Shown: positions 1 through 64,000 of the stretch, piece by piece
How the letters are laid out: each line of letters begins with the position of its first letter
Numbering within the stretch: the stretch's first letter is position 1
Origin: an uncultured Nitrososphaerales archaeon
GTDB taxonomy: Archaea > Thermoproteota > Nitrososphaeria > Nitrososphaerales > Nitrososphaeraceae
Direction of reading: 5' to 3'
DNA: 64,000 bases
Assembly: GCA_963713605.1 (NCBI GenBank)
Contig: CAVQMO010000005.1
Span: 96,001 to 160,000 of the forward strand
Notes under the pieces: generated by a model
Told to the model about the DNA's origin: nothing
The model's input: only the letters and a program-made list of their open reading frames with translations
The model's database searches: none
Made by a program: the position numbers and the translations under genes

Positions 1-1579
1 TACCCTCAATACATCTACTTCCCCATTATTTTCTTTTGCTATTCTGATTGCAAATTTTATCAACCTATCGGGGTTCTCCGGTGTATACAAGATTAGGATT
101 CGGAAGTCTCTCCTTTCCAATGCCCCTTCGCTGGTAACCGTAGGAGCATAATGCTCAAGTTCCTTACGAAAGATATACACACGATATACAGCAAAACCAA
201 TTGCAACCCAGACTATTGTGATGACCCAGCTCAAGGGTTCTGTTACGAGTAAGTATATTGCTAGGCCAATCTTTAGAAAGATTCCAATGATCGGGATAAC
301 GGGGAAAAAGGGAGTTTTAAACCCGTAATCTAGTTTATCTCCATAAATCCTTCGTATATTTATCGCAGCCAGATTGACCTGTGTAAAGAGTAAAAGAAAG
401 ATTACCCCAGCAGCGATAGCAATTTGATCTAAAGGTAAACCAGAGGCCATCACTGCCATTATAAGACCTGAAAGTAGAATTGCGATGTACGGTGTTTTGT
501 TCCTAGGATGTATTGCGCTAAACTTATGTGGCAGATTATAATGTCTTCCCATAGCAAAAGCGACCCTTGCTGACGAGAAGGTTGTTGCATTTAGGGCAGC
601 TAGTGTGGAAATCATTCCTCCTCCAAGAACTATGAATGCACCATAAGGAATAATCAATTCGGCAGCAGCACTTATTCCCAATTCACCCTGATCGCCTATG
701 AACTTCCATGAAGGTACTCCACCTTCCGGAAAGATAGCCCCAATAGACACAAACGCAATGAGACAATACAAAACAACGACCGCAGACAAAGAAATGAAAA
801 TCGCTCTGGGAATATTTCGCTTAGGGTTCTTGACCTCCTCGCCCGTCTGAACTATAACCTCGTATCCCTCAAAGGCAATAAACGTCAATCCCATTGGCAG
901 CAACAATACCCGCAACTCCCATAGGCATAAAATCGGAAAAGTTCATCGTCCATTCTGGGTTAGTATGCATGGTCCACAAGCCCGCACCTATCAATGCAAA
1001 TATCAATCCCAGCTGGATTACCGTAACAATGTCGCCAGTCTTGCCAGTTTCCGAAGTTCCCTTAAAATTGACGTATGTAAATGCAGCAACGGAGGCAACG
1101 GCAATAACCTTGTCCAAGGGGATTATACCTAAAATAAGCAGGGTACCCTCTGAACCAACATCCTTAAAGAGATTGAGCTGCATCAGCAGACCATTGAAAA
1201 AAGAGGCAAAGCTTACCGCGTACAAACTCCCGGCAACAATATGTGCAAACCAAGCCATCCATCCGCTAATGAAAGCATTTGGACGAGGGAGACCTTCTCG
1301 TACCCAAAGGTAACCACCACCTGCCTCGGGCATTGCTGACCCAAGTTCAGCGTAAGCCATTGCAGTGAACAGTGTGATCGTTGCATTTATTACGAATGCA
1401 ATTATTACTGCGCTCCCGGCTAGTCCAATTGCCGGTCCAGTGAGTACAAAAATCGAACCACCGATCATGGCGGCTATTCCGACCATTATTACGTCGAGAA
1501 GGGACAAGGAGCGAACCAAGTGGTGTTCTTGAGGGCGATATGAAGGCGTGGATGACTCTCCAGAAGAAGAGCTGGCCAA
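1..1579 (-). CDS. APC-family amino acid permease (frameshift near 870-897; runs off the window start)
   Basis: N-terminal GIAAMIGGSIF, YAELGSAMPEAGGGY motifs; the minus strand continues in another frame with ...TFIAFEGYEVIVQTGEEVKNPKRNIPRAI... and further TM helices to position 1. Confidence 0.9.
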
Positions 1580-2530
1580 GTGCTACAATTAGGTCAGCGA
1601 ATCTTCTGAAATTAAAACCTTCGCATATTAAAAACAATTGATTTAAATAACTATTATTTGAAGTTCGAATAAAGACCTTTAGGTAATCAGAAGATCGGGA
1701 CTGTGAAGCATGAGCGCCGAGACCGAAACATTGCCATTTGTTAATGTTTGATAATTTTTTTGGTTTTGAGGCAAGTCATTGTCGCCTTTATCAGACAAAA
1801 ACTAAGAAATGCCAAAACTCAGTTTTATCGGTTTATTCCTTATTCCAATAAATAATTAATTTGATGGTAATTAAGTGGCTTGTCTGCTTAAGAATCAATT
1901 AGGTCTCTTCCAATTTGGTATTGCAGGGGATATGAAAGCAAACGCCATATGGGTTGAACCTCGACTGAACTTGTGGTCATAGAATTGCATATCTCTGCTT
2001 ACTTTGATTTAGCTTTAGTCTCCTATGCATGTACTAAAGTCCTTATGTCCTTAAATAAGGACCCGATCTAAACCTGTTTAGGTAAACTATTATTTTCCAA
2101 CGCATGAGCGAATTATCGACGAAACTACCTGCACAGACACATCTAAAGTAAACATTTGCTATAAGATATGATTAATGATAGTAGTTCAATAGTAGAGCAT
2201 TACTCATTCTTCCCCCAAATTGAGTTCAATCGCTCCAACATTTTCAAATTTATCAGTATCTTATGCAAATTTATCAGTGTCTTTCGTCGTTTCCTAGTTG
2301 TTAAAAATTCTCTTCTAGACACAATCTTAACTAAACAGCAGGTCATTTTTTTGGAACGAGGTTCATTAGTGATTTTCCTAGACGGGAGGGAAATTATCAA
2401 GGACAGTTGACAGTGAGATCCTAACTGATTGATTTCACAATTCTGTTACACGAGAAACTGGTATGAATAATATATAGTAGGATTCCAAAGCCGATGCCAG
2501 ATACAGGAGAGGAAAATTTCAATCGGATGC

Positions 2531-3857
2531 TTGACTGGGCGAGAAATACAAAAAGCAATATGGAGCGTACCGCAAAATTCTTCTAATTTGACTCTCGAGA
2601 ATGATGCAATTGCATTGCACCGTATTTTAAAGGGAAAGATTGGGATACAGAGCAGGGTATCAGCAAATTTCGGAAGAGGTTCTTCCGTTCCCAGTACTCT
2701 AGGTGAAAAAGCTCAAGGAATTAATGAAACTAGCAATGAGGCAAAGAAGGTCAACAAATTTGGGGTTCTGGAATTGATCTACACTCCAGGAGTCGCTGCT
2801 GTTGCCGAAGCGATAAGCAACGACAACGAACTCGCATATGATTACACTTCTAAGTGGAACAATGTGGCAATTATATGTGATGGCACCCGAGTTTTAGGTC
2901 TAGGTAACATTGGACCTCAAGGTGCCCTACCTGTAATGGAGGGAAAGTCAGGTACTGTTTAAACTATTAGGTGACATAAACGCTTATCCCTTATGCCTCA
3001 ATACTACTGATAAGGATGAAATTATTGGTTTTGTAAAAGCTGCAGAACCAACATTTGGTGCGATAAATATAGAAGATATTGAATCGCCCAAGGTTCTAGA
3101 AATAGTAGAGAAGTTGCAGCGAGAATTACCTATTCCAGTTTTTCACGACGATCAACATGGAACATCAATTGTCGCCCTTGCGGCTCTGATTAATGCATTA
3201 AAAGTAGTTAACAAGCCACGCATTAGCGAAGTCAATGTAGTAATAGCAGGCGCAGGTTCAGCCGGCTATGGAATTTCAAAGATACTAAAGCAGGTTGAAT
3301 GTAACCGAATATTAGTAATTGATAGTCAGGGAATAATCTACCAAAATAGACCAGTGGGAATATACAACAAGTATAAGAAAGAAATAAGTTTGATCACAAA
3401 TCCAACGCGTATGAAGGGATCTCTGCAAGACGCAATTGTCGGGGCAGACGTATTCATTGGCGTATCTGGGAGCCCAAATATATTAGATGGCAGAATGGTC
3501 AAGACCATGAGTAAGGATCCTATAGTATTTGCTTTAAGTAACCCTGAGCCGGAAATTCATCCTTCACAAGCACTCGCTAATGGAGCAAAAGTAGTTGCGA
3601 CTGGGAGATCCGATTTCCCTAACCAAATTAACAACGTCTCTGTTTTTCCGTCGATGCTTCGAGTCCTTTTGGATCTTCGAGTTAGAACGCTAAGTGAGGA
3701 TCTTCTAGTGGCTGTTGCGACGGGCATCGCGGATCTTGTGGAACAAGAACATTTGCACTCCGACTATATTTTGCCACCCATCGACGACCCGCGTATTCTA
3801 CCAACTGTTTCAGACAAATTGAGAGAAGTTATTAAGCATCATGTTGACGAGAAATGA
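2531..3857 (+). CDS. NAD(P)-dependent malic enzyme (frameshift near 2950)
   Basis: YTPGVA, DGTRVLGLGNIGP..ALPVMEGK, PVFHDDQHGT, GAGSAG, FALSNPEPEI, ATGRSDFPNQINN motifs across two ORFs plus the intervening INIEDIESP. Confidence 0.92.
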
Positions 3858-4868
3858 TAATACCAGGATTAATTTAGGGTGAATTCAGTCAGATTAATCT
3901 AATCGTCGGGGGCATACCATCAGGGACGAGCTTTAAAAGCTCAGCCTCGTTATGATAATGGCACTTTGTCAGATAAATGCTCTATTACCCGAACAACAAA
4001 GCTTCAACATGAGCAAGTTCCCTGCTCGGAATAATCATCAAGTACATGTCATGGGGCTTACCACCGTGCAGGTCTGGTAGCATAAAGTGTACATTAACGA
4101 TGTCTTCAGTAAAACCCCACTCGTCTGTGGCTCAATCCATTCTTATCATGCTCTATTGTGCCCTCACGTTCAACCTTGAAAATCACGCCAATGGAATTAG
4201 TCACAAGCTGCTTTAATGCATTTAAAGTATAATTGAACAGGTTACTATTCACGCCGCGGTCTATACTTTTTATCAATAGTCATGAAATCGAGGAATGCAA
4301 TAGTCAATTCGTTCAATGCGTAGAGCGAGGAGAATCCCACTATGGTGTCTTACTGTCGCACCAGAAAGAGGTGATATTTTGGGTCAAATCCGAGCACGAG
4401 TGTAATCATATTGATAGGTCTAATATGTGAAACGGAAAATGAAGCTAGATAAATCCTCTATACTTTCTTAAAATATGCAGGTGACATTTCCGATTCGACT
4501 AACGAAAAATCCATTGACTGGCCACCATCTGTCTATCTCTCTCATGTCATCCAAAGACACTCGTATATGTCACTTTTTCCGAGATTGACAAATAAGTCAC
4601 AGCATAAGTAAGCAACGCTTAGTTGCTGGGGTCAGTCAAATCTCTCAAAGGCTAGTATCATGACATTATATAGTTATAAGTTTCATTGTCAGGACTAGAG
4701 GACCTTGTACTTTTCTCCTGATACTATCTCACTTCATGTTTGTGAACTGTCTGTTTCTTCGAGTTCTTGTCAACCTTTATCTCAAGTAAGCATATTGAAA
4801 CAAGTAAGGATACTTAGAGTTGGATGTTATGAATAGGACTCGGAGTTAGATGTGGCTCAACTTTTTAT

Positions 4869-5276
4869 ATGTCGTATGGGTTAGTAAGAATAAGGATAAC
4901 ACAAATGCGTTCCGGTTGGGCAGATAAGGCCACCACATTGCTAAATAGAGGCTTCCCACGAATGTATCTTCTGAACATGCTCAAGGATAAGCCGATGAAC
5001 GGAAAAGAGATAATTGAAACTTTACTAAATAACAGTGGAGGAACATGGAAACCTTCACCTAAGATCGTCTATCCATTGCTGGCCAAACTGGTGGGAGAAG
5101 ACTTGTTGTATCAAACCGATGAAGGACAATACGCTCTGACAAGAAAAGGGATTAGAGTAGCAAGTGATGCAGGCACAGTATCTAGGACTCTCAAAAAACA
5201 GTTAAGTTATCTTGCTAAATTTAGTACACTAGTTGGTAATACATTTCTTACGAGATTTAAGAAACGGTTTTCTTAA
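4869..5276 (+). CDS. PadR-family transcriptional regulator
   Basis: PMNGKEII...WKPSPKIVYPLLAKL...YALTRKG winged-helix signature. Confidence 0.8.
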   Translation: MSYGLVRIRITQMRSGWADKATTLLNRGFPRMYLLNMLKDKPMNGKEIIETLLNNSGGTWKPSPKIVYPLLAKLVGEDLLYQTDEGQYALTRKGIRVASDAGTVSRTLKKQLSYLAKFSTLVGNTFLTRFKKRFS

Positions 5277-5639
5277 AAAATTCTAAAGTTGGGCTGTATT
5301 GCGAATACGGATTCTTACAACACATTTTCATGGAATGATGGACAATTTAGTAAGCAGACATCAATCATAAAGTATGCGTTTTTGCTGGAAGTCAACCCAT
5401 ATTGATACCCGATGTAATATGATTTCTAGAGCAAGCACTTCGATAACAATTCGAATAAGCCATCAAAAGCATATACGGTTTGAATAATTTATTGTAGGCT
5501 AAAAAACGTTCCTGTTTGAATATCTTGATTTGTTAATAACGATAGTGAGATAAGTCATTAGGGGTAATAATCGCAAAAAATGAATGAAAGTAAACAGATC
5601 GTAACCACTACAAAAATATTGGTCTCATTTACCTGTTTA

Positions 5640-6272
5640 TCATTCGATCTTGATCTGCTTTCCCTTTGGCTTTGTTTCCTTTTTCTTGTCAAAGGTTATT
5701 TCTAGGATGCCATTGTTGTACTTCAATCGGGCTGTTTTTACATCTGTTTCTGTAGGTAGGTCTATTAACTTGTGATACTTTCTTTTAGGTTCAAGGCTTC
5801 TTACCTCTACGGTGTTGTCATAGGAATCTATCTTGATCTTGTCCTTCTCAACTCCAGGCATTTCTACGGTCACTTTGACATTACCTTCAGTCGCCAATAC
5901 GTCAATCATGGGTTCCCTTTCTTCCCCAATTTCTGGTCTAGGAGGCTTGGCGTCAGCTTTGAGACCATATACTTGACCTCTCTTGACGTTACCAAACTCG
6001 CGAATCAATGGTTTACCATCTGGGCCTACTGTCATGGAGTACCCATATACTAAGGGACCTATCTTCCGAGCTTTGGTTCCATCTGAATTCTCGTATTCTG
6101 AGACAAGCTCTTTGGGCGCTTGCCTCTCTAGAAGTTCAAACTCTTCTTCCATTTTTGTAAAACCCGAAAGTAATTCATCGAAGAATGTTGGTCCAATTTC
6201 TCTATCTAACAGCGGCAGTAATTTTCTTGCTCCTGTAAACCAGCCATTTGGTTCTATGTTCCAAAAACTCAT
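5640..6272 (-). CDS. hsp20: archaeal small heat-shock protein Hsp20
   Basis: GPLVYGYSMTVGPDGKP.IREFGNV, EREPMIDV, EMPGVEK, YNNGILEI alpha-crystallin domain. Confidence 0.93.
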   Translation of the reverse strand: MSFWNIEPNGWFTGARKLLPLLDREIGPTFFDELLSGFTKMEEEFELLERQAPKELVSEYENSDGTKARKIGPLVYGYSMTVGPDGKPLIREFGNVKRGQVYGLKADAKPPRPEIGEEREPMIDVLATEGNVKVTVEMPGVEKDKIKIDSYDNTVEVRSLEPKRKYHKLIDLPTETDVKTARLKYNNGILEITFDKKKETKPKGKQIKIE

Positions 6273-6571
6273 TTCTCTTCAAATTCACCTTACGGATATT
6301 TATGGTTCTCAGATATATAAACGTGACTAACTAGGGGTTACCAACTAAACGAGAACAAGATAGATTAGATATCTACATTTGCAAGCTCGTATGTACAAGA
6401 AGAAGAAGCTAATCATGCCTGTCTAGGAAAATGATAACGTCGGCCTTAGTGAGGAATAAGAATAATATGAGAAAATTCATGCACCTTCATCGTCTTGAGA
6501 ACCATGTTTAGGCAAAAGAGTAATAGGAACCGTATCCGTTAAAAAGATCGGAAACAGGTGAACTAATTAAC

Positions 6572-7511
6572 TTGGTTAAAAAAATTGTTTCTTTCTTGCC
6601 CAGCTCCACGGAAATCCTTTACGAGTTGGGGCTAGAAGCAGAGATCACCGGAGTAACGCATGAATGCAAATACCCAGATTCGGCTAGAGAAAAACCAAGG
6701 GTGGTAAACGCTACCATTGATTGCTCCGCAATGAGCAGCAGGGGTATTGATGATCGGGTTGGAGAATTGTCTAGGACTGGAGGAGAAATATATGTTTTAG
6801 ATAGCGATGTCCTAAAGGAAGCAAAGCCTGACCTTATAATTGCTCAAGGTGTTTGTAAGGTATGTGCTCCACACACCAAGGAAATAGAAAGAGCGTTCGA
6901 AATTCTCGGGTATAAACCAGATTTAGTCGGTACTCGACCCTCACGGGCTTGATGATATCTTAAACAGCATATGTGATGTGGCCAACCAGGTCAATAAAAC
7001 GGAAGAGGGTCGTCTACTGGTCTCCAAATTGCGACAGAGAATACAAAGAGTGGAGAATGAGGCAACGCAGAAACTGGATCAGAAAATCAAGCGGCCCAGG
7101 GTAATATGTATAGAATGGATCGAACCGTTCTATGTGGCTGGCCATTGGGTACCTCAAATGGTCGAGATAGCAGGAGGGATGAACGGCATTAGCTCACATG
7201 GAGAACCCTCACGGCGCATAAGTCTGGAAGAAATTTCCCAATATCAGCCGGATAAGATAGTTCTTATGCCTTGCGGGTTCGAGATTGATAGGACCTGCAA
7301 GGAAATGTGTGCTTTAAACAATAATGATGGATGGAAGGCACTGGGCGCAGTTAAGCGAGGAGAAGTATATATCGTAAATGCGAATGCCTATTTTAGCAAA
7401 CCTGGACCAAGAGTAGTGGTGGGATTGGAGATTCTGGCAAAAATAATTAACCCTGGAGCTTTTGCAGAGTTAGAATTACCTTCTAATGCATATAGAAAAT
7501 TCACCTATTAA
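6572..7511 (+). CDS. cobalamin/Fe-siderophore ABC-type substrate-binding protein, BtuF-like (frameshift near 6930-6950)
   Basis: IVSFLPSSTEILYELG, GVTHECKYP, EWIEPFYVAGHWVPQMVEIAGG, YFSKPGPR. Confidence 0.85.
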
Positions 7512-8325
7512 ACTCCCAGTCAATATATCACCTTACCTTACCTTTGGTCCGTTTGAACGAGGGTATTCTGCTAGTCTACTCAAAATTGAAATTCGGGGTC
7601 AGTGACAAGGTATTGGATAATTTTAGACTTGGCTGTTGTGACAAATGTTAGAACACTCCTATGGAACTCTACAAGGTCATTGAACGTTCTGAACGCCTTT
7701 GTATTAGGTGCAATAAGGGAAATCAATACTGTTTTGAATAAAATCTTTGTTCAACAACATAGTTCAAATGGATTAAGCGTAAAAGCCTATTGAACTTCTT
7801 ATGAACAGTGTCTACACCATACAGGAATTGTGGGACCTGTATACAGATTGGAACGAAGATGTACACGGGTGTGTACACGACCTCCTTATTTATAACTCCA
7901 ATTTATGTCGTTTTCGATAACAATTAGAAAAAATCTTTGCCTCTACCATAACTGGTGGCAATAAGCATCAGACTAACGGGTCACTTTAATTGGAAAAGCA
8001 GACTGATATAGGGCGCGGCATTTTTAGAATTCAAATACAAATATTCTGGAAAATTTATGTCTCACGCACAGAAGACCGGGTTTGGAGAGAAAGGGTGAAT
8101 GGAAACGTTATTTGTAACGGGTGTGAGAGAGTCTCGGATATCAAATCCAGTAAATAGTAGCCTCTTTTGCGATTCCATGAATCGTAGGTAAATCACCGGA
8201 GACTGCTGGAGGCCAATTTCCGGACATCAAAAGTCAAAATCTTTACCTCTCATCCTTGGACCTGTTGTATCAGGCTTTATTACGGGCTTACTTATATGAA
8301 GGATGCTCAATTATGAATACTAGAG

Positions 8326-8887
8326 ATGTTGGGAGGAGGTCATTATATGATTCATAGTGACAGCGGCGGTGCAGATGACCCTTCAGAGGCTTCATCAGCT
8401 ACAACAGCAGTAAGGCAGAATCGTGGATCGCTTCATCAGGGGAAGAGCGGGCCAGATGCCAGGCTTACTTCAATTCGTGATGCCAATCGGACAATTAGAG
8501 ATGACCGAACTGACCGTATGGAAGACTATCTCGAGGTGATTTATGAGCTTGTACTACAGAAGGGTTATGCGACAACAGTTGACATTTCCGATTACCTCAA
8601 TGTTTCCTCACCAAGCGTTACAAGGATGATGAAAAAGCTTACATGAAACGGGATTCCTCAGGTATGAAAAATACAGGGGAGTGAGCTTAACAGACAAGGG
8701 GATAGAGGTGGCGAAAGCCATACGCAAGAGGCACGGTATACTCGCCGAGTTTTTTAAGATGATTGGCGTTCAGGACGATATCGCTAACGAAGATGCAGAG
8801 GGAATAGAACACCATCTACATTCTGAGACTTTAAAGAAACTTGAAGAATTTGTCAGGAGCCTAAAAGCAACCCACAAAATACGGTAG
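8326..8887 (+). CDS. DtxR/MntR-family metal-dependent regulator (frameshift near 8640)
   Basis: MEDYLEVIYEL, LNVSSPSVTRM, LTDKG, RHGILAEFF, AEGIEHHL motifs. Confidence 0.9.
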
Positions 8888-9269
8888 CTGTCATTTCACC
8901 TGCGTCCTTCATCATTATTAGGAAATTTTTACTGCCCTATTAGAATGCATGTTCCATTTGCTAAAATTATGGTTGCTCACTTGTTACCAATAACTTTATT
9001 GTTGCTATCTGATTAACATAAAAATTGCCTGTTCCTCAAGTAGAATTCAAATCATCTGTCGCTATCGGCATAAGACATCCAAGCAGGATAGGCGATCAAC
9101 TAATCAAGCTTCTATGTATTCTTCTCTATGGTGGTAAATTGTGCATCGAACCCCGAAGGCGTCCTCTCTACTTACAATTAATATTAATACTGTGTTCTCA
9201 ACTAAGGAATTGACCTAAAACAAAAAAAGGACATAATTAATACTCATTTTCTAAGTTCTGACTGATGGG

Positions 9270-9520
9270 GGGATGTTGAATTAGGTCCCTGCCATGGGGG
9301 AATATCTCTCGTCTGAATATCGAATTCAATAGGAATTCTTCCTGGACCAGCTATCAGGAGACTTCATCGAAATGGACATTAACAATAATTCCAATTCAAA
9401 ACCGCCTACCAAGCCTTCGAAGATCTTAGCTGAGAAAGATCGCACCTATCATTTCGATTATGAATAGTATCGATACTAGGACTCCAACAACCAGCTACAA
9501 CCTCAAGTATCCCAGCATAG
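9270..9520 (-). pseudogene. DoxX-family membrane protein remnant
   Basis: Minus-strand fragments in several frames: LVVGVLVSILFIIEMIGAIF*, GLVGGFELELLLMSIS, SLLIAGPGRIPIEFDI, RREIFPHGR; no N-terminus found. Confidence 0.6.
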
Positions 9521-9532
9521 ACATCAATGCAT

Positions 9533-9910
9533 TCAATCAAGGATGATATTGATCCCAACCAGTTGTCCCTTAGTTCTAGATAGAATCCCTGCCAATCTAA
9601 CCCAGAATCCATATTTCTTGTTCCTCAAGCTCAATGCATTATCTAGCTCCTCTCGATTTGCCATAGAAGCCTTTCCTCTGTGCCACTGACCCTTGAGCTG
9701 ACCTCTCATTCCGCACGGCGCTACACGTACATTTGGATTATTTCTCAGGCGCTTTACTTTGCCGGTCTGATTTCTAGTTACAACACTAATCTTCTTTCCG
9801 TCAATAGTAAACCAAACAGGGGTAGCAACACCTTCTCCGTTTCTTTTCAAAGTCTCGAGCTTAAGATAGCGATACTGAGAAAGCGTTGAAACTGGATCGG
9901 AGGATGACAT
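9533..9910 (-). CDS. PPOX-class F420-dependent oxidoreductase
   Basis: YLKLETLKRNGEGVATPVWF, GKVKRLRNNPNVRVAPC..RG. Confidence 0.88.
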   Translation of the reverse strand: MSSSDPVSTLSQYRYLKLETLKRNGEGVATPVWFTIDGKKISVVTRNQTGKVKRLRNNPNVRVAPCGMRGQLKGQWHRGKASMANREELDNALSLRNKKYGFWVRLAGILSRTKGQLVGINIILD

Positions 9911-10012
9911 ATCTTCAAAGTTAAATCCGTTTTTATTATTGTTTTCCTTCCCATCGCCGTTGAAAAGATACTCCTTTTATAAGAGTAACTGCTTAGATGA
10001 TTAGCTGAGCTA

Positions 10013-10144
10013 TTGTCAACATCAACTTCATCATCTAGCTACACGTGTGAAATATGTGGAATCACATTCAGTACATTGAATGAAAAAGAAGAACATATCA
10101 AGCTAGAACATAAGGAACATCATCCTCCCACAGGAGTCGGATAA
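10013..10144 (+). CDS. 43-aa C2H2 zinc-finger microprotein (not in ORF track)
   Basis: TTG start; MSTSTSSSSYTCEICGITFSTLNEKEEHIKLEHKEHHPPTGVG*; TTTTATAA box ~30 nt upstream. Confidence 0.75.
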   Translation: MSTSTSSSSYTCEICGITFSTLNEKEEHIKLEHKEHHPPTGVG

Positions 10145-10704
10145 TTATCTCTCAATTATATTCCTGCGGCACATAAAAACCAATCACGAAAATTAGAGCA
10201 GTTATCAATATATCTTTTAGATGTGGTAGACGGGAACTCTATCAGGCTCAAACCTGTTTTGAACCTTTTCACTCTGGCAATAATAATTACTATACCTATT
10301 GATTTTTTGTCGGTTTGATTTGGTTTGGTACCAAATACCAAATAATGAAAAATTTTTATCGGTGACGACGGCTATCTTCTAGGATAATTTACAATCCTTA
10401 AGTTCTCAAAATGGTGTCAAGGATAACACTACATATCCTGCTGAAGATCCCTAAACTTAGCATTTCGCTCCCATGCCAACGTCGCCTCGTGACAGCTATA
10501 TGAGTTAGGTTCTTTTTTTAGGAACACTCGTTCTGTTGATCTAGAACCATGAATGACACATCAATCATTAAGTTCCGCTTTAAGTTAAGATCAGTAATTC
10601 AATTCAACTTAATCAAGACCGAGTGTTCATATTGGGTTCAGTTCAATTTGTTAATTTAAATCCACCAAGGTCGGTGCTCTAAGTCTATGAGGCAACCCCT
10701 TAAG

Positions 10705-11305
10705 CTAAGGGGGTAAAATTACTGATTTTATTCTAAACTTTTCCCAATTTCTTCGACAAATGCAATCTCTGACAGACTTCCTCCTCTCTCGTGGGGAATA
10801 TGCCTTTTCTGAGAATCTTTCGGGGAGTACGTAGTGCTTATCTTGATATCCTATTGCGATCATGACTCCAACTTCAAACCCGTCTAGAATTTTAAAGACT
10901 TCGATGGCCTTCTGAACGTCTAAACCCCCTATTTCGTGCATGATAAGACCTTGGTTAAATGCCTCAAGAAACATATTCTCATTAGCGGCCACTAGATCAT
11001 AAAAATGAAGCCTATTGTATTCCTCTCCTTCCGAACAATTTTTTTTGCTATTGCACATGAGTATCGGAGATCTTTTAGCATAAGAATTGGATTCAAGCAA
11101 GACAGATTGAGCCTCCATTAATATTACTGGATTATCTACCACGGTTGTTCATTTTTGAAAGATGGGGCCCATCTTGCAGCTTCTAATATGGATAATAATT
11201 TAGATCTCTCTACTGGTTTTGTCGAAAATGCTCTTGCGCTCCATCCCTTCGCAGCTCATTGACCAGGTGCCCTGTCTTTGCGATTTTAGTAATTATTTCC
11301 TCCAT
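10705..11305 (-). pseudogene. nitroreductase-family protein, disrupted
   Basis: WSARAFSTKPVE...LEAARWAPSFKNEQPW* then, in other frames, YDL.AA.ENMFLEAFNQGL..HEIGG...MIAIGY; several lesions. Confidence 0.75.
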
Positions 11306-11607
11306 CGCAGAATCACTTTTACCTGTTGCATACTCAGAGTAATTGTTTGTTACTCCAATTGTGCCGGTAGGGAAGTGGGTCGATAATTATAGATCTAACG
11401 GAATAAATCACTGAAGGAGAAGGGGTACATGTATATCAATAGAAATTCTGATATCCCCGACGAAATAATTACAACTCCTTCCTGCGACTGTGACTTTCGT
11501 ATAGTCGCTTGATTGATATTTTAATCCTAATGATACATCTTATGATGCTACTGTTGTTCATGAAAATAATGTAGCGAACTACTGACTAATTGATTGGATC
11601 CGTTATT

Positions 11608-12216
11608 CTAAAAGTTAAAATCACCGCCGAAGTCCATTCCCGAATCTCCAAAACTATCGAAACCCCCTCCTCCACTACTGTCGCTACCAGAATCTGCAGC
11701 ACCGACGTCTTCTTGGCTAGCAGCATCCGAGCCAGAGTCTGTCGAGTCAGAGGCGCTTCCGGAATCTCCAGCCATCGAGCTCTCCTGAGGACTCATTGCC
11801 ATACCCATGAAGGACATCATCGAAGCGAAAAACATTACATTAATCAGACCAGAGAAAAGCATCATCGGGATCCAGGCTCTATCAGCTTCCATAAATGATT
11901 GCAACTGCGCAGTGTTACCATTGCTGTAGGCTTGCTCAATGTCCTTAGCCTTCTGTTGTAATTCTCGTTTTTTGGAGTCAAGCAGGCTCTGACCAGTCGG
12001 ATTGATAACGAATTCTATCTTGTTTCGAAAGAAGCCTTTCTTTTCCATTCGGATTACTAATCGCTGCAGTGCAAGATCGTTGAGTATTAGTTCTACCTGC
12101 GGTTTATCAAGCCGGGTCACCTTGCTAATCTTATCTGCTGTTTTCATTCCTCTGCCGATTGCATCTAGCACCATGAAATGATTTGGACTATCGTTAACCT
12201 TAACGTCACTAGACAT
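11608..12216 (-). CDS. winged-helix domain protein with a hydrophobic Met-rich segment and Gly/Asp/Ser-rich tail
   Basis: N-terminal HTH-like region (VLDAIGRG.KTADKISKVTRL...INPTG); tail ends DFGGDFNF. Confidence 0.65.
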   Translation of the reverse strand: MSSDVKVNDSPNHFMVLDAIGRGMKTADKISKVTRLDKPQVELILNDLALQRLVIRMEKKGFFRNKIEFVINPTGQSLLDSKKRELQQKAKDIEQAYSNGNTAQLQSFMEADRAWIPMMLFSGLINVMFFASMMSFMGMAMSPQESSMAGDSGSASDSTDSGSDAASQEDVGAADSGSDSSGGGGFDSFGDSGMDFGGDFNF

Positions 12217-12752
12217 ATGCTATCTTAGGTACTCGCAAATTATAATAAATTATTGGTTTACGTTGTGTTGCAACGTAATGCCTCTCATGAGTAATTTATA
12301 TGCACTAATCAGGTTGGCCAATTGTATGGTCGTAAAATGATTCAGCAAACGCTTCTTTGCTTTAAAAGAGCGAATTCCCTCAACTCTCAAAGACAATAAT
12401 TAGCAAATTTGTCCATGGGAAGCGAACCCAAAAGGAATCAAATGGCTAATCAATTACAGCGACCAACAACTGGACACAGTCTAATTTTATGGCATCCCTG
12501 ATCCCGATTCGCGAATGGTGACACTTTATTGACCTGGAGAAAACAGAGAAAATGGCTAAAAAGGAAATCGTTCAGATTTAATGATAAGGATAATCAAACA
12601 GCAAATACGGTCATAAAGAAATCAGTAGGAAAATTTGCATGCAAGCCTTACAATAATAATCAGAAGTTTGTTAGTTACTAAAATTAATAAAGGTATAGTC
12701 GTTCTGGAGTTTTTGAGGCTACTATTATAAAGACTATGATGGGTAAAAGAAT

Positions 12753-13346
12753 ATGAAACCACTATCGCGACGACGGATTTCAAAAATGCCGCTGCTCGGC
12801 TTTTCAGCAGGACTGCTTCTCCTATCGGTATGCCTCTCGCTCGCAATATCTCCACGTTCTCAACAAAATCTTGCTATCGCGCAAGATCAGTCCCCTAGTG
12901 CAAGTGAAATGTCAGTCAGAGACGAAATATTGTCAAATGATGCTAATGATGAGATAAGGCTATTGCCAAAGTACTCTCCGAATAGTATCTCTCAAGCACT
13001 CAACTACTCACATTTTGTACCACTGAGTCCGTTAAGCAATAGCCCAGGAAATCAAGTCAAATTACTTCTCAACTATAATGTGACTGAATCATCTTTAATG
13101 GATAGCCCTATAAACGCCATTATGGAAATTTATGCCGCCAACCAATCATTGATACGAACTTCATCGCTTCCTCATCCATTAAACCTAACAAGTTCTGAGG
13201 GAACCATCCAACTCGCTACCACTTTAAATGATCACAATCTGAAAAATATAACCGCAGTAGCATTGCTCACAGATGATGAGAAGGCTATTCCTGTATCTAA
13301 CGTCCTGGAGGCCCGGCTCAACTTAGGCGAAATGAGCGAGCGCTGA
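12753..13346 (+). CDS. secreted hypothetical protein
   Basis: Signal-peptide-like N-terminus ending AIAQ; 197-aa open frame. Confidence 0.65.
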   Translation: MKPLSRRRISKMPLLGFSAGLLLLSVCLSLAISPRSQQNLAIAQDQSPSASEMSVRDEILSNDANDEIRLLPKYSPNSISQALNYSHFVPLSPLSNSPGNQVKLLLNYNVTESSLMDSPINAIMEIYAANQSLIRTSSLPHPLNLTSSEGTIQLATTLNDHNLKNITAVALLTDDEKAIPVSNVLEARLNLGEMSER

Positions 13347-13652
13347 TTAGTATTATCAATCTTCCATCAATACCGATTGGGGGCCCCTTGCTTATGCATT
13401 TATTTTTATTTTTTATATTGACCGCACTTAATTTCTGTATTTGTTAATGCTACATATGAATTATGTAATAGGTTTCTCAATAAGGGAACATTTGCATGTG
13501 ACCTAGTACTATTAGAAATCTGTTAGTGAAGAATTCTATGACACGGTTTCAAGTTTATTGATTAGGCGATAAATATTATACAGTATTACATAACAGTTTG
13601 GGCAGGAAATTCCAGCTATTCAATATTAGGAAGTACTTGGTAAGAATATACA

Positions 13653-14375
13653 ATGCATTTAGATAATAGTAGATCTCCCTTATTATTAATCTCATTACTT
13701 GGGCTACTTTTGATAGTAGGATTTGTAGTTAGCATAGAGTCCATGAACGCTTCACAGGCCAAGAATGACAATGGTGACAATAACAATAATAATGATCGTG
13801 ATTGTAGTGAAACAAACATAATCATTGGTACAAGAACCTACACCAAGGGGACCGAATGCGATGATATTATCATTGGTTGTCTTATTACTGCGGATGGTAC
13901 TGGATGCAACTCGGGTGACACACTAAGAGGATTAGAACGACATGATGTTCTGCACGGATCCGTCGGAGATGATACTCTTTATGGTGATGAAGGAAATGAT
14001 GAGCTCAGCGGCTCGGACGGTAGCGATCGTTTGTATGGTGGTCCAAATAACGATATTATTATGGCCAGTTTTGGTGGAGATTTCTTGGTAGGAGATAAAG
14101 GAAATGACGAGCTATATGGAGGACCTGGGGATGACGTACTAATTGGCGGACCTGGGCCAGATTATTTCGATTGTGGAGATGGCTACGATATTATTATCGA
14201 CTTTAATCCGACAAATGGTGACACACACGCGGATAATTGTGAAGTAGTGCTTTCTGATTTAGGCAGCAAAGAAATTCTGACCCAAGGTGGGGTAATGACG
14301 AAACTTCAAGCACTAGGAATAGGGTCTCAGAAAAATCCTACTGACCTGGAAAATATTGGGGAAACAATAGATTAA
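13653..14375 (+). CDS. hemolysin-type (RTX) calcium-binding repeat protein
   Basis: Signal/TM segment followed by multiple GGxGxDxLx nonapeptides (GDEGNDELSG, GGPGDDVLIG, GGPGPDYFDCGDG). Confidence 0.88.
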   Translation: MHLDNSRSPLLLISLLGLLLIVGFVVSIESMNASQAKNDNGDNNNNNDRDCSETNIIIGTRTYTKGTECDDIIIGCLITADGTGCNSGDTLRGLERHDVLHGSVGDDTLYGDEGNDELSGSDGSDRLYGGPNNDIIMASFGGDFLVGDKGNDELYGGPGDDVLIGGPGPDYFDCGDGYDIIIDFNPTNGDTHADNCEVVLSDLGSKEILTQGGVMTKLQALGIGSQKNPTDLENIGETID

Positions 14376-14809
14376 TGAATGATCAATATGATGATCAAAA
14401 AAGGATGTTTTAGCTTGTCACCAGGAAGACCGCTAGAATCCTACGGTTCTCCTTCAGATTTTCACTTTATGATTCGATCGCCTAGCCTATTCTTCTTAAC
14501 TGACAGTATTGAAAATCCTGACGCACTGCTATTAGAGAAGCATTTTTACATTTTATTATACACCTTATTTGTTCAGACCGAGTCAAAAGGCTGAGATTGC
14601 ATTGGTAAAAGTGTTCAATACAACCTGTTTACCAAGTAGCGACTAGCGTAAACATTTCTCGCGGTTATTTTGGCATAACCGGTTCCAATTACGCCTTTTT
14701 GATTAAGTAGCCATCTAGTATCATAGGAAACTGTGACAATTATCCCGTTTTGTTTTAGTGCTAAGATCTAAAGTTTTATTACTTCCGGGCGAACAGATTA
14801 GTAAAATTA

Positions 14810-15415
14810 ATGTATTCTTCGCCCATGCCATTAGGACCAGGAGGCGTTGATGTAATGGGAAATTTGGCAAGCAAGATGGAACTGCAGCTCAAAGATACAG
14901 AACAAGTCAGAACATCGTTTGAAAATGATATTCGGATGTACAAAAATAAGCAGATTAGCAAGAAGGAATTTGTTCATAAAGTAGTTACCTATACTATATC
15001 TCTTTCAGCTTTAAATTTTCTTGTTATACACGTAATCCTTGAGATGAGAACGGCGCTCGAAAAGGGATCTTCGATGAAAGATAATACGGGAGGGATAGTT
15101 GTGGATGATCAATCAGACCCTGGATCACAATTCGGCCTTGGTATTGAGGGGTTTCTCGGAAGCTCCTTTCATGGTAGATCGGGAGATGGTGGAGTCATCC
15201 TGACAGATAGCAACGCAACTTCGATCCACGCTCCGTGCAATATCTGCAATTGTACCGAAACTGACGGATCTTATGACAAGATCCAATATCGTAAAGATCA
15301 AAAAAACATTAAAGAGTATCCCTTAGCGAGCTTTGTGCCAAGGCAGTGTGTTGGCTGTGGAACCGTTCTGTTTCGACCTACGAATTTTTGCGGTACATGC
15401 GGATATAAACAGTAA
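14810..15415 (+). CDS. hypothetical protein with C-terminal zinc ribbon
   Basis: C-terminal CVGCG...FCGTCG. Confidence 0.65.
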   Translation: MYSSPMPLGPGGVDVMGNLASKMELQLKDTEQVRTSFENDIRMYKNKQISKKEFVHKVVTYTISLSALNFLVIHVILEMRTALEKGSSMKDNTGGIVVDDQSDPGSQFGLGIEGFLGSSFHGRSGDGGVILTDSNATSIHAPCNICNCTETDGSYDKIQYRKDQKNIKEYPLASFVPRQCVGCGTVLFRPTNFCGTCGYKQ

Positions 15416-15578
15416 AATAATTTCAATTTAGATGAAATTGAATACAGTAGGCCAATTCCTGCCGCAGCTTCTGACTGTTTACTTTATAATTCAGTAGAAT
15501 ATTTTGAGGGAGTTGCAATTTTTACTTTCCATTAATATCTTAAAATTTTGTCTCAATACTTCTATTTTAACAAATAGC

Positions 15579-17085
15579 CTACCAACCTAGAGCTAATGCG
15601 GATTTAAGAGCCGCTTCATTCAGAATCGTGCTTATACTCGAACGAGTAGTATTTGAAGAATAAACTCGATCAATTGCTTCATGTATGTGTCCTGCAATAA
15701 TTGGGTATTCTGGTATACTTGGTCTTATATTGCCAAGTGGAATCATCGATATCAAGGTATCGTAGTACGGTAACTCGGTAGCTGATCGGTTGAGAATTAG
15801 CCCTTGCCCTAGTGGGATCTGAGTGGGGAGATATCCTGTACTCTTGAATCCAAGGCCCAAGGATCTCGGGTTCCAAGATTGTCTCGATCAATTCCCATGC
15901 AAGCATCTTGTGGTTGGATGTGATTGGAATGGCTAATTCCCAGCCTCCCATCAATGTACTTGATTGTTTATCAAGACTTGGCACGGGAAACAAGGGGATA
16001 AATCCTATCATATTTTCAAAGTCGGCTCTTTTTATGTCTGCAAAGTATCCAGGTATCCATGAACCTCCCAGGATCATCGCGATTTTTTTCTTAGCAAATT
16101 CGAGGCTATCGCTAGCTGGCAGACTATCTGGTTTCACTCCGGCATCAACTTGATCTTTGATAAAGCCTAGAGCCTGAACCCCTTCTGTACTGTTGTAAGT
16201 GGGAAACCAATATGTCCCCTTAGTCGGATGCCCTTCTTTGAGTTGTACAATGTCGCCTCCTAGCATCCACAGATAGGGAAACCACAGGTCTTGAGAATAA
16301 TATGTGTCAAACAGGATAGTTCCATTTATCCCTCTAGGCGTTAACTCTTGGTTTAACCTCTGTGCAGATTCAATGTAACCCTTCCACGTTTTTATATCGC
16401 CCGCATTGATCTGAGCTTGTCGGAGCAAGTCTTTCCAATACCATAAACCTCTTACATCGGTCCAAGTCCAAATACCGTATACCGTTCCATTATAAGTTCC
16501 ACCGTCCCAGTGTTGCTGATACCAATCGGATGCTCTTTCCCAATTGTCAGTATACGTAGTCAAGTTGGAAAGCAATCCCTTGCTAGCAAATTCACCTAAC
16601 CAAATTTGGTCGACAGATATGAAATCGATTGCTGATTTATTGGACATCAATCGCAGGAATTCTTCCCTAGTATCATTCGTTGGCAGCTCTTGATACACAA
16701 GATGCAAATTTTTGTCGGGATATTTTTGCTGCAATTTTTCCAGACCTTTGTCCAACAATGACTTCCACCTTCCTTTGTCGCCCAAATCGGTAAGGAGACC
16801 TCTTAAAGCAATTTCCGTTCCATTTCCATCTCCTGATTCTATGCTGTCCAAATCAGATGAATTCCTTCTGTCAGTAGATGCAAATGCCAGTGAATGAGTG
16901 AATTCCTCAAAGAAAGGGTCTACTTTTGCACGGGAGACCCCTTGTAAATCCAATCTAAAATGTTGACTATATGAAGACAAATAAACATTAATTTGAAAAA
17001 AAATGATTATAACCAAAATTGCTAAGAATCCCAAGAGAAACGGGTAATAGTTCAATTGAAGGAAAGATGGAACTTCAATAGGCAA
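15579..17085 (-). CDS. carbohydrate-type (family 1) extracellular solute-binding protein (frameshift near 15840)
   Basis: N-terminal TM anchor; DFISVDQIWLGEFA, YGIWTWTDVRGLWY.KDLL, STLMGGWELAI; C-terminus (GYLPT...RPSIPEYP) in the overlapping ORF 15579-15860. Confidence 0.85.
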
Positions 17086-17324
17086 TTCCTTGCCAGATAT
17101 GGCATGGTAAATATATTTATGTTTATCTTAACATCAACAAATGTGCCTTCTACCCTGGATGATTCAGTAAATCAGAGGCAGGAAAACTTTCATGATACCT
17201 GACACCCATTTGTGCTGTCGTTATCAGGAAGTGGAAATGTTAAAGTAATCCGCGATATTACTTAGTGGGTATAGAATCAAGAGGGGGACTCTAAACGGAA
17301 AGACTAATTCTGATAGGCATTATA

Positions 17325-19106
17325 GTGGTAGTTTCCATTGCGACTTCCTCATTAATTTTATTAGTTTTTCTACAAAATTTTACAGAGTCAACCGTTAGAA
17401 AAAACATATACGAACAGCAGATTGACAGACAAAAGGAAGTTACAACTAGCATCTCCCAGAGTATCGGCTCTGACCTTGGGAACTTAGTATCTGTATTGGA
17501 TGGTCTTGCAGATTCTGATCTACTTCAAAGAGGTGACTTTGCTTCAGATGAAACAACCAAGCTCGTCAACGAAAAATTGCAAAGATACGGAGCAGAGGTT
17601 AATAACATCTTTCTACTTGATAGTAACAATATAGTGACTGTGGCGATGCCAGGGCCAAATACGACAACAGACTATACAGACTTGAGGGCTGGAGATGACT
17701 TATCTCAGAGGAAATGGGTCAAGGATACAAGAACCAAGTCCGAGGCACCATATTTTTCAGGTGGCTTCGAGAGACAGGGCATATACAAAGAATTTATCAC
17801 ATTCCCAATTCTTGACAGAGAGACAAATGAGAAATTAGGAATCGTGGGTGCTTCAATCTCTACCCTGCCATTCTTCTCGACGTATGGTAACCTCGAAGAC
17901 CTTGATGACCAATTTTTGGTGGTCTATGATAAAACGGGTAACATCATCACTAACCCTGGCAATGCCGGTCTCCTTGGACAAAATTATTTTGGAGAGTTTG
18001 TTCAGGATTTTGTAGCCAGAAATAAGGTGCTGAACAATCTCACTAGGAACCTTCTACAGGGTCACTCAGGCTTTGGAATTTATGACTACGGAAGAGGGGA
18101 GAGAATCACAACCCAAGAACCCATATCGGTAAATGGACGGCCTGAATTCTTCGCACAGACCGTCACACCCACAGTTAGCCTATATTCTGACTTGGAAAAT
18201 TCGCTTTTCATTGAAAGAGTAAAACTATTTTCGCTTTTTGCTGCCACCTTAGCTGGAGTGATTGTACTTATGATATTTCTATTCAAATGGAATAATTCCC
18301 TTAAAAAAGAGGTGAATAAGCGAACTCAGCAGTTGCATGATTCGAATGATCAACTGATGGACGCAAATAACCAGTTGGAGCGCAACAATAAGTTACAAAA
18401 AGAATTCATTAACATTGCGGCTCATGAATTAAGAACTCCTATTCAGCCAATTTTAGGGCTTTCTGAAATTGTAATGAAGGAAAATAAAGACAAAGAGCTT
18501 GACAAATATCTTGAAGTAATATTTAGAAATGCCAAAAGACTTCGGAGATTAACAGAGAACATACTTGACGTAACACGTATTGAAAGCAAAATGCTCAAGT
18601 TAAATAAGGAACCAGTGAGATTGCACAATCTGTTACTATCAGTGGTAAATGACTATCAAACAGAAATTATTAAGGAAAATCGCACAAGACAGATTAAACT
18701 ATTGTACCATCCCCAAATAAACGGTGACCCTGCAGATATAGTAGTGGAAGCAGACACGAGTAGGCTTATACAAATAATTTCAAACCTAATGAATAACGCC
18801 TTGAAATTTTCACGAAAGGAAGAAGCAGTTATCGAGGTAACATTGAGCGAACGTACGGAAGGCAGTAAAAAAATCGCAACAGTTAACGTAATTGACTACG
18901 GCGAAGGCATCGATCCTGGAATGCAACGTAATCTCTTTACAATGTTTTCTACTAATTCTTATGATGGGACAGGTCTTGGACTCTACCTTTGTAAGAACTT
19001 GGTCGAAGCTCAAGGTGGCAGAATATGGGCGAGGAATAATCCATCTGGGAGGGGTGCTGTCTTCGGATTTGACCTTGAAATTATCGATGGCGGACGAAGA
19101 TTTTGA
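17325..19106 (+). CDS. membrane sensor histidine kinase with extracellular Cache-like domain
   Basis: Two TM segments flanking a ~270-aa extracellular region; H-box FINIAAHELRTPIQPI, N-box NLMNNALKF, DYGEGID, GTGLGLY. Confidence 0.93.
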   Translation: MVVSIATSSLILLVFLQNFTESTVRKNIYEQQIDRQKEVTTSISQSIGSDLGNLVSVLDGLADSDLLQRGDFASDETTKLVNEKLQRYGAEVNNIFLLDSNNIVTVAMPGPNTTTDYTDLRAGDDLSQRKWVKDTRTKSEAPYFSGGFERQGIYKEFITFPILDRETNEKLGIVGASISTLPFFSTYGNLEDLDDQFLVVYDKTGNIITNPGNAGLLGQNYFGEFVQDFVARNKVLNNLTRNLLQGHSGFGIYDYGRGERITTQEPISVNGRPEFFAQTVTPTVSLYSDLENSLFIERVKLFSLFAATLAGVIVLMIFLFKWNNSLKKEVNKRTQQLHDSNDQLMDANNQLERNNKLQKEFINIAAHELRTPIQPILGLSEIVMKENKDKELDKYLEVIFRNAKRLRRLTENILDVTRIESKMLKLNKEPVRLHNLLLSVVNDYQTEIIKENRTRQIKLLYHPQINGDPADIVVEADTSRLIQIISNLMNNALKFSRKEEAVIEVTLSERTEGSKKIATVNVIDYGEGIDPGMQRNLFTMFSTNSYDGTGLGLYLCKNLVEAQGGRIWARNNPSGRGAVFGFDLEIIDGGRRF

Positions 19107-19430
19107 ATTCAAGGTAAGGCATGTTAGGCCAAATTAGCGCATTGTTGGATTGTATGGGGCTTCACAAAGAATCAAAACTAGCTGACAGATCCTAATGTTT
19201 TAACATTCAGTTTCCACATAAGTGGGAGTCTCGATCTCTACATATGGACCGGGAGCAGAATGCTTAAATTTTGAGATCCAGATTTCGCGGGAGGAGGAAA
19301 ATAAGGTTAGGTAGATAAATTCTAGCGTTGTAGATCACGGAGAGGAGCTGAGAATGTCAATATTGATTATTTTAATTACAAGGAGGGCTTAGGTAATAAA
19401 TACAGTAACGGTCTGCAAGCCAAATCTGAC

Positions 19431-19935
19431 CTACTTTGTTCCACTTTGTGAAGAATTCCATTTTTCTCTTTTTAGGTCGTACTCAGACCGTGAATATTTG
19501 ATTCTAGCAGGATGACCTATTACAACGGTATCAGAGGGAACATCTCTTGTAACTACTGCACCCATTGCCACAACGCTGTTCTTTCCCACTCGAATGCCCG
19601 GTTTTATGACGGCTCTCCCCCCTATAATGGCCCCATCCTCCACTATAACCCCTGACATTCTGGGACTTGTAGGGTATGGATCGTTAGTAAACGCCGGCAG
19701 CAGGTCCCACAAACACATTTTTTCCAATAACTGTTAATGGTGGAATGTAAACAGAACCTTCTATTCTAGTATTTTCCCCAATCTTGACATTATAGTCTAT
19801 ATGGGCCAAAGACCCGATACTTACGTTGTCTCCGATCACGGTATTACTTCCCACATATGAAAAATGCCAAATCTTCACATTCCTACCTAACTTGGCATCT
19901 GGTGAAATATAATTGACTACCTTATTCTGATCCAT
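19431..19935 (-). CDS. hexapeptide-repeat (left-handed beta-helix) acyltransferase (frameshift near 19700)
   Basis: [LIV]G.... hexapeptide repeats; [19 protein letters not shown]...GHPAR. Confidence 0.88.
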
Positions 19936-20120
19936 TGTTTTTCAATACTCTTCAATACTATATAACTCTCTTTTAATACTCCAGGCATAGGTTCCGACTG
20001 CCTGAAATAACAGATCTGTTTTTATTTTGTCTTGATTTCCCGGAATGACGCAATTCAGGATCCTTTAACTGTGAAAGACTGACCAACCGATAATTTCGAT
20101 CTAGAACATAATTTAGTAAC

Positions 20121-20372
20121 GTGAATATTATTACATCGAACTTAATCTTTCTATGGGATATGTATGAACAGGCTACATCCTTCACGAACGACCCAACTGG
20201 TCTAATTTCTGTGCTGATTTGCAAAAGGATAAGTATGTCATTGTGTGATGAAGCTAGAAGTAGAATACATTTGCTATCATATTTTGCAAGACAATGGGAT
20301 GTTTTCCTTGTCGGAGCGGCAATGATAATCGGGTTTACTGTTGTTGTTCTCAAATTGACAGGATTCATTTAG
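20121..20372 (+). CDS. small membrane hypothetical protein
   Basis: C-terminal hydrophobic helix; start uncertain. Confidence 0.35.
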   Translation: MNIITSNLIFLWDMYEQATSFTNDPTGLISVLICKRISMSLCDEARSRIHLLSYFARQWDVFLVGAAMIIGFTVVVLKLTGFI

Positions 20373-20598
20373 CGCTGACAAACTTTTGCAGAGTGATATA
20401 CTTCCGCGACTGAAATGAAAGAGGAGAACAATGTTAGATTCTCTCGAACTACCACGCCATTAGGTACTTAGAATTATGTGCCCTGTTAGTAGCAACGAAC
20501 TTGTAGTAAGATGGGTCGAATGCATGTTTTCTATTTTATGAGAAACTTAGGTGCACGATGCCAAATCATTTTTATAAGCTGTCAAATTAAATCGACAT

Positions 20599-20919
20599 AT
20601 GAGCTCTGTAGACTCAGGCGAAGCCGATTTGGATAAGCGTGAACCTAATTTGGAGAAGATTTCAGTAACCAACGAGGAAAAATCAATTGTCTTCACCAAT
20701 CGCAAAGGTGTACCCAGTAGCAGGAGAGGAAGAGGCTATTCCCAAAAGGAGATTGCAGAGGCATCTGCAAATATCGGCCTAGCAAATCAAAATATATCGA
20801 AGGTAAGAGCCTTTCACATCCCCGTTGACAAATTGCGAAGGTCAACCCATCCAGAGAACGTGAAAAAACTTACAAAGGTTCTAGAAAAGGTACTTACAAA
20901 GCAAAAAAACAAAGAATAG
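20599..20919 (+). CDS. rpl13e: 50S ribosomal protein L13e
   Basis: RRGRGYSQKEI...IPVDKLRRSTHPENVKKL matches the L13e R.GRGFS..EL...I.VD.RR.S...ENV..L signature. Confidence 0.85.
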   Translation: MSSVDSGEADLDKREPNLEKISVTNEEKSIVFTNRKGVPSSRRGRGYSQKEIAEASANIGLANQNISKVRAFHIPVDKLRRSTHPENVKKLTKVLEKVLTKQKNKE

Positions 20920-21315
20920 GGGCAAAAAGCAGACTCGGACGAAAGACAAGGCTGTTACTACGAAAACCAGCAAGTGACCTCATACTTTATGTTGGTATCA
21001 AATCCGGTAAACCCGGTATCATTAGGGCGATGAAAGATATCTATCTTCAATGCCATGATATAGGACATGAATTTTATAATACTTTTCACTATCTTGGACG
21101 GCAGAGCTACCCAATCATGAAATCGTATGGGTCAAGTCAATTCTGCCAACAATTCGAAGAATGTGATTTTGAAATACAACCGCCGTTCTACCGCTTAACT
21201 TCTAACCGATAGTGCTATTTTTGATTACAGTTCAGAATTGGCACGGCCTAAATACATTCAGATTTTTAAAACTTATAACAGGGGAATATCCCATATCTTA
21301 CGACGAAGGTGTTAA

Positions 21316-22500
21316 TTGAAAACGTTATGGTATCTATTTCTCGTTGACCTTGGCTGTATTTACATTTATGTTTTATACACAGGATGTGTCTTTTGCTTCG
21401 CAAGAAAGGCAATAAGTCAATCTCTTCACAGATGATGTTTGACGAGTTAAAACACTCCACAGTGAGCGTCATGAACACGATACCTACGAATCTTTTTAAT
21501 CCCCAGATACAAAATTTAACTGAACTAGGTACCGGTTATGTTTTTGGAGACAAGGGACACATTATTACTGCTTATCACTTATTATCAGGGGCTCGGAACG
21601 TGGATATAATATCAAGTGAAGGAGAAAGATATCCAGCGACGCTAATGGGAGCTGACCCCTATAGTGACGTAGCAATTTTAGAAGTCAATTCTACTGCTTC
21701 AATTCAAAATACGATAACTACCACGTCTGCATAGCAGAGCCAATTATCGATTATTAACGACACCCTTAGGCCAGTGAGTGTGGGTAATTCAAGCGAATTG
21801 CGCGTTGGGGATCCTGTCGTAACTATTGGTTACAATTTTGGCTCGACCGGACCGTCTATGACCGGTGGTTTGGTAAGTAAAACCGATTATGTATTAGCAT
21901 TTCCGGCCGGTGGATTCTCTATACCTAACATAATACAATCCGACGTAACAGTAAATCCTGGCAACTCAGGAGGACCATTGATAGACAAAACTGGAAAAAT
22001 CGTAGGAATGATTTATGGTAGGCTAAATCCGGTGGGTGTACCTTTGGGACAATTCCCTGGGATGACAGCAGTCATTCCCTCGAATATAGTCAATCGAGTC
22101 GCTTCATCAATTGTTGAAAACGGTTATTATCTTCATCCAGGTATCGGGATCATTGGAGAAACGCTCACTCCAGACCTAATCCAACGTATGGTCAACTCTA
22201 CAAATATAGCATCTGATATGCATGGTGTATTCGTAAGTAAATTGCAGAGGGGTGGGACTGCGGATTTAGCAGGCCTGCAGGGGAGTGTCACAAATGAATA
22301 CGGGGAAATACTTGGCGGAGACATAATAACTTCCATAGATGGGTTTTCTGTAGATAGGTTTGAGCAACTTTTGGCATACATTCAGGAACACAAATCAGTA
22401 GGGGACGAATATTTCTTTCAGTTTACTTCGGAATGGCCAAACCTTAGAAAAGAACGGATTAGTTCAGACATTTCTGCCCTCTACAGTCAGATAAAGTGCT
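21316..22500 (+). CDS. HtrA/DegP-like trypsin serine protease with PDZ domain (in-frame TAG at 21732; probable indels at both ends; boundaries approximate)
   Basis: GTGYVF..GHIITAYH, ADPYSDVAIL, IQSDVTVNPGNSGGPL catalytic triad motifs, PDZ GDIITSIDG; ORFs 21384 and 21774 are in the same frame. Confidence 0.88.
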
Positions 22501-22714
22501 CAACATGCATATTTTTGGTCTCTGAATTCTTACGGTTTCAAAATGCAATGGACATCCAATTCGAAGTCGAAAGCGATTTTATTCCGTTTCCTATACCGGC
22601 ACATCTAGTTGAAAAAGTCTAGATAAATACATCAAGAATCGAGATTCTAAGTATTTGAAGATATGATTACTAAAACAAAAACTTATTGGCTAGTATTCAT
22701 GACATTCAGCGTGA

Positions 22715-24033
22715 ATGGATAGAATCCCTAGATCTAAAAAAACCTCTAGGAACTTCACCTCGGTGGAGGGCGCTCTGGTCAGCCTATTTTCGTCTTTTAA
22801 AATTCCGAAAATGGATGCAAGGAGGGTAGAATGCGCATATCTATTAGAATCTAATGGACGAGTCCTAGCGGAAAACCTGTATTCTCCTATAAGTGTTCCT
22901 CCATTCGATCGAGCCGATAGGGATGGTTTTGCGGTCTCCTCATCTGTTACGGCTAATGCATCACGTCACTCTCCGATTTATGTTAAGATAATAGGTAAGA
23001 GCCATGCGGGACAACGCGCAATCTTACTTCGCATAAGAAAGGGACAAGTGGTTGAGATTGCCACTGGAGCCAAACTTCCCAAAGGTGCAGATTCTGTGAT
23101 CATGGTTGAAGATACCACCTTAGATACCACCAATAGATTAGTCAAGATTTCCAAACCTGTCAATCGAGGTGATCATGTATCCTACAAAGGTAGCGACGTT
23201 ACAAAAAAACAATTAGTCTTGAGAAAAGGAACATGGATTACTGCCCAAGATGTGGCCTTAATTGCATCCATGGGTTTTGATAGAATCTCTGTGGTCAAAA
23301 AACCTAGGGTTGGTATACTAGCAACTGGCGACGAACTTACAGATCCTGGAAGCCGACCACTAAATGATGCAAGTATTTTTGAGAGCAATAGATACATGGT
23401 GTCTTGTTTAATAAGGGATGCTGGCGGAGATTCAGTGGATTTGGGACTGTGCAGAGATGATCCAGATGCGATATTTGAGATTTTGAAATCAGCGTTAAAA
23501 CTGGATATGATAGTCGTCTCCGGTGGAGCCTCAGTAGGACAGAAGGATTATTCCCCATTGCTCGTAGACAGGCTGGGAAAACCTGGACTCTTGGTTCATG
23601 GAATAGCAATGAAACCAGGGTCCCCCACGGGACTTGGAATTGTGAGAAATACCCCCGATTATTATATGTCCTGGTTTTCCGGTTTCTGCCTTTGCCGACT
23701 TTCTCTATGTTCGGATTACCAATATTGTCCAAGTTATTAGGAACTCAGGGACCAGTTAAAGCAAGATTAAAAGCGAGAATTACCGAAGACATTAGCGTTC
23801 ACAAGGATTTTCTGACATTCGTGCGAGTTATAGTGTATCGCCATAATGATGTTTTCTTGGCTAAACCGGTTAGCGCCAGCGGTCCAAGTTTGATTTCTAC
23901 ATTGACAAACTCAAACGGGATAGTAATTGTGAATAGCAGGATCACTCATAGTAGTGAACTAAAAAAAGGCGAAGTTGTGGAAGTTACACTGTATAAGAAC
24001 ATACAAGAGAGAGCCTGGCAGGACAGTGACTGA
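22715..24033 (+). CDS. moeA: molybdopterin molybdotransferase MoeA (frameshift near 23655-23690)
   Basis: VPPFDRADRDGFAV, IATGAKLPKGADSVIMVED, ILATGDEL, SGGASVG.KD, GIAMKPG.PT. Confidence 0.93.
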
Positions 24034-24445
24034 AACATGACGGGACACGACAGGTAGTGATTGGTTGTTTGGGAATAGCAATGATTTTGTACATTCGAGG
24101 ATTTCCCTCTGGAATTTTTTGATCAGTATTTCGTATTTAGTGCCTTTTATAGGGGCAGAATGCCTTAAGGGTAGTATCGATAATTCGATCTGGGCCAAAG
24201 TAGTAGCCGTTCTGTCTGAGTAAGGGAACCCCGATAATTCGAATTCGGAACTGAAAAGGTCTTTCCGTAGATATTGTATGTATCTGACTTCCGGTGTGAT
24301 GGCTTCACGATCTTCCCAATCCATATTTAAATAATATTCTTGAATCGATGTGCAAAACCAATTGGATTATATGTATTATGGTTATTAATTGGATAAGATC
24401 CAATTTGGGATACACGACTTGGATGGGAGTTGAATTTTAGATCTG

Positions 24446-24706
24446 ATAGCGGACACTGGAAGCACAATAGACCTAAGATTATACGCTTCGGTCAAGGACC
24501 TCTTAGGTAAGGATAGAATAGAAGTCGATTTGACTGATAATATGACTGCCGGAGATCTTAGAGAAAAGCTTCATGAATCGTTTCCAATCTTATCAATCGT
24601 CAATATCCAATTCACAATATCGGTCAATCGAAGGGCTGTTGGTGATAGTGAATTTATTCAAAAGGCCGATGAATTAGCATTACTACCTCCAATTAGCGGA
24701 GGGTGA
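24446..24706 (+). CDS. moaD: molybdopterin synthase sulfur carrier MoaD / ubiquitin-like SAMP (missed by ORF track; start obscured, probably by a T-run indel at ~24435)
   Basis: Frame reads IADTGSTIDLRLYASVKDLLGKDRIEV...ISVNRRAV...DELALLPPISGG*; C-terminal GG; directly upstream of moaE. Confidence 0.88.
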   Translation: MADTGSTIDLRLYASVKDLLGKDRIEVDLTDNMTAGDLREKLHESFPILSIVNIQFTISVNRRAVGDSEFIQKADELALLPPISGG

Positions 24707-24713
24707 ATCTTAA

Positions 24714-25145
24714 TTGGGCTATCTAACATCCGAAGTAATCGATGTAAATAGGTTACTCATAGAACGGCAAAACACTTGTATTGGTGGGACGGTCATTTTC
24801 TTAGGAACGGTCAGAGAACGTAATAATGAAAATCTCAAATTGTCACAATTAAGTTATGAAGCATATGAAACAATGGCAGAAGAGATTTTTTCTGATATTG
24901 AAGCTGAGGCTAGACAGAAATGGAAAATAGAAGGGATTACAGTTTTGCATCGTGTTGGAACCTTGAACGTGGGTGAAGTGAGTGTGATCATAATCGTATC
25001 ATCCAAACACAGAAAAGAAGCATTTGATTGTTGTAGGTACATAATAGATAATGTAAAGACCAGAGTGCCTATTTGGAAGATGGAAATAACTAGCAGAGGT
25101 AAAAAATGGTTAGGGGGTACACTTATACTCCCGACAGAGAAATAA
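24714..25145 (+). CDS. moaE: molybdopterin synthase catalytic subunit MoaE
   Basis: GGTVIFLGTVR, LSYEAYETMA, HRVGTLNVGE, HRKEAF, KTRVPIWKME. Confidence 0.94.
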   Translation: MGYLTSEVIDVNRLLIERQNTCIGGTVIFLGTVRERNNENLKLSQLSYEAYETMAEEIFSDIEAEARQKWKIEGITVLHRVGTLNVGEVSVIIIVSSKHRKEAFDCCRYIIDNVKTRVPIWKMEITSRGKKWLGGTLILPTEK

Positions 25146-25158
25146 CTTTTGGGAAAAC

Positions 25159-26085
25159 TTGGAAACGACCAAGGGCGGAATGTATGATATAAGTGATAAG
25201 CCAGATACCCTTAGGACGGCTGTGGCTCAAGCCATTGTTAAAGTATCCCCAACCACAGTAACTCTTGTAAATGAGGGAAAAATCCCGAAAGGGAATATAT
25301 TTGACGCTGCAAAAATTTCAGCTAATATGGCAGCAAAACGGACCTGGGATTTATTACCTTATTGCCATCCAATATCTATTGATCATATTGCCGTGAACTT
25401 TAATATGATAGCCGAAGGGAGGATCAATATTATTGTCACTGTGAAAAATGTAGATAAAACCGGTGTAGAAATGGAGGCGCTCACGGGTGCTTGCATAGCA
25501 GCCCTAACCATCTATGATATGTTAAAACCTGTGGACAATAATTTAGAGATTGAATCTATCAGGCTTTTGGAAAAAACTGGCGGGTTAAATTCATTTATCC
25601 AAACTTACAACAGGACACTTCGAGCTGCTGTATTGGTATTGAGCGACTCAAGGGGTGAAAAAGAGGATAAATCAGGTAAGGTCATCCTCGAAAGACTTGC
25701 CAAATACGGTGTGGAATTAAAGGAGTACAAAATATTAGCTGATGAGCAAAAAGTTATCGAGTTTGAGCTTGTCAGACTGTGCGACAGTTTGGGAGTTGAT
25801 ATCGTGCTCACAAGTGGAGGAACTGGAGCTGGTCCACGAGATGTAACGCCCGAGGCCACTGGTAATGTGATTGAAAGGCCGGTAAGTGGAATAACTGAGG
25901 CATTGAGGGCATATGGTCAAAAGAGGACTCCGTTATCGATGCTGTCAAGAGGTATCGGAGGTGTGAGAGGAAGTACAGTGATAGTCAACCTCCCTGGAAG
26001 TGTAAGGGCTGTAAGAGAATCACTTGATTCATTGTTCCCTGGTATCCTGCACATATTTCAGATGTTGGAAGGCCATAGCCACTGA
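25159..26085 (+). CDS. moaC: bifunctional MoaC-MoaB/MogA fusion
   Basis: MYDISDK, AAKRTWDLLPYCHP, TGVEMEAL, YDMLK, EKTGG followed by LSDS, DKSG, TSGGTGAGPRDVTPEA, NLPGS. Confidence 0.93.
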   Translation: METTKGGMYDISDKPDTLRTAVAQAIVKVSPTTVTLVNEGKIPKGNIFDAAKISANMAAKRTWDLLPYCHPISIDHIAVNFNMIAEGRINIIVTVKNVDKTGVEMEALTGACIAALTIYDMLKPVDNNLEIESIRLLEKTGGLNSFIQTYNRTLRAAVLVLSDSRGEKEDKSGKVILERLAKYGVELKEYKILADEQKVIEFELVRLCDSLGVDIVLTSGGTGAGPRDVTPEATGNVIERPVSGITEALRAYGQKRTPLSMLSRGIGGVRGSTVIVNLPGSVRAVRESLDSLFPGILHIFQMLEGHSH

Positions 26086-26395
26086 TTCCGTTTTGTTTTT
26101 AGGTTAATAGTAACGCACCCAAAGAATAGTATTGGTAATAGTAATGTTGTCGCACCCAAACTAAAATGTTCTACAACCATATTAGAGAGTTACCATTGAA
26201 AAGTTGCAGTCGAATGCAAGACAGAGATTAAGTAATGATGGACGTTACCCTAATAGGTTACTAATATTTAAGATGTAACTGAATAGGAACTAGTAAGAGA
26301 ATCTGCAAACTAAGAAAATTCTAAGCGGTATCTTTCGACGAGTAAGTTGCAATTTTATATTTCGTACCGCATACATTTTAACTGTTCCTAGGATA

Positions 26396-26737
26396 TTACT
26401 CTACAATAAATCTGGGACTCGCAACACTTTGTGTCGTTTGAACAAACAGACTCTCAATTTCAGTCAACCTATCCATACAATCCAAATCATTCCTCAGATC
26501 GAGATATAATGAATCCGTTTTTATGGCTTCTAAAAGATCAAGCACTTGTTCATTAGTTACGCCGTGCTTGATATCATAATTTATTTGCCTACAAACTCTT
26601 GTTATTCCGCCGTACCTCCTATGTTGCCTTTTTTCCCAGGCGGTTGCATTCTCAGGGAGTCCCTTTATGTACTTGATAACGGTCTTCTCCATATGCTGAA
26701 TATGCCATTCTCTCATGGGAAAACTATTTTGGATCAA
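26396..26737 (-). CDS. hypothetical protein
   Basis: 113-aa ORF with TATA-like TTTTATATA ~35 nt upstream; no recognised domain. Confidence 0.65.
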   Translation of the reverse strand: MIQNSFPMREWHIQHMEKTVIKYIKGLPENATAWEKRQHRRYGGITRVCRQINYDIKHGVTNEQVLDLLEAIKTDSLYLDLRNDLDCMDRLTEIESLFVQTTQSVASPRFIVE

Positions 26738-27378
26738 GATTACCCCTCATATCTTTCTATTACTCATAGAGGTATATAAAATGACACTGGATCCGTGGTT
26801 TCCTGACCTTGTGAAGTACTTCATTTTGAGTTCGGTGAGTTGTCCTCTCCCCAAAGGGTGCTCCATCTTTAATCTGAAGTGCTAACTAGCATACTAATAT
26901 CCAATAACTTTAACTCATCCTAAATATGACCATCCATCCAATTTTTACGTAAACTTCATTGATATTGGCTATTTGAATACATTGAAAACTAATTAAAATG
27001 TGTTTCTTGAGGCAACATGTATTAACTAATTATAGTTACCATACTATAGGATCATGTATCGTATTGATGAACAATGCCTCGCATGTCTAAGGTTGCATTT
27101 TTGATCAAACATCTTTAAAGTCTAACTTCTAATGACGAACAACCAATGCCACCAAAAGTGTTACATAACTTAAGAATGGTGCAATGTCCTTATAGTGAAG
27201 TGGGGAATTCATGACTGGCGCTAAGCGAAATAGGAGAGGATTTTGAATATTTGTTGGTCAGTACAAGAGGACGGTTAACTATTTGGTGATCCATTTCAGA
27301 TTTCCGACTGATTAGCAAAGTTTTTTACTCCATAGGTACATATATCCCAGAGCTATAATAGTGTGAGTCGTATCTAGT

Positions 27379-28015
27379 TTGTTTGGGAAGAAAAAAAGCG
27401 GTTCCAGTGCTGGGAGTGCAAAGGTTAAAAATAAGAAGAGAAGCGGGAGTTATTTGGATGCTTCAAAAAAGAAGCGTCAAAAGTATCTAATGATAATAAT
27501 ACCCATTATAGCAGCGGTGGTGGCAATTCTAGCTATTTCAGGTACCAGATATTCGTCAGAGATAAATAAATTCGGCACCGTTGGCTCTGCACATGAGCAT
27601 GCTCGCTTTTATTATTAATGTAAATGGTACGCCTATCGATTTTAGTCAACCCCAATATCAGGTCCAGTCGAGACTAATTCATGTCGAAGGAGGTGACGGA
27701 TTCACTTTACATAGACATACTGATAGGGTACCCTTCGGTGAATTTCTAAGGAGCGAAAATATGAATCTAGAGGACAGTTGCTTCTCTACTCAGCAGGAAC
27801 GTCAACAACAGGGACAACAACCAGAATACTGCACAAATGGGACGGAAGAACTCCGAGCATTTGTTAATGGGAAAGAATTAGAGTCTCCCTCATTATTGGG
27901 TGACTATATTTTAAAGGATGATGACAGAATATTATTGATATACGGTAATCAAACTACTGATCAGCTAAGTCAAGCGCTAAGTGAATTGGAAGAGGTTCCT
28001 ATCCTGAAAAGATAG
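27379..28015 (+). CDS. membrane-anchored hypothetical protein with His motifs (frameshift near 27605)
   Basis: Basic N-terminus, TM helix, GSAHEHA, IHVEGGDG.TLHRH, DRILLIYG. Confidence 0.7.
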
Positions 28016-28073
28016 CTAAAGATTTTTGGGAAAGTACCTGTGTCCCTGACAGCATTCGATTAGACCGTTGGAC

Positions 28074-29556
28074 TCAATGGACTGCACACAGGTCATTCAG
28101 AAAACCGTCAATGTCAAGACGTGAAAAGATTGATAAATCCAATTTCGCACCTGGATTCATTATTTTTCTAAGCTCAATGCCCGCTTCTTTCTCTTTCCAC
28201 CATGTCTCACCGAATTTAGTCATTACATACCTCTCCAGTTCAAAAGCTCTCACAGCGGCAATGAGATAGACTTGGAACATACATTATCGATTCAGGTAAA
28301 ATGTGATGCAAGAGCCAATATTCGCCTGGCATATCAAACCCCAGATATTCCCGTATCAACCTAGAATAAAGATCAGACGCCCCGTCGGCAGTCAGGCTCT
28401 TCTCCCAATATTCGATCTTCATTAAGGTATTCGCAGTGTAGAATGTGATGAAGAAGAGGTCCATGAAATTGTTCTTGGCAATTATTTGGTCGACTAGGAT
28501 GTCACTTTTAACTTTAGAGCGAAGAGAATTGAGGTAACAAGGATTCCTTGATAACCTTTCAAAGAACATAGAAAATATCTCGGCTATACCCATAGATATT
28601 CGATACTTCTCAGAGTAACTACGGCCGTTGTCTATTGAGGTGGCATGGATCGCATGCCCCGTTTCGTGCAAACAGCCTTGAAAATCGAAGTAGGGACTTT
28701 CCTTCTTGTAAAGTACTCGTACGTCAGATGGAATCTCTACAAAGAAGCAAATGGGAGACGGGTATTTGTCTTTTCTGCTTTCGGTATCAAATATAATATT
28801 GGAAAGATCAAAATTCATTGTTTTCAGCATCCTCTTAACCTCATCCACAGGATCCAAGCACGCGAAGGCTTCTTCGATATCTGAATAGATTCGATTTCTA
28901 AAAAAATAGAAATCGTCATAATATTCAGGATGCCTGTTCAACAATTCCTTACTCGTATCCAGTAATGCCTTGCGAAAAGGAATTTTAGCTTTTTCACCTA
29001 ATGATTTTACGAACTCTAGGAGGGAATCACGTTTGAAATTCTCATTGGTCATATAAGCGGAGACCGGAGTTAGGCTGTATCCAAGATTTGACTTGGCTAT
29101 TTTAGAATATTCAGCATATGTTTGATTCATCATTGAGAATCTCGATTCAACTATTGGCGATATCTTGTTTGTTTTGCCAACAAATTCATCGAAAACCTCT
29201 CGTCTCTTTTTATCTTCCTTTTCATGGCTATTAAATTGTCTCCAATTACTCCAATTTACCGGAATCCCATTGAACAGGTGCTTTTTTGAAACAATATCTG
29301 TATTTCTCAGCCGGTGGATTTCGAGTTCTTGGGTTTTTGTTCTAGAGTAGGCGATATCTTCGACAGCGCCAAGAAATAATGCCTCATCTTGGTTCGGAAA
29401 GAGATCAATATACGTCTTCGAATTCTGTCTCTTCATTTCTGCAAGTTGTATTATGAGTCCTTCGTCATAGTCGAGTCCTGCATATTGTTTGTACTCTTCA
29501 TCCGTTTGGCAGACATACAGCATTTCGTCTAACTTACACCATTGTTCGAAGTTCAT
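28074..29556 (-). CDS. HExxH zinc metallopeptidase, M3/M32-like (frameshift near 28260)
   Basis: LHETGHAIH followed by AEIFSMFFE; C-terminal H...YVP.YL.A in the second ORF. Confidence 0.75.
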
Positions 29557-29694
29557 CCTATCTCACAGGAAGATGATCTATTAGAAGATTCTGATAGTCC
29601 CGCAACATTTGAAAGGCTTACACTAGAAAGGAGCGAATAACGATATCTAAAGGATCCAAATGGAATGTTTTACGTGGCCCGCCTATTTATCGTG

Positions 29695-30093
29695 CTATTC
29701 CCTTATGGCCTCAAGAGAAGATACAACATCCCAGATCTTCGTCCGGATATGAGATTGCACATGTCTACTATAAGTGAGCTCTTCCATTATACTTATAGCA
29801 TTAGCAGCACGGACCGACATGCTTCCATTATTTTCATCCTTTAGCATTAAGTTTGCTTCAGTTATCAACCTTTTAATTCTCTTAGGGATCTGAATATCCT
29901 TTTTGATTGTTTCCAATGTCTCAGTAGAATGGGTCAGTCTTTCTTGATTTTCAATAATCTTCTGTTCTCTCAATTCTTGTCTCGATGGCCTTCTCCGTCG
30001 AGTATCATTGGGCTTAGTGGATTTGTCTGGGTTTGAATTGTCAGGGTAGGACATGCCGATATGATGCATTATCGAAGAATTAAAATCTTTCAC
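29695..30093 (-). CDS. UPF0147-family protein with N-terminal extension
   Basis: IPKRIKR...SMSVRAANAISIMEE...RTKIWDVVSSLE resembles archaeal UPF0147. Confidence 0.75.
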   Translation of the reverse strand: MKDFNSSIMHHIGMSYPDNSNPDKSTKPNDTRRRRPSRQELREQKIIENQERLTHSTETLETIKKDIQIPKRIKRLITEANLMLKDENNGSMSVRAANAISIMEELTYSRHVQSHIRTKIWDVVSSLEAIRE

Positions 30094-30458
30094 CTATTTT
30101 TTTGAATCCAATAGTGCCTAGTCATTATCTAATTGTCTTTTGAGATGCTCGCTTCAGTCGTCTCACAGGCAATAGATTCTAGCAGTAGATCTGGCAGTTC
30201 CCGGTTCCGGTACCCGCAGTATAGTAGGGAGTAACATATTTTTGGGAGGTAACAATGATCCTATCGCAAGCCCTCACTTTCAACAAGCCTAATGCTTTTT
30301 CCACTGAATCTTATGTCCTCATGACATTTTTCAGAGCAAAAGTGGTCAACGCGTATATAACAGAACACTGGATAGTCTTGATTTCTACACATGATGCACA
30401 GAAAACTTGCATATCCATGGCCTTAGTGACTTGCATATATTGACCAAATCATATAGGT

Positions 30459-30723
30459 ATGGTAGTAGATCCTTTGAAGAAAGATGAAAGAGTAATTTAT
30501 CTATGACGTTACAGATGTAATACCATCCCCTGAGTATGCTTATCATTTCAAAAACTTTCTTGATCACTTTAAAGGGATAACTCGAGAATCACCAGTAGAA
30601 AAAGATGCTAGAGTTATTGAGGCAATGATTATTCAGTGGATAAAATTTCTATCCGATTCCAGAAAACGAAAGCATGGCACCATTCATAATGAAGTTGCTG
30701 CTGTATTACACTTCCTTGACTAG
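30459..30723 (+). pseudogene. tyrosine-integrase N-terminal (core-binding) stub
   Basis: ...SPEYAYHFKNFLDHF...DARVIEAMIIQWIKFLSDSRKRKHGTIHNEVAAVLHFLD* resembles the integrase core-binding (SAM-like) domain; catalytic domain absent. Confidence 0.55.
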
Positions 30724-30825
30724 CACATTTTAAAGAAATGCTTGAGTATAGGATGAATATGTAGCAATAAATCCTAAGTTCAAACTCATCACTGCACTTA
30801 GGACTGCAGTAATGGAGATGGGACT
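30720..30825 (+). mobile_element. terminase-large-subunit-like 3' fragment, copy A
   Basis: LAHFKEMLEY / VAINPKFKLITALRTAV / NGDGT, homologous to copies B and D. Confidence 0.6.
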
Positions 30826-31027
30826 AACTACTGTTAAGTACAACAAGACTGGATGATGGTACCGTTGTTGAGAGCTACAGAAAGGGAGGTACACACGATT
30901 CAGTGAGATGGCACTTCAATTTTCACAGGAGTCATTACTGCAAATGGAAGTTAGAATTATGAGGCGATGATCATCCAGTGATTAAATATTTATCTAAATC
31001 CAGGAATCTAAAACATCGTACTTCTAC

Positions 31028-31414
31028 CTATTTTGAGATTAAGTGTCTGATTTCTTTAATCAACTCTTCATTTCCAATAGGTTTGCGAATGAACAGGTTT
31101 TTATCTAATGCATTATATTCTTTCTCTCGAAACTCCTTATAATATAATTCACTTGCAGTAAGAAAACAAACATTAGCCTTACTATCTATCTTTTGTATTT
31201 CCTTGTGTAATTCAAAGCCGTCCATATCTGGCATTTTGATATCAAGAACAATCAAGTCGTAATGATCTGGTTTGAAGTTTGAAAGTGCCTTTCTGGGGTC
31301 ATTAAATGCTTCAACTTCGAATCCATGGTATTCTAAAGACATACTAAAAAACAAAGTAAGGTCAGATTCGTCATCTACTACCATGATTCTTTTTCCTTTT
31401 ACTTTTTCATCCAT
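31028..31414 (-). CDS. stand-alone response regulator receiver (REC)
   Basis: IMVVDDE, YDLIVLDIKMPDMDGFEL, CFLTA, FIRKP; likely ATG at 31414, just after the kinase stop. Confidence 0.92.
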   Translation of the reverse strand: MDEKVKGKRIMVVDDESDLTLFFSMSLEYHGFEVEAFNDPRKALSNFKPDHYDLIVLDIKMPDMDGFELHKEIQKIDSKANVCFLTASELYYKEFREKEYNALDKNLFIRKPIGNEELIKEIRHLISK

Positions 31415-31424
31415 TAGCCATGGC

Positions 31425-33596
31425 TCATTCCTTTTTTTCTTCTTCTTCTTCTTCTTCAACTCCATCTCTTATTTCTAAAGGTAGGGTGAACCCAAATATT
31501 GTACCATGTCCCTCCATTACATTATTTTCGGCCCAAATCTTGCCCCCATGGGATTGAATTATATTCTTGGAAATAAAAAGACCTAAGCCTGTTCCCTTTT
31601 GCGATCTCGTAACAAACTTTGAAAATAGTCTTGGTAAGATTTCGGGGTTGATTCCTATACCTGTATCTTTTACAGTAATAATAACCTCTTTACTATTATT
31701 ATCAGCAACTATATTAAGAGAGATATAACCTTCTTTTGTAAATTGGATAGAGTTACTTAAGAGATTAAAAATAACTTGGATTATCCTTTCCTTGTCTGCT
31801 TTTACAACGATGGGATTGTTATTAGGGTTGTCATCATAAATTAATTCAACTTTATTATTGGTAATGTGTTTAATTCTATCTTTGTAGTCCTCAATAATAG
31901 CGGGTATCAAATCACGAATGTCAAATCGCTCCTTCTCTAGTATTAAAGTCTGACCTTCAATCCTTGTTGCATCTAAAATATTGGCAGAAAGTCTTTGCAA
32001 TCTAATAGCGTTTCTGCTTATCACTTCTATTACCTGATCCGTCTTTTCTGGATAGTATTTCAATAGACCACTCATACCAAGGATAGCTTGTATCGGTGTT
32101 TTTAACTCATGAGCTGCAATACTGATAAACTCTTTTTGCATTCTATCTGCTTTCTTTAATTCTTCAACCAGCATGCGTTCATTCCAAAGTAATTCGAAGA
32201 CTGACTCGAAAGAGTCAACGGTCGCTCTTCTATTAGAGTATACCACTAGACCAATTGCATCTGAGAATTTATCAGCGTTTGGTTTCTTGAGCTCTGCTCT
32301 AAGAAACTTTTCACGGTCAATTATGTACATGCCGTAGGGAGAGCTGTTCCCATCTAGTATTTTGATATCTGGTGCGTTCTCCATTATTTTTCTCTGAATT
32401 CCTAAATTATCATCAGACAATGGACAGATAATCTTTACATTCGCTCCATTCTGTGATGCCCTCACAAGATAATCAATCATACCTAGTCTATCGATCCTCA
32501 CCATCGCTTTATCGTTAGGCAGGAAGATTAGGGCTTCTTTGCTTGTAGATTTTGTCATATCAACAAGGATCTGACTTGCTTTTTCGTTGTCAGTGATTAC
32601 CTCATAAAATTCTGCTTCGGTTCCTTCTTCAATCTCTCGTATTCTGTCTACTGCATCAATTCCACTCTCCCATAATCGTTGAAAAACGGAAGAAAAGTGC
32701 TTTATATATTGAGATTCGTTGCTTAATAGAAGGCTTTGAACAACTTTTCCATTCTCCATCTTCTCTATAGTAACGGCTATTTTCTTATCTGAAACACCAA
32801 AGCTCATTGGAGGCAGATTTCTAACATGCTTAATCCTTATACCATGATCTAGATATAGCTTGACCAGCTCTAGATTTTCGTTATCTATATTGGTAATGTA
32901 TCTAAGACCTTTGTGATCTCCTCTCTTTTGTTTATCTAATAACTTTTTCTTAATGTCAAAGAAGTGTTTGTGACTATATTGCATCCCACCTGAGGTTAGA
33001 CAAGTATCAAGTTCATTTGAGCTAGCGGTAAGAGAATAAATCTCTCTTATAATCTCGTCTGAATTATCTATTATAACGGTTTCATAACGTATAATTCCTT
33101 CTTCAATCTCTCGTATTCGATGCTCTGCGGGGATCGTTTTACTCCATAAGGTTTCAAAAACGTACTTTTGATGTTCAATTAATTCCTTGACATTGCTATA
33201 GATGATCTGTGCTGCTGACTCTCCAGCTTCATGGAAGGTAGCAGGAGCAATGTATCCTGTTTCACTGATGTAAAAGTTTCCCTTAATTCCATCTAAATGT
33301 CGAAGCTCGTCAACCATCGTCATGATCTGTTTGCAATAAGAGATGTTATCTTTGGTAATCTCAGTAACATATCTCAGTTTAACACCCCTCTTTTTAGCAG
33401 CAAGAAAAGCTTCCTTTAATAATAAAATGTCGATTGCTAATGAAGGTCGAGTGTAGTCAACACAGGCATCGATTCTACTATCAGATTGGTGAAAGAAGTG
33501 TAATATAGCATTCATTACAACGTCAACTCCATGAAAAACCTCAGTAGCCTCCCTAATTATTTTTCTATCACTTTGATGAGAACCCGACAGTGTCAA
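31425..33596 (-). CDS. cytoplasmic sensor histidine kinase with three repeated N-terminal TrmB/PLD-like domains
   Basis: Repeats of R.ITxI..xN...F..LW...; H-box FISIAAHELKTPIQAI, NLLSNS, DTGIGI, GTGLGLF; no TM segment. Confidence 0.92.
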   Translation of the reverse strand: MTLSGSHQSDRKIIREATEVFHGVDVVMNAILHFFHQSDSRIDACVDYTRPSLAIDILLLKEAFLAAKKRGVKLRYVTEITKDNISYCKQIMTMVDELRHLDGIKGNFYISETGYIAPATFHEAGESAAQIIYSNVKELIEHQKYVFETLWSKTIPAEHRIREIEEGIIRYETVIIDNSDEIIREIYSLTASSNELDTCLTSGGMQYSHKHFFDIKKKLLDKQKRGDHKGLRYITNIDNENLELVKLYLDHGIRIKHVRNLPPMSFGVSDKKIAVTIEKMENGKVVQSLLLSNESQYIKHFSSVFQRLWESGIDAVDRIREIEEGTEAEFYEVITDNEKASQILVDMTKSTSKEALIFLPNDKAMVRIDRLGMIDYLVRASQNGANVKIICPLSDDNLGIQRKIMENAPDIKILDGNSSPYGMYIIDREKFLRAELKKPNADKFSDAIGLVVYSNRRATVDSFESVFELLWNERMLVEELKKADRMQKEFISIAAHELKTPIQAILGMSGLLKYYPEKTDQVIEVISRNAIRLQRLSANILDATRIEGQTLILEKERFDIRDLIPAIIEDYKDRIKHITNNKVELIYDDNPNNNPIVVKADKERIIQVIFNLLSNSIQFTKEGYISLNIVADNNSKEVIITVKDTGIGINPEILPRLFSKFVTRSQKGTGLGLFISKNIIQSHGGKIWAENNVMEGHGTIFGFTLPLEIRDGVEEEEEEEKKE

Positions 33597-33756
33597 CCTA
33601 AGTACTATGTAGAATTGGCTATATAAGGTGCTTTATGTACAAATGTCTCCAATTGTAATATAAAAATATAATATTGCGTAGAAAACAGACCTTTTGTATC
33701 AGAATTTGCTACAAATGGCCATGATATACGGAGAAGTAAATGTTGGCGACGATGAA

Positions 33757-33988
33757 TTGTTCGTAGTTCCTGTACATTTCAGCAGAGCGCAATATTATGT
33801 TAGCACACCGCAAGCAGTTGCTAGAGTATAACAATGGATGCATTGCAATTAATCCGGTCAAAGATGGCAAATTATTCACTGCCCTGCTCACTTCCGTGGA
33901 AAATGGCGAAGGTGCACTAGACAAGGAAGCAACAAGCGATGCAGACGTCCTCGATTCCCTTCGTATGTCGTTGCAGTTCTGGCACTGA
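33757..33988 (+). mobile_element. terminase-large-subunit-like 3' fragment, copy B
   Basis: LFVVPVHFS / MLAHRKQLLEYNNGCIAINP...KLFTALLTSVENGEGALDKEATSDADVLDSLRMSLQFWH*. Confidence 0.65.
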
Positions 33989-34219
33989 ACCTTATGCTAT
34001 GACGCGAAGCAGTAGTAAGGCTGGCAATATTAATATTCTTTAATGTTAATCAATGGCCAATCGACCGACATGATAGGGTTGCTTGATAGGAAACGAATCC
34101 CGGCATCGTAGCAGAGGCAATACATAATATCTTAAAAATATCCGAAATCAACAATGAGGATCCATCGAAGCTTTAGAATGAGGCAACTAGAGCCTGACTC
34201 CAGTTTTATGTTACAGAGG

Positions 34220-34255
34220 CACGTATTCAGGTTGTCCATGCAGTTCTGGCACTAG
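34220..34255 (+). repeat. terminase-like 3' fragment, copy C
   Basis: cac gta ttc agg ttg tcc atg cag ttc tgg cac tag = HVFRLSMQFWH*. Confidence 0.6.
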
Positions 34256-34332
34256 GTTTGTGTCGAGCCCAACTCACAGATAAGAGACGATAGTAGCCAG
34301 AACCGAAAATACTACTTTTGTCCCGAGTCTTG

Positions 34333-34899
34333 TCAATCCTGAGGGAATGCCTCATCAATCAATTTATTCACAGGCTCTCCTGAAGGTAAGGGAGCATTTC
34401 TGTCAAGCTCGTATTTGAATATGTCAGGAAAATTTATGTCCAAAATCACATTTCTACCAACCGCAATTATATGGGACTTTGGTATATCAAATCTCGAATT
34501 CGAATATCCGAACACAACTATCTTGTCATTTGTTTCTTTCATAACATGCCCCACATCGTCTTCATTATTAGCCCTGACTCCTTTATTGAACAATGACATT
34601 GGATACTTTCCTTCATAAGTTCCAAGATCTACCACTTTATCGTCATCTGGCCACGGGTCTTTCCTGCTAGTGGGTAAGGGTTCCTTTCGGCTAACGGTAT
34701 ATTTTTTGATTATATCCGCAAATGGGAGTCCGATAAGAACGTTTCCGCCCACCTGCTGTATTTCTTTGATCGGGATGTCGTATCTTTCTTGTTTTCCACC
34801 AAAAACTACTACTTTATCAGGGGTTTCTCTAACTACATGCCCTATGTGAGGAGCGTCTAATGCCTTCACACCCTTATTGAAATATTTGCCCGATGTCAA
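34333..34899 (-). CDS. protein with two tandem PRC-barrel-like repeats
   Basis: Internal duplication NKGV.A.....GHV..ET.DK.VVFG....R.DIP...I..VG.NV. Confidence 0.75.
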   Translation of the reverse strand: MTSGKYFNKGVKALDAPHIGHVVRETPDKVVVFGGKQERYDIPIKEIQQVGGNVLIGLPFADIIKKYTVSRKEPLPTSRKDPWPDDDKVVDLGTYEGKYPMSLFNKGVRANNEDDVGHVMKETNDKIVVFGYSNSRFDIPKSHIIAVGRNVILDINFPDIFKYELDRNAPLPSGEPVNKLIDEAFPQD

Positions 34900-35027
34900 A
34901 CCTGGTAATATTCATCAACCTCGGGTTTTAAATAGTTGCCTAGGCATTCGAATGTTTCCGAAGATGTATTATCCTAGGTTTAAGAATATTCGATGCTAGA
35001 GGCAAATTCATTGTAACAATTCTTATT

Positions 35028-35564
35028 TTGTTACATTTTGGGTCTTCAAGCAAGAATTGTTTTAAGTATGAACCAACTAATAATACGTTGTACTTGAGCT
35101 TAGAAGGGATAGATTCTTCCACACAAGCTGAAGATAACCGTTTGTTTGATGATGACGCTCGAAGTGTTGGGGTGACCAAACCAGACCATTCACATAAAAT
35201 TCTGGTGGTAGATGATGAGCAAGACATAGTCTTCACGTTGAAGACTATCTTAACTGAGGCTGGGTTTTCTGTAGACGCCTTCACCAATCCTTCGGTTGCA
35301 TTCGAAATGTTTAGACCTGAAAAGTATGAGTTAATCATCTTGGACATCAGAATGCCAGGTCTCAATGGATTTGAATTGTATATGAAATTGTTGGAACAGG
35401 ATACTTCTATCAAAGTATTGTTCCTGACAGCCGTTAACGAATTCTCAATGTATGCTAAATTCAAGAGTAGTGTATCTCCAATGTCAGGCAAAAGATATTA
35501 TTTGCAAAAACCCGTAGACTTTACGAAGCTATTGCAACGCGTTGACGACATGTTAAGTCTTTGA
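35028..35564 (+). CDS. stand-alone response regulator receiver (REC)
   Basis: ILVVDDEQD, YELIILDIRMPGLNGFEL, LFLTA, YLQKPV; start uncertain. Confidence 0.9.
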   Translation: MLHFGSSSKNCFKYEPTNNTLYLSLEGIDSSTQAEDNRLFDDDARSVGVTKPDHSHKILVVDDEQDIVFTLKTILTEAGFSVDAFTNPSVAFEMFRPEKYELIILDIRMPGLNGFELYMKLLEQDTSIKVLFLTAVNEFSMYAKFKSSVSPMSGKRYYLQKPVDFTKLLQRVDDMLSL

Positions 35565-35713
35565 CGAATTACATTTTGCGTTGCCTGGTAGGTTTTAGTT
35601 GAAAATAATCTATTTCATGGGCGTCTATCTGCGCAAAGTCAAGAGACAGGGTGTTGGTATTGGTATTGGTATTGGTGGAAAGGTTCATCTACGACTGTGT
35701 ATATCACTAAACC

Positions 35714-36079
35714 ATGAGAGTGACTGCCACGGTCCAGCGGCAAGAAATTGATAAAGCCGACAACCACTCGGTAACTGAAAATTACCTAACGCTAAAGGAT
35801 ATTTCACCAAAATGGTTCGAGAGGCTATTCGGTAAAGAAATGAGCCTTCCCTTCCCTTTATCTCCAGTTTGGTTTAAATGGTATTTTGATTTGGATTCAC
35901 CTACTAAATGTATAGTAGGAGAAGCACATGGTTATTCCTCTTCGTACGAACAGACGTGTAAAGAATGCGATCGATTGGGGTGGAGTTTTGGTAAATCCTT
36001 TTTTCTCCGATCACGCGCAAGACTAGAGGACGACGTCAGCGAATTCATCCATCATTGGAACACAAAGCATTTAAGATGA
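35714..36079 (+). CDS. hypothetical protein
   Basis: 121-aa ORF with CIVGEAHG...C..C...HWN..H potential metal ligands. Confidence 0.7.
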   Translation: MRVTATVQRQEIDKADNHSVTENYLTLKDISPKWFERLFGKEMSLPFPLSPVWFKWYFDLDSPTKCIVGEAHGYSSSYEQTCKECDRLGWSFGKSFFLRSRARLEDDVSEFIHHWNTKHLR

Positions 36080-36283
36080 TTTCCTTCCGTATGAACTTGG
36101 GGAACTATCTATTCTAGAATTTCTCAGTATTGCCGTTAAACGGGTTTTATTTTAATGGAATGGACATGGCGAGATATTCAGGGAGAGGTCGTTATCAACC
36201 AGTAACATGTCAGCTAAAGTTACTGGCATTGTATTTCATATATGGAGGGGGTCTCTAATATATGCAAATGATTAGCACAGTTG

Positions 36284-36733
36284 TTAAGAGATTGCACCGA
36301 TCCCATGTCCTATGTACCCATTGCTTGTTGCTTCTATTGAATAGCCCTGGGAAATTAATGTCTCAATACAGCCTTCTTGCTGCTGCTTTTTCTCCAAGGA
36401 TAAAGAAATCGCTGCGCTTCCCTCTTGGTCTGTGGTATTTGCTATAGTGCCAGCTAAGGGTGTATTGAACTCGACCAGTGCATCAGGGATAGATCTCATT
36501 GTCATATTATCCCACACCGAAACTAATACAAAGTATGAGCAATTATTTAACTGATTTTTTGCCTGAATGTTATGCTCAATTTTCAATCCTTGCTCAGCGT
36601 GTGCTAAGGGAAATAGATCTGCATTTGAATGGAAATTAGCGAATATTATAGCAAGAATACAGGTGCTCACTATGACGGTAATCTCGACAAGAATCTTTTC
36701 GATATGAAGTGCTCCATTGGGTTTAAGATACAT
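36284..36733 (-). CDS. secreted hypothetical protein (carboxypeptidase-regulatory/Ig-like)
   Basis: Signal-like N-terminus; IPDALV...TTDQEG.A...YSIEATSNGY pattern. Confidence 0.55.
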   Translation of the reverse strand: MYLKPNGALHIEKILVEITVIVSTCILAIIFANFHSNADLFPLAHAEQGLKIEHNIQAKNQLNNCSYFVLVSVWDNMTMRSIPDALVEFNTPLAGTIANTTDQEGSAAISLSLEKKQQQEGCIETLISQGYSIEATSNGYIGHGIGAIS

Positions 36734-37127
36734 TTAACTCAATACTAGTCGGAATCTTTATAAAAACTGACGTGAGTGATAATTAGAAGAAAAGAAGTTA
36801 ATCCTAAATCAATAGTATTCTTCCTACCTAGATCTAAATGGTGATTCCAAACATTGGTAAGGATGATAGTTCATAATCTAGTGCGAATTTCGGGTCACAC
36901 CGGATCATTCCATAACAAACCCTAAATCGATGAAACGACATCATATCTCCAATGGAAGGAAGAAACAAACAATTGTTCCATGACTTCTTTAAGAATAAAA
37001 ACACAGATAAGGACATCATGTCCTCCGTCTTAAGCTAATTAATTTTGCCTATCCTCAAGTTATACTACGGTGCATGCTTGGAAAGGGTAAATGGTTATCA
37101 ATATGCATATTATACATATATGTTGTC

Positions 37128-37275
37128 ATGTTTGCAAAGGCTCGCTGCCAGATTGTGCAACGATCAGGTAAGGTTTGCATTGCGACATCTGAGGACCAAG
37201 CATCCAGAAGTTTTAAGCGACAAGGACGTAGTTAGGCTTAATATGCCGCAGATCATGAAAAGATTCTTCGTTTAA
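37128..37275 (+). CDS. C2H2-type zinc-finger microprotein (one extra base near 37149)
   Basis: MFAKARC/RLCNDQVRFALRHLRTKHPEVLSDKDVVRLNMPQIMKRFFV*. Confidence 0.6.
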
Positions 37276-37950
37276 CGTATTTACCGATGAATGTTTCTCG
37301 CAATTTGCTACAGCCATCTACACTCGTGTTTATGAATGCTTCGTTTGGCCGGATCCACACGTGACAGCGTCGTGTCTACTATCAGGATTGGTTCTTGAAT
37401 TTAACGATGTGAAATCTAAGATGTCTCTGCCAGTAGTATTTGCTAAATTCAAATCATACTACCTGAGTAATTAGATACTGTCAAATTTAATCTAGTCATT
37501 AAAAACTCAACGGAAATGATACTACACATCGGTCTAAGAATCAAACTCCTCTTAGCTTTCGAAGGTTGATTAATTAGACTTGTGCCATGCCCGACACTGG
37601 AGATAGTCTCCTATCCTGTGGCGGAGCTGGTCAGGCTCATTCGGGGATGACATAGGTACAGTGTGTACGCAGCAAAAAGTAATGATTTTCCTAATAATAC
37701 TATCACATTATCAGAAAGATTTCTTTATAATAATTATTATGTAGACTCGACTGACCTTAAATCGTCCGTCGATTGAATGAATTCATTCGATTCAAGGCCC
37801 GATGAGTAACGGATTAAACCTAATATCAGACTGAAATGTCATTGCAATGACATCCTAAAAGCATAAATATATTCCATAGAAGAATTCTGACATTAAAGTA
37901 ATAGCCAGATCTCACAATCTCAGATAAACAAGAATAATTAACTGGTTCTC

Positions 37951-38623
37951 ATGACGAGACTGAAGGGTATTTGTTCGTTTCAAATTATCTTGTTCATAGT
38001 ATCATTATCTTTAGTTGCGATATTGATTTCATTCACTACCGTCGAGGAAGTAAGTGCGAGCAGTAGACTGGATTTGAATAGGAGATCTATTGACATTGAT
38101 ATTGATATTTGTATAAGGTGTGATTCGCCTGTTCCTGGCCCACCTGGTCCTCAAGGTCCTGCTGGCGAAGAGGGACCAACAGGACCCCAAGGTGAGACAG
38201 GCGCTACAGGACCCGCGGGAACAACGGGACCGCAGGGACCCCAGGGTGCGACAGGTGCGGACGAGGCCGCTACAGGATCACGCAGGACCGCAAGGACCCC
38301 AGGGTGAGATAGGTGCTACTGGACCAGCAGGACCTGATAAAATTTTAGAAAAGAGGCAGGCCGTATCTCAATCTCCTCCTGGCAGTATCCCTATTGTCCA
38401 ACCAGGAGGAACATTTACAGCCAATGCTGAATGCAATTCTGATGAGATAGTTACGGGTGGTGGATATTCTATCTCCTCCGGAGGACTCATAAGTGTTGCG
38501 TTCCAAGGAGAAACGGTCACGGATTCTATCCCTGCGTGGACTGTAACGGGTACAAATATAGGTGATACTCTATTCGTGTATCAAGCATTTGCAGAATGCG
38601 TAAAACTAGTCGACGCACCCTGA
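37951..38623 (+). CDS. secreted collagen-like (Gly-X-Y) protein (indels near 38255-38285)
   Basis: Signal peptide, about 20 GXY triplets ([19 protein letters not shown]...), C-terminal [14 protein letters not shown]...AFAEC domain. Confidence 0.85.
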
Positions 38624-38662
38624 CTCGACCATCCTCTCTCCTTTTCTTTAAATTTTCTAGTC

Positions 38663-38782
38663 TTAATGCCAGAACATTAGACTCAATCTGAAAGCATCAA
38701 AGCATTCATCATGTGAAGTTGTTTCCTTATCCAATGATCCCGTTCCATCTTCAACCTCTGTTCTAAGCGCAGTGATTAGCTT
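38663..38782 (-). mobile_element. terminase-large-subunit-like 3' fragment, copy D
   Basis: KLITALRTEVEDGTGSLDKETTSHDECFDAFRLSLMFWH*. Confidence 0.7.
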
Positions 38783-38794
38783 CGGATGCCTACA

Positions 38795-39438
38795 CTACCC
38801 AATGAGAAACGCTTGTGCTAGGATATATATTCCAAGTCCGATGAGCACAAATGGCATCACTACATGTCCTATACGGCGTATTCTCGAAGCAATCAATGGG
38901 TGATTTACAAGATAATATGCTGCTATACACCATACCGCAGTTATTAACATAAAAACTACTATTAGTGTAGTAACTTGACCTATAGAGTTATACTGTGCGA
39001 ACATAGGAGTATAGACCCCAATGTTGTCACCTCCATTTGAAAAAGTTACAGCAGCAACAGCCAGAAAAGGTAGATACTGTTTGTTCCTTCTTCTTCTATT
39101 GTTGCTCTCTTTTTGCTGCATCCATCGAAGGAGGGGCAGATGCCCTTTCTCCTTTGATTATGATCTGAACTAGTCTGCTAGTGCCTATTGCTATCGGCAC
39201 TATGCCTAGTAACCCTATGATATATGGCGGAACTATTAGTGAGATAAGCGAACCAAGTGCACTTATAGCGATAAGCAAATATTCCGATATACTGACCCAA
39301 TACTATCTGTCTAGTTGGAAAGGTCATGGAAGAAGAACAGGAAGAAGAAAAGAACATCATAAGCACAAAAATATCGTCAATATTAGTAGCAACGAAGGCT
39401 GAGATACCTATTGCTATTAGACTCATAAGGTCTGTCAA
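38795..39438 (-). CDS. cadD: cadmium resistance transporter CadD family (two frameshifts)
   Basis: AFVATNIDDIFVL, IVLGQYIG, IIGLLGIVPIAIG, VTFSNGGDNIGVYTP, PFVLIGLGIYIL. Confidence 0.88.
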
Positions 39439-39535
39439 CTCTCACTAACTCTTCTTCCTGTATTCTACAAGAGTCTTAAGTATGGCTAATGCGAGAATAA
39501 AAGTGATAACCTGAAAACATCAAACAAATCATCGT

Positions 39536-39862
39536 GTGAGGTTGCTTCTTTGTCTAAAGACCCTTCGCCATTCTCTTCTCCGTAGTATTTTTAAGCGAAA
39601 TCGGCCAGGTACAACTGAAAAATTGAATGCTGAGGAAGCCAAGGCATTGTTGAAAGAGAGAGGTATATCAGTTATGAATGTGCCTCACGGCTATATGGTA
39701 AAAGTATCCAAAAGGGAAGGCAGTCCGTCACGCCGTATCGATTTGGATGAAATGAATGCGATCCTGGCATTAGGCATGATTAGACTGCTTGCAGTTGAGG
39801 ACACTGTTGGAGACATCCTTATCGAAGTACTAAATAGATTAATGCCAGAACATCAAAGATAA
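39536..39862 (+). CDS. hypothetical protein (its 3' end overlaps terminase-like copy E on the other strand)
   Basis: 108-aa ORF; no firm domain. Confidence 0.35.
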   Translation: MRLLLCLKTLRHSLLRSIFKRNRPGTTEKLNAEEAKALLKERGISVMNVPHGYMVKVSKREGSPSRRIDLDEMNAILALGMIRLLAVEDTVGDILIEVLNRLMPEHQR

Positions 39863-39940
39863 TCTAAACACGTCCATTAGATCATCATGGCTAATTGCTT
39901 CCTTGTCTAATGAGCCTTCTCCATTACCAAACGCTGTCTG
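39839..39940 (-). mobile_element. terminase-large-subunit-like 3' fragment, copy E
   Basis: QTAFGNGEGSLDKEAISHDDLMDVFRLSLMFWH*. Confidence 0.7.
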
Positions 39941-40162
39941 ACCAAAGAGAAGACTAATAATCTAGGCTTTTGATTTGGTTCATTAAGATAGTGGATAATC
40001 AAGAAATATGCGCTGGCCTAGATAACCATTGGGGAGGCTACCGTGTTACTTGATATAGGCAGAGCCCACGACGGTCTAACCTTGCTTGGTTCTGGCATTT
40101 TACGCTCAGGATTTAGTTATCTTGAACTAGTAACAGTCGTTAGTTACGCCGGTGCGTATCTG

Positions 40163-40454
40163 TTAGGTGTAAGAACGGTTAAACTTGTGAACTGGACTAC
40201 GTCGTACAATTGTGTATGCCTTGTATTTTCTTGTCGCGTTATAGATTCCATACTTATCTTGTCTCATCCATCCGATGTCTTTAAGGAAATTAGCAATTCC
40301 AGAAATTAATTTTGTATCATTGTCAAAGTCCATGGATATCCCCTCTATAGTCTCATGCTTGTTTACTAGACGGTCTAGTACGTTTCTTGCTAACGCCAGG
40401 CCAGAAAGTTGTTTATTATCAGTAGTTCCTACAGGTTGTGTCGAGGAAATTCAT
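40163..40454 (-). CDS. small winged-helix-like hypothetical protein (start obscured by an indel; not in ORF track)
   Basis: 95-codon open frame ISSTQP...LARNVLDRLVNKHETIEGISMDFDND..LISGIANFLKDIGWMRQDKYGIYNATRK...*. Confidence 0.5.
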
Positions 40455-40554
40455 CTTACCCACCATTGTAATGATATACAGCCTACCTTTTCTCTCCTGA
40501 TATCTTATGATAGTACTCTTTCTTATAGTTGCCTGTTTGATATCATTGTTAGGA

Positions 40555-40685
40555 GGAAACGAAAGATAGGACGACCGCGAGGGCTAGACCATTGGTCGTC
40601 CTATCCTATTTGTCAATGCATTCTGTTACGACGTCAGTCAGGTGCCATTATCATGAATAAAAGGTATTCCGGAACATGGTTACCC
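40555..40685 (-). ncRNA. putative promoter+hairpin small RNA unit, copy 1
   Basis: GTAACCATGTTCCGGAA-TACC-TTTTAT promoter-like motif, then a perfect 12-bp stem GATAGGACGACC/GGTCGTCCTATC (40565-40605) and a T-rich tail on the minus strand. Confidence 0.4.
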
Positions 40686-40756
40686 GTGATTTATAATAAA
40701 AACAGACCTAATTGCGTAACAAGCAAGAATTGTTACACAATTAGGTAATTATTATT

Positions 40757-40869
40757 CAAAAGAAAGATAGGTTAGAGCGCGATTGCCGTCCTACCTGTCA
40801 ATGCACGATATCCCACTTTACATTGCGCTTTATAGTAATAAATAAAAGACATTCCGGAACTTGATTACC
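40757..40869 (-). ncRNA. putative promoter+hairpin small RNA unit, copy 2
   Basis: Diverged duplicate of copy 1: GTAATCAAGTTCCGGAA..TTTTAT...GCATTGACA.GTAGG...CCTATCTTTCTTTT. Confidence 0.35.
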
Positions 40870-41539
40870 TTTATTTCTAGAAAAGGTAGTACGACCAGGG
40901 AATTTGGTAACAAAAACTTAGCGGTACTACCCTATTCTTTATGCTTGCTTTTGGAGTAGTTCGTCCCGCCTTCAGAATATTTTCATGGGAGGCATTATCT
41001 TTGGTTTTTTTACCTCATCGTATTCTCCATCGGTCTGTATCTTCGGCAAGAATTACGCCATGGTAGGACAATATGATTTGGTAACACTTCAAAGAGTAGC
41101 CTAGGCTACTCCCCTTTATTTATATAGAAAGGCCCCCTTATTCGACGGTTTGCTACTGCGTCTGCTCTGGCTGTTGTTGCCTCTGTCGCTGCTGTTGGTA
41201 GGGAACCAGATACTTCTTGGTAAAGTCTTCGATGAGTAGCTTAGATTGTCGACTCGAGCAGTTTGTTACCATTTTATCTTGCATCTAATTATTTTCCCGT
41301 TTGTCAAGGGCATCAAATCGTCCTCGTTGGTCTATAAATAACGCTAGATATCGCTGTCCTCGCTTTGAAATTCGATACTGGTAGGGCCCTGTAAATTCAT
41401 CTGAATATTGCCAAAGCAAGAATTGTTTCTTACTAATTCATTCAGACATTGGTTAACACAAGCACGTGACCGACTTGGTAGCCTGTGAGCGATCTCTACT
41501 GGAGGTAATTCTGTGAAGAGAGTGAATTGAGTAAATTCA

Positions 41540-41866
41540 TCAGTTTTTGTAGGTGAGAGTATCGTCAAAATCTGTTGATAGGTCTCCATTTTGTAAGGCA
41601 TCATTCTTATTACTATTTTTATTTTTAACCAGTATATGACCCCATGGGGTGCTAACTCCATCATCGTTCCTATGCTTTTCACAAAAATAGACAATGAATG
41701 TGAAAGGCCGATCCATCATATCTCTAACTGTGATCTCCTTTTCATACTTCGCTTCTTGTTGACAATCGATTACATCACAAGTAATATCGAATAGCATTCG
41801 GTTTAATTTAGGACTAGAACGCGGACGAGTAGGAGGGGCGGCGGGTGAAGACATTGCTAGCCTCAA
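41540..41866 (-). CDS. hypothetical protein with zinc-finger-like motif
   Basis: CDVIDCQQEA...YFCEKH. Confidence 0.5.
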   Translation of the reverse strand: MRLAMSSPAAPPTRPRSSPKLNRMLFDITCDVIDCQQEAKYEKEITVRDMMDRPFTFIVYFCEKHRNDDGVSTPWGHILVKNKNSNKNDALQNGDLSTDFDDTLTYKN

Positions 41867-42137
41867 CCACGAAATAAGTTATTTCACAATTTGATACTGT
41901 ATCGAAGATAAATTAGTACCTGAATTTACTAGTGGAAGAATAATAAACTCATTCTGAATGCCGATCATACCATTTCCTGGGCCTTGGTGGGATTGATGGG
42001 CTTCCTACTTTCATAAATTAGCGGACAGGTTTGGTTAATCCAACCTATCTGCACGATAAAGACTCTTGTTACCCTTATTAGATTTCGACGTGAATATTCA
42101 AAGGATCAACTTATAGATTTATGGTTGCGCTTAATGA

Positions 42138-42188
42138 TTAATGCCAGAAGATTAGACTCATTCGAAATGCATCGAGCAAATCATCATG
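42138..42188 (-). repeat. terminase-like 3' fragment, copy F
   Basis: HDDLLDAFRMSLIFWH*. Confidence 0.65.
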
Positions 42189-43367
42189 ATTCGCAGCATA
42201 GATCCTGCTTCGAGAAGAGATCTATGATTTAATATATAGACTGATAGGCCAGAACTTAAACGAAATCTGTCGGTCTTATTGTCAGATTGAAAGGAACTAG
42301 TTTGATGGCCATCATTATAGTAACTGTTGCTTCTTTAGCCCTTTTACTGGTGCTACTTCCTACCCTGTGGCAAACGCAAAGTATTCAAACAGATCATATA
42401 TAATAAAAATGGATTGATAAGCAGACAACCAGTATGTATGCGATCAGAAACCTGGTTGCCTGACCTATTATTCTTTATGCTTGAAAGTGAGGTTCTTTGA
42501 GTGACTTAAAGGCCTCAACTGCCTGCGACTATATGCACAATATAATATAAAAGTAGATAGAGAAGGACAGCCTACGTGCAAGAATTTAGGAAGGGTGTAG
42601 GCGCCCTTCTCCCCTTGCGAACTGACTGCTTGGATTTAACAATTCTTGATTAACTTCGTCAAGTGACAATTTTATGCTAAGCATAGCTCAATCAATAAAA
42701 TGATTAGCAAGGCTAGGGGGAATCTCTAACCAAACCCCCATACCTAACACTCAAAATGAATACATCAGACTAGGTGTATAGATAGTTAAATAGACCTGCT
42801 TAAGGTCTTTTAATTGTAAAACTTCGAAAAATAGGATTATTGGGATATTTGATTAGTTATTGCCTTAATCATGACATGACATAGCAGTAAAAGTAAAAAA
42901 GTAAATGGAAGATTACTTTGTTATTTATTCCTCTACCTCGGTAACAGTGACCTTAAACTCGGTTAATCCCCAGTTCTTATTCATAACGAATAAACAGTGA
43001 GTCATTCCCTGGGGTTTCCTCTTTGGTATATAGGTTATACTGCGGTGCTGAGTGATCTTCAAATGGCATTTCCTAATTATGGCCTCCAAATGAACCAAAT
43101 GATAACATTAGGTTACAAATTGCCACTGGTCTTCTTCATATGTTACTTTCTGCTGTCCACCATGGAATAGGTCTTTCTTTACTTCGCGAACCAAATACTT
43201 AGGAATTCGTTTTTCCAGGACACTTGGACGTACTTGTTTTCGTTTTCATTATATAATATCATAGTGTTTCGTTTTGCGTTACCAAATTGATATATTAACT
43301 ATGTCACTGGTTGGATTTTCATTTTGAGTTGCTGATAAGGTTTATACGGTTCTATGGAGACATAAGT

Positions 43368-43491
43368 GTAACCAAATTCCGGAAAGCATTTTAATCTTTA
43401 TACCTCAATCGAACAACATACTAGCATACAGTGGATAGGGCAGGGCAATAACCTGGTCTCCATATTGCCTTGGCTTGGCTAACCCCTATCC
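43368..43491 (+). ncRNA. putative promoter+hairpin small RNA unit, copy 3
   Basis: GTAACCAAATTCCGGAA-AGCA-TTTTAATCTTTATA then nested stems GGATAGGG/CCCTATCC and GGCAATA/TATTGCC. Confidence 0.35.
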
Positions 43492-43644
43492 CGTGAATGT
43501 ATTTAGTATAGTCGACTCTATATAATCTTCAAATATTTTGTCTACCACAACTATACAAAGTTTTTTAGGACCCCTCGCTTTAGAGATAGTTTTCAATGAC
43601 GATAGGAAGACAAAAATAGATGAAAACGGCTAAGGAGGGCAGTT

Positions 43645-43782
43645 TTGCAAAGAAAAAGTGTAACGTGTACTTTTTGTGGAAATAGTGATGGGTATAACCA
43701 GGTTCGACTGGCTGGTGGTTGGGTATACCTATGTGCATGTTGTAAGAAGGAATTGGAATTAACGAATCAGGTTATCTCTTAG
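43645..43782 (+). CDS. 45-aa CxxC...CxxC zinc-ribbon microprotein
   Basis: TTG start; MQRKSVTCTFCGNSDGYNQVRLAGGWVYLCACCKKELELTNQVIS*. Confidence 0.55.
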   Translation: MQRKSVTCTFCGNSDGYNQVRLAGGWVYLCACCKKELELTNQVIS

Positions 43783-44050
43783 TTATCCAAGACCAGACAA
43801 GTGTAAGTGCAGTGGAGAATAATATCCCCCCTTTGCGGTCACGATTGCAAAGGGTATCATTGATTAGTATCTGACAAAGAACCAGTCTGACACTAAAGGC
43901 GAAGAATAAGGCGCCATTACGTAATACTATTTCTATGTTTGTAGTGAAACAATGGAAGTTACAACCGGGTGACGAATCAGAATGATCGTTCGAGGTATCT
44001 AAAGACGGAGACTTGGTATTAGTAGCGATAAAGATTAAACTAAGAAGTAA

Positions 44051-44176
44051 TTACTTTACATGTTTATGATTTAGTTTGTGCGTTACGCAGTATTTTTTAT
44101 CTGTGTTACAATCTTCACATTCTTCTGTGGCCATAAAAGTGCAGGCAAATTTACTGCACGTGTTACCCTCTGACAT
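44051..44176 (-). CDS. 41-aa AN1/B-box-like zinc-finger microprotein
   Basis: MSEGNTCSKFACTFMATEECEDCNTDKKYCVTHKLNHKHVK*; CTTTATAA box ~25 nt upstream. Confidence 0.72.
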   Translation of the reverse strand: MSEGNTCSKFACTFMATEECEDCNTDKKYCVTHKLNHKHVK

Positions 44177-44243
44177 TTACTCATTCAATCCTTTGTTGAC
44201 TTATAAAGTTAAAGTTAGAAGACGTTATATTATGATATGACAG

Positions 44244-44366
44244 TTATTGGTTCTTTCTATGCGTAGACGCATGTTCCTTAATATGGACTCCGCATAAATA
44301 TTGATTGCACTCTTGACATTGTTGAACACATACCCTTTGACAGACACTACAAATTCCTTGGGACAA
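44244..44366 (-). CDS. 40-aa B-box-like zinc-finger microprotein
   Basis: TTG start; MSQGICSVCQRVCVQQCQECNQYLCGVHIKEHASTHRKNQ*; CTTTATAAAG ~25 nt upstream. Confidence 0.72.
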   Translation of the reverse strand: MSQGICSVCQRVCVQQCQECNQYLCGVHIKEHASTHRKNQ

Positions 44367-44390
44367 TTCATTACCCAATGTGTTTGTCTA

Positions 44391-44612
<222 letters not shown>

Positions 44613-45727
44613 CTATCATAAGGCTACTCACTAGTGCAAAAATCACGGCAAACCAAATATTGTTTAAAGATAGTTTGCGGTAATCTGACAACTTTGTCAT
44701 TCACTGAATACCCCCTCTTTATAGTTTTTAATTACTTACCTATGGAAACCAATTACAGAAGTATCTATGGAAAAATCATATGTGGTTTCGTTTTACCCAA
44801 ATTTTTGATATGCCGTAAAACTAATCATTTTCCCAAAAGGGGTAGTAGGAGCACAAAATAATTGAATCAAGTCATTAAAGCCTAGGGATAATATTCACAG
44901 CGGCAGGAAAAAATGTTCTGGAGAAGATCATGTAAAAATCTTATATAAAGAGACTCAGTAATATTTCTCCAGAGTGCGAAGATGACCATCGGATGAGATG
45001 GATTTGCATTCACTGTAATAGCATAATGGACTGCACAAACTTTACGGAGTTCATAAAGCAAAGCGACAACAACAAAAACAGCAATCAAGAAGTGAAAGTA
45101 GAATATCACGCTTGGCGACTACTTGCAGACTAGAGTAATGCCCAAACTGTCGCGTCTCCCTGGACACAGCCAATTTATTGCCATGTTTATAGAGACAGAG
45201 TAGCTGTTGATTTTCTTAGAAAGCCTAAGAAGAGTACTCTAATTACAATTCCTTATGACTCTTTATGACTCTGACAGAAATGTCAAGTTTAGATGGAGGA
45301 AAAAAGCAGATTGGAATCGTGCCGCCCCGTTGGCGGTTATTGCATTACCTCTAGTACTCGCCGAAGGGTTTATGTAAAGACAGGCGGTAATTACAGTCAT
45401 CAAATATGAAGATTCTAATTCACAGGAACAAACGGTAGTAATAGATTTCCTAGTCGATGTAGGATCGGCACAACCACCCATATATACAAAATTCTTAGAG
45501 GCACAGGTAAGGAAACAGGACAAAGCCTACCCTACCTAGAAGTTCATTTCTCAGCAATTAAAAATTAAAGAGGGAAATCCAAGTCAGTCTATGAAACTGC
45601 TTGTGTCACTATCTCTCGCTCGACAGTAGTCCCTTATTATATGAATCTGCATTGGATCGTCTGAGGTCCGAGTACAAAAAAGTCTGGGAGTCTCACAAAG
45701 GAGGTCTCTGGTAATTATCCATGAAAT

Positions 45728-46133
45728 CTACGCGGAATATCCGGTGCTGATATGAAGCACGATACAGTCCCTCTTAAATCTCCAGGAGCAGTAACAGTAC
45801 ATTGTTATAATAATCCCCTGACCCTGGCAACTTTCTACCGTTACATGAAACGGTCCCGCAGGTGATTCTTTTACTTGCTCCTCCTCTTCATTAAACTTTG
45901 AAATCTGTAGGGTAGTAGGTGAGTTGGCTGTACCGGCATCCTGTGTTTGTGGGCTGGTTTTTACCACAGTTGGTACCAGTATCACAGTAAATACCATTTC
46001 CTTGTGACTGAGTAATGGTATTGGCGTATTTGGCGTTTGCATAATTTGTAATGCCGATGCCACCTGATAATAGTGGTAAACCCGAAGTTAAGACTAAAAC
46101 TACTGCAAATATCGAAATATATTTAATTTTCAC
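45728..46133 (-). pseudogene. secreted protein fragment (frameshifted/truncated)
   Basis: Signal peptide MKIKYISIFAVVLVL...ANAKY, CDTGTNCG, then TSPQTQ..GTANSPTTLQIS in another frame. Confidence 0.55.
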
Positions 46134-46290
46134 ATAATGCTATTACGGAATGTGTTTTCATGGACTCGTAGACATTTCATTCCCTATAAGAAATAAGTCG
46201 AATTTACCTTAGTTTTTTTCATATAACTATATATACCGTATTTATAAGCACTCGCCGCCCATAGTACAATATCAAGAATTGATAAATACA

Positions 46291-46449
46291 TTGAAGGACA
46301 ACGACACCAATAATGAAAACGCAAAGAAGAAATGTAGTTGGCTCGACTGTGATCTTCCGGCTACAGAAGAGTGTGCTTATTGCGGTAGAAAATATTGTAC
46401 AGAACACAGTGTTAGACACGAACTCGAACGGCATGGTAACAAAACCTAG
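46291..46449 (+). CDS. 52-aa AN1-like zinc-finger microprotein, paralog of 44051-44176
   Basis: TTG start; ...KCSWLDCDLPATEECAYCGRKYCTEHSVRHELERHGNKT*; shares CS...C...ATEEC..C...KYC..H...H. Confidence 0.72.
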   Translation: MKDNDTNNENAKKKCSWLDCDLPATEECAYCGRKYCTEHSVRHELERHGNKT

Positions 46450-46938
46450 TTAAATCTTGTAGCCGATCATTATTATTGGCAAAGGTGAGAGTGCAACGGA
46501 CAACCAACCTTTGAGTTAGGTTGGGTCTAATATTATGATTGTGTCTGGCACGTCATTTTTCCTCAGGAAATTTCTTGACAATGTTCTTTACATGTTTCTT
46601 ATGATTAGTATTCTGCCAACTCAAGTGAAAATCTCCAACATAAAGATCTTAATAACTAATGTAGTACATATCAGGTAATTCAAGGTAAGCCTCTTTTGCC
46701 TTGGATATATTGCTCTATCACGTTATTGAATACTTCAGGGTCGTAAGCATGTCTGTCATGTTGTTGTTGGGGAATCTGCTTGTACTGCTACTGCTGATGT
46801 TGTACGTCTGCTGTTGCTACCCCTTCGCCTTGAGTCTCATCTACTAGCACAACTAGTTCATGCGTAAACTATTATTTATTATCAATAAATCCTGATAATA
46901 CTATACATTATTATTAAGCACAAAATAAATCTTGACCA

Positions 46939-47517
46939 CTGACTACTGATCAATTTCGTCCTAGCAAGGAGGGGAAGAGATCACTCGCGATTCTATTCCT
47001 CATCCTTTTTGTTTCAATCACCTCTGCAACGATTCTGGACTGGGCCGTTCTACCTTACAATTTGCCCCCATTTGCCACATTAACAATCTGGTGGGTAATT
47101 TTTGCCATTATCACGCTTATCCTGTTATCCTACTTTCGTCACATGTTGCTCCCATTGCGGGATAGGATGAAAAACAGTAGCACTTGGCCTATGAGCGCCA
47201 AAGTGATAAACGGCATATGTTGGGCAGGTCCCTTTGCAATGATACCTATATTCCAATTTATGTATCCGTACTTGGTCCTATTGGGGATTGGGGCAGGGAA
47301 TATTTGCACCTACAGTCTGTTACGCAAATATAACCATGCGTCAAACAAGGAGCAATATTTAGTGGGCATTTTATCAATCTCATTTATACCTCTGGCATTA
47401 ATTATTAATTATACAATCCTTCACAATTTAACTGATCTTACTCCCTTGGCTTCTCGGTTATTGATAGGAATAGCCTATGGGATTGGGGGCCTTTATGCAC
47501 TATCCCTGGATCAGTGA
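46939..47517 (+). CDS. multi-pass membrane hypothetical protein
   Basis: The ORF frame stays open upstream of 47062 to a CTG at 46939, adding a TM helix; about 6 hydrophobic segments. Confidence 0.65.
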   Translation: MTTDQFRPSKEGKRSLAILFLILFVSITSATILDWAVLPYNLPPFATLTIWWVIFAIITLILLSYFRHMLLPLRDRMKNSSTWPMSAKVINGICWAGPFAMIPIFQFMYPYLVLLGIGAGNICTYSLLRKYNHASNKEQYLVGILSISFIPLALIINYTILHNLTDLTPLASRLLIGIAYGIGGLYALSLDQ

Positions 47518-48761
47518 AATCATTCAGTTTAGAACACATGTCAAATCATAATTGATCGACAACCTGTTACCATTTTTCACTGTGTACAACTTTTGAATTG
47601 AGCCCTTTGATTTTTCCTATCATGGCAAGTCGTTGCATTATGCACTATCTATTTGACCAAAAATCATTTCTTACGACACAAGTTCAAAATTATCATCGAG
47701 TACGATATTCTCCATACACCAATTAATGAGTGGCGAGTAGACTGAGAGCCTCCGATCCTCTATGTCGAACTCAATCATCAAATTATTTTTCCTTTCGTAC
47801 TCAAAAGCTAACCTTTGGAATTTGTCATTCTTAAAAACAATATAAACGTCCTTCTCTCCTGCTGTTCACTATAGCGTTCGTTTCTTCATCCAAATATTCT
47901 GCAAATTCAAAGATATCTAGCTCTCTAAATTCTTCAATAAATCAAGGTGAACCTTAACCGCTGTCCTTTTTGTTTCGTTAGCCCGTATCCTCGTATCGCA
48001 ATTAATTCTCTAGCTATTCATTCTAATTGGGGTCTACTACGGTTTTTAATTGCTGGATTTTGAAAATATTGCATAAATAAATCTAGATTAGTATCTTATG
48101 CGCTAGTTTTATTCAGATTTGGAATACTTGTTTAGTCTTATAGTTATATTTTACGTATCCTAGAGATTATTATTACTTAAATGATATAAAAAAATGGATA
48201 GGAACTAGGGGATGCGGCAGGTTACGATATGGGTACTGTATGGATATAATTTAATAATTCACTCATTACCTTATGGATATGGAAAACGAAAATTTCTGAA
48301 TTCACAGAAGACTAAATTTTCCTACGTCTATTTTTAAGATTCTCTTAGTCGTTCCCAAGAGGTTCGTGTGGTGCTTCGGCAGGGGCGGCGATAACTCAGA
48401 TTCCAAACGCATCGTTGCAGATAAAGGATTTCAAGTTAGATAGTTGCACTGTAAAAACCAATATATATCGAAGTATCTTTATTGCCAAAATTGCTTCGTT
48501 CTTCATCAGCCCATTCCTAACTTGGCTGGAAAAGAGTTACGGAATCAAAAACCAATGCGGATTTGAGGTTCATTAAGCGTGACTTCAGTCGATTTATGGT
48601 TGATATTAGAATTGTTACATGAGCTGAACTCTGTCAATGTCAGGTAAGTGAAATGGATAAACTAGAATATGAGTATAAGAAAGGGGTTTCTGATGTGTTA
48701 CTATGTAATGATCTACTAGAAGTTCATCATAAAAAAGATATAATTCAAAGTATTATGTAGG

Positions 48762-48944
48762 TTGGTATTAACAGTGAGTAAAATCCGAACCCGAATATGT
48801 CACAGTTGCGGGGAAGAGAAGTTCATGGACTACGAACTCGAGAAAAAGTTAGGAACCAATATTCCAGTATGCCCTTGCTGCTATATTACAGCTGTTCTCG
48901 AATTGGATAAAGAAATTCATAATGAAACGCCAGTTGAACCTTAG
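48762..48944 (+). CDS. zinc-finger microprotein
   Basis: CHSCGE...VCPCCY. Confidence 0.55.
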   Translation: MVLTVSKIRTRICHSCGEEKFMDYELEKKLGTNIPVCPCCYITAVLELDKEIHNETPVEP

Positions 48945-49020
48945 CTATGCCCCCCACTATAGTAACAAGGCGATGAAACTCGATTAATGGTTGTACGATT
49001 GCAAACCTACAACCATTCGA

Positions 49021-49536
49021 TTATAGTAATCCACAATCACTTAGGCTATCAAGAATCGGTCTCAATTTAAGACCAATATCCTTTTCGTGCAAAACGAATT
49101 TACTATTCAATTGAAGGGCGATGGATAGCATGTTTCTGTCTTCTCTGGAGGTGTAAATTCCGTTTCCTATTATATTATATCTATCCGTATTAGATTTCAT
49201 CCACGTCTTCCATGTATCCATTCTTTTCAAATCTTCCTCCATCCTCCCATAAGCAAAATCTAAATCTACGTGTTCATCTTCGATGTCAAGAAGACCGAGT
49301 TTCACTAGCGGAACAAGAACCTCACCTCCAGGGACCTCTTTGTGCTCCTGGTTCATGGCCTCAATGATGGTCTCCTCATCCTCCTCTGTCTCATTACTTG
49401 ATTTCCGATCGGTTACAAATCCGTAGTTGGGAAAAAAGTACCCTGCTAAATCATTGCTCCTATCATATATCTTGTAAATCGTTTCCTCATATTCGATTTT
49501 CCATTTCTTTCTGTCCTTATCTCTCTTTAGGAACAC
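49021..49536 (-). CDS. hypothetical protein
   Basis: 171-aa acidic ORF; no recognised domain. Confidence 0.7.
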   Translation of the reverse strand: MFLKRDKDRKKWKIEYEETIYKIYDRSNDLAGYFFPNYGFVTDRKSSNETEEDEETIIEAMNQEHKEVPGGEVLVPLVKLGLLDIEDEHVDLDFAYGRMEEDLKRMDTWKTWMKSNTDRYNIIGNGIYTSREDRNMLSIALQLNSKFVLHEKDIGLKLRPILDSLSDCGLL

Positions 49537-49935
49537 GATATCGAAGGTATTTGTGAGCAGGCGATTTTAATCTTGTCCACGGTGTTGTGACTCTGCTTGT
49601 CTAATGTCGCGAATAGTGAGTTCGGCCCAGAATTCAGATCTACCAAATTCCATATATTGTGGCGGATGTCCCCCACAATATAGGAATAATTAAAGCATCT
49701 ATTTGTTTCAACGAGAAGTTTTTTTAATTAGGTTAGAGGAACTATTTTAATGTGGCTGGAACTGATGTGTCCTGTCCCTGAACTTAAAATCTAGGGGCTC
49801 GGCGCTTCAAAGGGGCCTCGTGCCGTTATGGTTTTCCGTTGAATTTAATGAACAATAACAAGATGTATACCTAAAAAATATTTGCTTTCGATATGAAAGA
49901 GAAGGGATCGAGGCCGAAGCTTTAATCATATTCCG

Positions 49936-50367
49936 TCAAGGTACTGATCTAAATATATCAGCGGATATAAAGTGAATCTGAAAAAGAGACCATTCAACTA
50001 TTGTTGCTCGTGAATTCAATCTATAAAATTCATAGGAGTGTTGCTTGGCTGTTTTGAACTTTAAAAGACATTTGTCGATCCTGACCAGCACTCTTATCAG
50101 TGATGTAATTAGTGATTTAACCGAAGAATAAAGTACCGGTTTGTTTTGCATAAGTATTCCACTCAATTTTTTGGATACCCAATTGAGGGCTTCAACCTGA
50201 TTTGCAATGTTCCATAATCGACTTGGATCCATATCGGTGTGCTGAAATTCCCATCTTTTCTGAGTAATTTGATCACTAACCACGGTATAAACTCGTTGAA
50301 TTACCAATTCATTAGCTCCTGGGTAGTATTGTTGTTGTTGCTGCTACTCCACGTTTGACCTAGGCAT
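49936..50367 (-). CDS. hypothetical protein (ATG at 50367 followed by an in-frame TAG at 50344-50346, or TTG start at 50307)
   Basis: ORF track 49936-50307; upstream frame MPRSNVE*QQQQQYYPGANE. Confidence 0.45.
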
Positions 50368-50729
50368 AAATGTAGATCATGAATTCGAGAATTTAAGATA
50401 TGGAATACCAATCCAGAAGGGGGAGGGGATACTTAAGTTCCCATTTACAGCAATAATGGTCAGTATTCCTTCCTTGAGTCCAATTCTACTCCTATTGGAA
50501 TCAAAAATGTGCCAAAGTGCTATCTTCACCTGGATGCAACTCTGGCACTAGCTGGGGTTAGCAGTTCAGGAGCTCCCCAGCGATAGAATTCGGGCATAAA
50601 AATAATTGTTGACTCCTATCTAATCAATACCCCAACTTGGTCACAGCTATGTATGTGATTTATCTATACTGGCTACAATGCATATGCCCATCGATGCATT
50701 GAGAGTTAAAATATTAGATATGATAACTC

Positions 50730-51014
50730 TCATGAATAGCTTTTGTGAACGTAACACCATCTCCACTGTTTGTTAGGTAAGGCTACCATGGTTGGGTGAC
50801 CGGTTCGCTCAAAGTGTTTAGTAGCATGAAGCCCTTCTGATGAATCGCAACAGCCCACATGACCGCACGTCAAACACATTCGTAATGCCACCCAGTCAGT
50901 ACCTTCTACTTCGCACTCCTGACATGACTTTGTACTAGGAGTTACTTTGCTTTCATCTAACCCGGCAAAATGTTCGCACCGACTCTCTTTGTCGGTTCCA
51001 CTAAGACCATACAT
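50730..51014 (-). CDS. UBP-type zinc-finger domain protein
   Basis: CEH...CQEC...WVALRMCLTCGHVGCCDSS..LHATKHF...HP...WRWCY. Confidence 0.9.
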   Translation of the reverse strand: MYGLSGTDKESRCEHFAGLDESKVTPSTKSCQECEVEGTDWVALRMCLTCGHVGCCDSSEGLHATKHFERTGHPTMVALPNKQWRWCYVHKSYS

Positions 51015-51156
51015 TAGAAAGACAATTGGTTAAGTGAAATTTATAAACTATTACCACAGAGCCATCCTCAGGTAGGACTTTATACTGTAGTCATTGGCGA
51101 GTGATTCATGCGACTATGCAGTGGGGCTAGAAGAAACAAGCGAATGCATGGGCACG

Positions 51157-51826
51157 TTAGTCTTCTGCACAACGCTTTACGGAGTGCTCCAGGTAAGTGC
51201 GAATTTGGTGAACTCTTCTATGTTCATAACTAGTCCATAATATCCACTTAACATTTTCTAAAGTCGACTGATAATGCTTTTCTATATTCGATGCTGTAGC
51301 ATCGGATATCAATATGACGTCATAACCCAGATTGAAGGCGTCTCTTAATGAGGATTCTACGGAGATTGAAGTATCTATTCCACAAAATATCAGAGTGTCT
51401 ACTCTTACACTCTTAAGCCATACTCCTATTTCGGTGTCATAGAATGCAGAATCACGTCGCTTTCTAATTACATGGTCTGAATCAGTTGGCTTTATTTCAT
51501 CCACGATCTCCGCATCCCAGAGTACCTCTCACACAAATGGGTTTCATTCTTATTCTTTCCTCACGAGATTTTGGAAGAATTCGGTGAACATTCGTTAGGA
51601 GATCAATTCCTGAGGGTTCGCGTATAGACTTGGGTATAAAAAATAGGAACCTTTGAGTTTCTACATACACTAATAAGTTTTGCAATCTTTGGAATAACAT
51701 TGATATACTTTGAAATATCGATACCCAATTGGTCGTAAGAACCACCTTTTGCCCAAAGCCATTTTGAACATCGATGACTAATAATGCGGGTCGAATTGTA
51801 TAGTCATTAACCTTCATAAATCTCAA
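51157..51826 (-). CDS. isochorismatase-family cysteine hydrolase (several frameshifts)
   Basis: ALLVIDVQNGF, CVRGT, IRKRRDSAFYDT, TLIFCGIDTSISVESSLRDAFNLGYDVILISDATAS; the usual catalytic Cys position reads Ser. Confidence 0.8.
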
Positions 51827-52828
51827 GCTGTTGTTAGGAATTCAACGTATGAAACCAAATATATTTGATCAAATTAGAAATTTCTCTGGCCATTCAATTA
51901 ATATAATAAGCCGCTTAAGTATTTGCAATATGATGGTTCCAATAATCTTGGAAATTTATTGCTTGCAACTTGTAATCGGCACTGATCAGCCAATAGCATT
52001 AATTAGTATAAGAGCGTGATCGAACTGTCGTTAATTAGCATAAGACCTTGATATCGCGTTCACAGAAAATCAAAATAGAATGCAGTAAAATTAACAGAAA
52101 CTTGAATAGGACAGTTGGGCAATCAATAAATCATCAATTTCTGTGTCATTATTACATTGAGACAAATCTTGTTAAGGAATCAGTTCTCTATCTTTAATCT
52201 ATTTTGGTGAAAGTTATACACTATTCAAGCTTATAACACGCATTTGCCGATCCTTCAAAGTAGAACGATATGGAATTTAAGACTGTTTAATTTCGACCCT
52301 TATTGGCATAGCGCTGAACTCATCAATTTCATTTATCACCTTGCTGCCTCCTCATACTAACATTCTTTTCTATGCCTCCAGTTATCAATCGGTACTCCAT
52401 ATCGCAAATGTTACACCTGTAAACCGTGAGATCTTCGGAAGTGAAACTTATAGCTGTCAATCTACTACAATTGACACATGTAAAATCCATATCTTTCACC
52501 TGTTAAATGCAGAGAGGGAGTTATTATGTTTATATGTCTAGATCATGAATAAGTATACTATTGATGAGTTTTCTAGTACCTTATACCAACTAGTGGAGAC
52601 CATTTCTTTTTGACCCGCCAGTCTATATCAATGACTACTCAGCATAAAACGTTTATAGATACTATATCCGTCTTTATTGAAATTAATAGTTATATTCAGC
52701 TATATCTATCTTATTTCAGATTCAAAAATACACAAATCATGAGCAGAGGAGTTCTAGAATAATATTATATAACTCATATTTAGTAGACTTATTAAGTACC
52801 TAAATGATCTTATCACATAGTATAGAAA

Positions 52829-53305
52829 GTGGCTACGGAGGCAATTATTCAGAATCAATTAGTCCTGAAGTTCTCTATGATGGGTATTGTTGCGGTTACT
52901 GCTGTTGTGCTGGCTTTCCTGTCATTACCTGAGATGGTGCCAGGTCAGGTGTCAGCTCAGATAACCCCATCGTCAAATGTAGAATCTTCAAATACTGGTA
53001 TAGGTTTTATGGCACAGAATTCAGCTGAGCCGGTGCAAAATAGTACTAGTGCGAACATAACCCAACTTGCTACTATCCCTTCAGCAGCTAATCAGCCAAT
53101 CACCCCCGCAACTTTTACTCCAATAAGTGAAGGAAATGTAGACTCTGACGATAGTTCTAGCAGCAATGATGACGACGAAAGCGATAGTGGTAGCAGCGAC
53201 AATAACAGTGATGATAGCGATGATAGTGATAATAGCGATGATGACGGAGACGGAGGTAGCAGCGCATCTGCAGGAGGGGGAGGAGCATTCGCATTTGCAG
53301 GTTAG
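52829..53305 (+). CDS. secreted low-complexity protein with acidic Ser/Asp tract
   Basis: Signal peptide ending VSAQ; DSDD..SSNDDDESD tract; C-terminus GGSSASAGGGGAFAFAG. Confidence 0.7.
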   Translation: MATEAIIQNQLVLKFSMMGIVAVTAVVLAFLSLPEMVPGQVSAQITPSSNVESSNTGIGFMAQNSAEPVQNSTSANITQLATIPSAANQPITPATFTPISEGNVDSDDSSSSNDDDESDSGSSDNNSDDSDDSDNSDDDGDGGSSASAGGGGAFAFAG

Positions 53306-53471
53306 TGGAATCTCTACTAGGAACCTGCTGACGCAATTGCTTCCCATTATTCACTTTTTCAGATTGCAATAGAACCCTTGATAATCTGGGAATTGGAATT
53401 AACTCAGTAATACTTTCTGTCGCTAACATATTCTGATAAATCGATACGAGTTCATCAAATAACACTTGATG

Positions 53472-53750
53472 CTACCCGCTTGAAACAGTAGGAAGCCCTG
53501 GGGGAGAGAACTCTTTACCTGTAGCCATTGAGACTCTTGTTATCCACTCACAATTAATCCCTACTTTGTTATGGTGTTTTACAACCGCCTCCTCATCAGG
53601 GGCATCGAGTAGGCAGAAGCAAACGTTTGCATCATGATTATAGAAGAGGTTAACATGGCTCACACCAAATTCGTCTTTGGGAGAGTGTACCAATTCCTTC
53701 AGTTGGTCTTCCTTAAAGGGCACTTTATGAACGTCCAAATAAGTAGGCAA
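53472..53750 (-). CDS. DUF4242 (SCO4226-like nickel-binding) protein
   Basis: MPTYLDVH...FGVSH..LFYN....VCFCLLDAPDEEAVVKHH..VG..CEWI..V. Confidence 0.8.
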   Translation of the reverse strand: MPTYLDVHKVPFKEDQLKELVHSPKDEFGVSHVNLFYNHDANVCFCLLDAPDEEAVVKHHNKVGINCEWITRVSMATGKEFSPPGLPTVSSG

Positions 53751-53977
53751 ATCAGGGTATTACCTCCACTATAAGAGTTATAAGTGCTTTCTTGTTGGAT
53801 TATACGCATTAGATAATACGATCAAATATCCCCGAATGCCCAATTTCTAAACGTTAATCATTGATCCGTCTACTTTCAAACTGCCTTTTGATAAGCATTT
53901 ATATCTTTAGGATGAGGTAAAGAACTCAAGGTTCATTATATCTGCCTTCCACTGATTCAAATACCATTTCTGAGGAT

Positions 53978-55072
53978 TTGGGTAATGGTTATGATTTAAC
54001 GGAGGTAATGGGAGTGATTTCTAGAATCGTTTCCTCGGCGGTAAGGAATTATAATTGCATATTCGATGATGATTGGTTGGCTGTGCTTCTCGATGATTCA
54101 TTACTTTGGAACGAGCAAGTTCAACTAAAGTTCAGGCATGTCGCTTCTCGTTTTATAACGAGAATAAATCAGGAAAATCTAGAGCATTGCACTAGATTGA
54201 TGAAATACGTAGAGTTAAGGCACATCGATAACGTTACTGGTTACCTCGGAATAAAAGACCTCGATGAGCAATTTATCTATGTCTCAAGGGGATTAGAGAA
54301 CATTGCCGTTGAATCAACCAAACTGAACAATCCAGAATCTGATTTGATTCTCTCAACTAACCAATCGTTCATCCAGATGCAAAGCTACTTTTTTGAGAGA
54401 GTTTGGAGCGTGGCAACTCCTGCAATGCAAAAGATCGCAGAAATTGAAAGAGGTGTTTCTCAACATAATATGCCAAAGGAGCTACCAACCAATCCTTCAG
54501 AGATAAGTGATGCCGTGACAGAAATTATAGCGTCATCAAGAAGTGAAATTCTGGTTGTGTTTCCCAATGCAAATACGTTTTGGTGCGCAGAGAGCGCAGG
54601 AGTGATAGCATTGCTGGGGGATAAAATTAAACATAACGTCGTAGTCAGGGCGATCGTGCACATTGACAAAGATGAGGGTGAGGTCGAAACCATAAAAGAA
54701 AGGATTAGAGATGCATTGAGAAGCAAAAGTAATGACCTTTATGCAAATATATCTTTCCTGACTAGGGAATTGAGAGATATGAGAAACATGTTTTTTATTG
54801 TTGATCAGGTTGCATTACTCTCAGTAGATATAGTCGATAGCACGAAAAAGATGCTCGCAGAGATACTTGGTAAGGCTACGTTCTCCAATAATGAAACGAG
54901 GATTTCTGCTACAATTTCCGTATTTGATACTTTGTGGATCCAGTCGGAACTTGATAAGCAGAGTCATGCCAAGCAGGCCTATTTTAATATCTTTAAGGGA
55001 TTTAGATTGCGACAAGAAGAATACAGGCGAAAATGGCTTTTTGAGCAAAAAGGAGCAAGGAAACCTAACTAA
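53978..55072 (+). CDS. kinase-less protein made of TrmB/PLD-like sensor domains
   Basis: RFITRINQENLEHC..LMKYVELRHIDNVTG...FFERVW...PA..KI.EIE.G and FDTLW resemble the N-terminus of kinase 31425-33596; no H-box or ATPase domain. Confidence 0.75.
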   Translation: MGNGYDLTEVMGVISRIVSSAVRNYNCIFDDDWLAVLLDDSLLWNEQVQLKFRHVASRFITRINQENLEHCTRLMKYVELRHIDNVTGYLGIKDLDEQFIYVSRGLENIAVESTKLNNPESDLILSTNQSFIQMQSYFFERVWSVATPAMQKIAEIERGVSQHNMPKELPTNPSEISDAVTEIIASSRSEILVVFPNANTFWCAESAGVIALLGDKIKHNVVVRAIVHIDKDEGEVETIKERIRDALRSKSNDLYANISFLTRELRDMRNMFFIVDQVALLSVDIVDSTKKMLAEILGKATFSNNETRISATISVFDTLWIQSELDKQSHAKQAYFNIFKGFRLRQEEYRRKWLFEQKGARKPN

Positions 55073-55299
55073 TTATGATATGATGTTCTGGGGTTATCAT
55101 GAATCTCCAACAGATTGACTGACACTCACTCCAAGGTCATTCAGCCCACCAATGAGAATTAAGGTGACTTACATTTTAATAACGGTCACACCTACTTCAC
55201 TAGTTGAATACAGTATCCCAGAAATTATCTTCTGATAAGAAGTCTAATATCATTTAGTCTGATCTTAAATAAATATAGATCGAGGATATAGGAAATTCA

Positions 55300-55491
55300 A
55301 TGTTCTCTGAAACATCCGGAAACAAAGACCGAAGTACATATGTTTGTCCCCGCTGCAATTCTAAAGTATTAAGTATCTTGAACCATCCAGTCAAACAGAA
55401 CATGGTGATCGAAACTGCGAATTGCCCTCAATGTAATCTGGTGTGGCAAGATCAATGGATCTTGCCAGTGTTTCCTGTCTCTAAAAGGTAG
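55300..55491 (+). CDS. zinc-ribbon microprotein
   Basis: VCPRCNS...NCPQCNLVW. Confidence 0.6.
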   Translation: MFSETSGNKDRSTYVCPRCNSKVLSILNHPVKQNMVIETANCPQCNLVWQDQWILPVFPVSKR

Positions 55492-56761
55492 AATTGTAAC
55501 AACACAATAGGTGTGTATAGACCGATGGTCGCATGAAAGGTTCACCGTTTTTGGTAACACGGGTCAGAATTTCATTTGGCAATTATAACTCTTCTTGTTC
55601 ACAAGGTAATGTGGTAACAATATACAACTTCAAAGGCTGTTTCAATGGTATCGGTGCCCGAAATAACTCACTGTAGGAGCTACATCTAACCAATGTGTTT
55701 TAGTGTTCTGGCGTCAGAATTCGACCAGTCGCTGTTGAGATTGGAACATGTCTAGACCATAGTTGCTAATGATCATAAAACTTCGAGATATTACAATCTA
55801 AGTGTACGCGATTTGTTTGGCATAGTTGTAGAGAAGTAATAACAATGTGAGAATTCAAATCTTTAAGAGTTGCAATTGGGGAATTCAGATACGAGGTCCA
55901 TTGATAGAAATAGTCTGGGTAAAGTCGACATAGGTGAATCCAAGGAGTTGAAAGATAACTGCAATAATTTGGATCTGGACTTTCCTTCTTAAGACTGAGT
56001 ATTCCTTCACTATTGTTGAAAGTTAGAATGGCATCAATATTCCATCTAGTGTACACGAGATCACAGTGTCCTTCTTCGATGGAACAAATCATGTAATCGA
56101 AAACTATGCGATTTGGACAATCTTTTCATCTTCATTTCGTATCCTGGATTTCCTAGTCTGCGGTGGATTTTTCTAGCAGAGCACTCAAAGATACAAGAAA
56201 TGCTATATAACATTACATCTGAAAATTGACAACTAATTCAGTGGGAATCTCATCCAGGTTGTTGATCTGCGTTGGCACCTACAGTCCTAATACGAAATGG
56301 ATCCTCCATCTTTTTGCTACAGTAGCAAAACTCAGCAGGGTAATGCTGTGAGCAATTCTATTCCGCTCAAAGGTTGCACGACGATCCTTGAATCATAATC
56401 TGTTAAGTCAACGTCGTCAGATTCAGGTGGTCGAGAAGGAATATTCCTCACTACAAACCTAGCTGAAATTTAAGTGTCAGTTCGGACTAATTAACAATGG
56501 TGTCTATAAATTAATATTAACTTTATCTGGTCATACTTACAGAGCGAATAAAGATGATTCACCAGAATTCCAAAGTATTTTCGGGCACAACAGATTTGTC
56601 TCAAACACCTAATAGGTTGTATCGATATATTTCTGCAGATGATCTAGTCAATTCCGAATCTTACAAAAATCTGACTTCACCGGATCCAAATCTCACTGTA
56701 CCATCACGATCGGAGAAAGCAGACTACAAAAAATACTGAGCCTTCCAAGGTAGGGGCTGAA

Positions 56762-57174
56762 TTGGACAATGTTATCAAACAGGTTCTAGTAATAGATGAC
56801 GACATAGACAGTGCCATCGCAATTAGGACATGCCTTGAGAGCTGACTTCAAGAAAGATGCTCAAGGATCAGAATTTCAGGTAATGGAAGTTACTATGTAC
56901 TCAAACCCAGTAACGGCCATGGAAGATTTCAGACCATATTACTACGATCTCCTACTTGTTGATATTAATATGCCTACTGTGAATGGCTATGAGTGTAGTT
57001 GACAAAATAATAAAGCTTGATTTCAACATTAAGGTTTGCTTTATGTCATCTGGAGAAGTGAATTATGAAGCCATACGAGAAATCCGTCATCCTGTTAATA
57101 GTTTTGGCTGCTTTATAAAGAAACCAGCAACTAGAGACTATCTAATAAATCGTATGGTACAGGAACTATTCTAG
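56762..57174 (+). CDS. stand-alone response regulator receiver (two frameshifts; may start upstream at 56554)
   Basis: VLVIDDDID / YSNPV.A.EDFRPYYYDLLLVDINMPTVNGYE / KVCFMSS...FIKKP. Confidence 0.8.
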
Positions 57175-57604
57175 ATCCCAGCATCCATCTAGTGGAGGGA
57201 CGAGAGTCGCTGTCTTCAATTGACAGGCATCAAAAATTATTCTATTCCGCTTAATTCGCTTCGTATTCTAAGGAATATTCAATGCTCCAGCTAATCGAGA
57301 ATTGCTGATTACAGTTAAGGCAGTGGTGTCTATATCTCTTATGGACAAACTGCACAACGATTATCCGGAGTAACTCCGGTCACTGTGTTTACCCACATTA
57401 AACTTGTATCGCGATAAATACTACTTAATCATTTGTTAGAAATATTTTCTAGTATGATTCGATACGCTAGACAGATGACCCGTTACGTTAATCTGCTAAC
57501 GTCTCATGTACACCTAGAGATATCAAAGAACACATACCGCTTTAACTAGATGTATCGTTAATTAGCATACCTGGCCAAATTTTTATGACCAACCCGGTCA
57601 CGAG

Positions 57605-58960
57605 TCATCGTCCACTCGATTTGTGTTTATCAACTTCCTGCAATACTTCTAAAAGGTACTGCTTAATATCCTGCTGTTCAATAGAAGATTGAATACCAGA
57701 TTTTTTCTCAAGTTCCATTCTCTGTTCCTTTACGACGTTCTCCAAGTCAAAAGCTTTTGCTTGAACCTTCTTCTCCATTTGAGCGTTCCCAATATTGCTT
57801 AGAAATCCTGAATCTGTTTTCGTCAATTCTCTAATAGACTGTCTTAGCCTGATATCCTGGGATATAGAGACCGCTGTTGAATAAAGCCCCATAATGACCA
57901 TTGATGCAGAAAGAGCCAAAATCGAGAAACTCGCGAAACCAAAAGGGGGATATGATGCTGCCGAAACCCCACCTACATCAGATATCATTTGAAAAACGAA
58001 TCCAAATGAACACAATTGGAGATAGCCTGCAACAGACTTGTTTGGACTAAGTGCTTTGGACACACGCCAAAAAGCGAATCCTAACAATAATCCTCCTACG
58101 ACTCCATTAAGTGAAACATATAGATAATAGTTAAAGAAGTCAGAGTCTGATTCCGGAACATATAATCCAAGTGTATCTATTAAAGTACTAACATAATACA
58201 CCAAAGGTAGTAAAAGAAGCGTCCAAAATTTGATTCGGCCTATCTTGGCCGCGTAATGATGTAACAGTGTCGCTGAGCCAACTACAAGCAGTAAAAATCC
58301 CCCTGTCGCAGCGTAGTCATAAAAGTCTCTAAAGAACGCCTCTGAACTATTTGGATGAAATGTGTCGGACGTGTAGATCACCTCAGAATCAGCTGTTACA
58401 ACCTGGTTCTTCTCGGATAAATAATACGTTCCATAGATGAGGAGATAGCTGTATGTATAGGCGCTAATTGCAAATGCTGTCGCAAAGACCAATGCCAAGT
58501 AAGAATTCCTATTGAATCTGTACCAGTCAACCAACGTCAGAGTGGATATAACCATTACCGTCGCGCCCGCGGAGTAACCTATCAACGCAGCCAAAATCAG
58601 GAAAATAGTGTAATATTCGGAAAAAATGATAATCTGACTGAGAATCAATCCATATATTCCTATCATCGCCAACTGCGCCGCTATTGAAATACCGTAGACG
58701 ATCCGAAGTTTCAAAGAGTTGGTTCTAATATCAGAAGTAATATACTTCATTAAGCGTATAAGGATAAAGGAAATAAGGATCAATACTGCAAAAAAGCATA
58801 GAAACAGGGCGATACCTTCAAATGATGTTGTCTGTTCTATGAGAAAATCTGCAACTTGGCTAATTGAAGCGTCAACAGCAAATACGACAACCGCTGTTGC
58901 AAAAATTATGAAAAAAGTTGAATTCCCCATTCGGTGGGAATTTTTCAGTTGCTCTGTCAA
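57605..58960 (-). CDS. ~10-TM membrane protein with cytoplasmic C-terminal domain (candidate peptide receptor 1)
   Basis: About ten hydrophobic segments; motifs WYRFNR, HHY..KIG.IKFW, YPPFGFA, SISQD..LRQSIR, GI.SS....DIKQY..EV shared with 60052-61418. Confidence 0.85.
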   Translation of the reverse strand: MTEQLKNSHRMGNSTFFIIFATAVVVFAVDASISQVADFLIEQTTSFEGIALFLCFFAVLILISFILIRLMKYITSDIRTNSLKLRIVYGISIAAQLAMIGIYGLILSQIIIFSEYYTIFLILAALIGYSAGATVMVISTLTLVDWYRFNRNSYLALVFATAFAISAYTYSYLLIYGTYYLSEKNQVVTADSEVIYTSDTFHPNSSEAFFRDFYDYAATGGFLLLVVGSATLLHHYAAKIGRIKFWTLLLLPLVYYVSTLIDTLGLYVPESDSDFFNYYLYVSLNGVVGGLLLGFAFWRVSKALSPNKSVAGYLQLCSFGFVFQMISDVGGVSAASYPPFGFASFSILALSASMVIMGLYSTAVSISQDIRLRQSIRELTKTDSGFLSNIGNAQMEKKVQAKAFDLENVVKEQRMELEKKSGIQSSIEQQDIKQYLLEVLQEVDKHKSSGR

Positions 58961-58974
58961 CGAATTTTTGCTTG

Positions 58975-59187
58975 TTACCCTCTACCTTGATACCCTGAAA
59001 TAGATCCTTCATCTACAGCAGTCATGTTTGCCCCACCTGTAGAATTCGTACTAGCGCTTTGATTAGCCATAGTTGTAGCGTTGTTCTGTGCAAAAGAGTC
59101 TGCTGTCAAATTCGTCACCAAGCTAACACTAAAGGTCAATGCCAAGGCGATCGTTAGAGCTGTCAATGCCGTCTTACAATTCTTCAT
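58975..59187 (-). CDS. 70-aa secreted pre-peptide 1
   Basis: Signal peptide ending SFAQ; NxT/NxS-rich spacer; C-terminus NMTAVDEGSISG-YQGRG*; stop 14 nt before the membrane protein gene. Confidence 0.8.
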   Translation of the reverse strand: MKNCKTALTALTIALALTFSVSLVTNLTADSFAQNNATTMANQSASTNSTGGANMTAVDEGSISGYQGRG

Positions 59188-59209
59188 AACAAATAGATTA
59201 TTTGACTGG

Positions 59210-59217
59210 TATAAAAA
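59210..59217 (-). promoter_or_regulatory. TATA box of the leaderless peptide-1 operon
   Basis: TTTTTATA on the minus strand, 22 nt upstream of the ATG at 59187. Confidence 0.6.
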
Positions 59218-59818
59218 CGGTTTTGTATGCAGAAAAGTTTTTTTTAAGATTCCCCGAAAATGGAAATTCTACTCCATCCAATTCAGTGCTGTTTATATCC
59301 CTTGATGTAAGGTTGTACGGTCCAAGTCCAACTACTTTGGTTAATTGTCCCTAATGTCATTCTGCGCGTATAAGATGGCGCTAGAGCACTAAAGAAGAAT
59401 ATTCCGCTGACATTGGACACAATAGTACTTGGGATGTTTAAATAAGCTTCGACAACTGATTCGTCTTTATGCGTAAATCCTTAATCCATGTTGTTTTTGG
59501 AGGAGTTGCTGAGGAGGCACATCCTAATGCAAATACAAAAAATATATACTATGCATTGAGAATTTTTTTAATTATGAATTGCTCACAAAAATCAACGGTA
59601 AGGCCAGCCTATATGTGAAATGTTACCACTTTAGAAATGCGAAATTTGAAAGCAACTAATATTTTAGAGTCATTAATCTGGGTTGTTGACAAGCATAGGT
59701 ATACGTCAATCATTGTGTTAATAGCCTCCTCATAACCGGTACCGTAACTGGATTGTTTGAAGATTCTTCGCATTAAGGCAGTCAATAAACCGGCACTTGG
59801 CGTTTTGTAGACTGAAGC

Positions 59819-59826
59819 TTTATATA
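59819..59826 (+). promoter_or_regulatory. TATA box of the leaderless peptide-2 operon
   Basis: TTTATATA, 22 nt upstream of the ATG at 59849. Confidence 0.6.
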
Positions 59827-59848
59827 CTCACGCTCTGCTCGTAAAGCA

Positions 59849-60031
59849 ATGGCAAATATGATAATGATGGCATTGTTAGTAATGATAGCTCTTGTCGGAT
59901 TGGGAGCTGCAACAATGATGATGCCAGTAGTCTCAGAGGTTTCTGCACAAGGGAACATGACCGGGAATATGACAGGTAATATGACAGACCCCGGATCCGG
60001 TAATGTTTCGGGCATGGTAACGGCACCATAG
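59849..60031 (+). CDS. 60-aa secreted pre-peptide 2
   Basis: Signal peptide ending VSAQ; (GNMT)x3 spacer; C-terminus DPGSGNVSG-MVTAP*; stop 20 nt before the membrane protein gene. Confidence 0.8.
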   Translation: MANMIMMALLVMIALVGLGAATMMMPVVSEVSAQGNMTGNMTGNMTDPGSGNVSGMVTAP

Positions 60032-60051
60032 ATTGCCTTTCGGGTAAACTT

Positions 60052-61418
60052 GTGAAAGAAAAAAAATCTAATTTTTTCCAGTTTTCATTTTATAAAGCTA
60101 GAGATTTTGGCATAAGGCAAATTAGTATCATAGTCTATGTCCTCATTGCCGTTCTTTCTCTGGATACTATAATAAATCAATTAAGCGCCTCATTGGGTGC
60201 CAACTTACTTCCGTCGGAGGCGGGCATTATTATTTTTATTGTTACAGGACTCGTAACCATTACCTGCCAACTCTTTATTTTGCAATTTGTTAGCAGAACG
60301 AGCTTAGCAATTAGGAGTAAAGTTAACCACCTTAAACGAATGCATATTGCAGTAATGGTATCTCAGTATTTCATAATATTCCTATTTTTATTTGCTATTC
60401 TGGAAATTGTCTTAACAGATAAATATTCCTCAATCCTCTCTCTACTTCTAACAGCGGCGAGTTATCTAGTGAGCATCTCCTTGATGGGGATTTTCACTTT
60501 CCTCTTCCTTTCCTGGTATAGAATCAATCGCTCCTCAGTATTGGTGCTGCTATACGGTCTGTCATTTGCAACTGTTGTTATCTCGTCTGTAGCAATCTTA
60601 GCTCTCTGGGTACATCTTTACGGTGAACAGATTCCCGGCACAGTCTTTCCCACCTCCGATGTCCTTTATGCTAAATCTAAAGAAAGGTACTCAGCTGGAA
60701 GATTCTCAGCCAAATTTATCAATACAGCGATATTGCCTCTTTCTTTCTTAAATGGGGCGGAACTGCCTTAATTTTATATCATTATTCTCGCAAGATCGGA
60801 AAGGTGAAGTATTGGTTCTTGCTTAGTCTGCCGGTGGCATATTTTTCAACATTGCTAATTTACCATTTCCATATCTATGAACCACATGAGGAATTGGAAA
60901 CTTTGATATTCATAGGATTCACTTCTTTAAATTCAACTTTTGGCGGGATTCTTTTCTACCTAGCGTTTAAAATTACTTCGGAAAATTTTACAAGCAATCC
61001 AGTCTTAAGAGATTATTTACTAATGGCTGGCTTTGGATTTATGTTATTTTTCAGTGCGACCCAGGCTAATATAATAACCACAGTTTATCCTCCATTTGGA
61101 TTTGCAACCGTTTCAAGTTATGGCCTCGGTTCCTATCTTATACTTTTGGGGATTTATTTATCAGCTCTGTCAGTTTCTCAGGATGAACAATTGAGAACCA
61201 TGATAAGAAAGTCTACCCTGTCAGAATCAAAGTTTCTGCACAGCATCGGAACATCTGCAGGAGAACGGAAGAAGGAAATAGTCAATACTGTGCTAAACAA
61301 GGCAAAACGGCAGCAAGAGTCTATTGTCAAAGATATCGGAATAGGAACTTCTCTCTCTGAAGATGATATCAAGAATTACGTGGAGGAGGTAGAAGAGCAG
61401 GAAGAAAATAAGGTGTGA
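60052..61418 (+). CDS. ~10-TM membrane protein, paralog of 57605-58960 (candidate peptide receptor 2; frameshift near 60680-60695)
   Basis: WYRINR, YHYSRKIGKVKYW, YPPFGFA, SVSQD..LR..IR, S.FL.SIG, GI.TS.SEDDIKNY.EEV. Confidence 0.85.
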
Positions 61419-62634
61419 GCAAAGATGATAAGATATGTGGCCATCGTTACGGCTTTAGGATATTCCGAGTGAATGAAATAATAGTTAAATACTGTTTCGT
61501 TTACCAGAAATAAGATAGGATCGGTTAGCTTTTTTTAAGTTTGCTTTTCTCGACGTAGATATCACAAATGCAGGCAAGTACTAAAGCAAGGATTCGAATC
61601 ATGAATCGAATCGCGATGATTAGTAGCCTCACTACGAGGTACGAGCAAACCGATGAAATCGTTCTGTCAGCACGACTCGGTGTGCGACATACGTGTGGAG
61701 TTCCTATGAAGATAGAGCAAGCGAAATTAACGAACAAAAGAGGCCACAGTCTAATTAGCATAGGATGGGTAGCCGTTATACATGTAGGATTCGTGGTTGT
61801 TATCAGTGGTGGCCTATGCTAATTTGGAGCATTTCTGCCTTCCTGGGGCAGGCTCGTACCAATATACGCAGTAGGTCTTTTTTAATTTCCTTGACCGAAC
61901 AAAAAACCTTCCTGCATTGGGTTTCGGATACCCCTATTTGCTTATATAGTCTTATAGTTACACTTTTACGTATCTGGCTAGAGGATTTTTCTAGATTAGT
62001 AACGAATGTGCTGGTTTTGTTTAGATTTCGGACACCCAAAGTTTTATATATTCTGCGTAGTCTTATAGTTATATTTTACCTATCTGGACTTATGTCTATT
62101 ACTTAAGAGATATAAATAATGGTGTAAATTAGGGTATGTCACTGATAGACTATTGGCATACCATTGACAAATTTAAATATTAGCCCGGTTTATTATTGTA
62201 ATACTGTTGTCTGATTCCAATCTCAATTATACTAGAGTTGCAATATCTATATCGATTTCAAATGAGATTCTTTATGAAAGCTAGTGAGATGCGTAGTTAG
62301 AATGCTAATGTTTCTTCCCCGCGTCGCAGTCACAACCCCTTCCTGGTTGTGATGGGTACATAGTGCGTTTTCTAGCTGAGCCATTACTTTGATTTGACAT
62401 AAAAATGACATAACAGATATAGCCATTATGAGAAAATACGAGGTTGCTACCCATAGCCCTATCGTTAATTGAACAACGTCATGTAGCCACAGTTTTGCTT
62501 TAATACCTAAAACGGCCGATGTTCACCTAAAAAGGGTATAGGGACCATTTCCTAACACAAATATGCACTATGATGGAAAGGATATCTCATCAAGGCTTAA
62601 TAGCGGGAATATAACATCAATTCTTGATTGCAAC

Positions 62635-64000
62635 GTGCAAAAGAATGTACAGTATGTACTAGTATGTTTATTAATAAGTCTGACTTTGACCTCTTTTTTT
62701 CGGCTGCTTCGATTTATCGAAGCGCTATGTTCTCCCCGGTGTCAATCTCCCCTATTAGCTCTGTTGTAGCACAAGAAGAAGATGAGGAGGAGGATGACAA
62801 TAAGGATGAAGGCGATAATGCAGAAGATAGTGCAGATAGTGCAGATAGTTCAGATAGTTCAGATAGTGCAGATAGTGCAGATAGTGCAGATAGTGCAGAT
62901 AGTTCAGATAGTTCAGATAGTGCAGATAGTGCAGATAGTGCAGATAATGGCAGACAACAATGACGTAAACGATGCCAATAGCGAGAAGACATCTCAAAGC
63001 AACGAAGTTAGTGGTAACAGCGGGAGTACTTCCTCTTCTCAGCGTTTGGCTGAAAGCAGTAGCAATAACATAAAGAATCCTGATCAGAGTGCACGTCAAG
63101 TTAGCCGAACGTCCGATACTGCAGGCACTGGCGCTGCAGCATCTTCATCTGCAGGCACTGGCGCTGGAGCATCTTCATCTGCAGGCACTGGCGCTGCAGC
63201 ATCTTCATCTTCAGGCTCTGGCGCTGGAGCATCAACAAATTCCCCATTTGCATTCATTCCAGGCTTGGCTCTACCTACAGGCCAGGCTCTACCTCCGAGC
63301 CAGGCTCTACCTCCAGGCCAGACCCCTGGTAGTATTCCAGAGGACAAGTATGTGCAGATGGTAGTGATCCTGTAAGTGGTCAGTGTTCATCACAGGTTCC
63401 AGCTGACCAGTCATGTGCCGATGGTAGTGATCCTGTAGGTGGTCAGTGTTCATCACAGGTTCCAGGCTGACCAGTCATGTGCCGATGGAAGTGAGCCCGT
63501 TGAAGGTCAGTGTTCTTCACAGGTTCCAGCTGACCAGTCATGTGCCGATGGAAGTGAGCCCGTTGAAGGTCAGTGTTCTTCACAGGTTCCAGCTGACCAG
63601 TCATGTGCAGATGGTAGTGATCCTGCAGGCGGTCAGTGTACCGTTCAAGTCCCTGCGGACCAGTCATGTGCCGATGGTAGTGATCCTGTAGGTGGTCAGT
63701 GTTCATCACAGGTTCCAGCTGACCAGTCATGTGCAGATGGTAGTGATCCTGTAGGTGGTCAGTGTTCTTCACAGGTTCCAGCTGACCAGTCATGTGCAGA
63801 TGGTAGTGATCCTGTAGGTGGTCAATGTCCCGTTCAAGTCCCTGCGGACCAGTCATGTGCAGATGGTAGTGATCCTGTAGGTGGTCAGTGTTCATCACAG
63901 GTTCCAGCTGACCAGTCATGTGCAGATGGTAGTGATCCTGTAGGTGGTCAATGTACCGTTCAAGTCCCTGCGGACCAGTCATGTGCAGATGGTAGTGATC
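62635..64000 (+). CDS. large secreted/surface repeat protein (several indels; runs off the window end)
   Basis: Signal-like VQKNVQYVLVCLLISLTLT...VVAQ, acidic DSA/DSS tract, AGTGAAASSS repeats, Pro-rich linker, then 21-aa Cys repeats QSCADGSDPVGGQCSSQVPAD. Confidence 0.75.
62826..62946 (+). repeat. 9-bp coding tandem repeat (GATAGTGCA/GATAGTTCA)
   Basis: About 13 units encoding DSA/DSS. Confidence 0.9.
63121..63232 (+). repeat. 30-bp coding tandem repeat
   Basis: GCAGGCACTGGCGCTG(C/G)AGCATCTTCATCT, about 3.7 units, encoding AGTGAAASSS. Confidence 0.88.
63346..64000 (+). repeat. 63-bp coding tandem repeat (about 10 units)
   Basis: Period 63 (units start at 63661, 63724, 63787...); encodes C-x-D-G-S-x-P-x-x-G-Q-C repeats. 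Confidence 0.92.

Follow-up and report, generated by a model that had tools for sequence, protein, structure and literature searches.

Tail-only fragments of a terminase gene in a soil Nitrososphaeraceae genome as likely scars of capsid-less integrating elements

The window analysed here is a 64,000-nt stretch of an uncultured Nitrososphaerales archaeon (GCA_963713605.1, contig CAVQMO010000005.1, positions 96,001 to 160,000, forward strand). It contains seven real 3' fragments, or tails, of terL, the predicted gene of a terminase large subunit (TerL). They were detected by tblastn, with a DNA profile built from the last ~600 nt of the intact parents and with a separate short tail profile. The features are the following.

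30100..34327, plus strand: insertion hotspot 1, a decayed integrase-bearing element with the core UPF0147 gene on one side and a core block from 34327 on the other.
30499..30717, plus strand: N-terminal remnant of a tyrosine integrase (integrase profile positions 27-103, at C5:126499-126717), resembling the integrase starts of genomes G003, G001 and G012.
30720..30824, plus strand: copy A, a frameshifted near-3'-end terL fragment that stops short of the last catalytic motif (DNA profile E 2.8e-14).
31028..33596, minus strand: response regulator and histidine kinase (Pfam), the cargo of hotspot 1; the orthologous site in relatives is without both.
33758..33988, plus strand: copy B, at about 230 nt the longest of the window's tails, covering TerL residues ~433-494 (DNA profile E 5.5e-42; tblastn E 1.5e-18 at 67% identity).
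34221..34255, plus strand: copy C, a tail of 35 nt, weakly matched (DNA profile E 0.26; short tail profile E 0.011), with the right edge of hotspot 1 some 70 nt away.
37275..46873, minus strand: insertion hotspot 2, a 9.6-kb patchwork of 100-500 nt pieces known from other loci, with four minus-strand tails.
38663..38791, minus strand: copy D, TerL residues ~453-494 (tblastn 76%, E 1e-13).
39487..39579, minus strand: an additional tail, TerL residues ~466-494 (tblastn 83%, E 4e-8; DNA profile E 1.7e-18).
39580..39839, plus strand: a cargo unit of 260 nt with a tail on each side; it has a small ORF (39623-39862).
39839..39940, minus strand: copy E, TerL residues ~462-494 (tblastn 73%, E 8e-9).
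42138..42198, minus strand: copy F, a 61-nt tail, TerL residues ~476-494 (E 1.9e-6 with the ~600-nt DNA profile, 1.1e-9 with the short tail profile).

An earlier, sequence-only reading of this DNA had described copies A to F, and we reproduced all of its coordinates, strands and translations. The ~600-nt profile placed these copies at 30720-30824, 33758-33987, 34221-34254, 38664-38791, 39840-39937 and 42139-42198, and the additional tail at 39487-39578. Its statement that no copy retains the upstream gene body holds for every tail in the window. Its tally overlooked the tail at 39487-39579, and the seventh copy that it proposed at 50534-50551 was matched by neither profile and is a chance resemblance: this stretch is intergenic and collinear with DNA of G003 and of G009, whose letters differ here. 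Two genes that it had counted as cargo, at 34333-34899 and 50730-51014 (zf-UBP), are syntenic core in relatives.

Both hotspots vary among relatives. The site of hotspot 1 spans only about 130-340 nt in G007, G008, G011 and G013, and holds an integrase or its remnants, in the same orientation as in the window, in G001, G003, G010 and G012; G001 also has three plus-strand tail matches there, one of them weak. In the window the integrase remnant abuts copy A directly, the backbone between them having been deleted. Paralogues of the regulator and kinase, 85-86% identical, lie at C10:366-368 kb and C10:1009-1011 kb, each adjoining terL remnants. The site of hotspot 2 is reduced to 138 nt in G011; in G008 and in G013 it carries a tail oriented as in the window, and in G001 a weak one. 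Contig C14 has a 99% identical copy of the 260-nt unit with the same end point, but there the unit runs into another, shorter tail, and the downstream DNA is not the same. In public sequencing data, two RNA runs had only 0.05-0.06 of words in common with 33600-42400 and provide no evidence, and 5-6 DNA runs from two studies contained half or more of this region.

The proposal that the parent protein is terminase-like was borne out by profile and fold. The parent matched phrog_2 in a PHROG profile search (E 3.4e-23), and a structure model (pLDDT 85.5, built with 96 sequences) had TerL proteins without exception as its top Foldseek matches, the best being T4 gp17 (E 3.5e-17), Sf6, D6E and HK97. 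K89, K90, E187 and D315 were invariant among 96 homologues, and D186, D375, D481 and D484 were present in at least 90% of them; the Walker B and nuclease acidic residues are conserved. The Walker A region has no canonical GK(S/T), and the same deviant form is seen in portal-bearing members of the Nitrososphaeria head-tail viruses (L041-L043 and L124-L173 in IMG/VR). Pfam Terminase_6C gave only E 0.02, under its cut-off, and sequence searches of NCBIfam and the PDB returned nothing relevant, with weak irrelevant matches from the PDB only. On the predicted fold, the parent is a terminase large subunit with an N-terminal ATPase and a C-terminal RNase H-like nuclease. Its homologues numbered 3262 at E<=1e-10, viral ones included, and the nearest of them, at 30-46% identity, belong to the Nitrososphaeria head-tail viruses.

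The tails are a genome-wide feature. In the 4.1-Mb genome (G000) we found 162 tail matches, against 0 in the reversed control; the FWH-type profile gave 153 matches at E<=1 versus 0 in the reversed genome, and the FWH-stop 12-mer occurred 86 times versus 6. The 3' end was intact in 138 of the 162 matches and absent in 24. Coverage of terL in G000 rose from 4-7 copies over residues 1-220 to 54 over residues 461-494. With equal 70-aa probes, the tail gave 395 matches and the middle of the protein 78 in 15 genomes (76 versus 6 in G000), although the middle probe is conserved like the tail probe (best non-self match 87% versus 86%). Because probes of equal length and conservation were used, detection bias is excluded as the cause of the 3' excess, and the excess of tail-only copies noticed in the window was upheld throughout genome and genus. 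Outside genera g1 and g25, where C-termini diverge, a g1 tail probe showed no clear excess among the candidates scored, which were at most 39 (tail versus middle, for example, 10 versus 15 in G144 and 9 versus 11 in G096).

Intact parents sit in elements with the order integrase, replication genes, TerS-like gene and terL, followed by variable cargo. The tyrosine integrases match phrog_1/216, and the replication modules comprise MCM and PolB in locus L012, a primase-helicase in L257 and a PriX-like domain in L032. The HTH (TerS-like) protein family was present in 69 of 158 TerL loci, often immediately upstream of terL. Its PHROG matches are at the HTH level; one paralogue matched a TerS family with E 3.9e-5, and the Atlas named no TerS family. 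An Atlas search with a recurrent 238-aa element protein scored 0.76, under chance level. One att repeat pair was mapped, at the 3' end of tRNA-Met (C10:850575-883402). The 32.8-kb element with both att copies contains an integrase, six plus-strand tails and cargo, without terS or a whole terL. Fusions of backbone to tail (integrase to tail, TerS-like gene to tail) occur in the window at 30499-30824 and at C10:465811-466878, C10:1124157-1124903 and C4:118956-119361.

The sequence-only reading had supposed that elements with packaging genes delivered cargo next to the terL 3' end, and cargo indeed sits right after terL; its description of these parents as provirus-like was not borne out. Among the 203,557 six-frame ORFs of G000, in which very divergent head genes could escape, none was found, portal and major capsid included, and portal profiles matched 0 of 14 genus genomes. 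Across 151 genomes of the family, the TerL middle was present in 74 and the two portal profiles in 5 and 2, a total of 7, so that a terminase without a capsid is the usual state across this family of soil ammonia oxidisers. In the Nitrososphaeria head-tail viruses, unlike in these elements, adaptor and portal genes come after TerL (46 of 53 loci), and no extra tail is found beside it (53 loci); a portal accompanied TerL in 5 of 79 metagenome loci, all with 44-48% identity, and in 1 of 79 genome loci (43%). The element of L015 retains a homologue of a viral head-module protein, which counts against the capsid-less reading. In a FastTree phylogeny of 76 of 145 sequences (three misplaced non-TerL rows included; near-duplicates dropped, as were loci having <3.5 kb downstream), 37 portal-less sequences grouped with three portal-bearing viral TerLs (support 0.92); as judged from this tree, the capsid-less elements are not cleanly one clade. 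Three scans of IMG/VR, one of them with the single protein, gave 0 close relatives (>=50%).

The tails form polar arrays. Neighbouring tails were co-oriented in 54 of 57 cases within 2 kb and in 75 of 86 within 5 kb, with most spacings between 0.2 and 3 kb. Of 68 tails near an integrase, 40 lie on the integrase strand and point away from it, and 11+10+7 break the orientation rule. Second tails beside an intact terL were downstream and co-oriented in 9 of 9 cases in one locus set and in 22 of 29 in another; in L022, the second tail begins ~30 nt past the intact terL stop. The 3' ends are fixed at the stop codon, and the 5' ends are spread over 25-1200 nt. Among the 138 tails with an intact end, 93, 56, 22, 10 and 3 reach 50, 100, 200, 500 and 1200 nt, a 1/length law with an exponent of 0.9-1.35 (exponential rejected, p<1e-5); tails under ~25 nt and junctions past the stop codon are invisible, and the curve is therefore cut off.

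The tails decay neutrally. An intact WH-stop was absent in 40 of 106 tails and an ATG ORF of 20 aa in 48 of 106; only 10 of 58 longer tails were free of disallowed residues, and stops and frameshifts occur. Decay did not increase significantly as tails became shorter (rho -0.18, p 0.18, 58 tails). In tail pairs with common downstream DNA (9 of 12 pairs computed), differences fell mostly at third positions (57:31:16), with 43 synonymous versus 31 other codons, as if tail and cargo had moved jointly in live elements and been clipped separately. Pairs with common upstream DNA (9 of 11 computed) differed near-neutrally (31:25:10; 13 synonymous versus 30).

These observations suggest that the tails are dead terL 3' ends, probably left behind as scars when capsid-less integrating elements brought in cargo time after time, a reading to which we give a probability of roughly 60%. 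Since terL is the last backbone gene before the cargo zone, cargo retained after backbone deletion or capture would drag along a terL piece of random length. The elements would be putative satellites for which head-tail viruses of Nitrososphaeria provide the heads; the tail-plus-cargo units may have been stacked as elements integrated again and again at one site, became joined to one another and then lost redundant backbone. Random clipping of the upstream DNA, with the cargo-linked end retained, would give the 1/length law. Many tails would then probably serve as patches of homology or microhomology through which cargo units are deleted and swapped. Several findings count against this hitchhiking model. 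Seven of the 29 extra tails beside terL are upstream or inverted, the tRNA-Met array has no internal att repeats (exact 18-mers), and an age-dependent form of the model predicts the missing correlation of length with decay. Furthermore, the terL body is present in 4-5 copies, against up to 19 for TerS-like genes and 15-19 for integrase N-termini, in a genome that retains much junk (55% coding); purging of the terL body alone would need a further explanation, for instance toxicity or a limit on size.

We considered the possibility that the tail is instead a working recombination handle, one per cargo unit, with insertion, excision and swapping through homology-driven crossover between tails or with an intact terL end, at no dedicated site. 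The earlier suggestion of a recombination anchor fits the switching of flanks at tails: of the segment pairs with at least 85% identity in which both copies extend to a tail, 22 have unrelated DNA on its far side and 17 edge events continue, and double-edge events numbered 51 versus 0.2 under a shifted-tail null. Some groups with a common upstream flank and junction diverge exactly at the stop codon, others have only the downstream flank in common, and the units are small. Yet 160 breakpoints lie away from tails in 57.6 kb of aligned DNA, an enrichment of only about 2-3 fold, the segment pairs are not independent, and masking itself generates double-edge events. At several joins the register is shifted, unlike in a clean crossover, common-upstream pairs differ near-neutrally, and direct-repeat deletion accounts for loss but not for gain. 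We regard such a handle as unlikely, if the strongest of the rivals.

Less probable still is that the element terminase makes its cuts within the final ~150 nt of terL, a loose pac-like zone, and packages DNA to the right, the tail being a packaging tag for cargo (a form of lateral transduction). The conserved nuclease residues and polar arrays would agree with this, and the tails contain short inserts and out-of-register joins, which suggest that DNA ended there. However, synonymous identity is equal along terL (0.44-0.50 in the tail, 0.39-0.54 elsewhere), the length distribution is scale-free with no peak, and pac sites are usually located within or close to terS (P22, SPP1, P1).

We give very little weight to retention of tails as a terminator, promoter, small RNA or peptide for the adjoining cargo. 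The earlier observation that most tails face a convergent cargo gene stood locally and was lost genome-wide: within 150 nt of the tail stop, 21 neighbours were convergent and 11 co-directional (p 0.11), but within 1 kb of the 138 intact-ended tails the next gene was on the same strand in 54, on the opposite strand in 55 and missing in 29 (crude gene caller). T5 tracts were present in 7 and 4 of 106 tails versus 10% and 8% in controls, TATA-like motifs in 4 and 2, and Rfam had no match over 26000-54000; the lost stops and ORFs argue against a peptide. The suggested terminator role finds no support.

Slightly less credible is an att site, in which an integrase targets the terL 3' end and brings a replacement end, as helper-embedded satellites do with late genes, or acts like IntI on attC. 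Tyrosine integrases accompany the elements, the tail 3' ends are fixed, and integrase clades aiming at prophage late genes, terminase among them, are reported (PMC10111431). But the 5' ends are spread, no conserved DNA core or flank was found at tails, the mapped att sites are at a tRNA 3' end, and no helper head module surrounds the tails. Neither was a hairpin found in 42 tails (mean z 0.09 and 0.10 per strand, 1 of 42 below -2 on each), and TIGR02249 (IntI, cut-off 265 bits) scored 19-39 bits in four of five integrases with no match in the fifth; the integron-like mechanism proposed earlier does not survive these results. Least likely of all is plain random provirus decay with a C-terminus merely easier to detect, which would account for the stops and frameshifts, the 24 matches without a 3' end and some middle fragments, but fails because the 3' bias is genome- and genus-wide, the equally conserved middle probe being five times rarer, the arrays polar and G000 without head genes.

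Integron arrays are polar, with small cargo units split by related repeats near a tyrosine recombinase. The co-oriented repeats between cargo units are alike here, whereas the tails have no attC-like hairpin, no IntI and variable 5' ends, and cargo genes lie on both strands. The terminase of PICIs is usually limited to TerS, and cf-PICIs encode an entire head module; a TerS-like protein plus TerL without portal or capsid fits neither. Like PICIs and tycheposons, the present elements have a replication module of their own and a tyrosine integrase, with att repeats mapped at a tRNA. Phage satellites (SaPI, EcCI, cf-PICI) are likewise described with integrase, replication genes, packaging gene(s) and an accessory zone, and no complete virion module (PMC10111431). 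Prochlorococcus tycheposons are similarly described as integrase-bearing elements that insert repeatedly at one tRNA or other site, where earlier material is displaced outward, degenerate remnants stay behind and islands form, with satellite-like and cargo-only forms in one family (10.1101/2020.12.28.424599). As presented there, they carry TerS or capsid protein, the PICI-like ones no cargo, whereas the elements here combine TerS-like protein, TerL and cargo, and it is the terL end rather than a partial tRNA that marks their remnants. PeSL cassettes of T4-type phages are, like the tails, short repeats in hyperplastic regions across which cargo is recombined, but are presented as functional promoter-terminator cassettes with stem-loops, while the tails are decaying coding sequence with no hairpin or T-tract (PMC2839356).

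The published precedent is NitKor-E1 of Ca. Nitrosopumilus koreensis AR1, described as an integrated thaumarchaeal element with a tyrosine integrase, adjacent TerS and TerL and no other head-tail virus gene, a single element judged a likely relic of enigmatic function (Krupovic et al. 2019, PMC6563490). Unlike it, the elements here form a large family in which the catalytic residues are intact and several replication modules occur, and their tail remnants number >100 per genome. A terminase without a capsid is thus already known; the terL-tail arrays appear to be new, no such array being described in the literature searched (open papers, main texts).

The tails offer a ready marker of every past element visit, and TerL-based counts of proviruses in Nitrososphaeraceae genomes may be inflated. 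Duplication-driven genome expansion has been described in this order, in an article whose main text does not contain the word terminase (Sheridan et al. 2020, PMC7603488). Such elements may help explain the large, duplicate-rich genomes of soil ammonia-oxidising archaea and provide a testable mechanism. A bolder proposal, possible but on balance doubtful, is that soil Nitrososphaeraceae harbour widespread putative virus satellites with a complete terminase and no head genes, whose own terL 3' end is a reusable recombination handle or cut zone; this would build integron-like cassette arrays without an integron integrase, and the arrays would be a main engine of the gene duplication and genome expansion in this lineage. 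Tail count correlated with genome size in 14 genus genomes, which as kin are not independent (rho 0.59, p 0.03; 0.72 when corrected for completeness). In G000, DNA within 3 kb of a tail makes up 14.6% of the genome and is 44% coding, versus 57% elsewhere, and 25% of it is covered by 80-99% identical duplicates, versus 12% elsewhere.

The six main fragments (A-F) that the sequence-only reading had claimed in the window as 3' ends ("tails") of one terminase-like gene were all recovered, where it had placed them, by profiles built from intact parents. These profiles also detected an extra tail, absent from its list, at 39487-39578(-). They did not match the weak seventh copy at 50534, which is inherited intergenic DNA and reads otherwise in the relatives G003 and G009. 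In the whole genome (G000, 4.09 Mb, with the window at C5:96001-160000), the profile search found 162 tail copies at E<=1, a count that may be a few too high if the 99.4-100% identical segments on contigs C2, C12 and C13 are assembly duplicates, as against 0 in the reversed genome. The FWH-stop end was present in 127 copies; the other 35 belong to a second type, whose C-terminus is longer. The tail feature is real and genome-scale.

The parent, 485-515 aa long in its intact versions in relatives, is a terminase large subunit (TerL), as had been proposed. The intact reference protein P0001 matched PHROG TerL (E 3.4e-23), and the structure predicted from 96 homologues (pLDDT 85.5) had as its first matches the terminases of T4 (gp17), Sf6 (gp2), D6E and HK97; Pfam returned Terminase_6C alone, below threshold. 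The acidic residues of Walker B and of the nuclease are conserved, the last two (D481 and D484) lying within the tail.

The claimed surplus of 3' ends over other parts of the gene was confirmed in two ways. In G000, coverage rose from 4-7 copies over TerL residues 1-220 to 54 at the end. Two equally conserved 70-aa probes, from the tail and from the Walker B region, gave 395 versus 78 matches in 15 genomes (76 versus 6 in G000 alone), the tail count being higher in 12, equal in 2 and lower in 1. Family-wide, the tail probe matched 89 of 151 genomes (17 of 18 genera) and a middle probe 74, G095 being included in both; the tail excess was clear only in genera g1 (that of G000) and g25, with a probe derived from g1. 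Integrase remnants in G000 were skewed the other way, though less strongly, with 15-19 copies for the N-terminal and 7-10 for the C-terminal part, and TerS-like remnants reached 19 copies versus 4-5 for the adjoining terL start.

The elements that contain intact terL also encode a tyrosine integrase and a replication module of one of several kinds (MCM and PolB, or a primase-helicase). Directly before terL, in the place of TerS, they encode an HTH protein; the cargo that follows terL is unrelated. Apart from TerL, the only genes to recur widely over 158 loci were those for the TerS-like protein, at 69 loci, and for integrases, at 26 and 10. In the 53 viral loci, adaptor and portal follow TerL, with the portal family in 46. 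Of 79 metagenome loci 5 had a portal, and of 79 genome loci 1; in all of these, TerL was 43-48% identical to P0001. Two portal profiles matched 5 and 2 of the 151 family genomes, with no match in genus g1, and no portal was found among 203,557 ORFs of G000. An integrase and terL element (L015, G013:C169) encodes at 7866-8849 a 328-aa homologue of a head-module protein of virus L107 (36% over 194 aa) and is a possible intermediate. Since, in addition, three TerLs from loci with a portal fall among those without one in the tree, it is likely that exchange with viruses took place or that loss occurred repeatedly. The elements would borrow the heads of viruses. Six head-tail viruses or proviruses with 43-48% TerL identity (L107, L108, L115, L117, L118 and L247) are candidate helpers or donors.

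Of 57 cases of adjoining tails at most 2 kb apart, 54 have both tails on one strand. Extra tails next to intact terL were downstream and co-oriented in 9/9 and 22/29 matches, and none was seen beside viral terL. A tandem pair of full-length terL genes, 78% identical and with a truncated TerS-like gene before the second (L012:2249-7850, G008:C315), is an early stage in array building. Comparison of the window with 13 orthologous stretches gave core blocks and two hotspots.

Features of the window and of one element on another contig
About 30100-34327: hotspot 1, nearly empty in 4 genomes; integrase or remnant, in the same orientation, in 4 others
30499-30717: integrase N-terminus of G000, fused directly to copy A
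37275-46873: hotspot 2, with four tails on the strand opposite to those of hotspot 1
37951-38623: collagen-like gene, split over two frames
38795-39121: Cad transporter gene, truncated
51157-51826: isochorismatase-family gene, split
G000:C10:850575-883402: cargo-only derivative, 32.8 kb, from tRNA-Met to att repeat, both att copies present

The three gene breaks are either pseudogenes or assembly frameshifts. In the C10 element, the integrase is accompanied by six tails, all in one orientation, and by numerous cargo genes, but terS and a whole terL are absent. In hotspot 1, the integrase N-terminus joins copy A directly, and the whole backbone has therefore been lost; copies A-C point away from this remnant and flank the kinase-regulator pair. 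At 30287-30430(-) is a small Cys-rich ORF (~45 aa), frameshifted in G000 and conserved in at least 5 relatives. Because sequences with and without the integrase diverge exactly at the start of this ORF, hotspot 1 may have the 5' end of the ORF as its integration target. At the site of hotspot 2, G008 and G013 carry tails on the same strand as those of G000. A ~150-nt piece at 44992-45150, found at ~10 other loci and often straight after a tail stop, is probably the last part of a small cargo gene that recurs. The gene at 34333-34899 and the zf-UBP gene, previously counted as cargo, are core across the orthologous stretches. The window ends in a long coding stretch with low-complexity and tandem repeats (62628-64000).

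The tail arrays are most likely a by-product of this poorly known, satellite-like element family. Fusions of integrase to tail and of TerS to tail demonstrate clipping. Of the 138 tails that retain their 3' end, 93 were at least 50 nt long, 56 at least 100, 22 at least 200, 10 at least 500 and 3 at least 1200, a power law with an exponent near 1 rather than an exponential, and without a peak. If the cargo-linked end were kept, the junction rate were the same for every upstream base and fragments entered steadily, survival would, by our own derivation, fall as 1/length. Where tails have their downstream DNA in common, the differences between them lie mostly at third codon positions; tail and cargo therefore diverged jointly while the elements were live, and clipping came separately. 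Against this reading, tail length was not significantly linked to decay, and the terL body is selectively lost though the genome tolerates junk, for which a further cause is needed.

There is a fair chance that the tail has turned into a working shuffling handle. Among segment pairs at least 85% identical, there were 22 switches of flank at a tail and 17 edges that continued. The switches suggest that tails recombined at a later stage, but breakpoints are also common elsewhere, and tails exceed this background about 2-3 fold. Most tails lack a start, and stops and frameshifts occur in them. We found no conserved sequence beyond their stops, no hairpin, no T-tract or TATA excess and, at 26000-54000 of the window, no Rfam match, and synonymous identity equals that of the gene body. 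The supposed bias towards convergent next genes disappeared on counting: with crude gene calls, 55 of 138 tails were followed by a convergent gene, 54 were not and 29 had no next gene, convergence being 40% after ordinary genes and 45% in local controls. The tail arrays are only outwardly similar to integron arrays: they did not pass the integron tests, and no IntI-type integrase was found.

No description of terL-tail arrays was found in the literature searched, including the available parts of PMC10111431, PMC11849493, 10.1101/2025.02.15.638363 and PMC7603488. The terL element resembles NitKor-E1 (PMC6563490). In their working, these elements can be likened to PICIs and, from the part of the source available, to tycheposons (10.1101/2020.12.28.424599); the tail arrays look like PeSL arrays, as far as these are described in the accessible part of PMC2839356.
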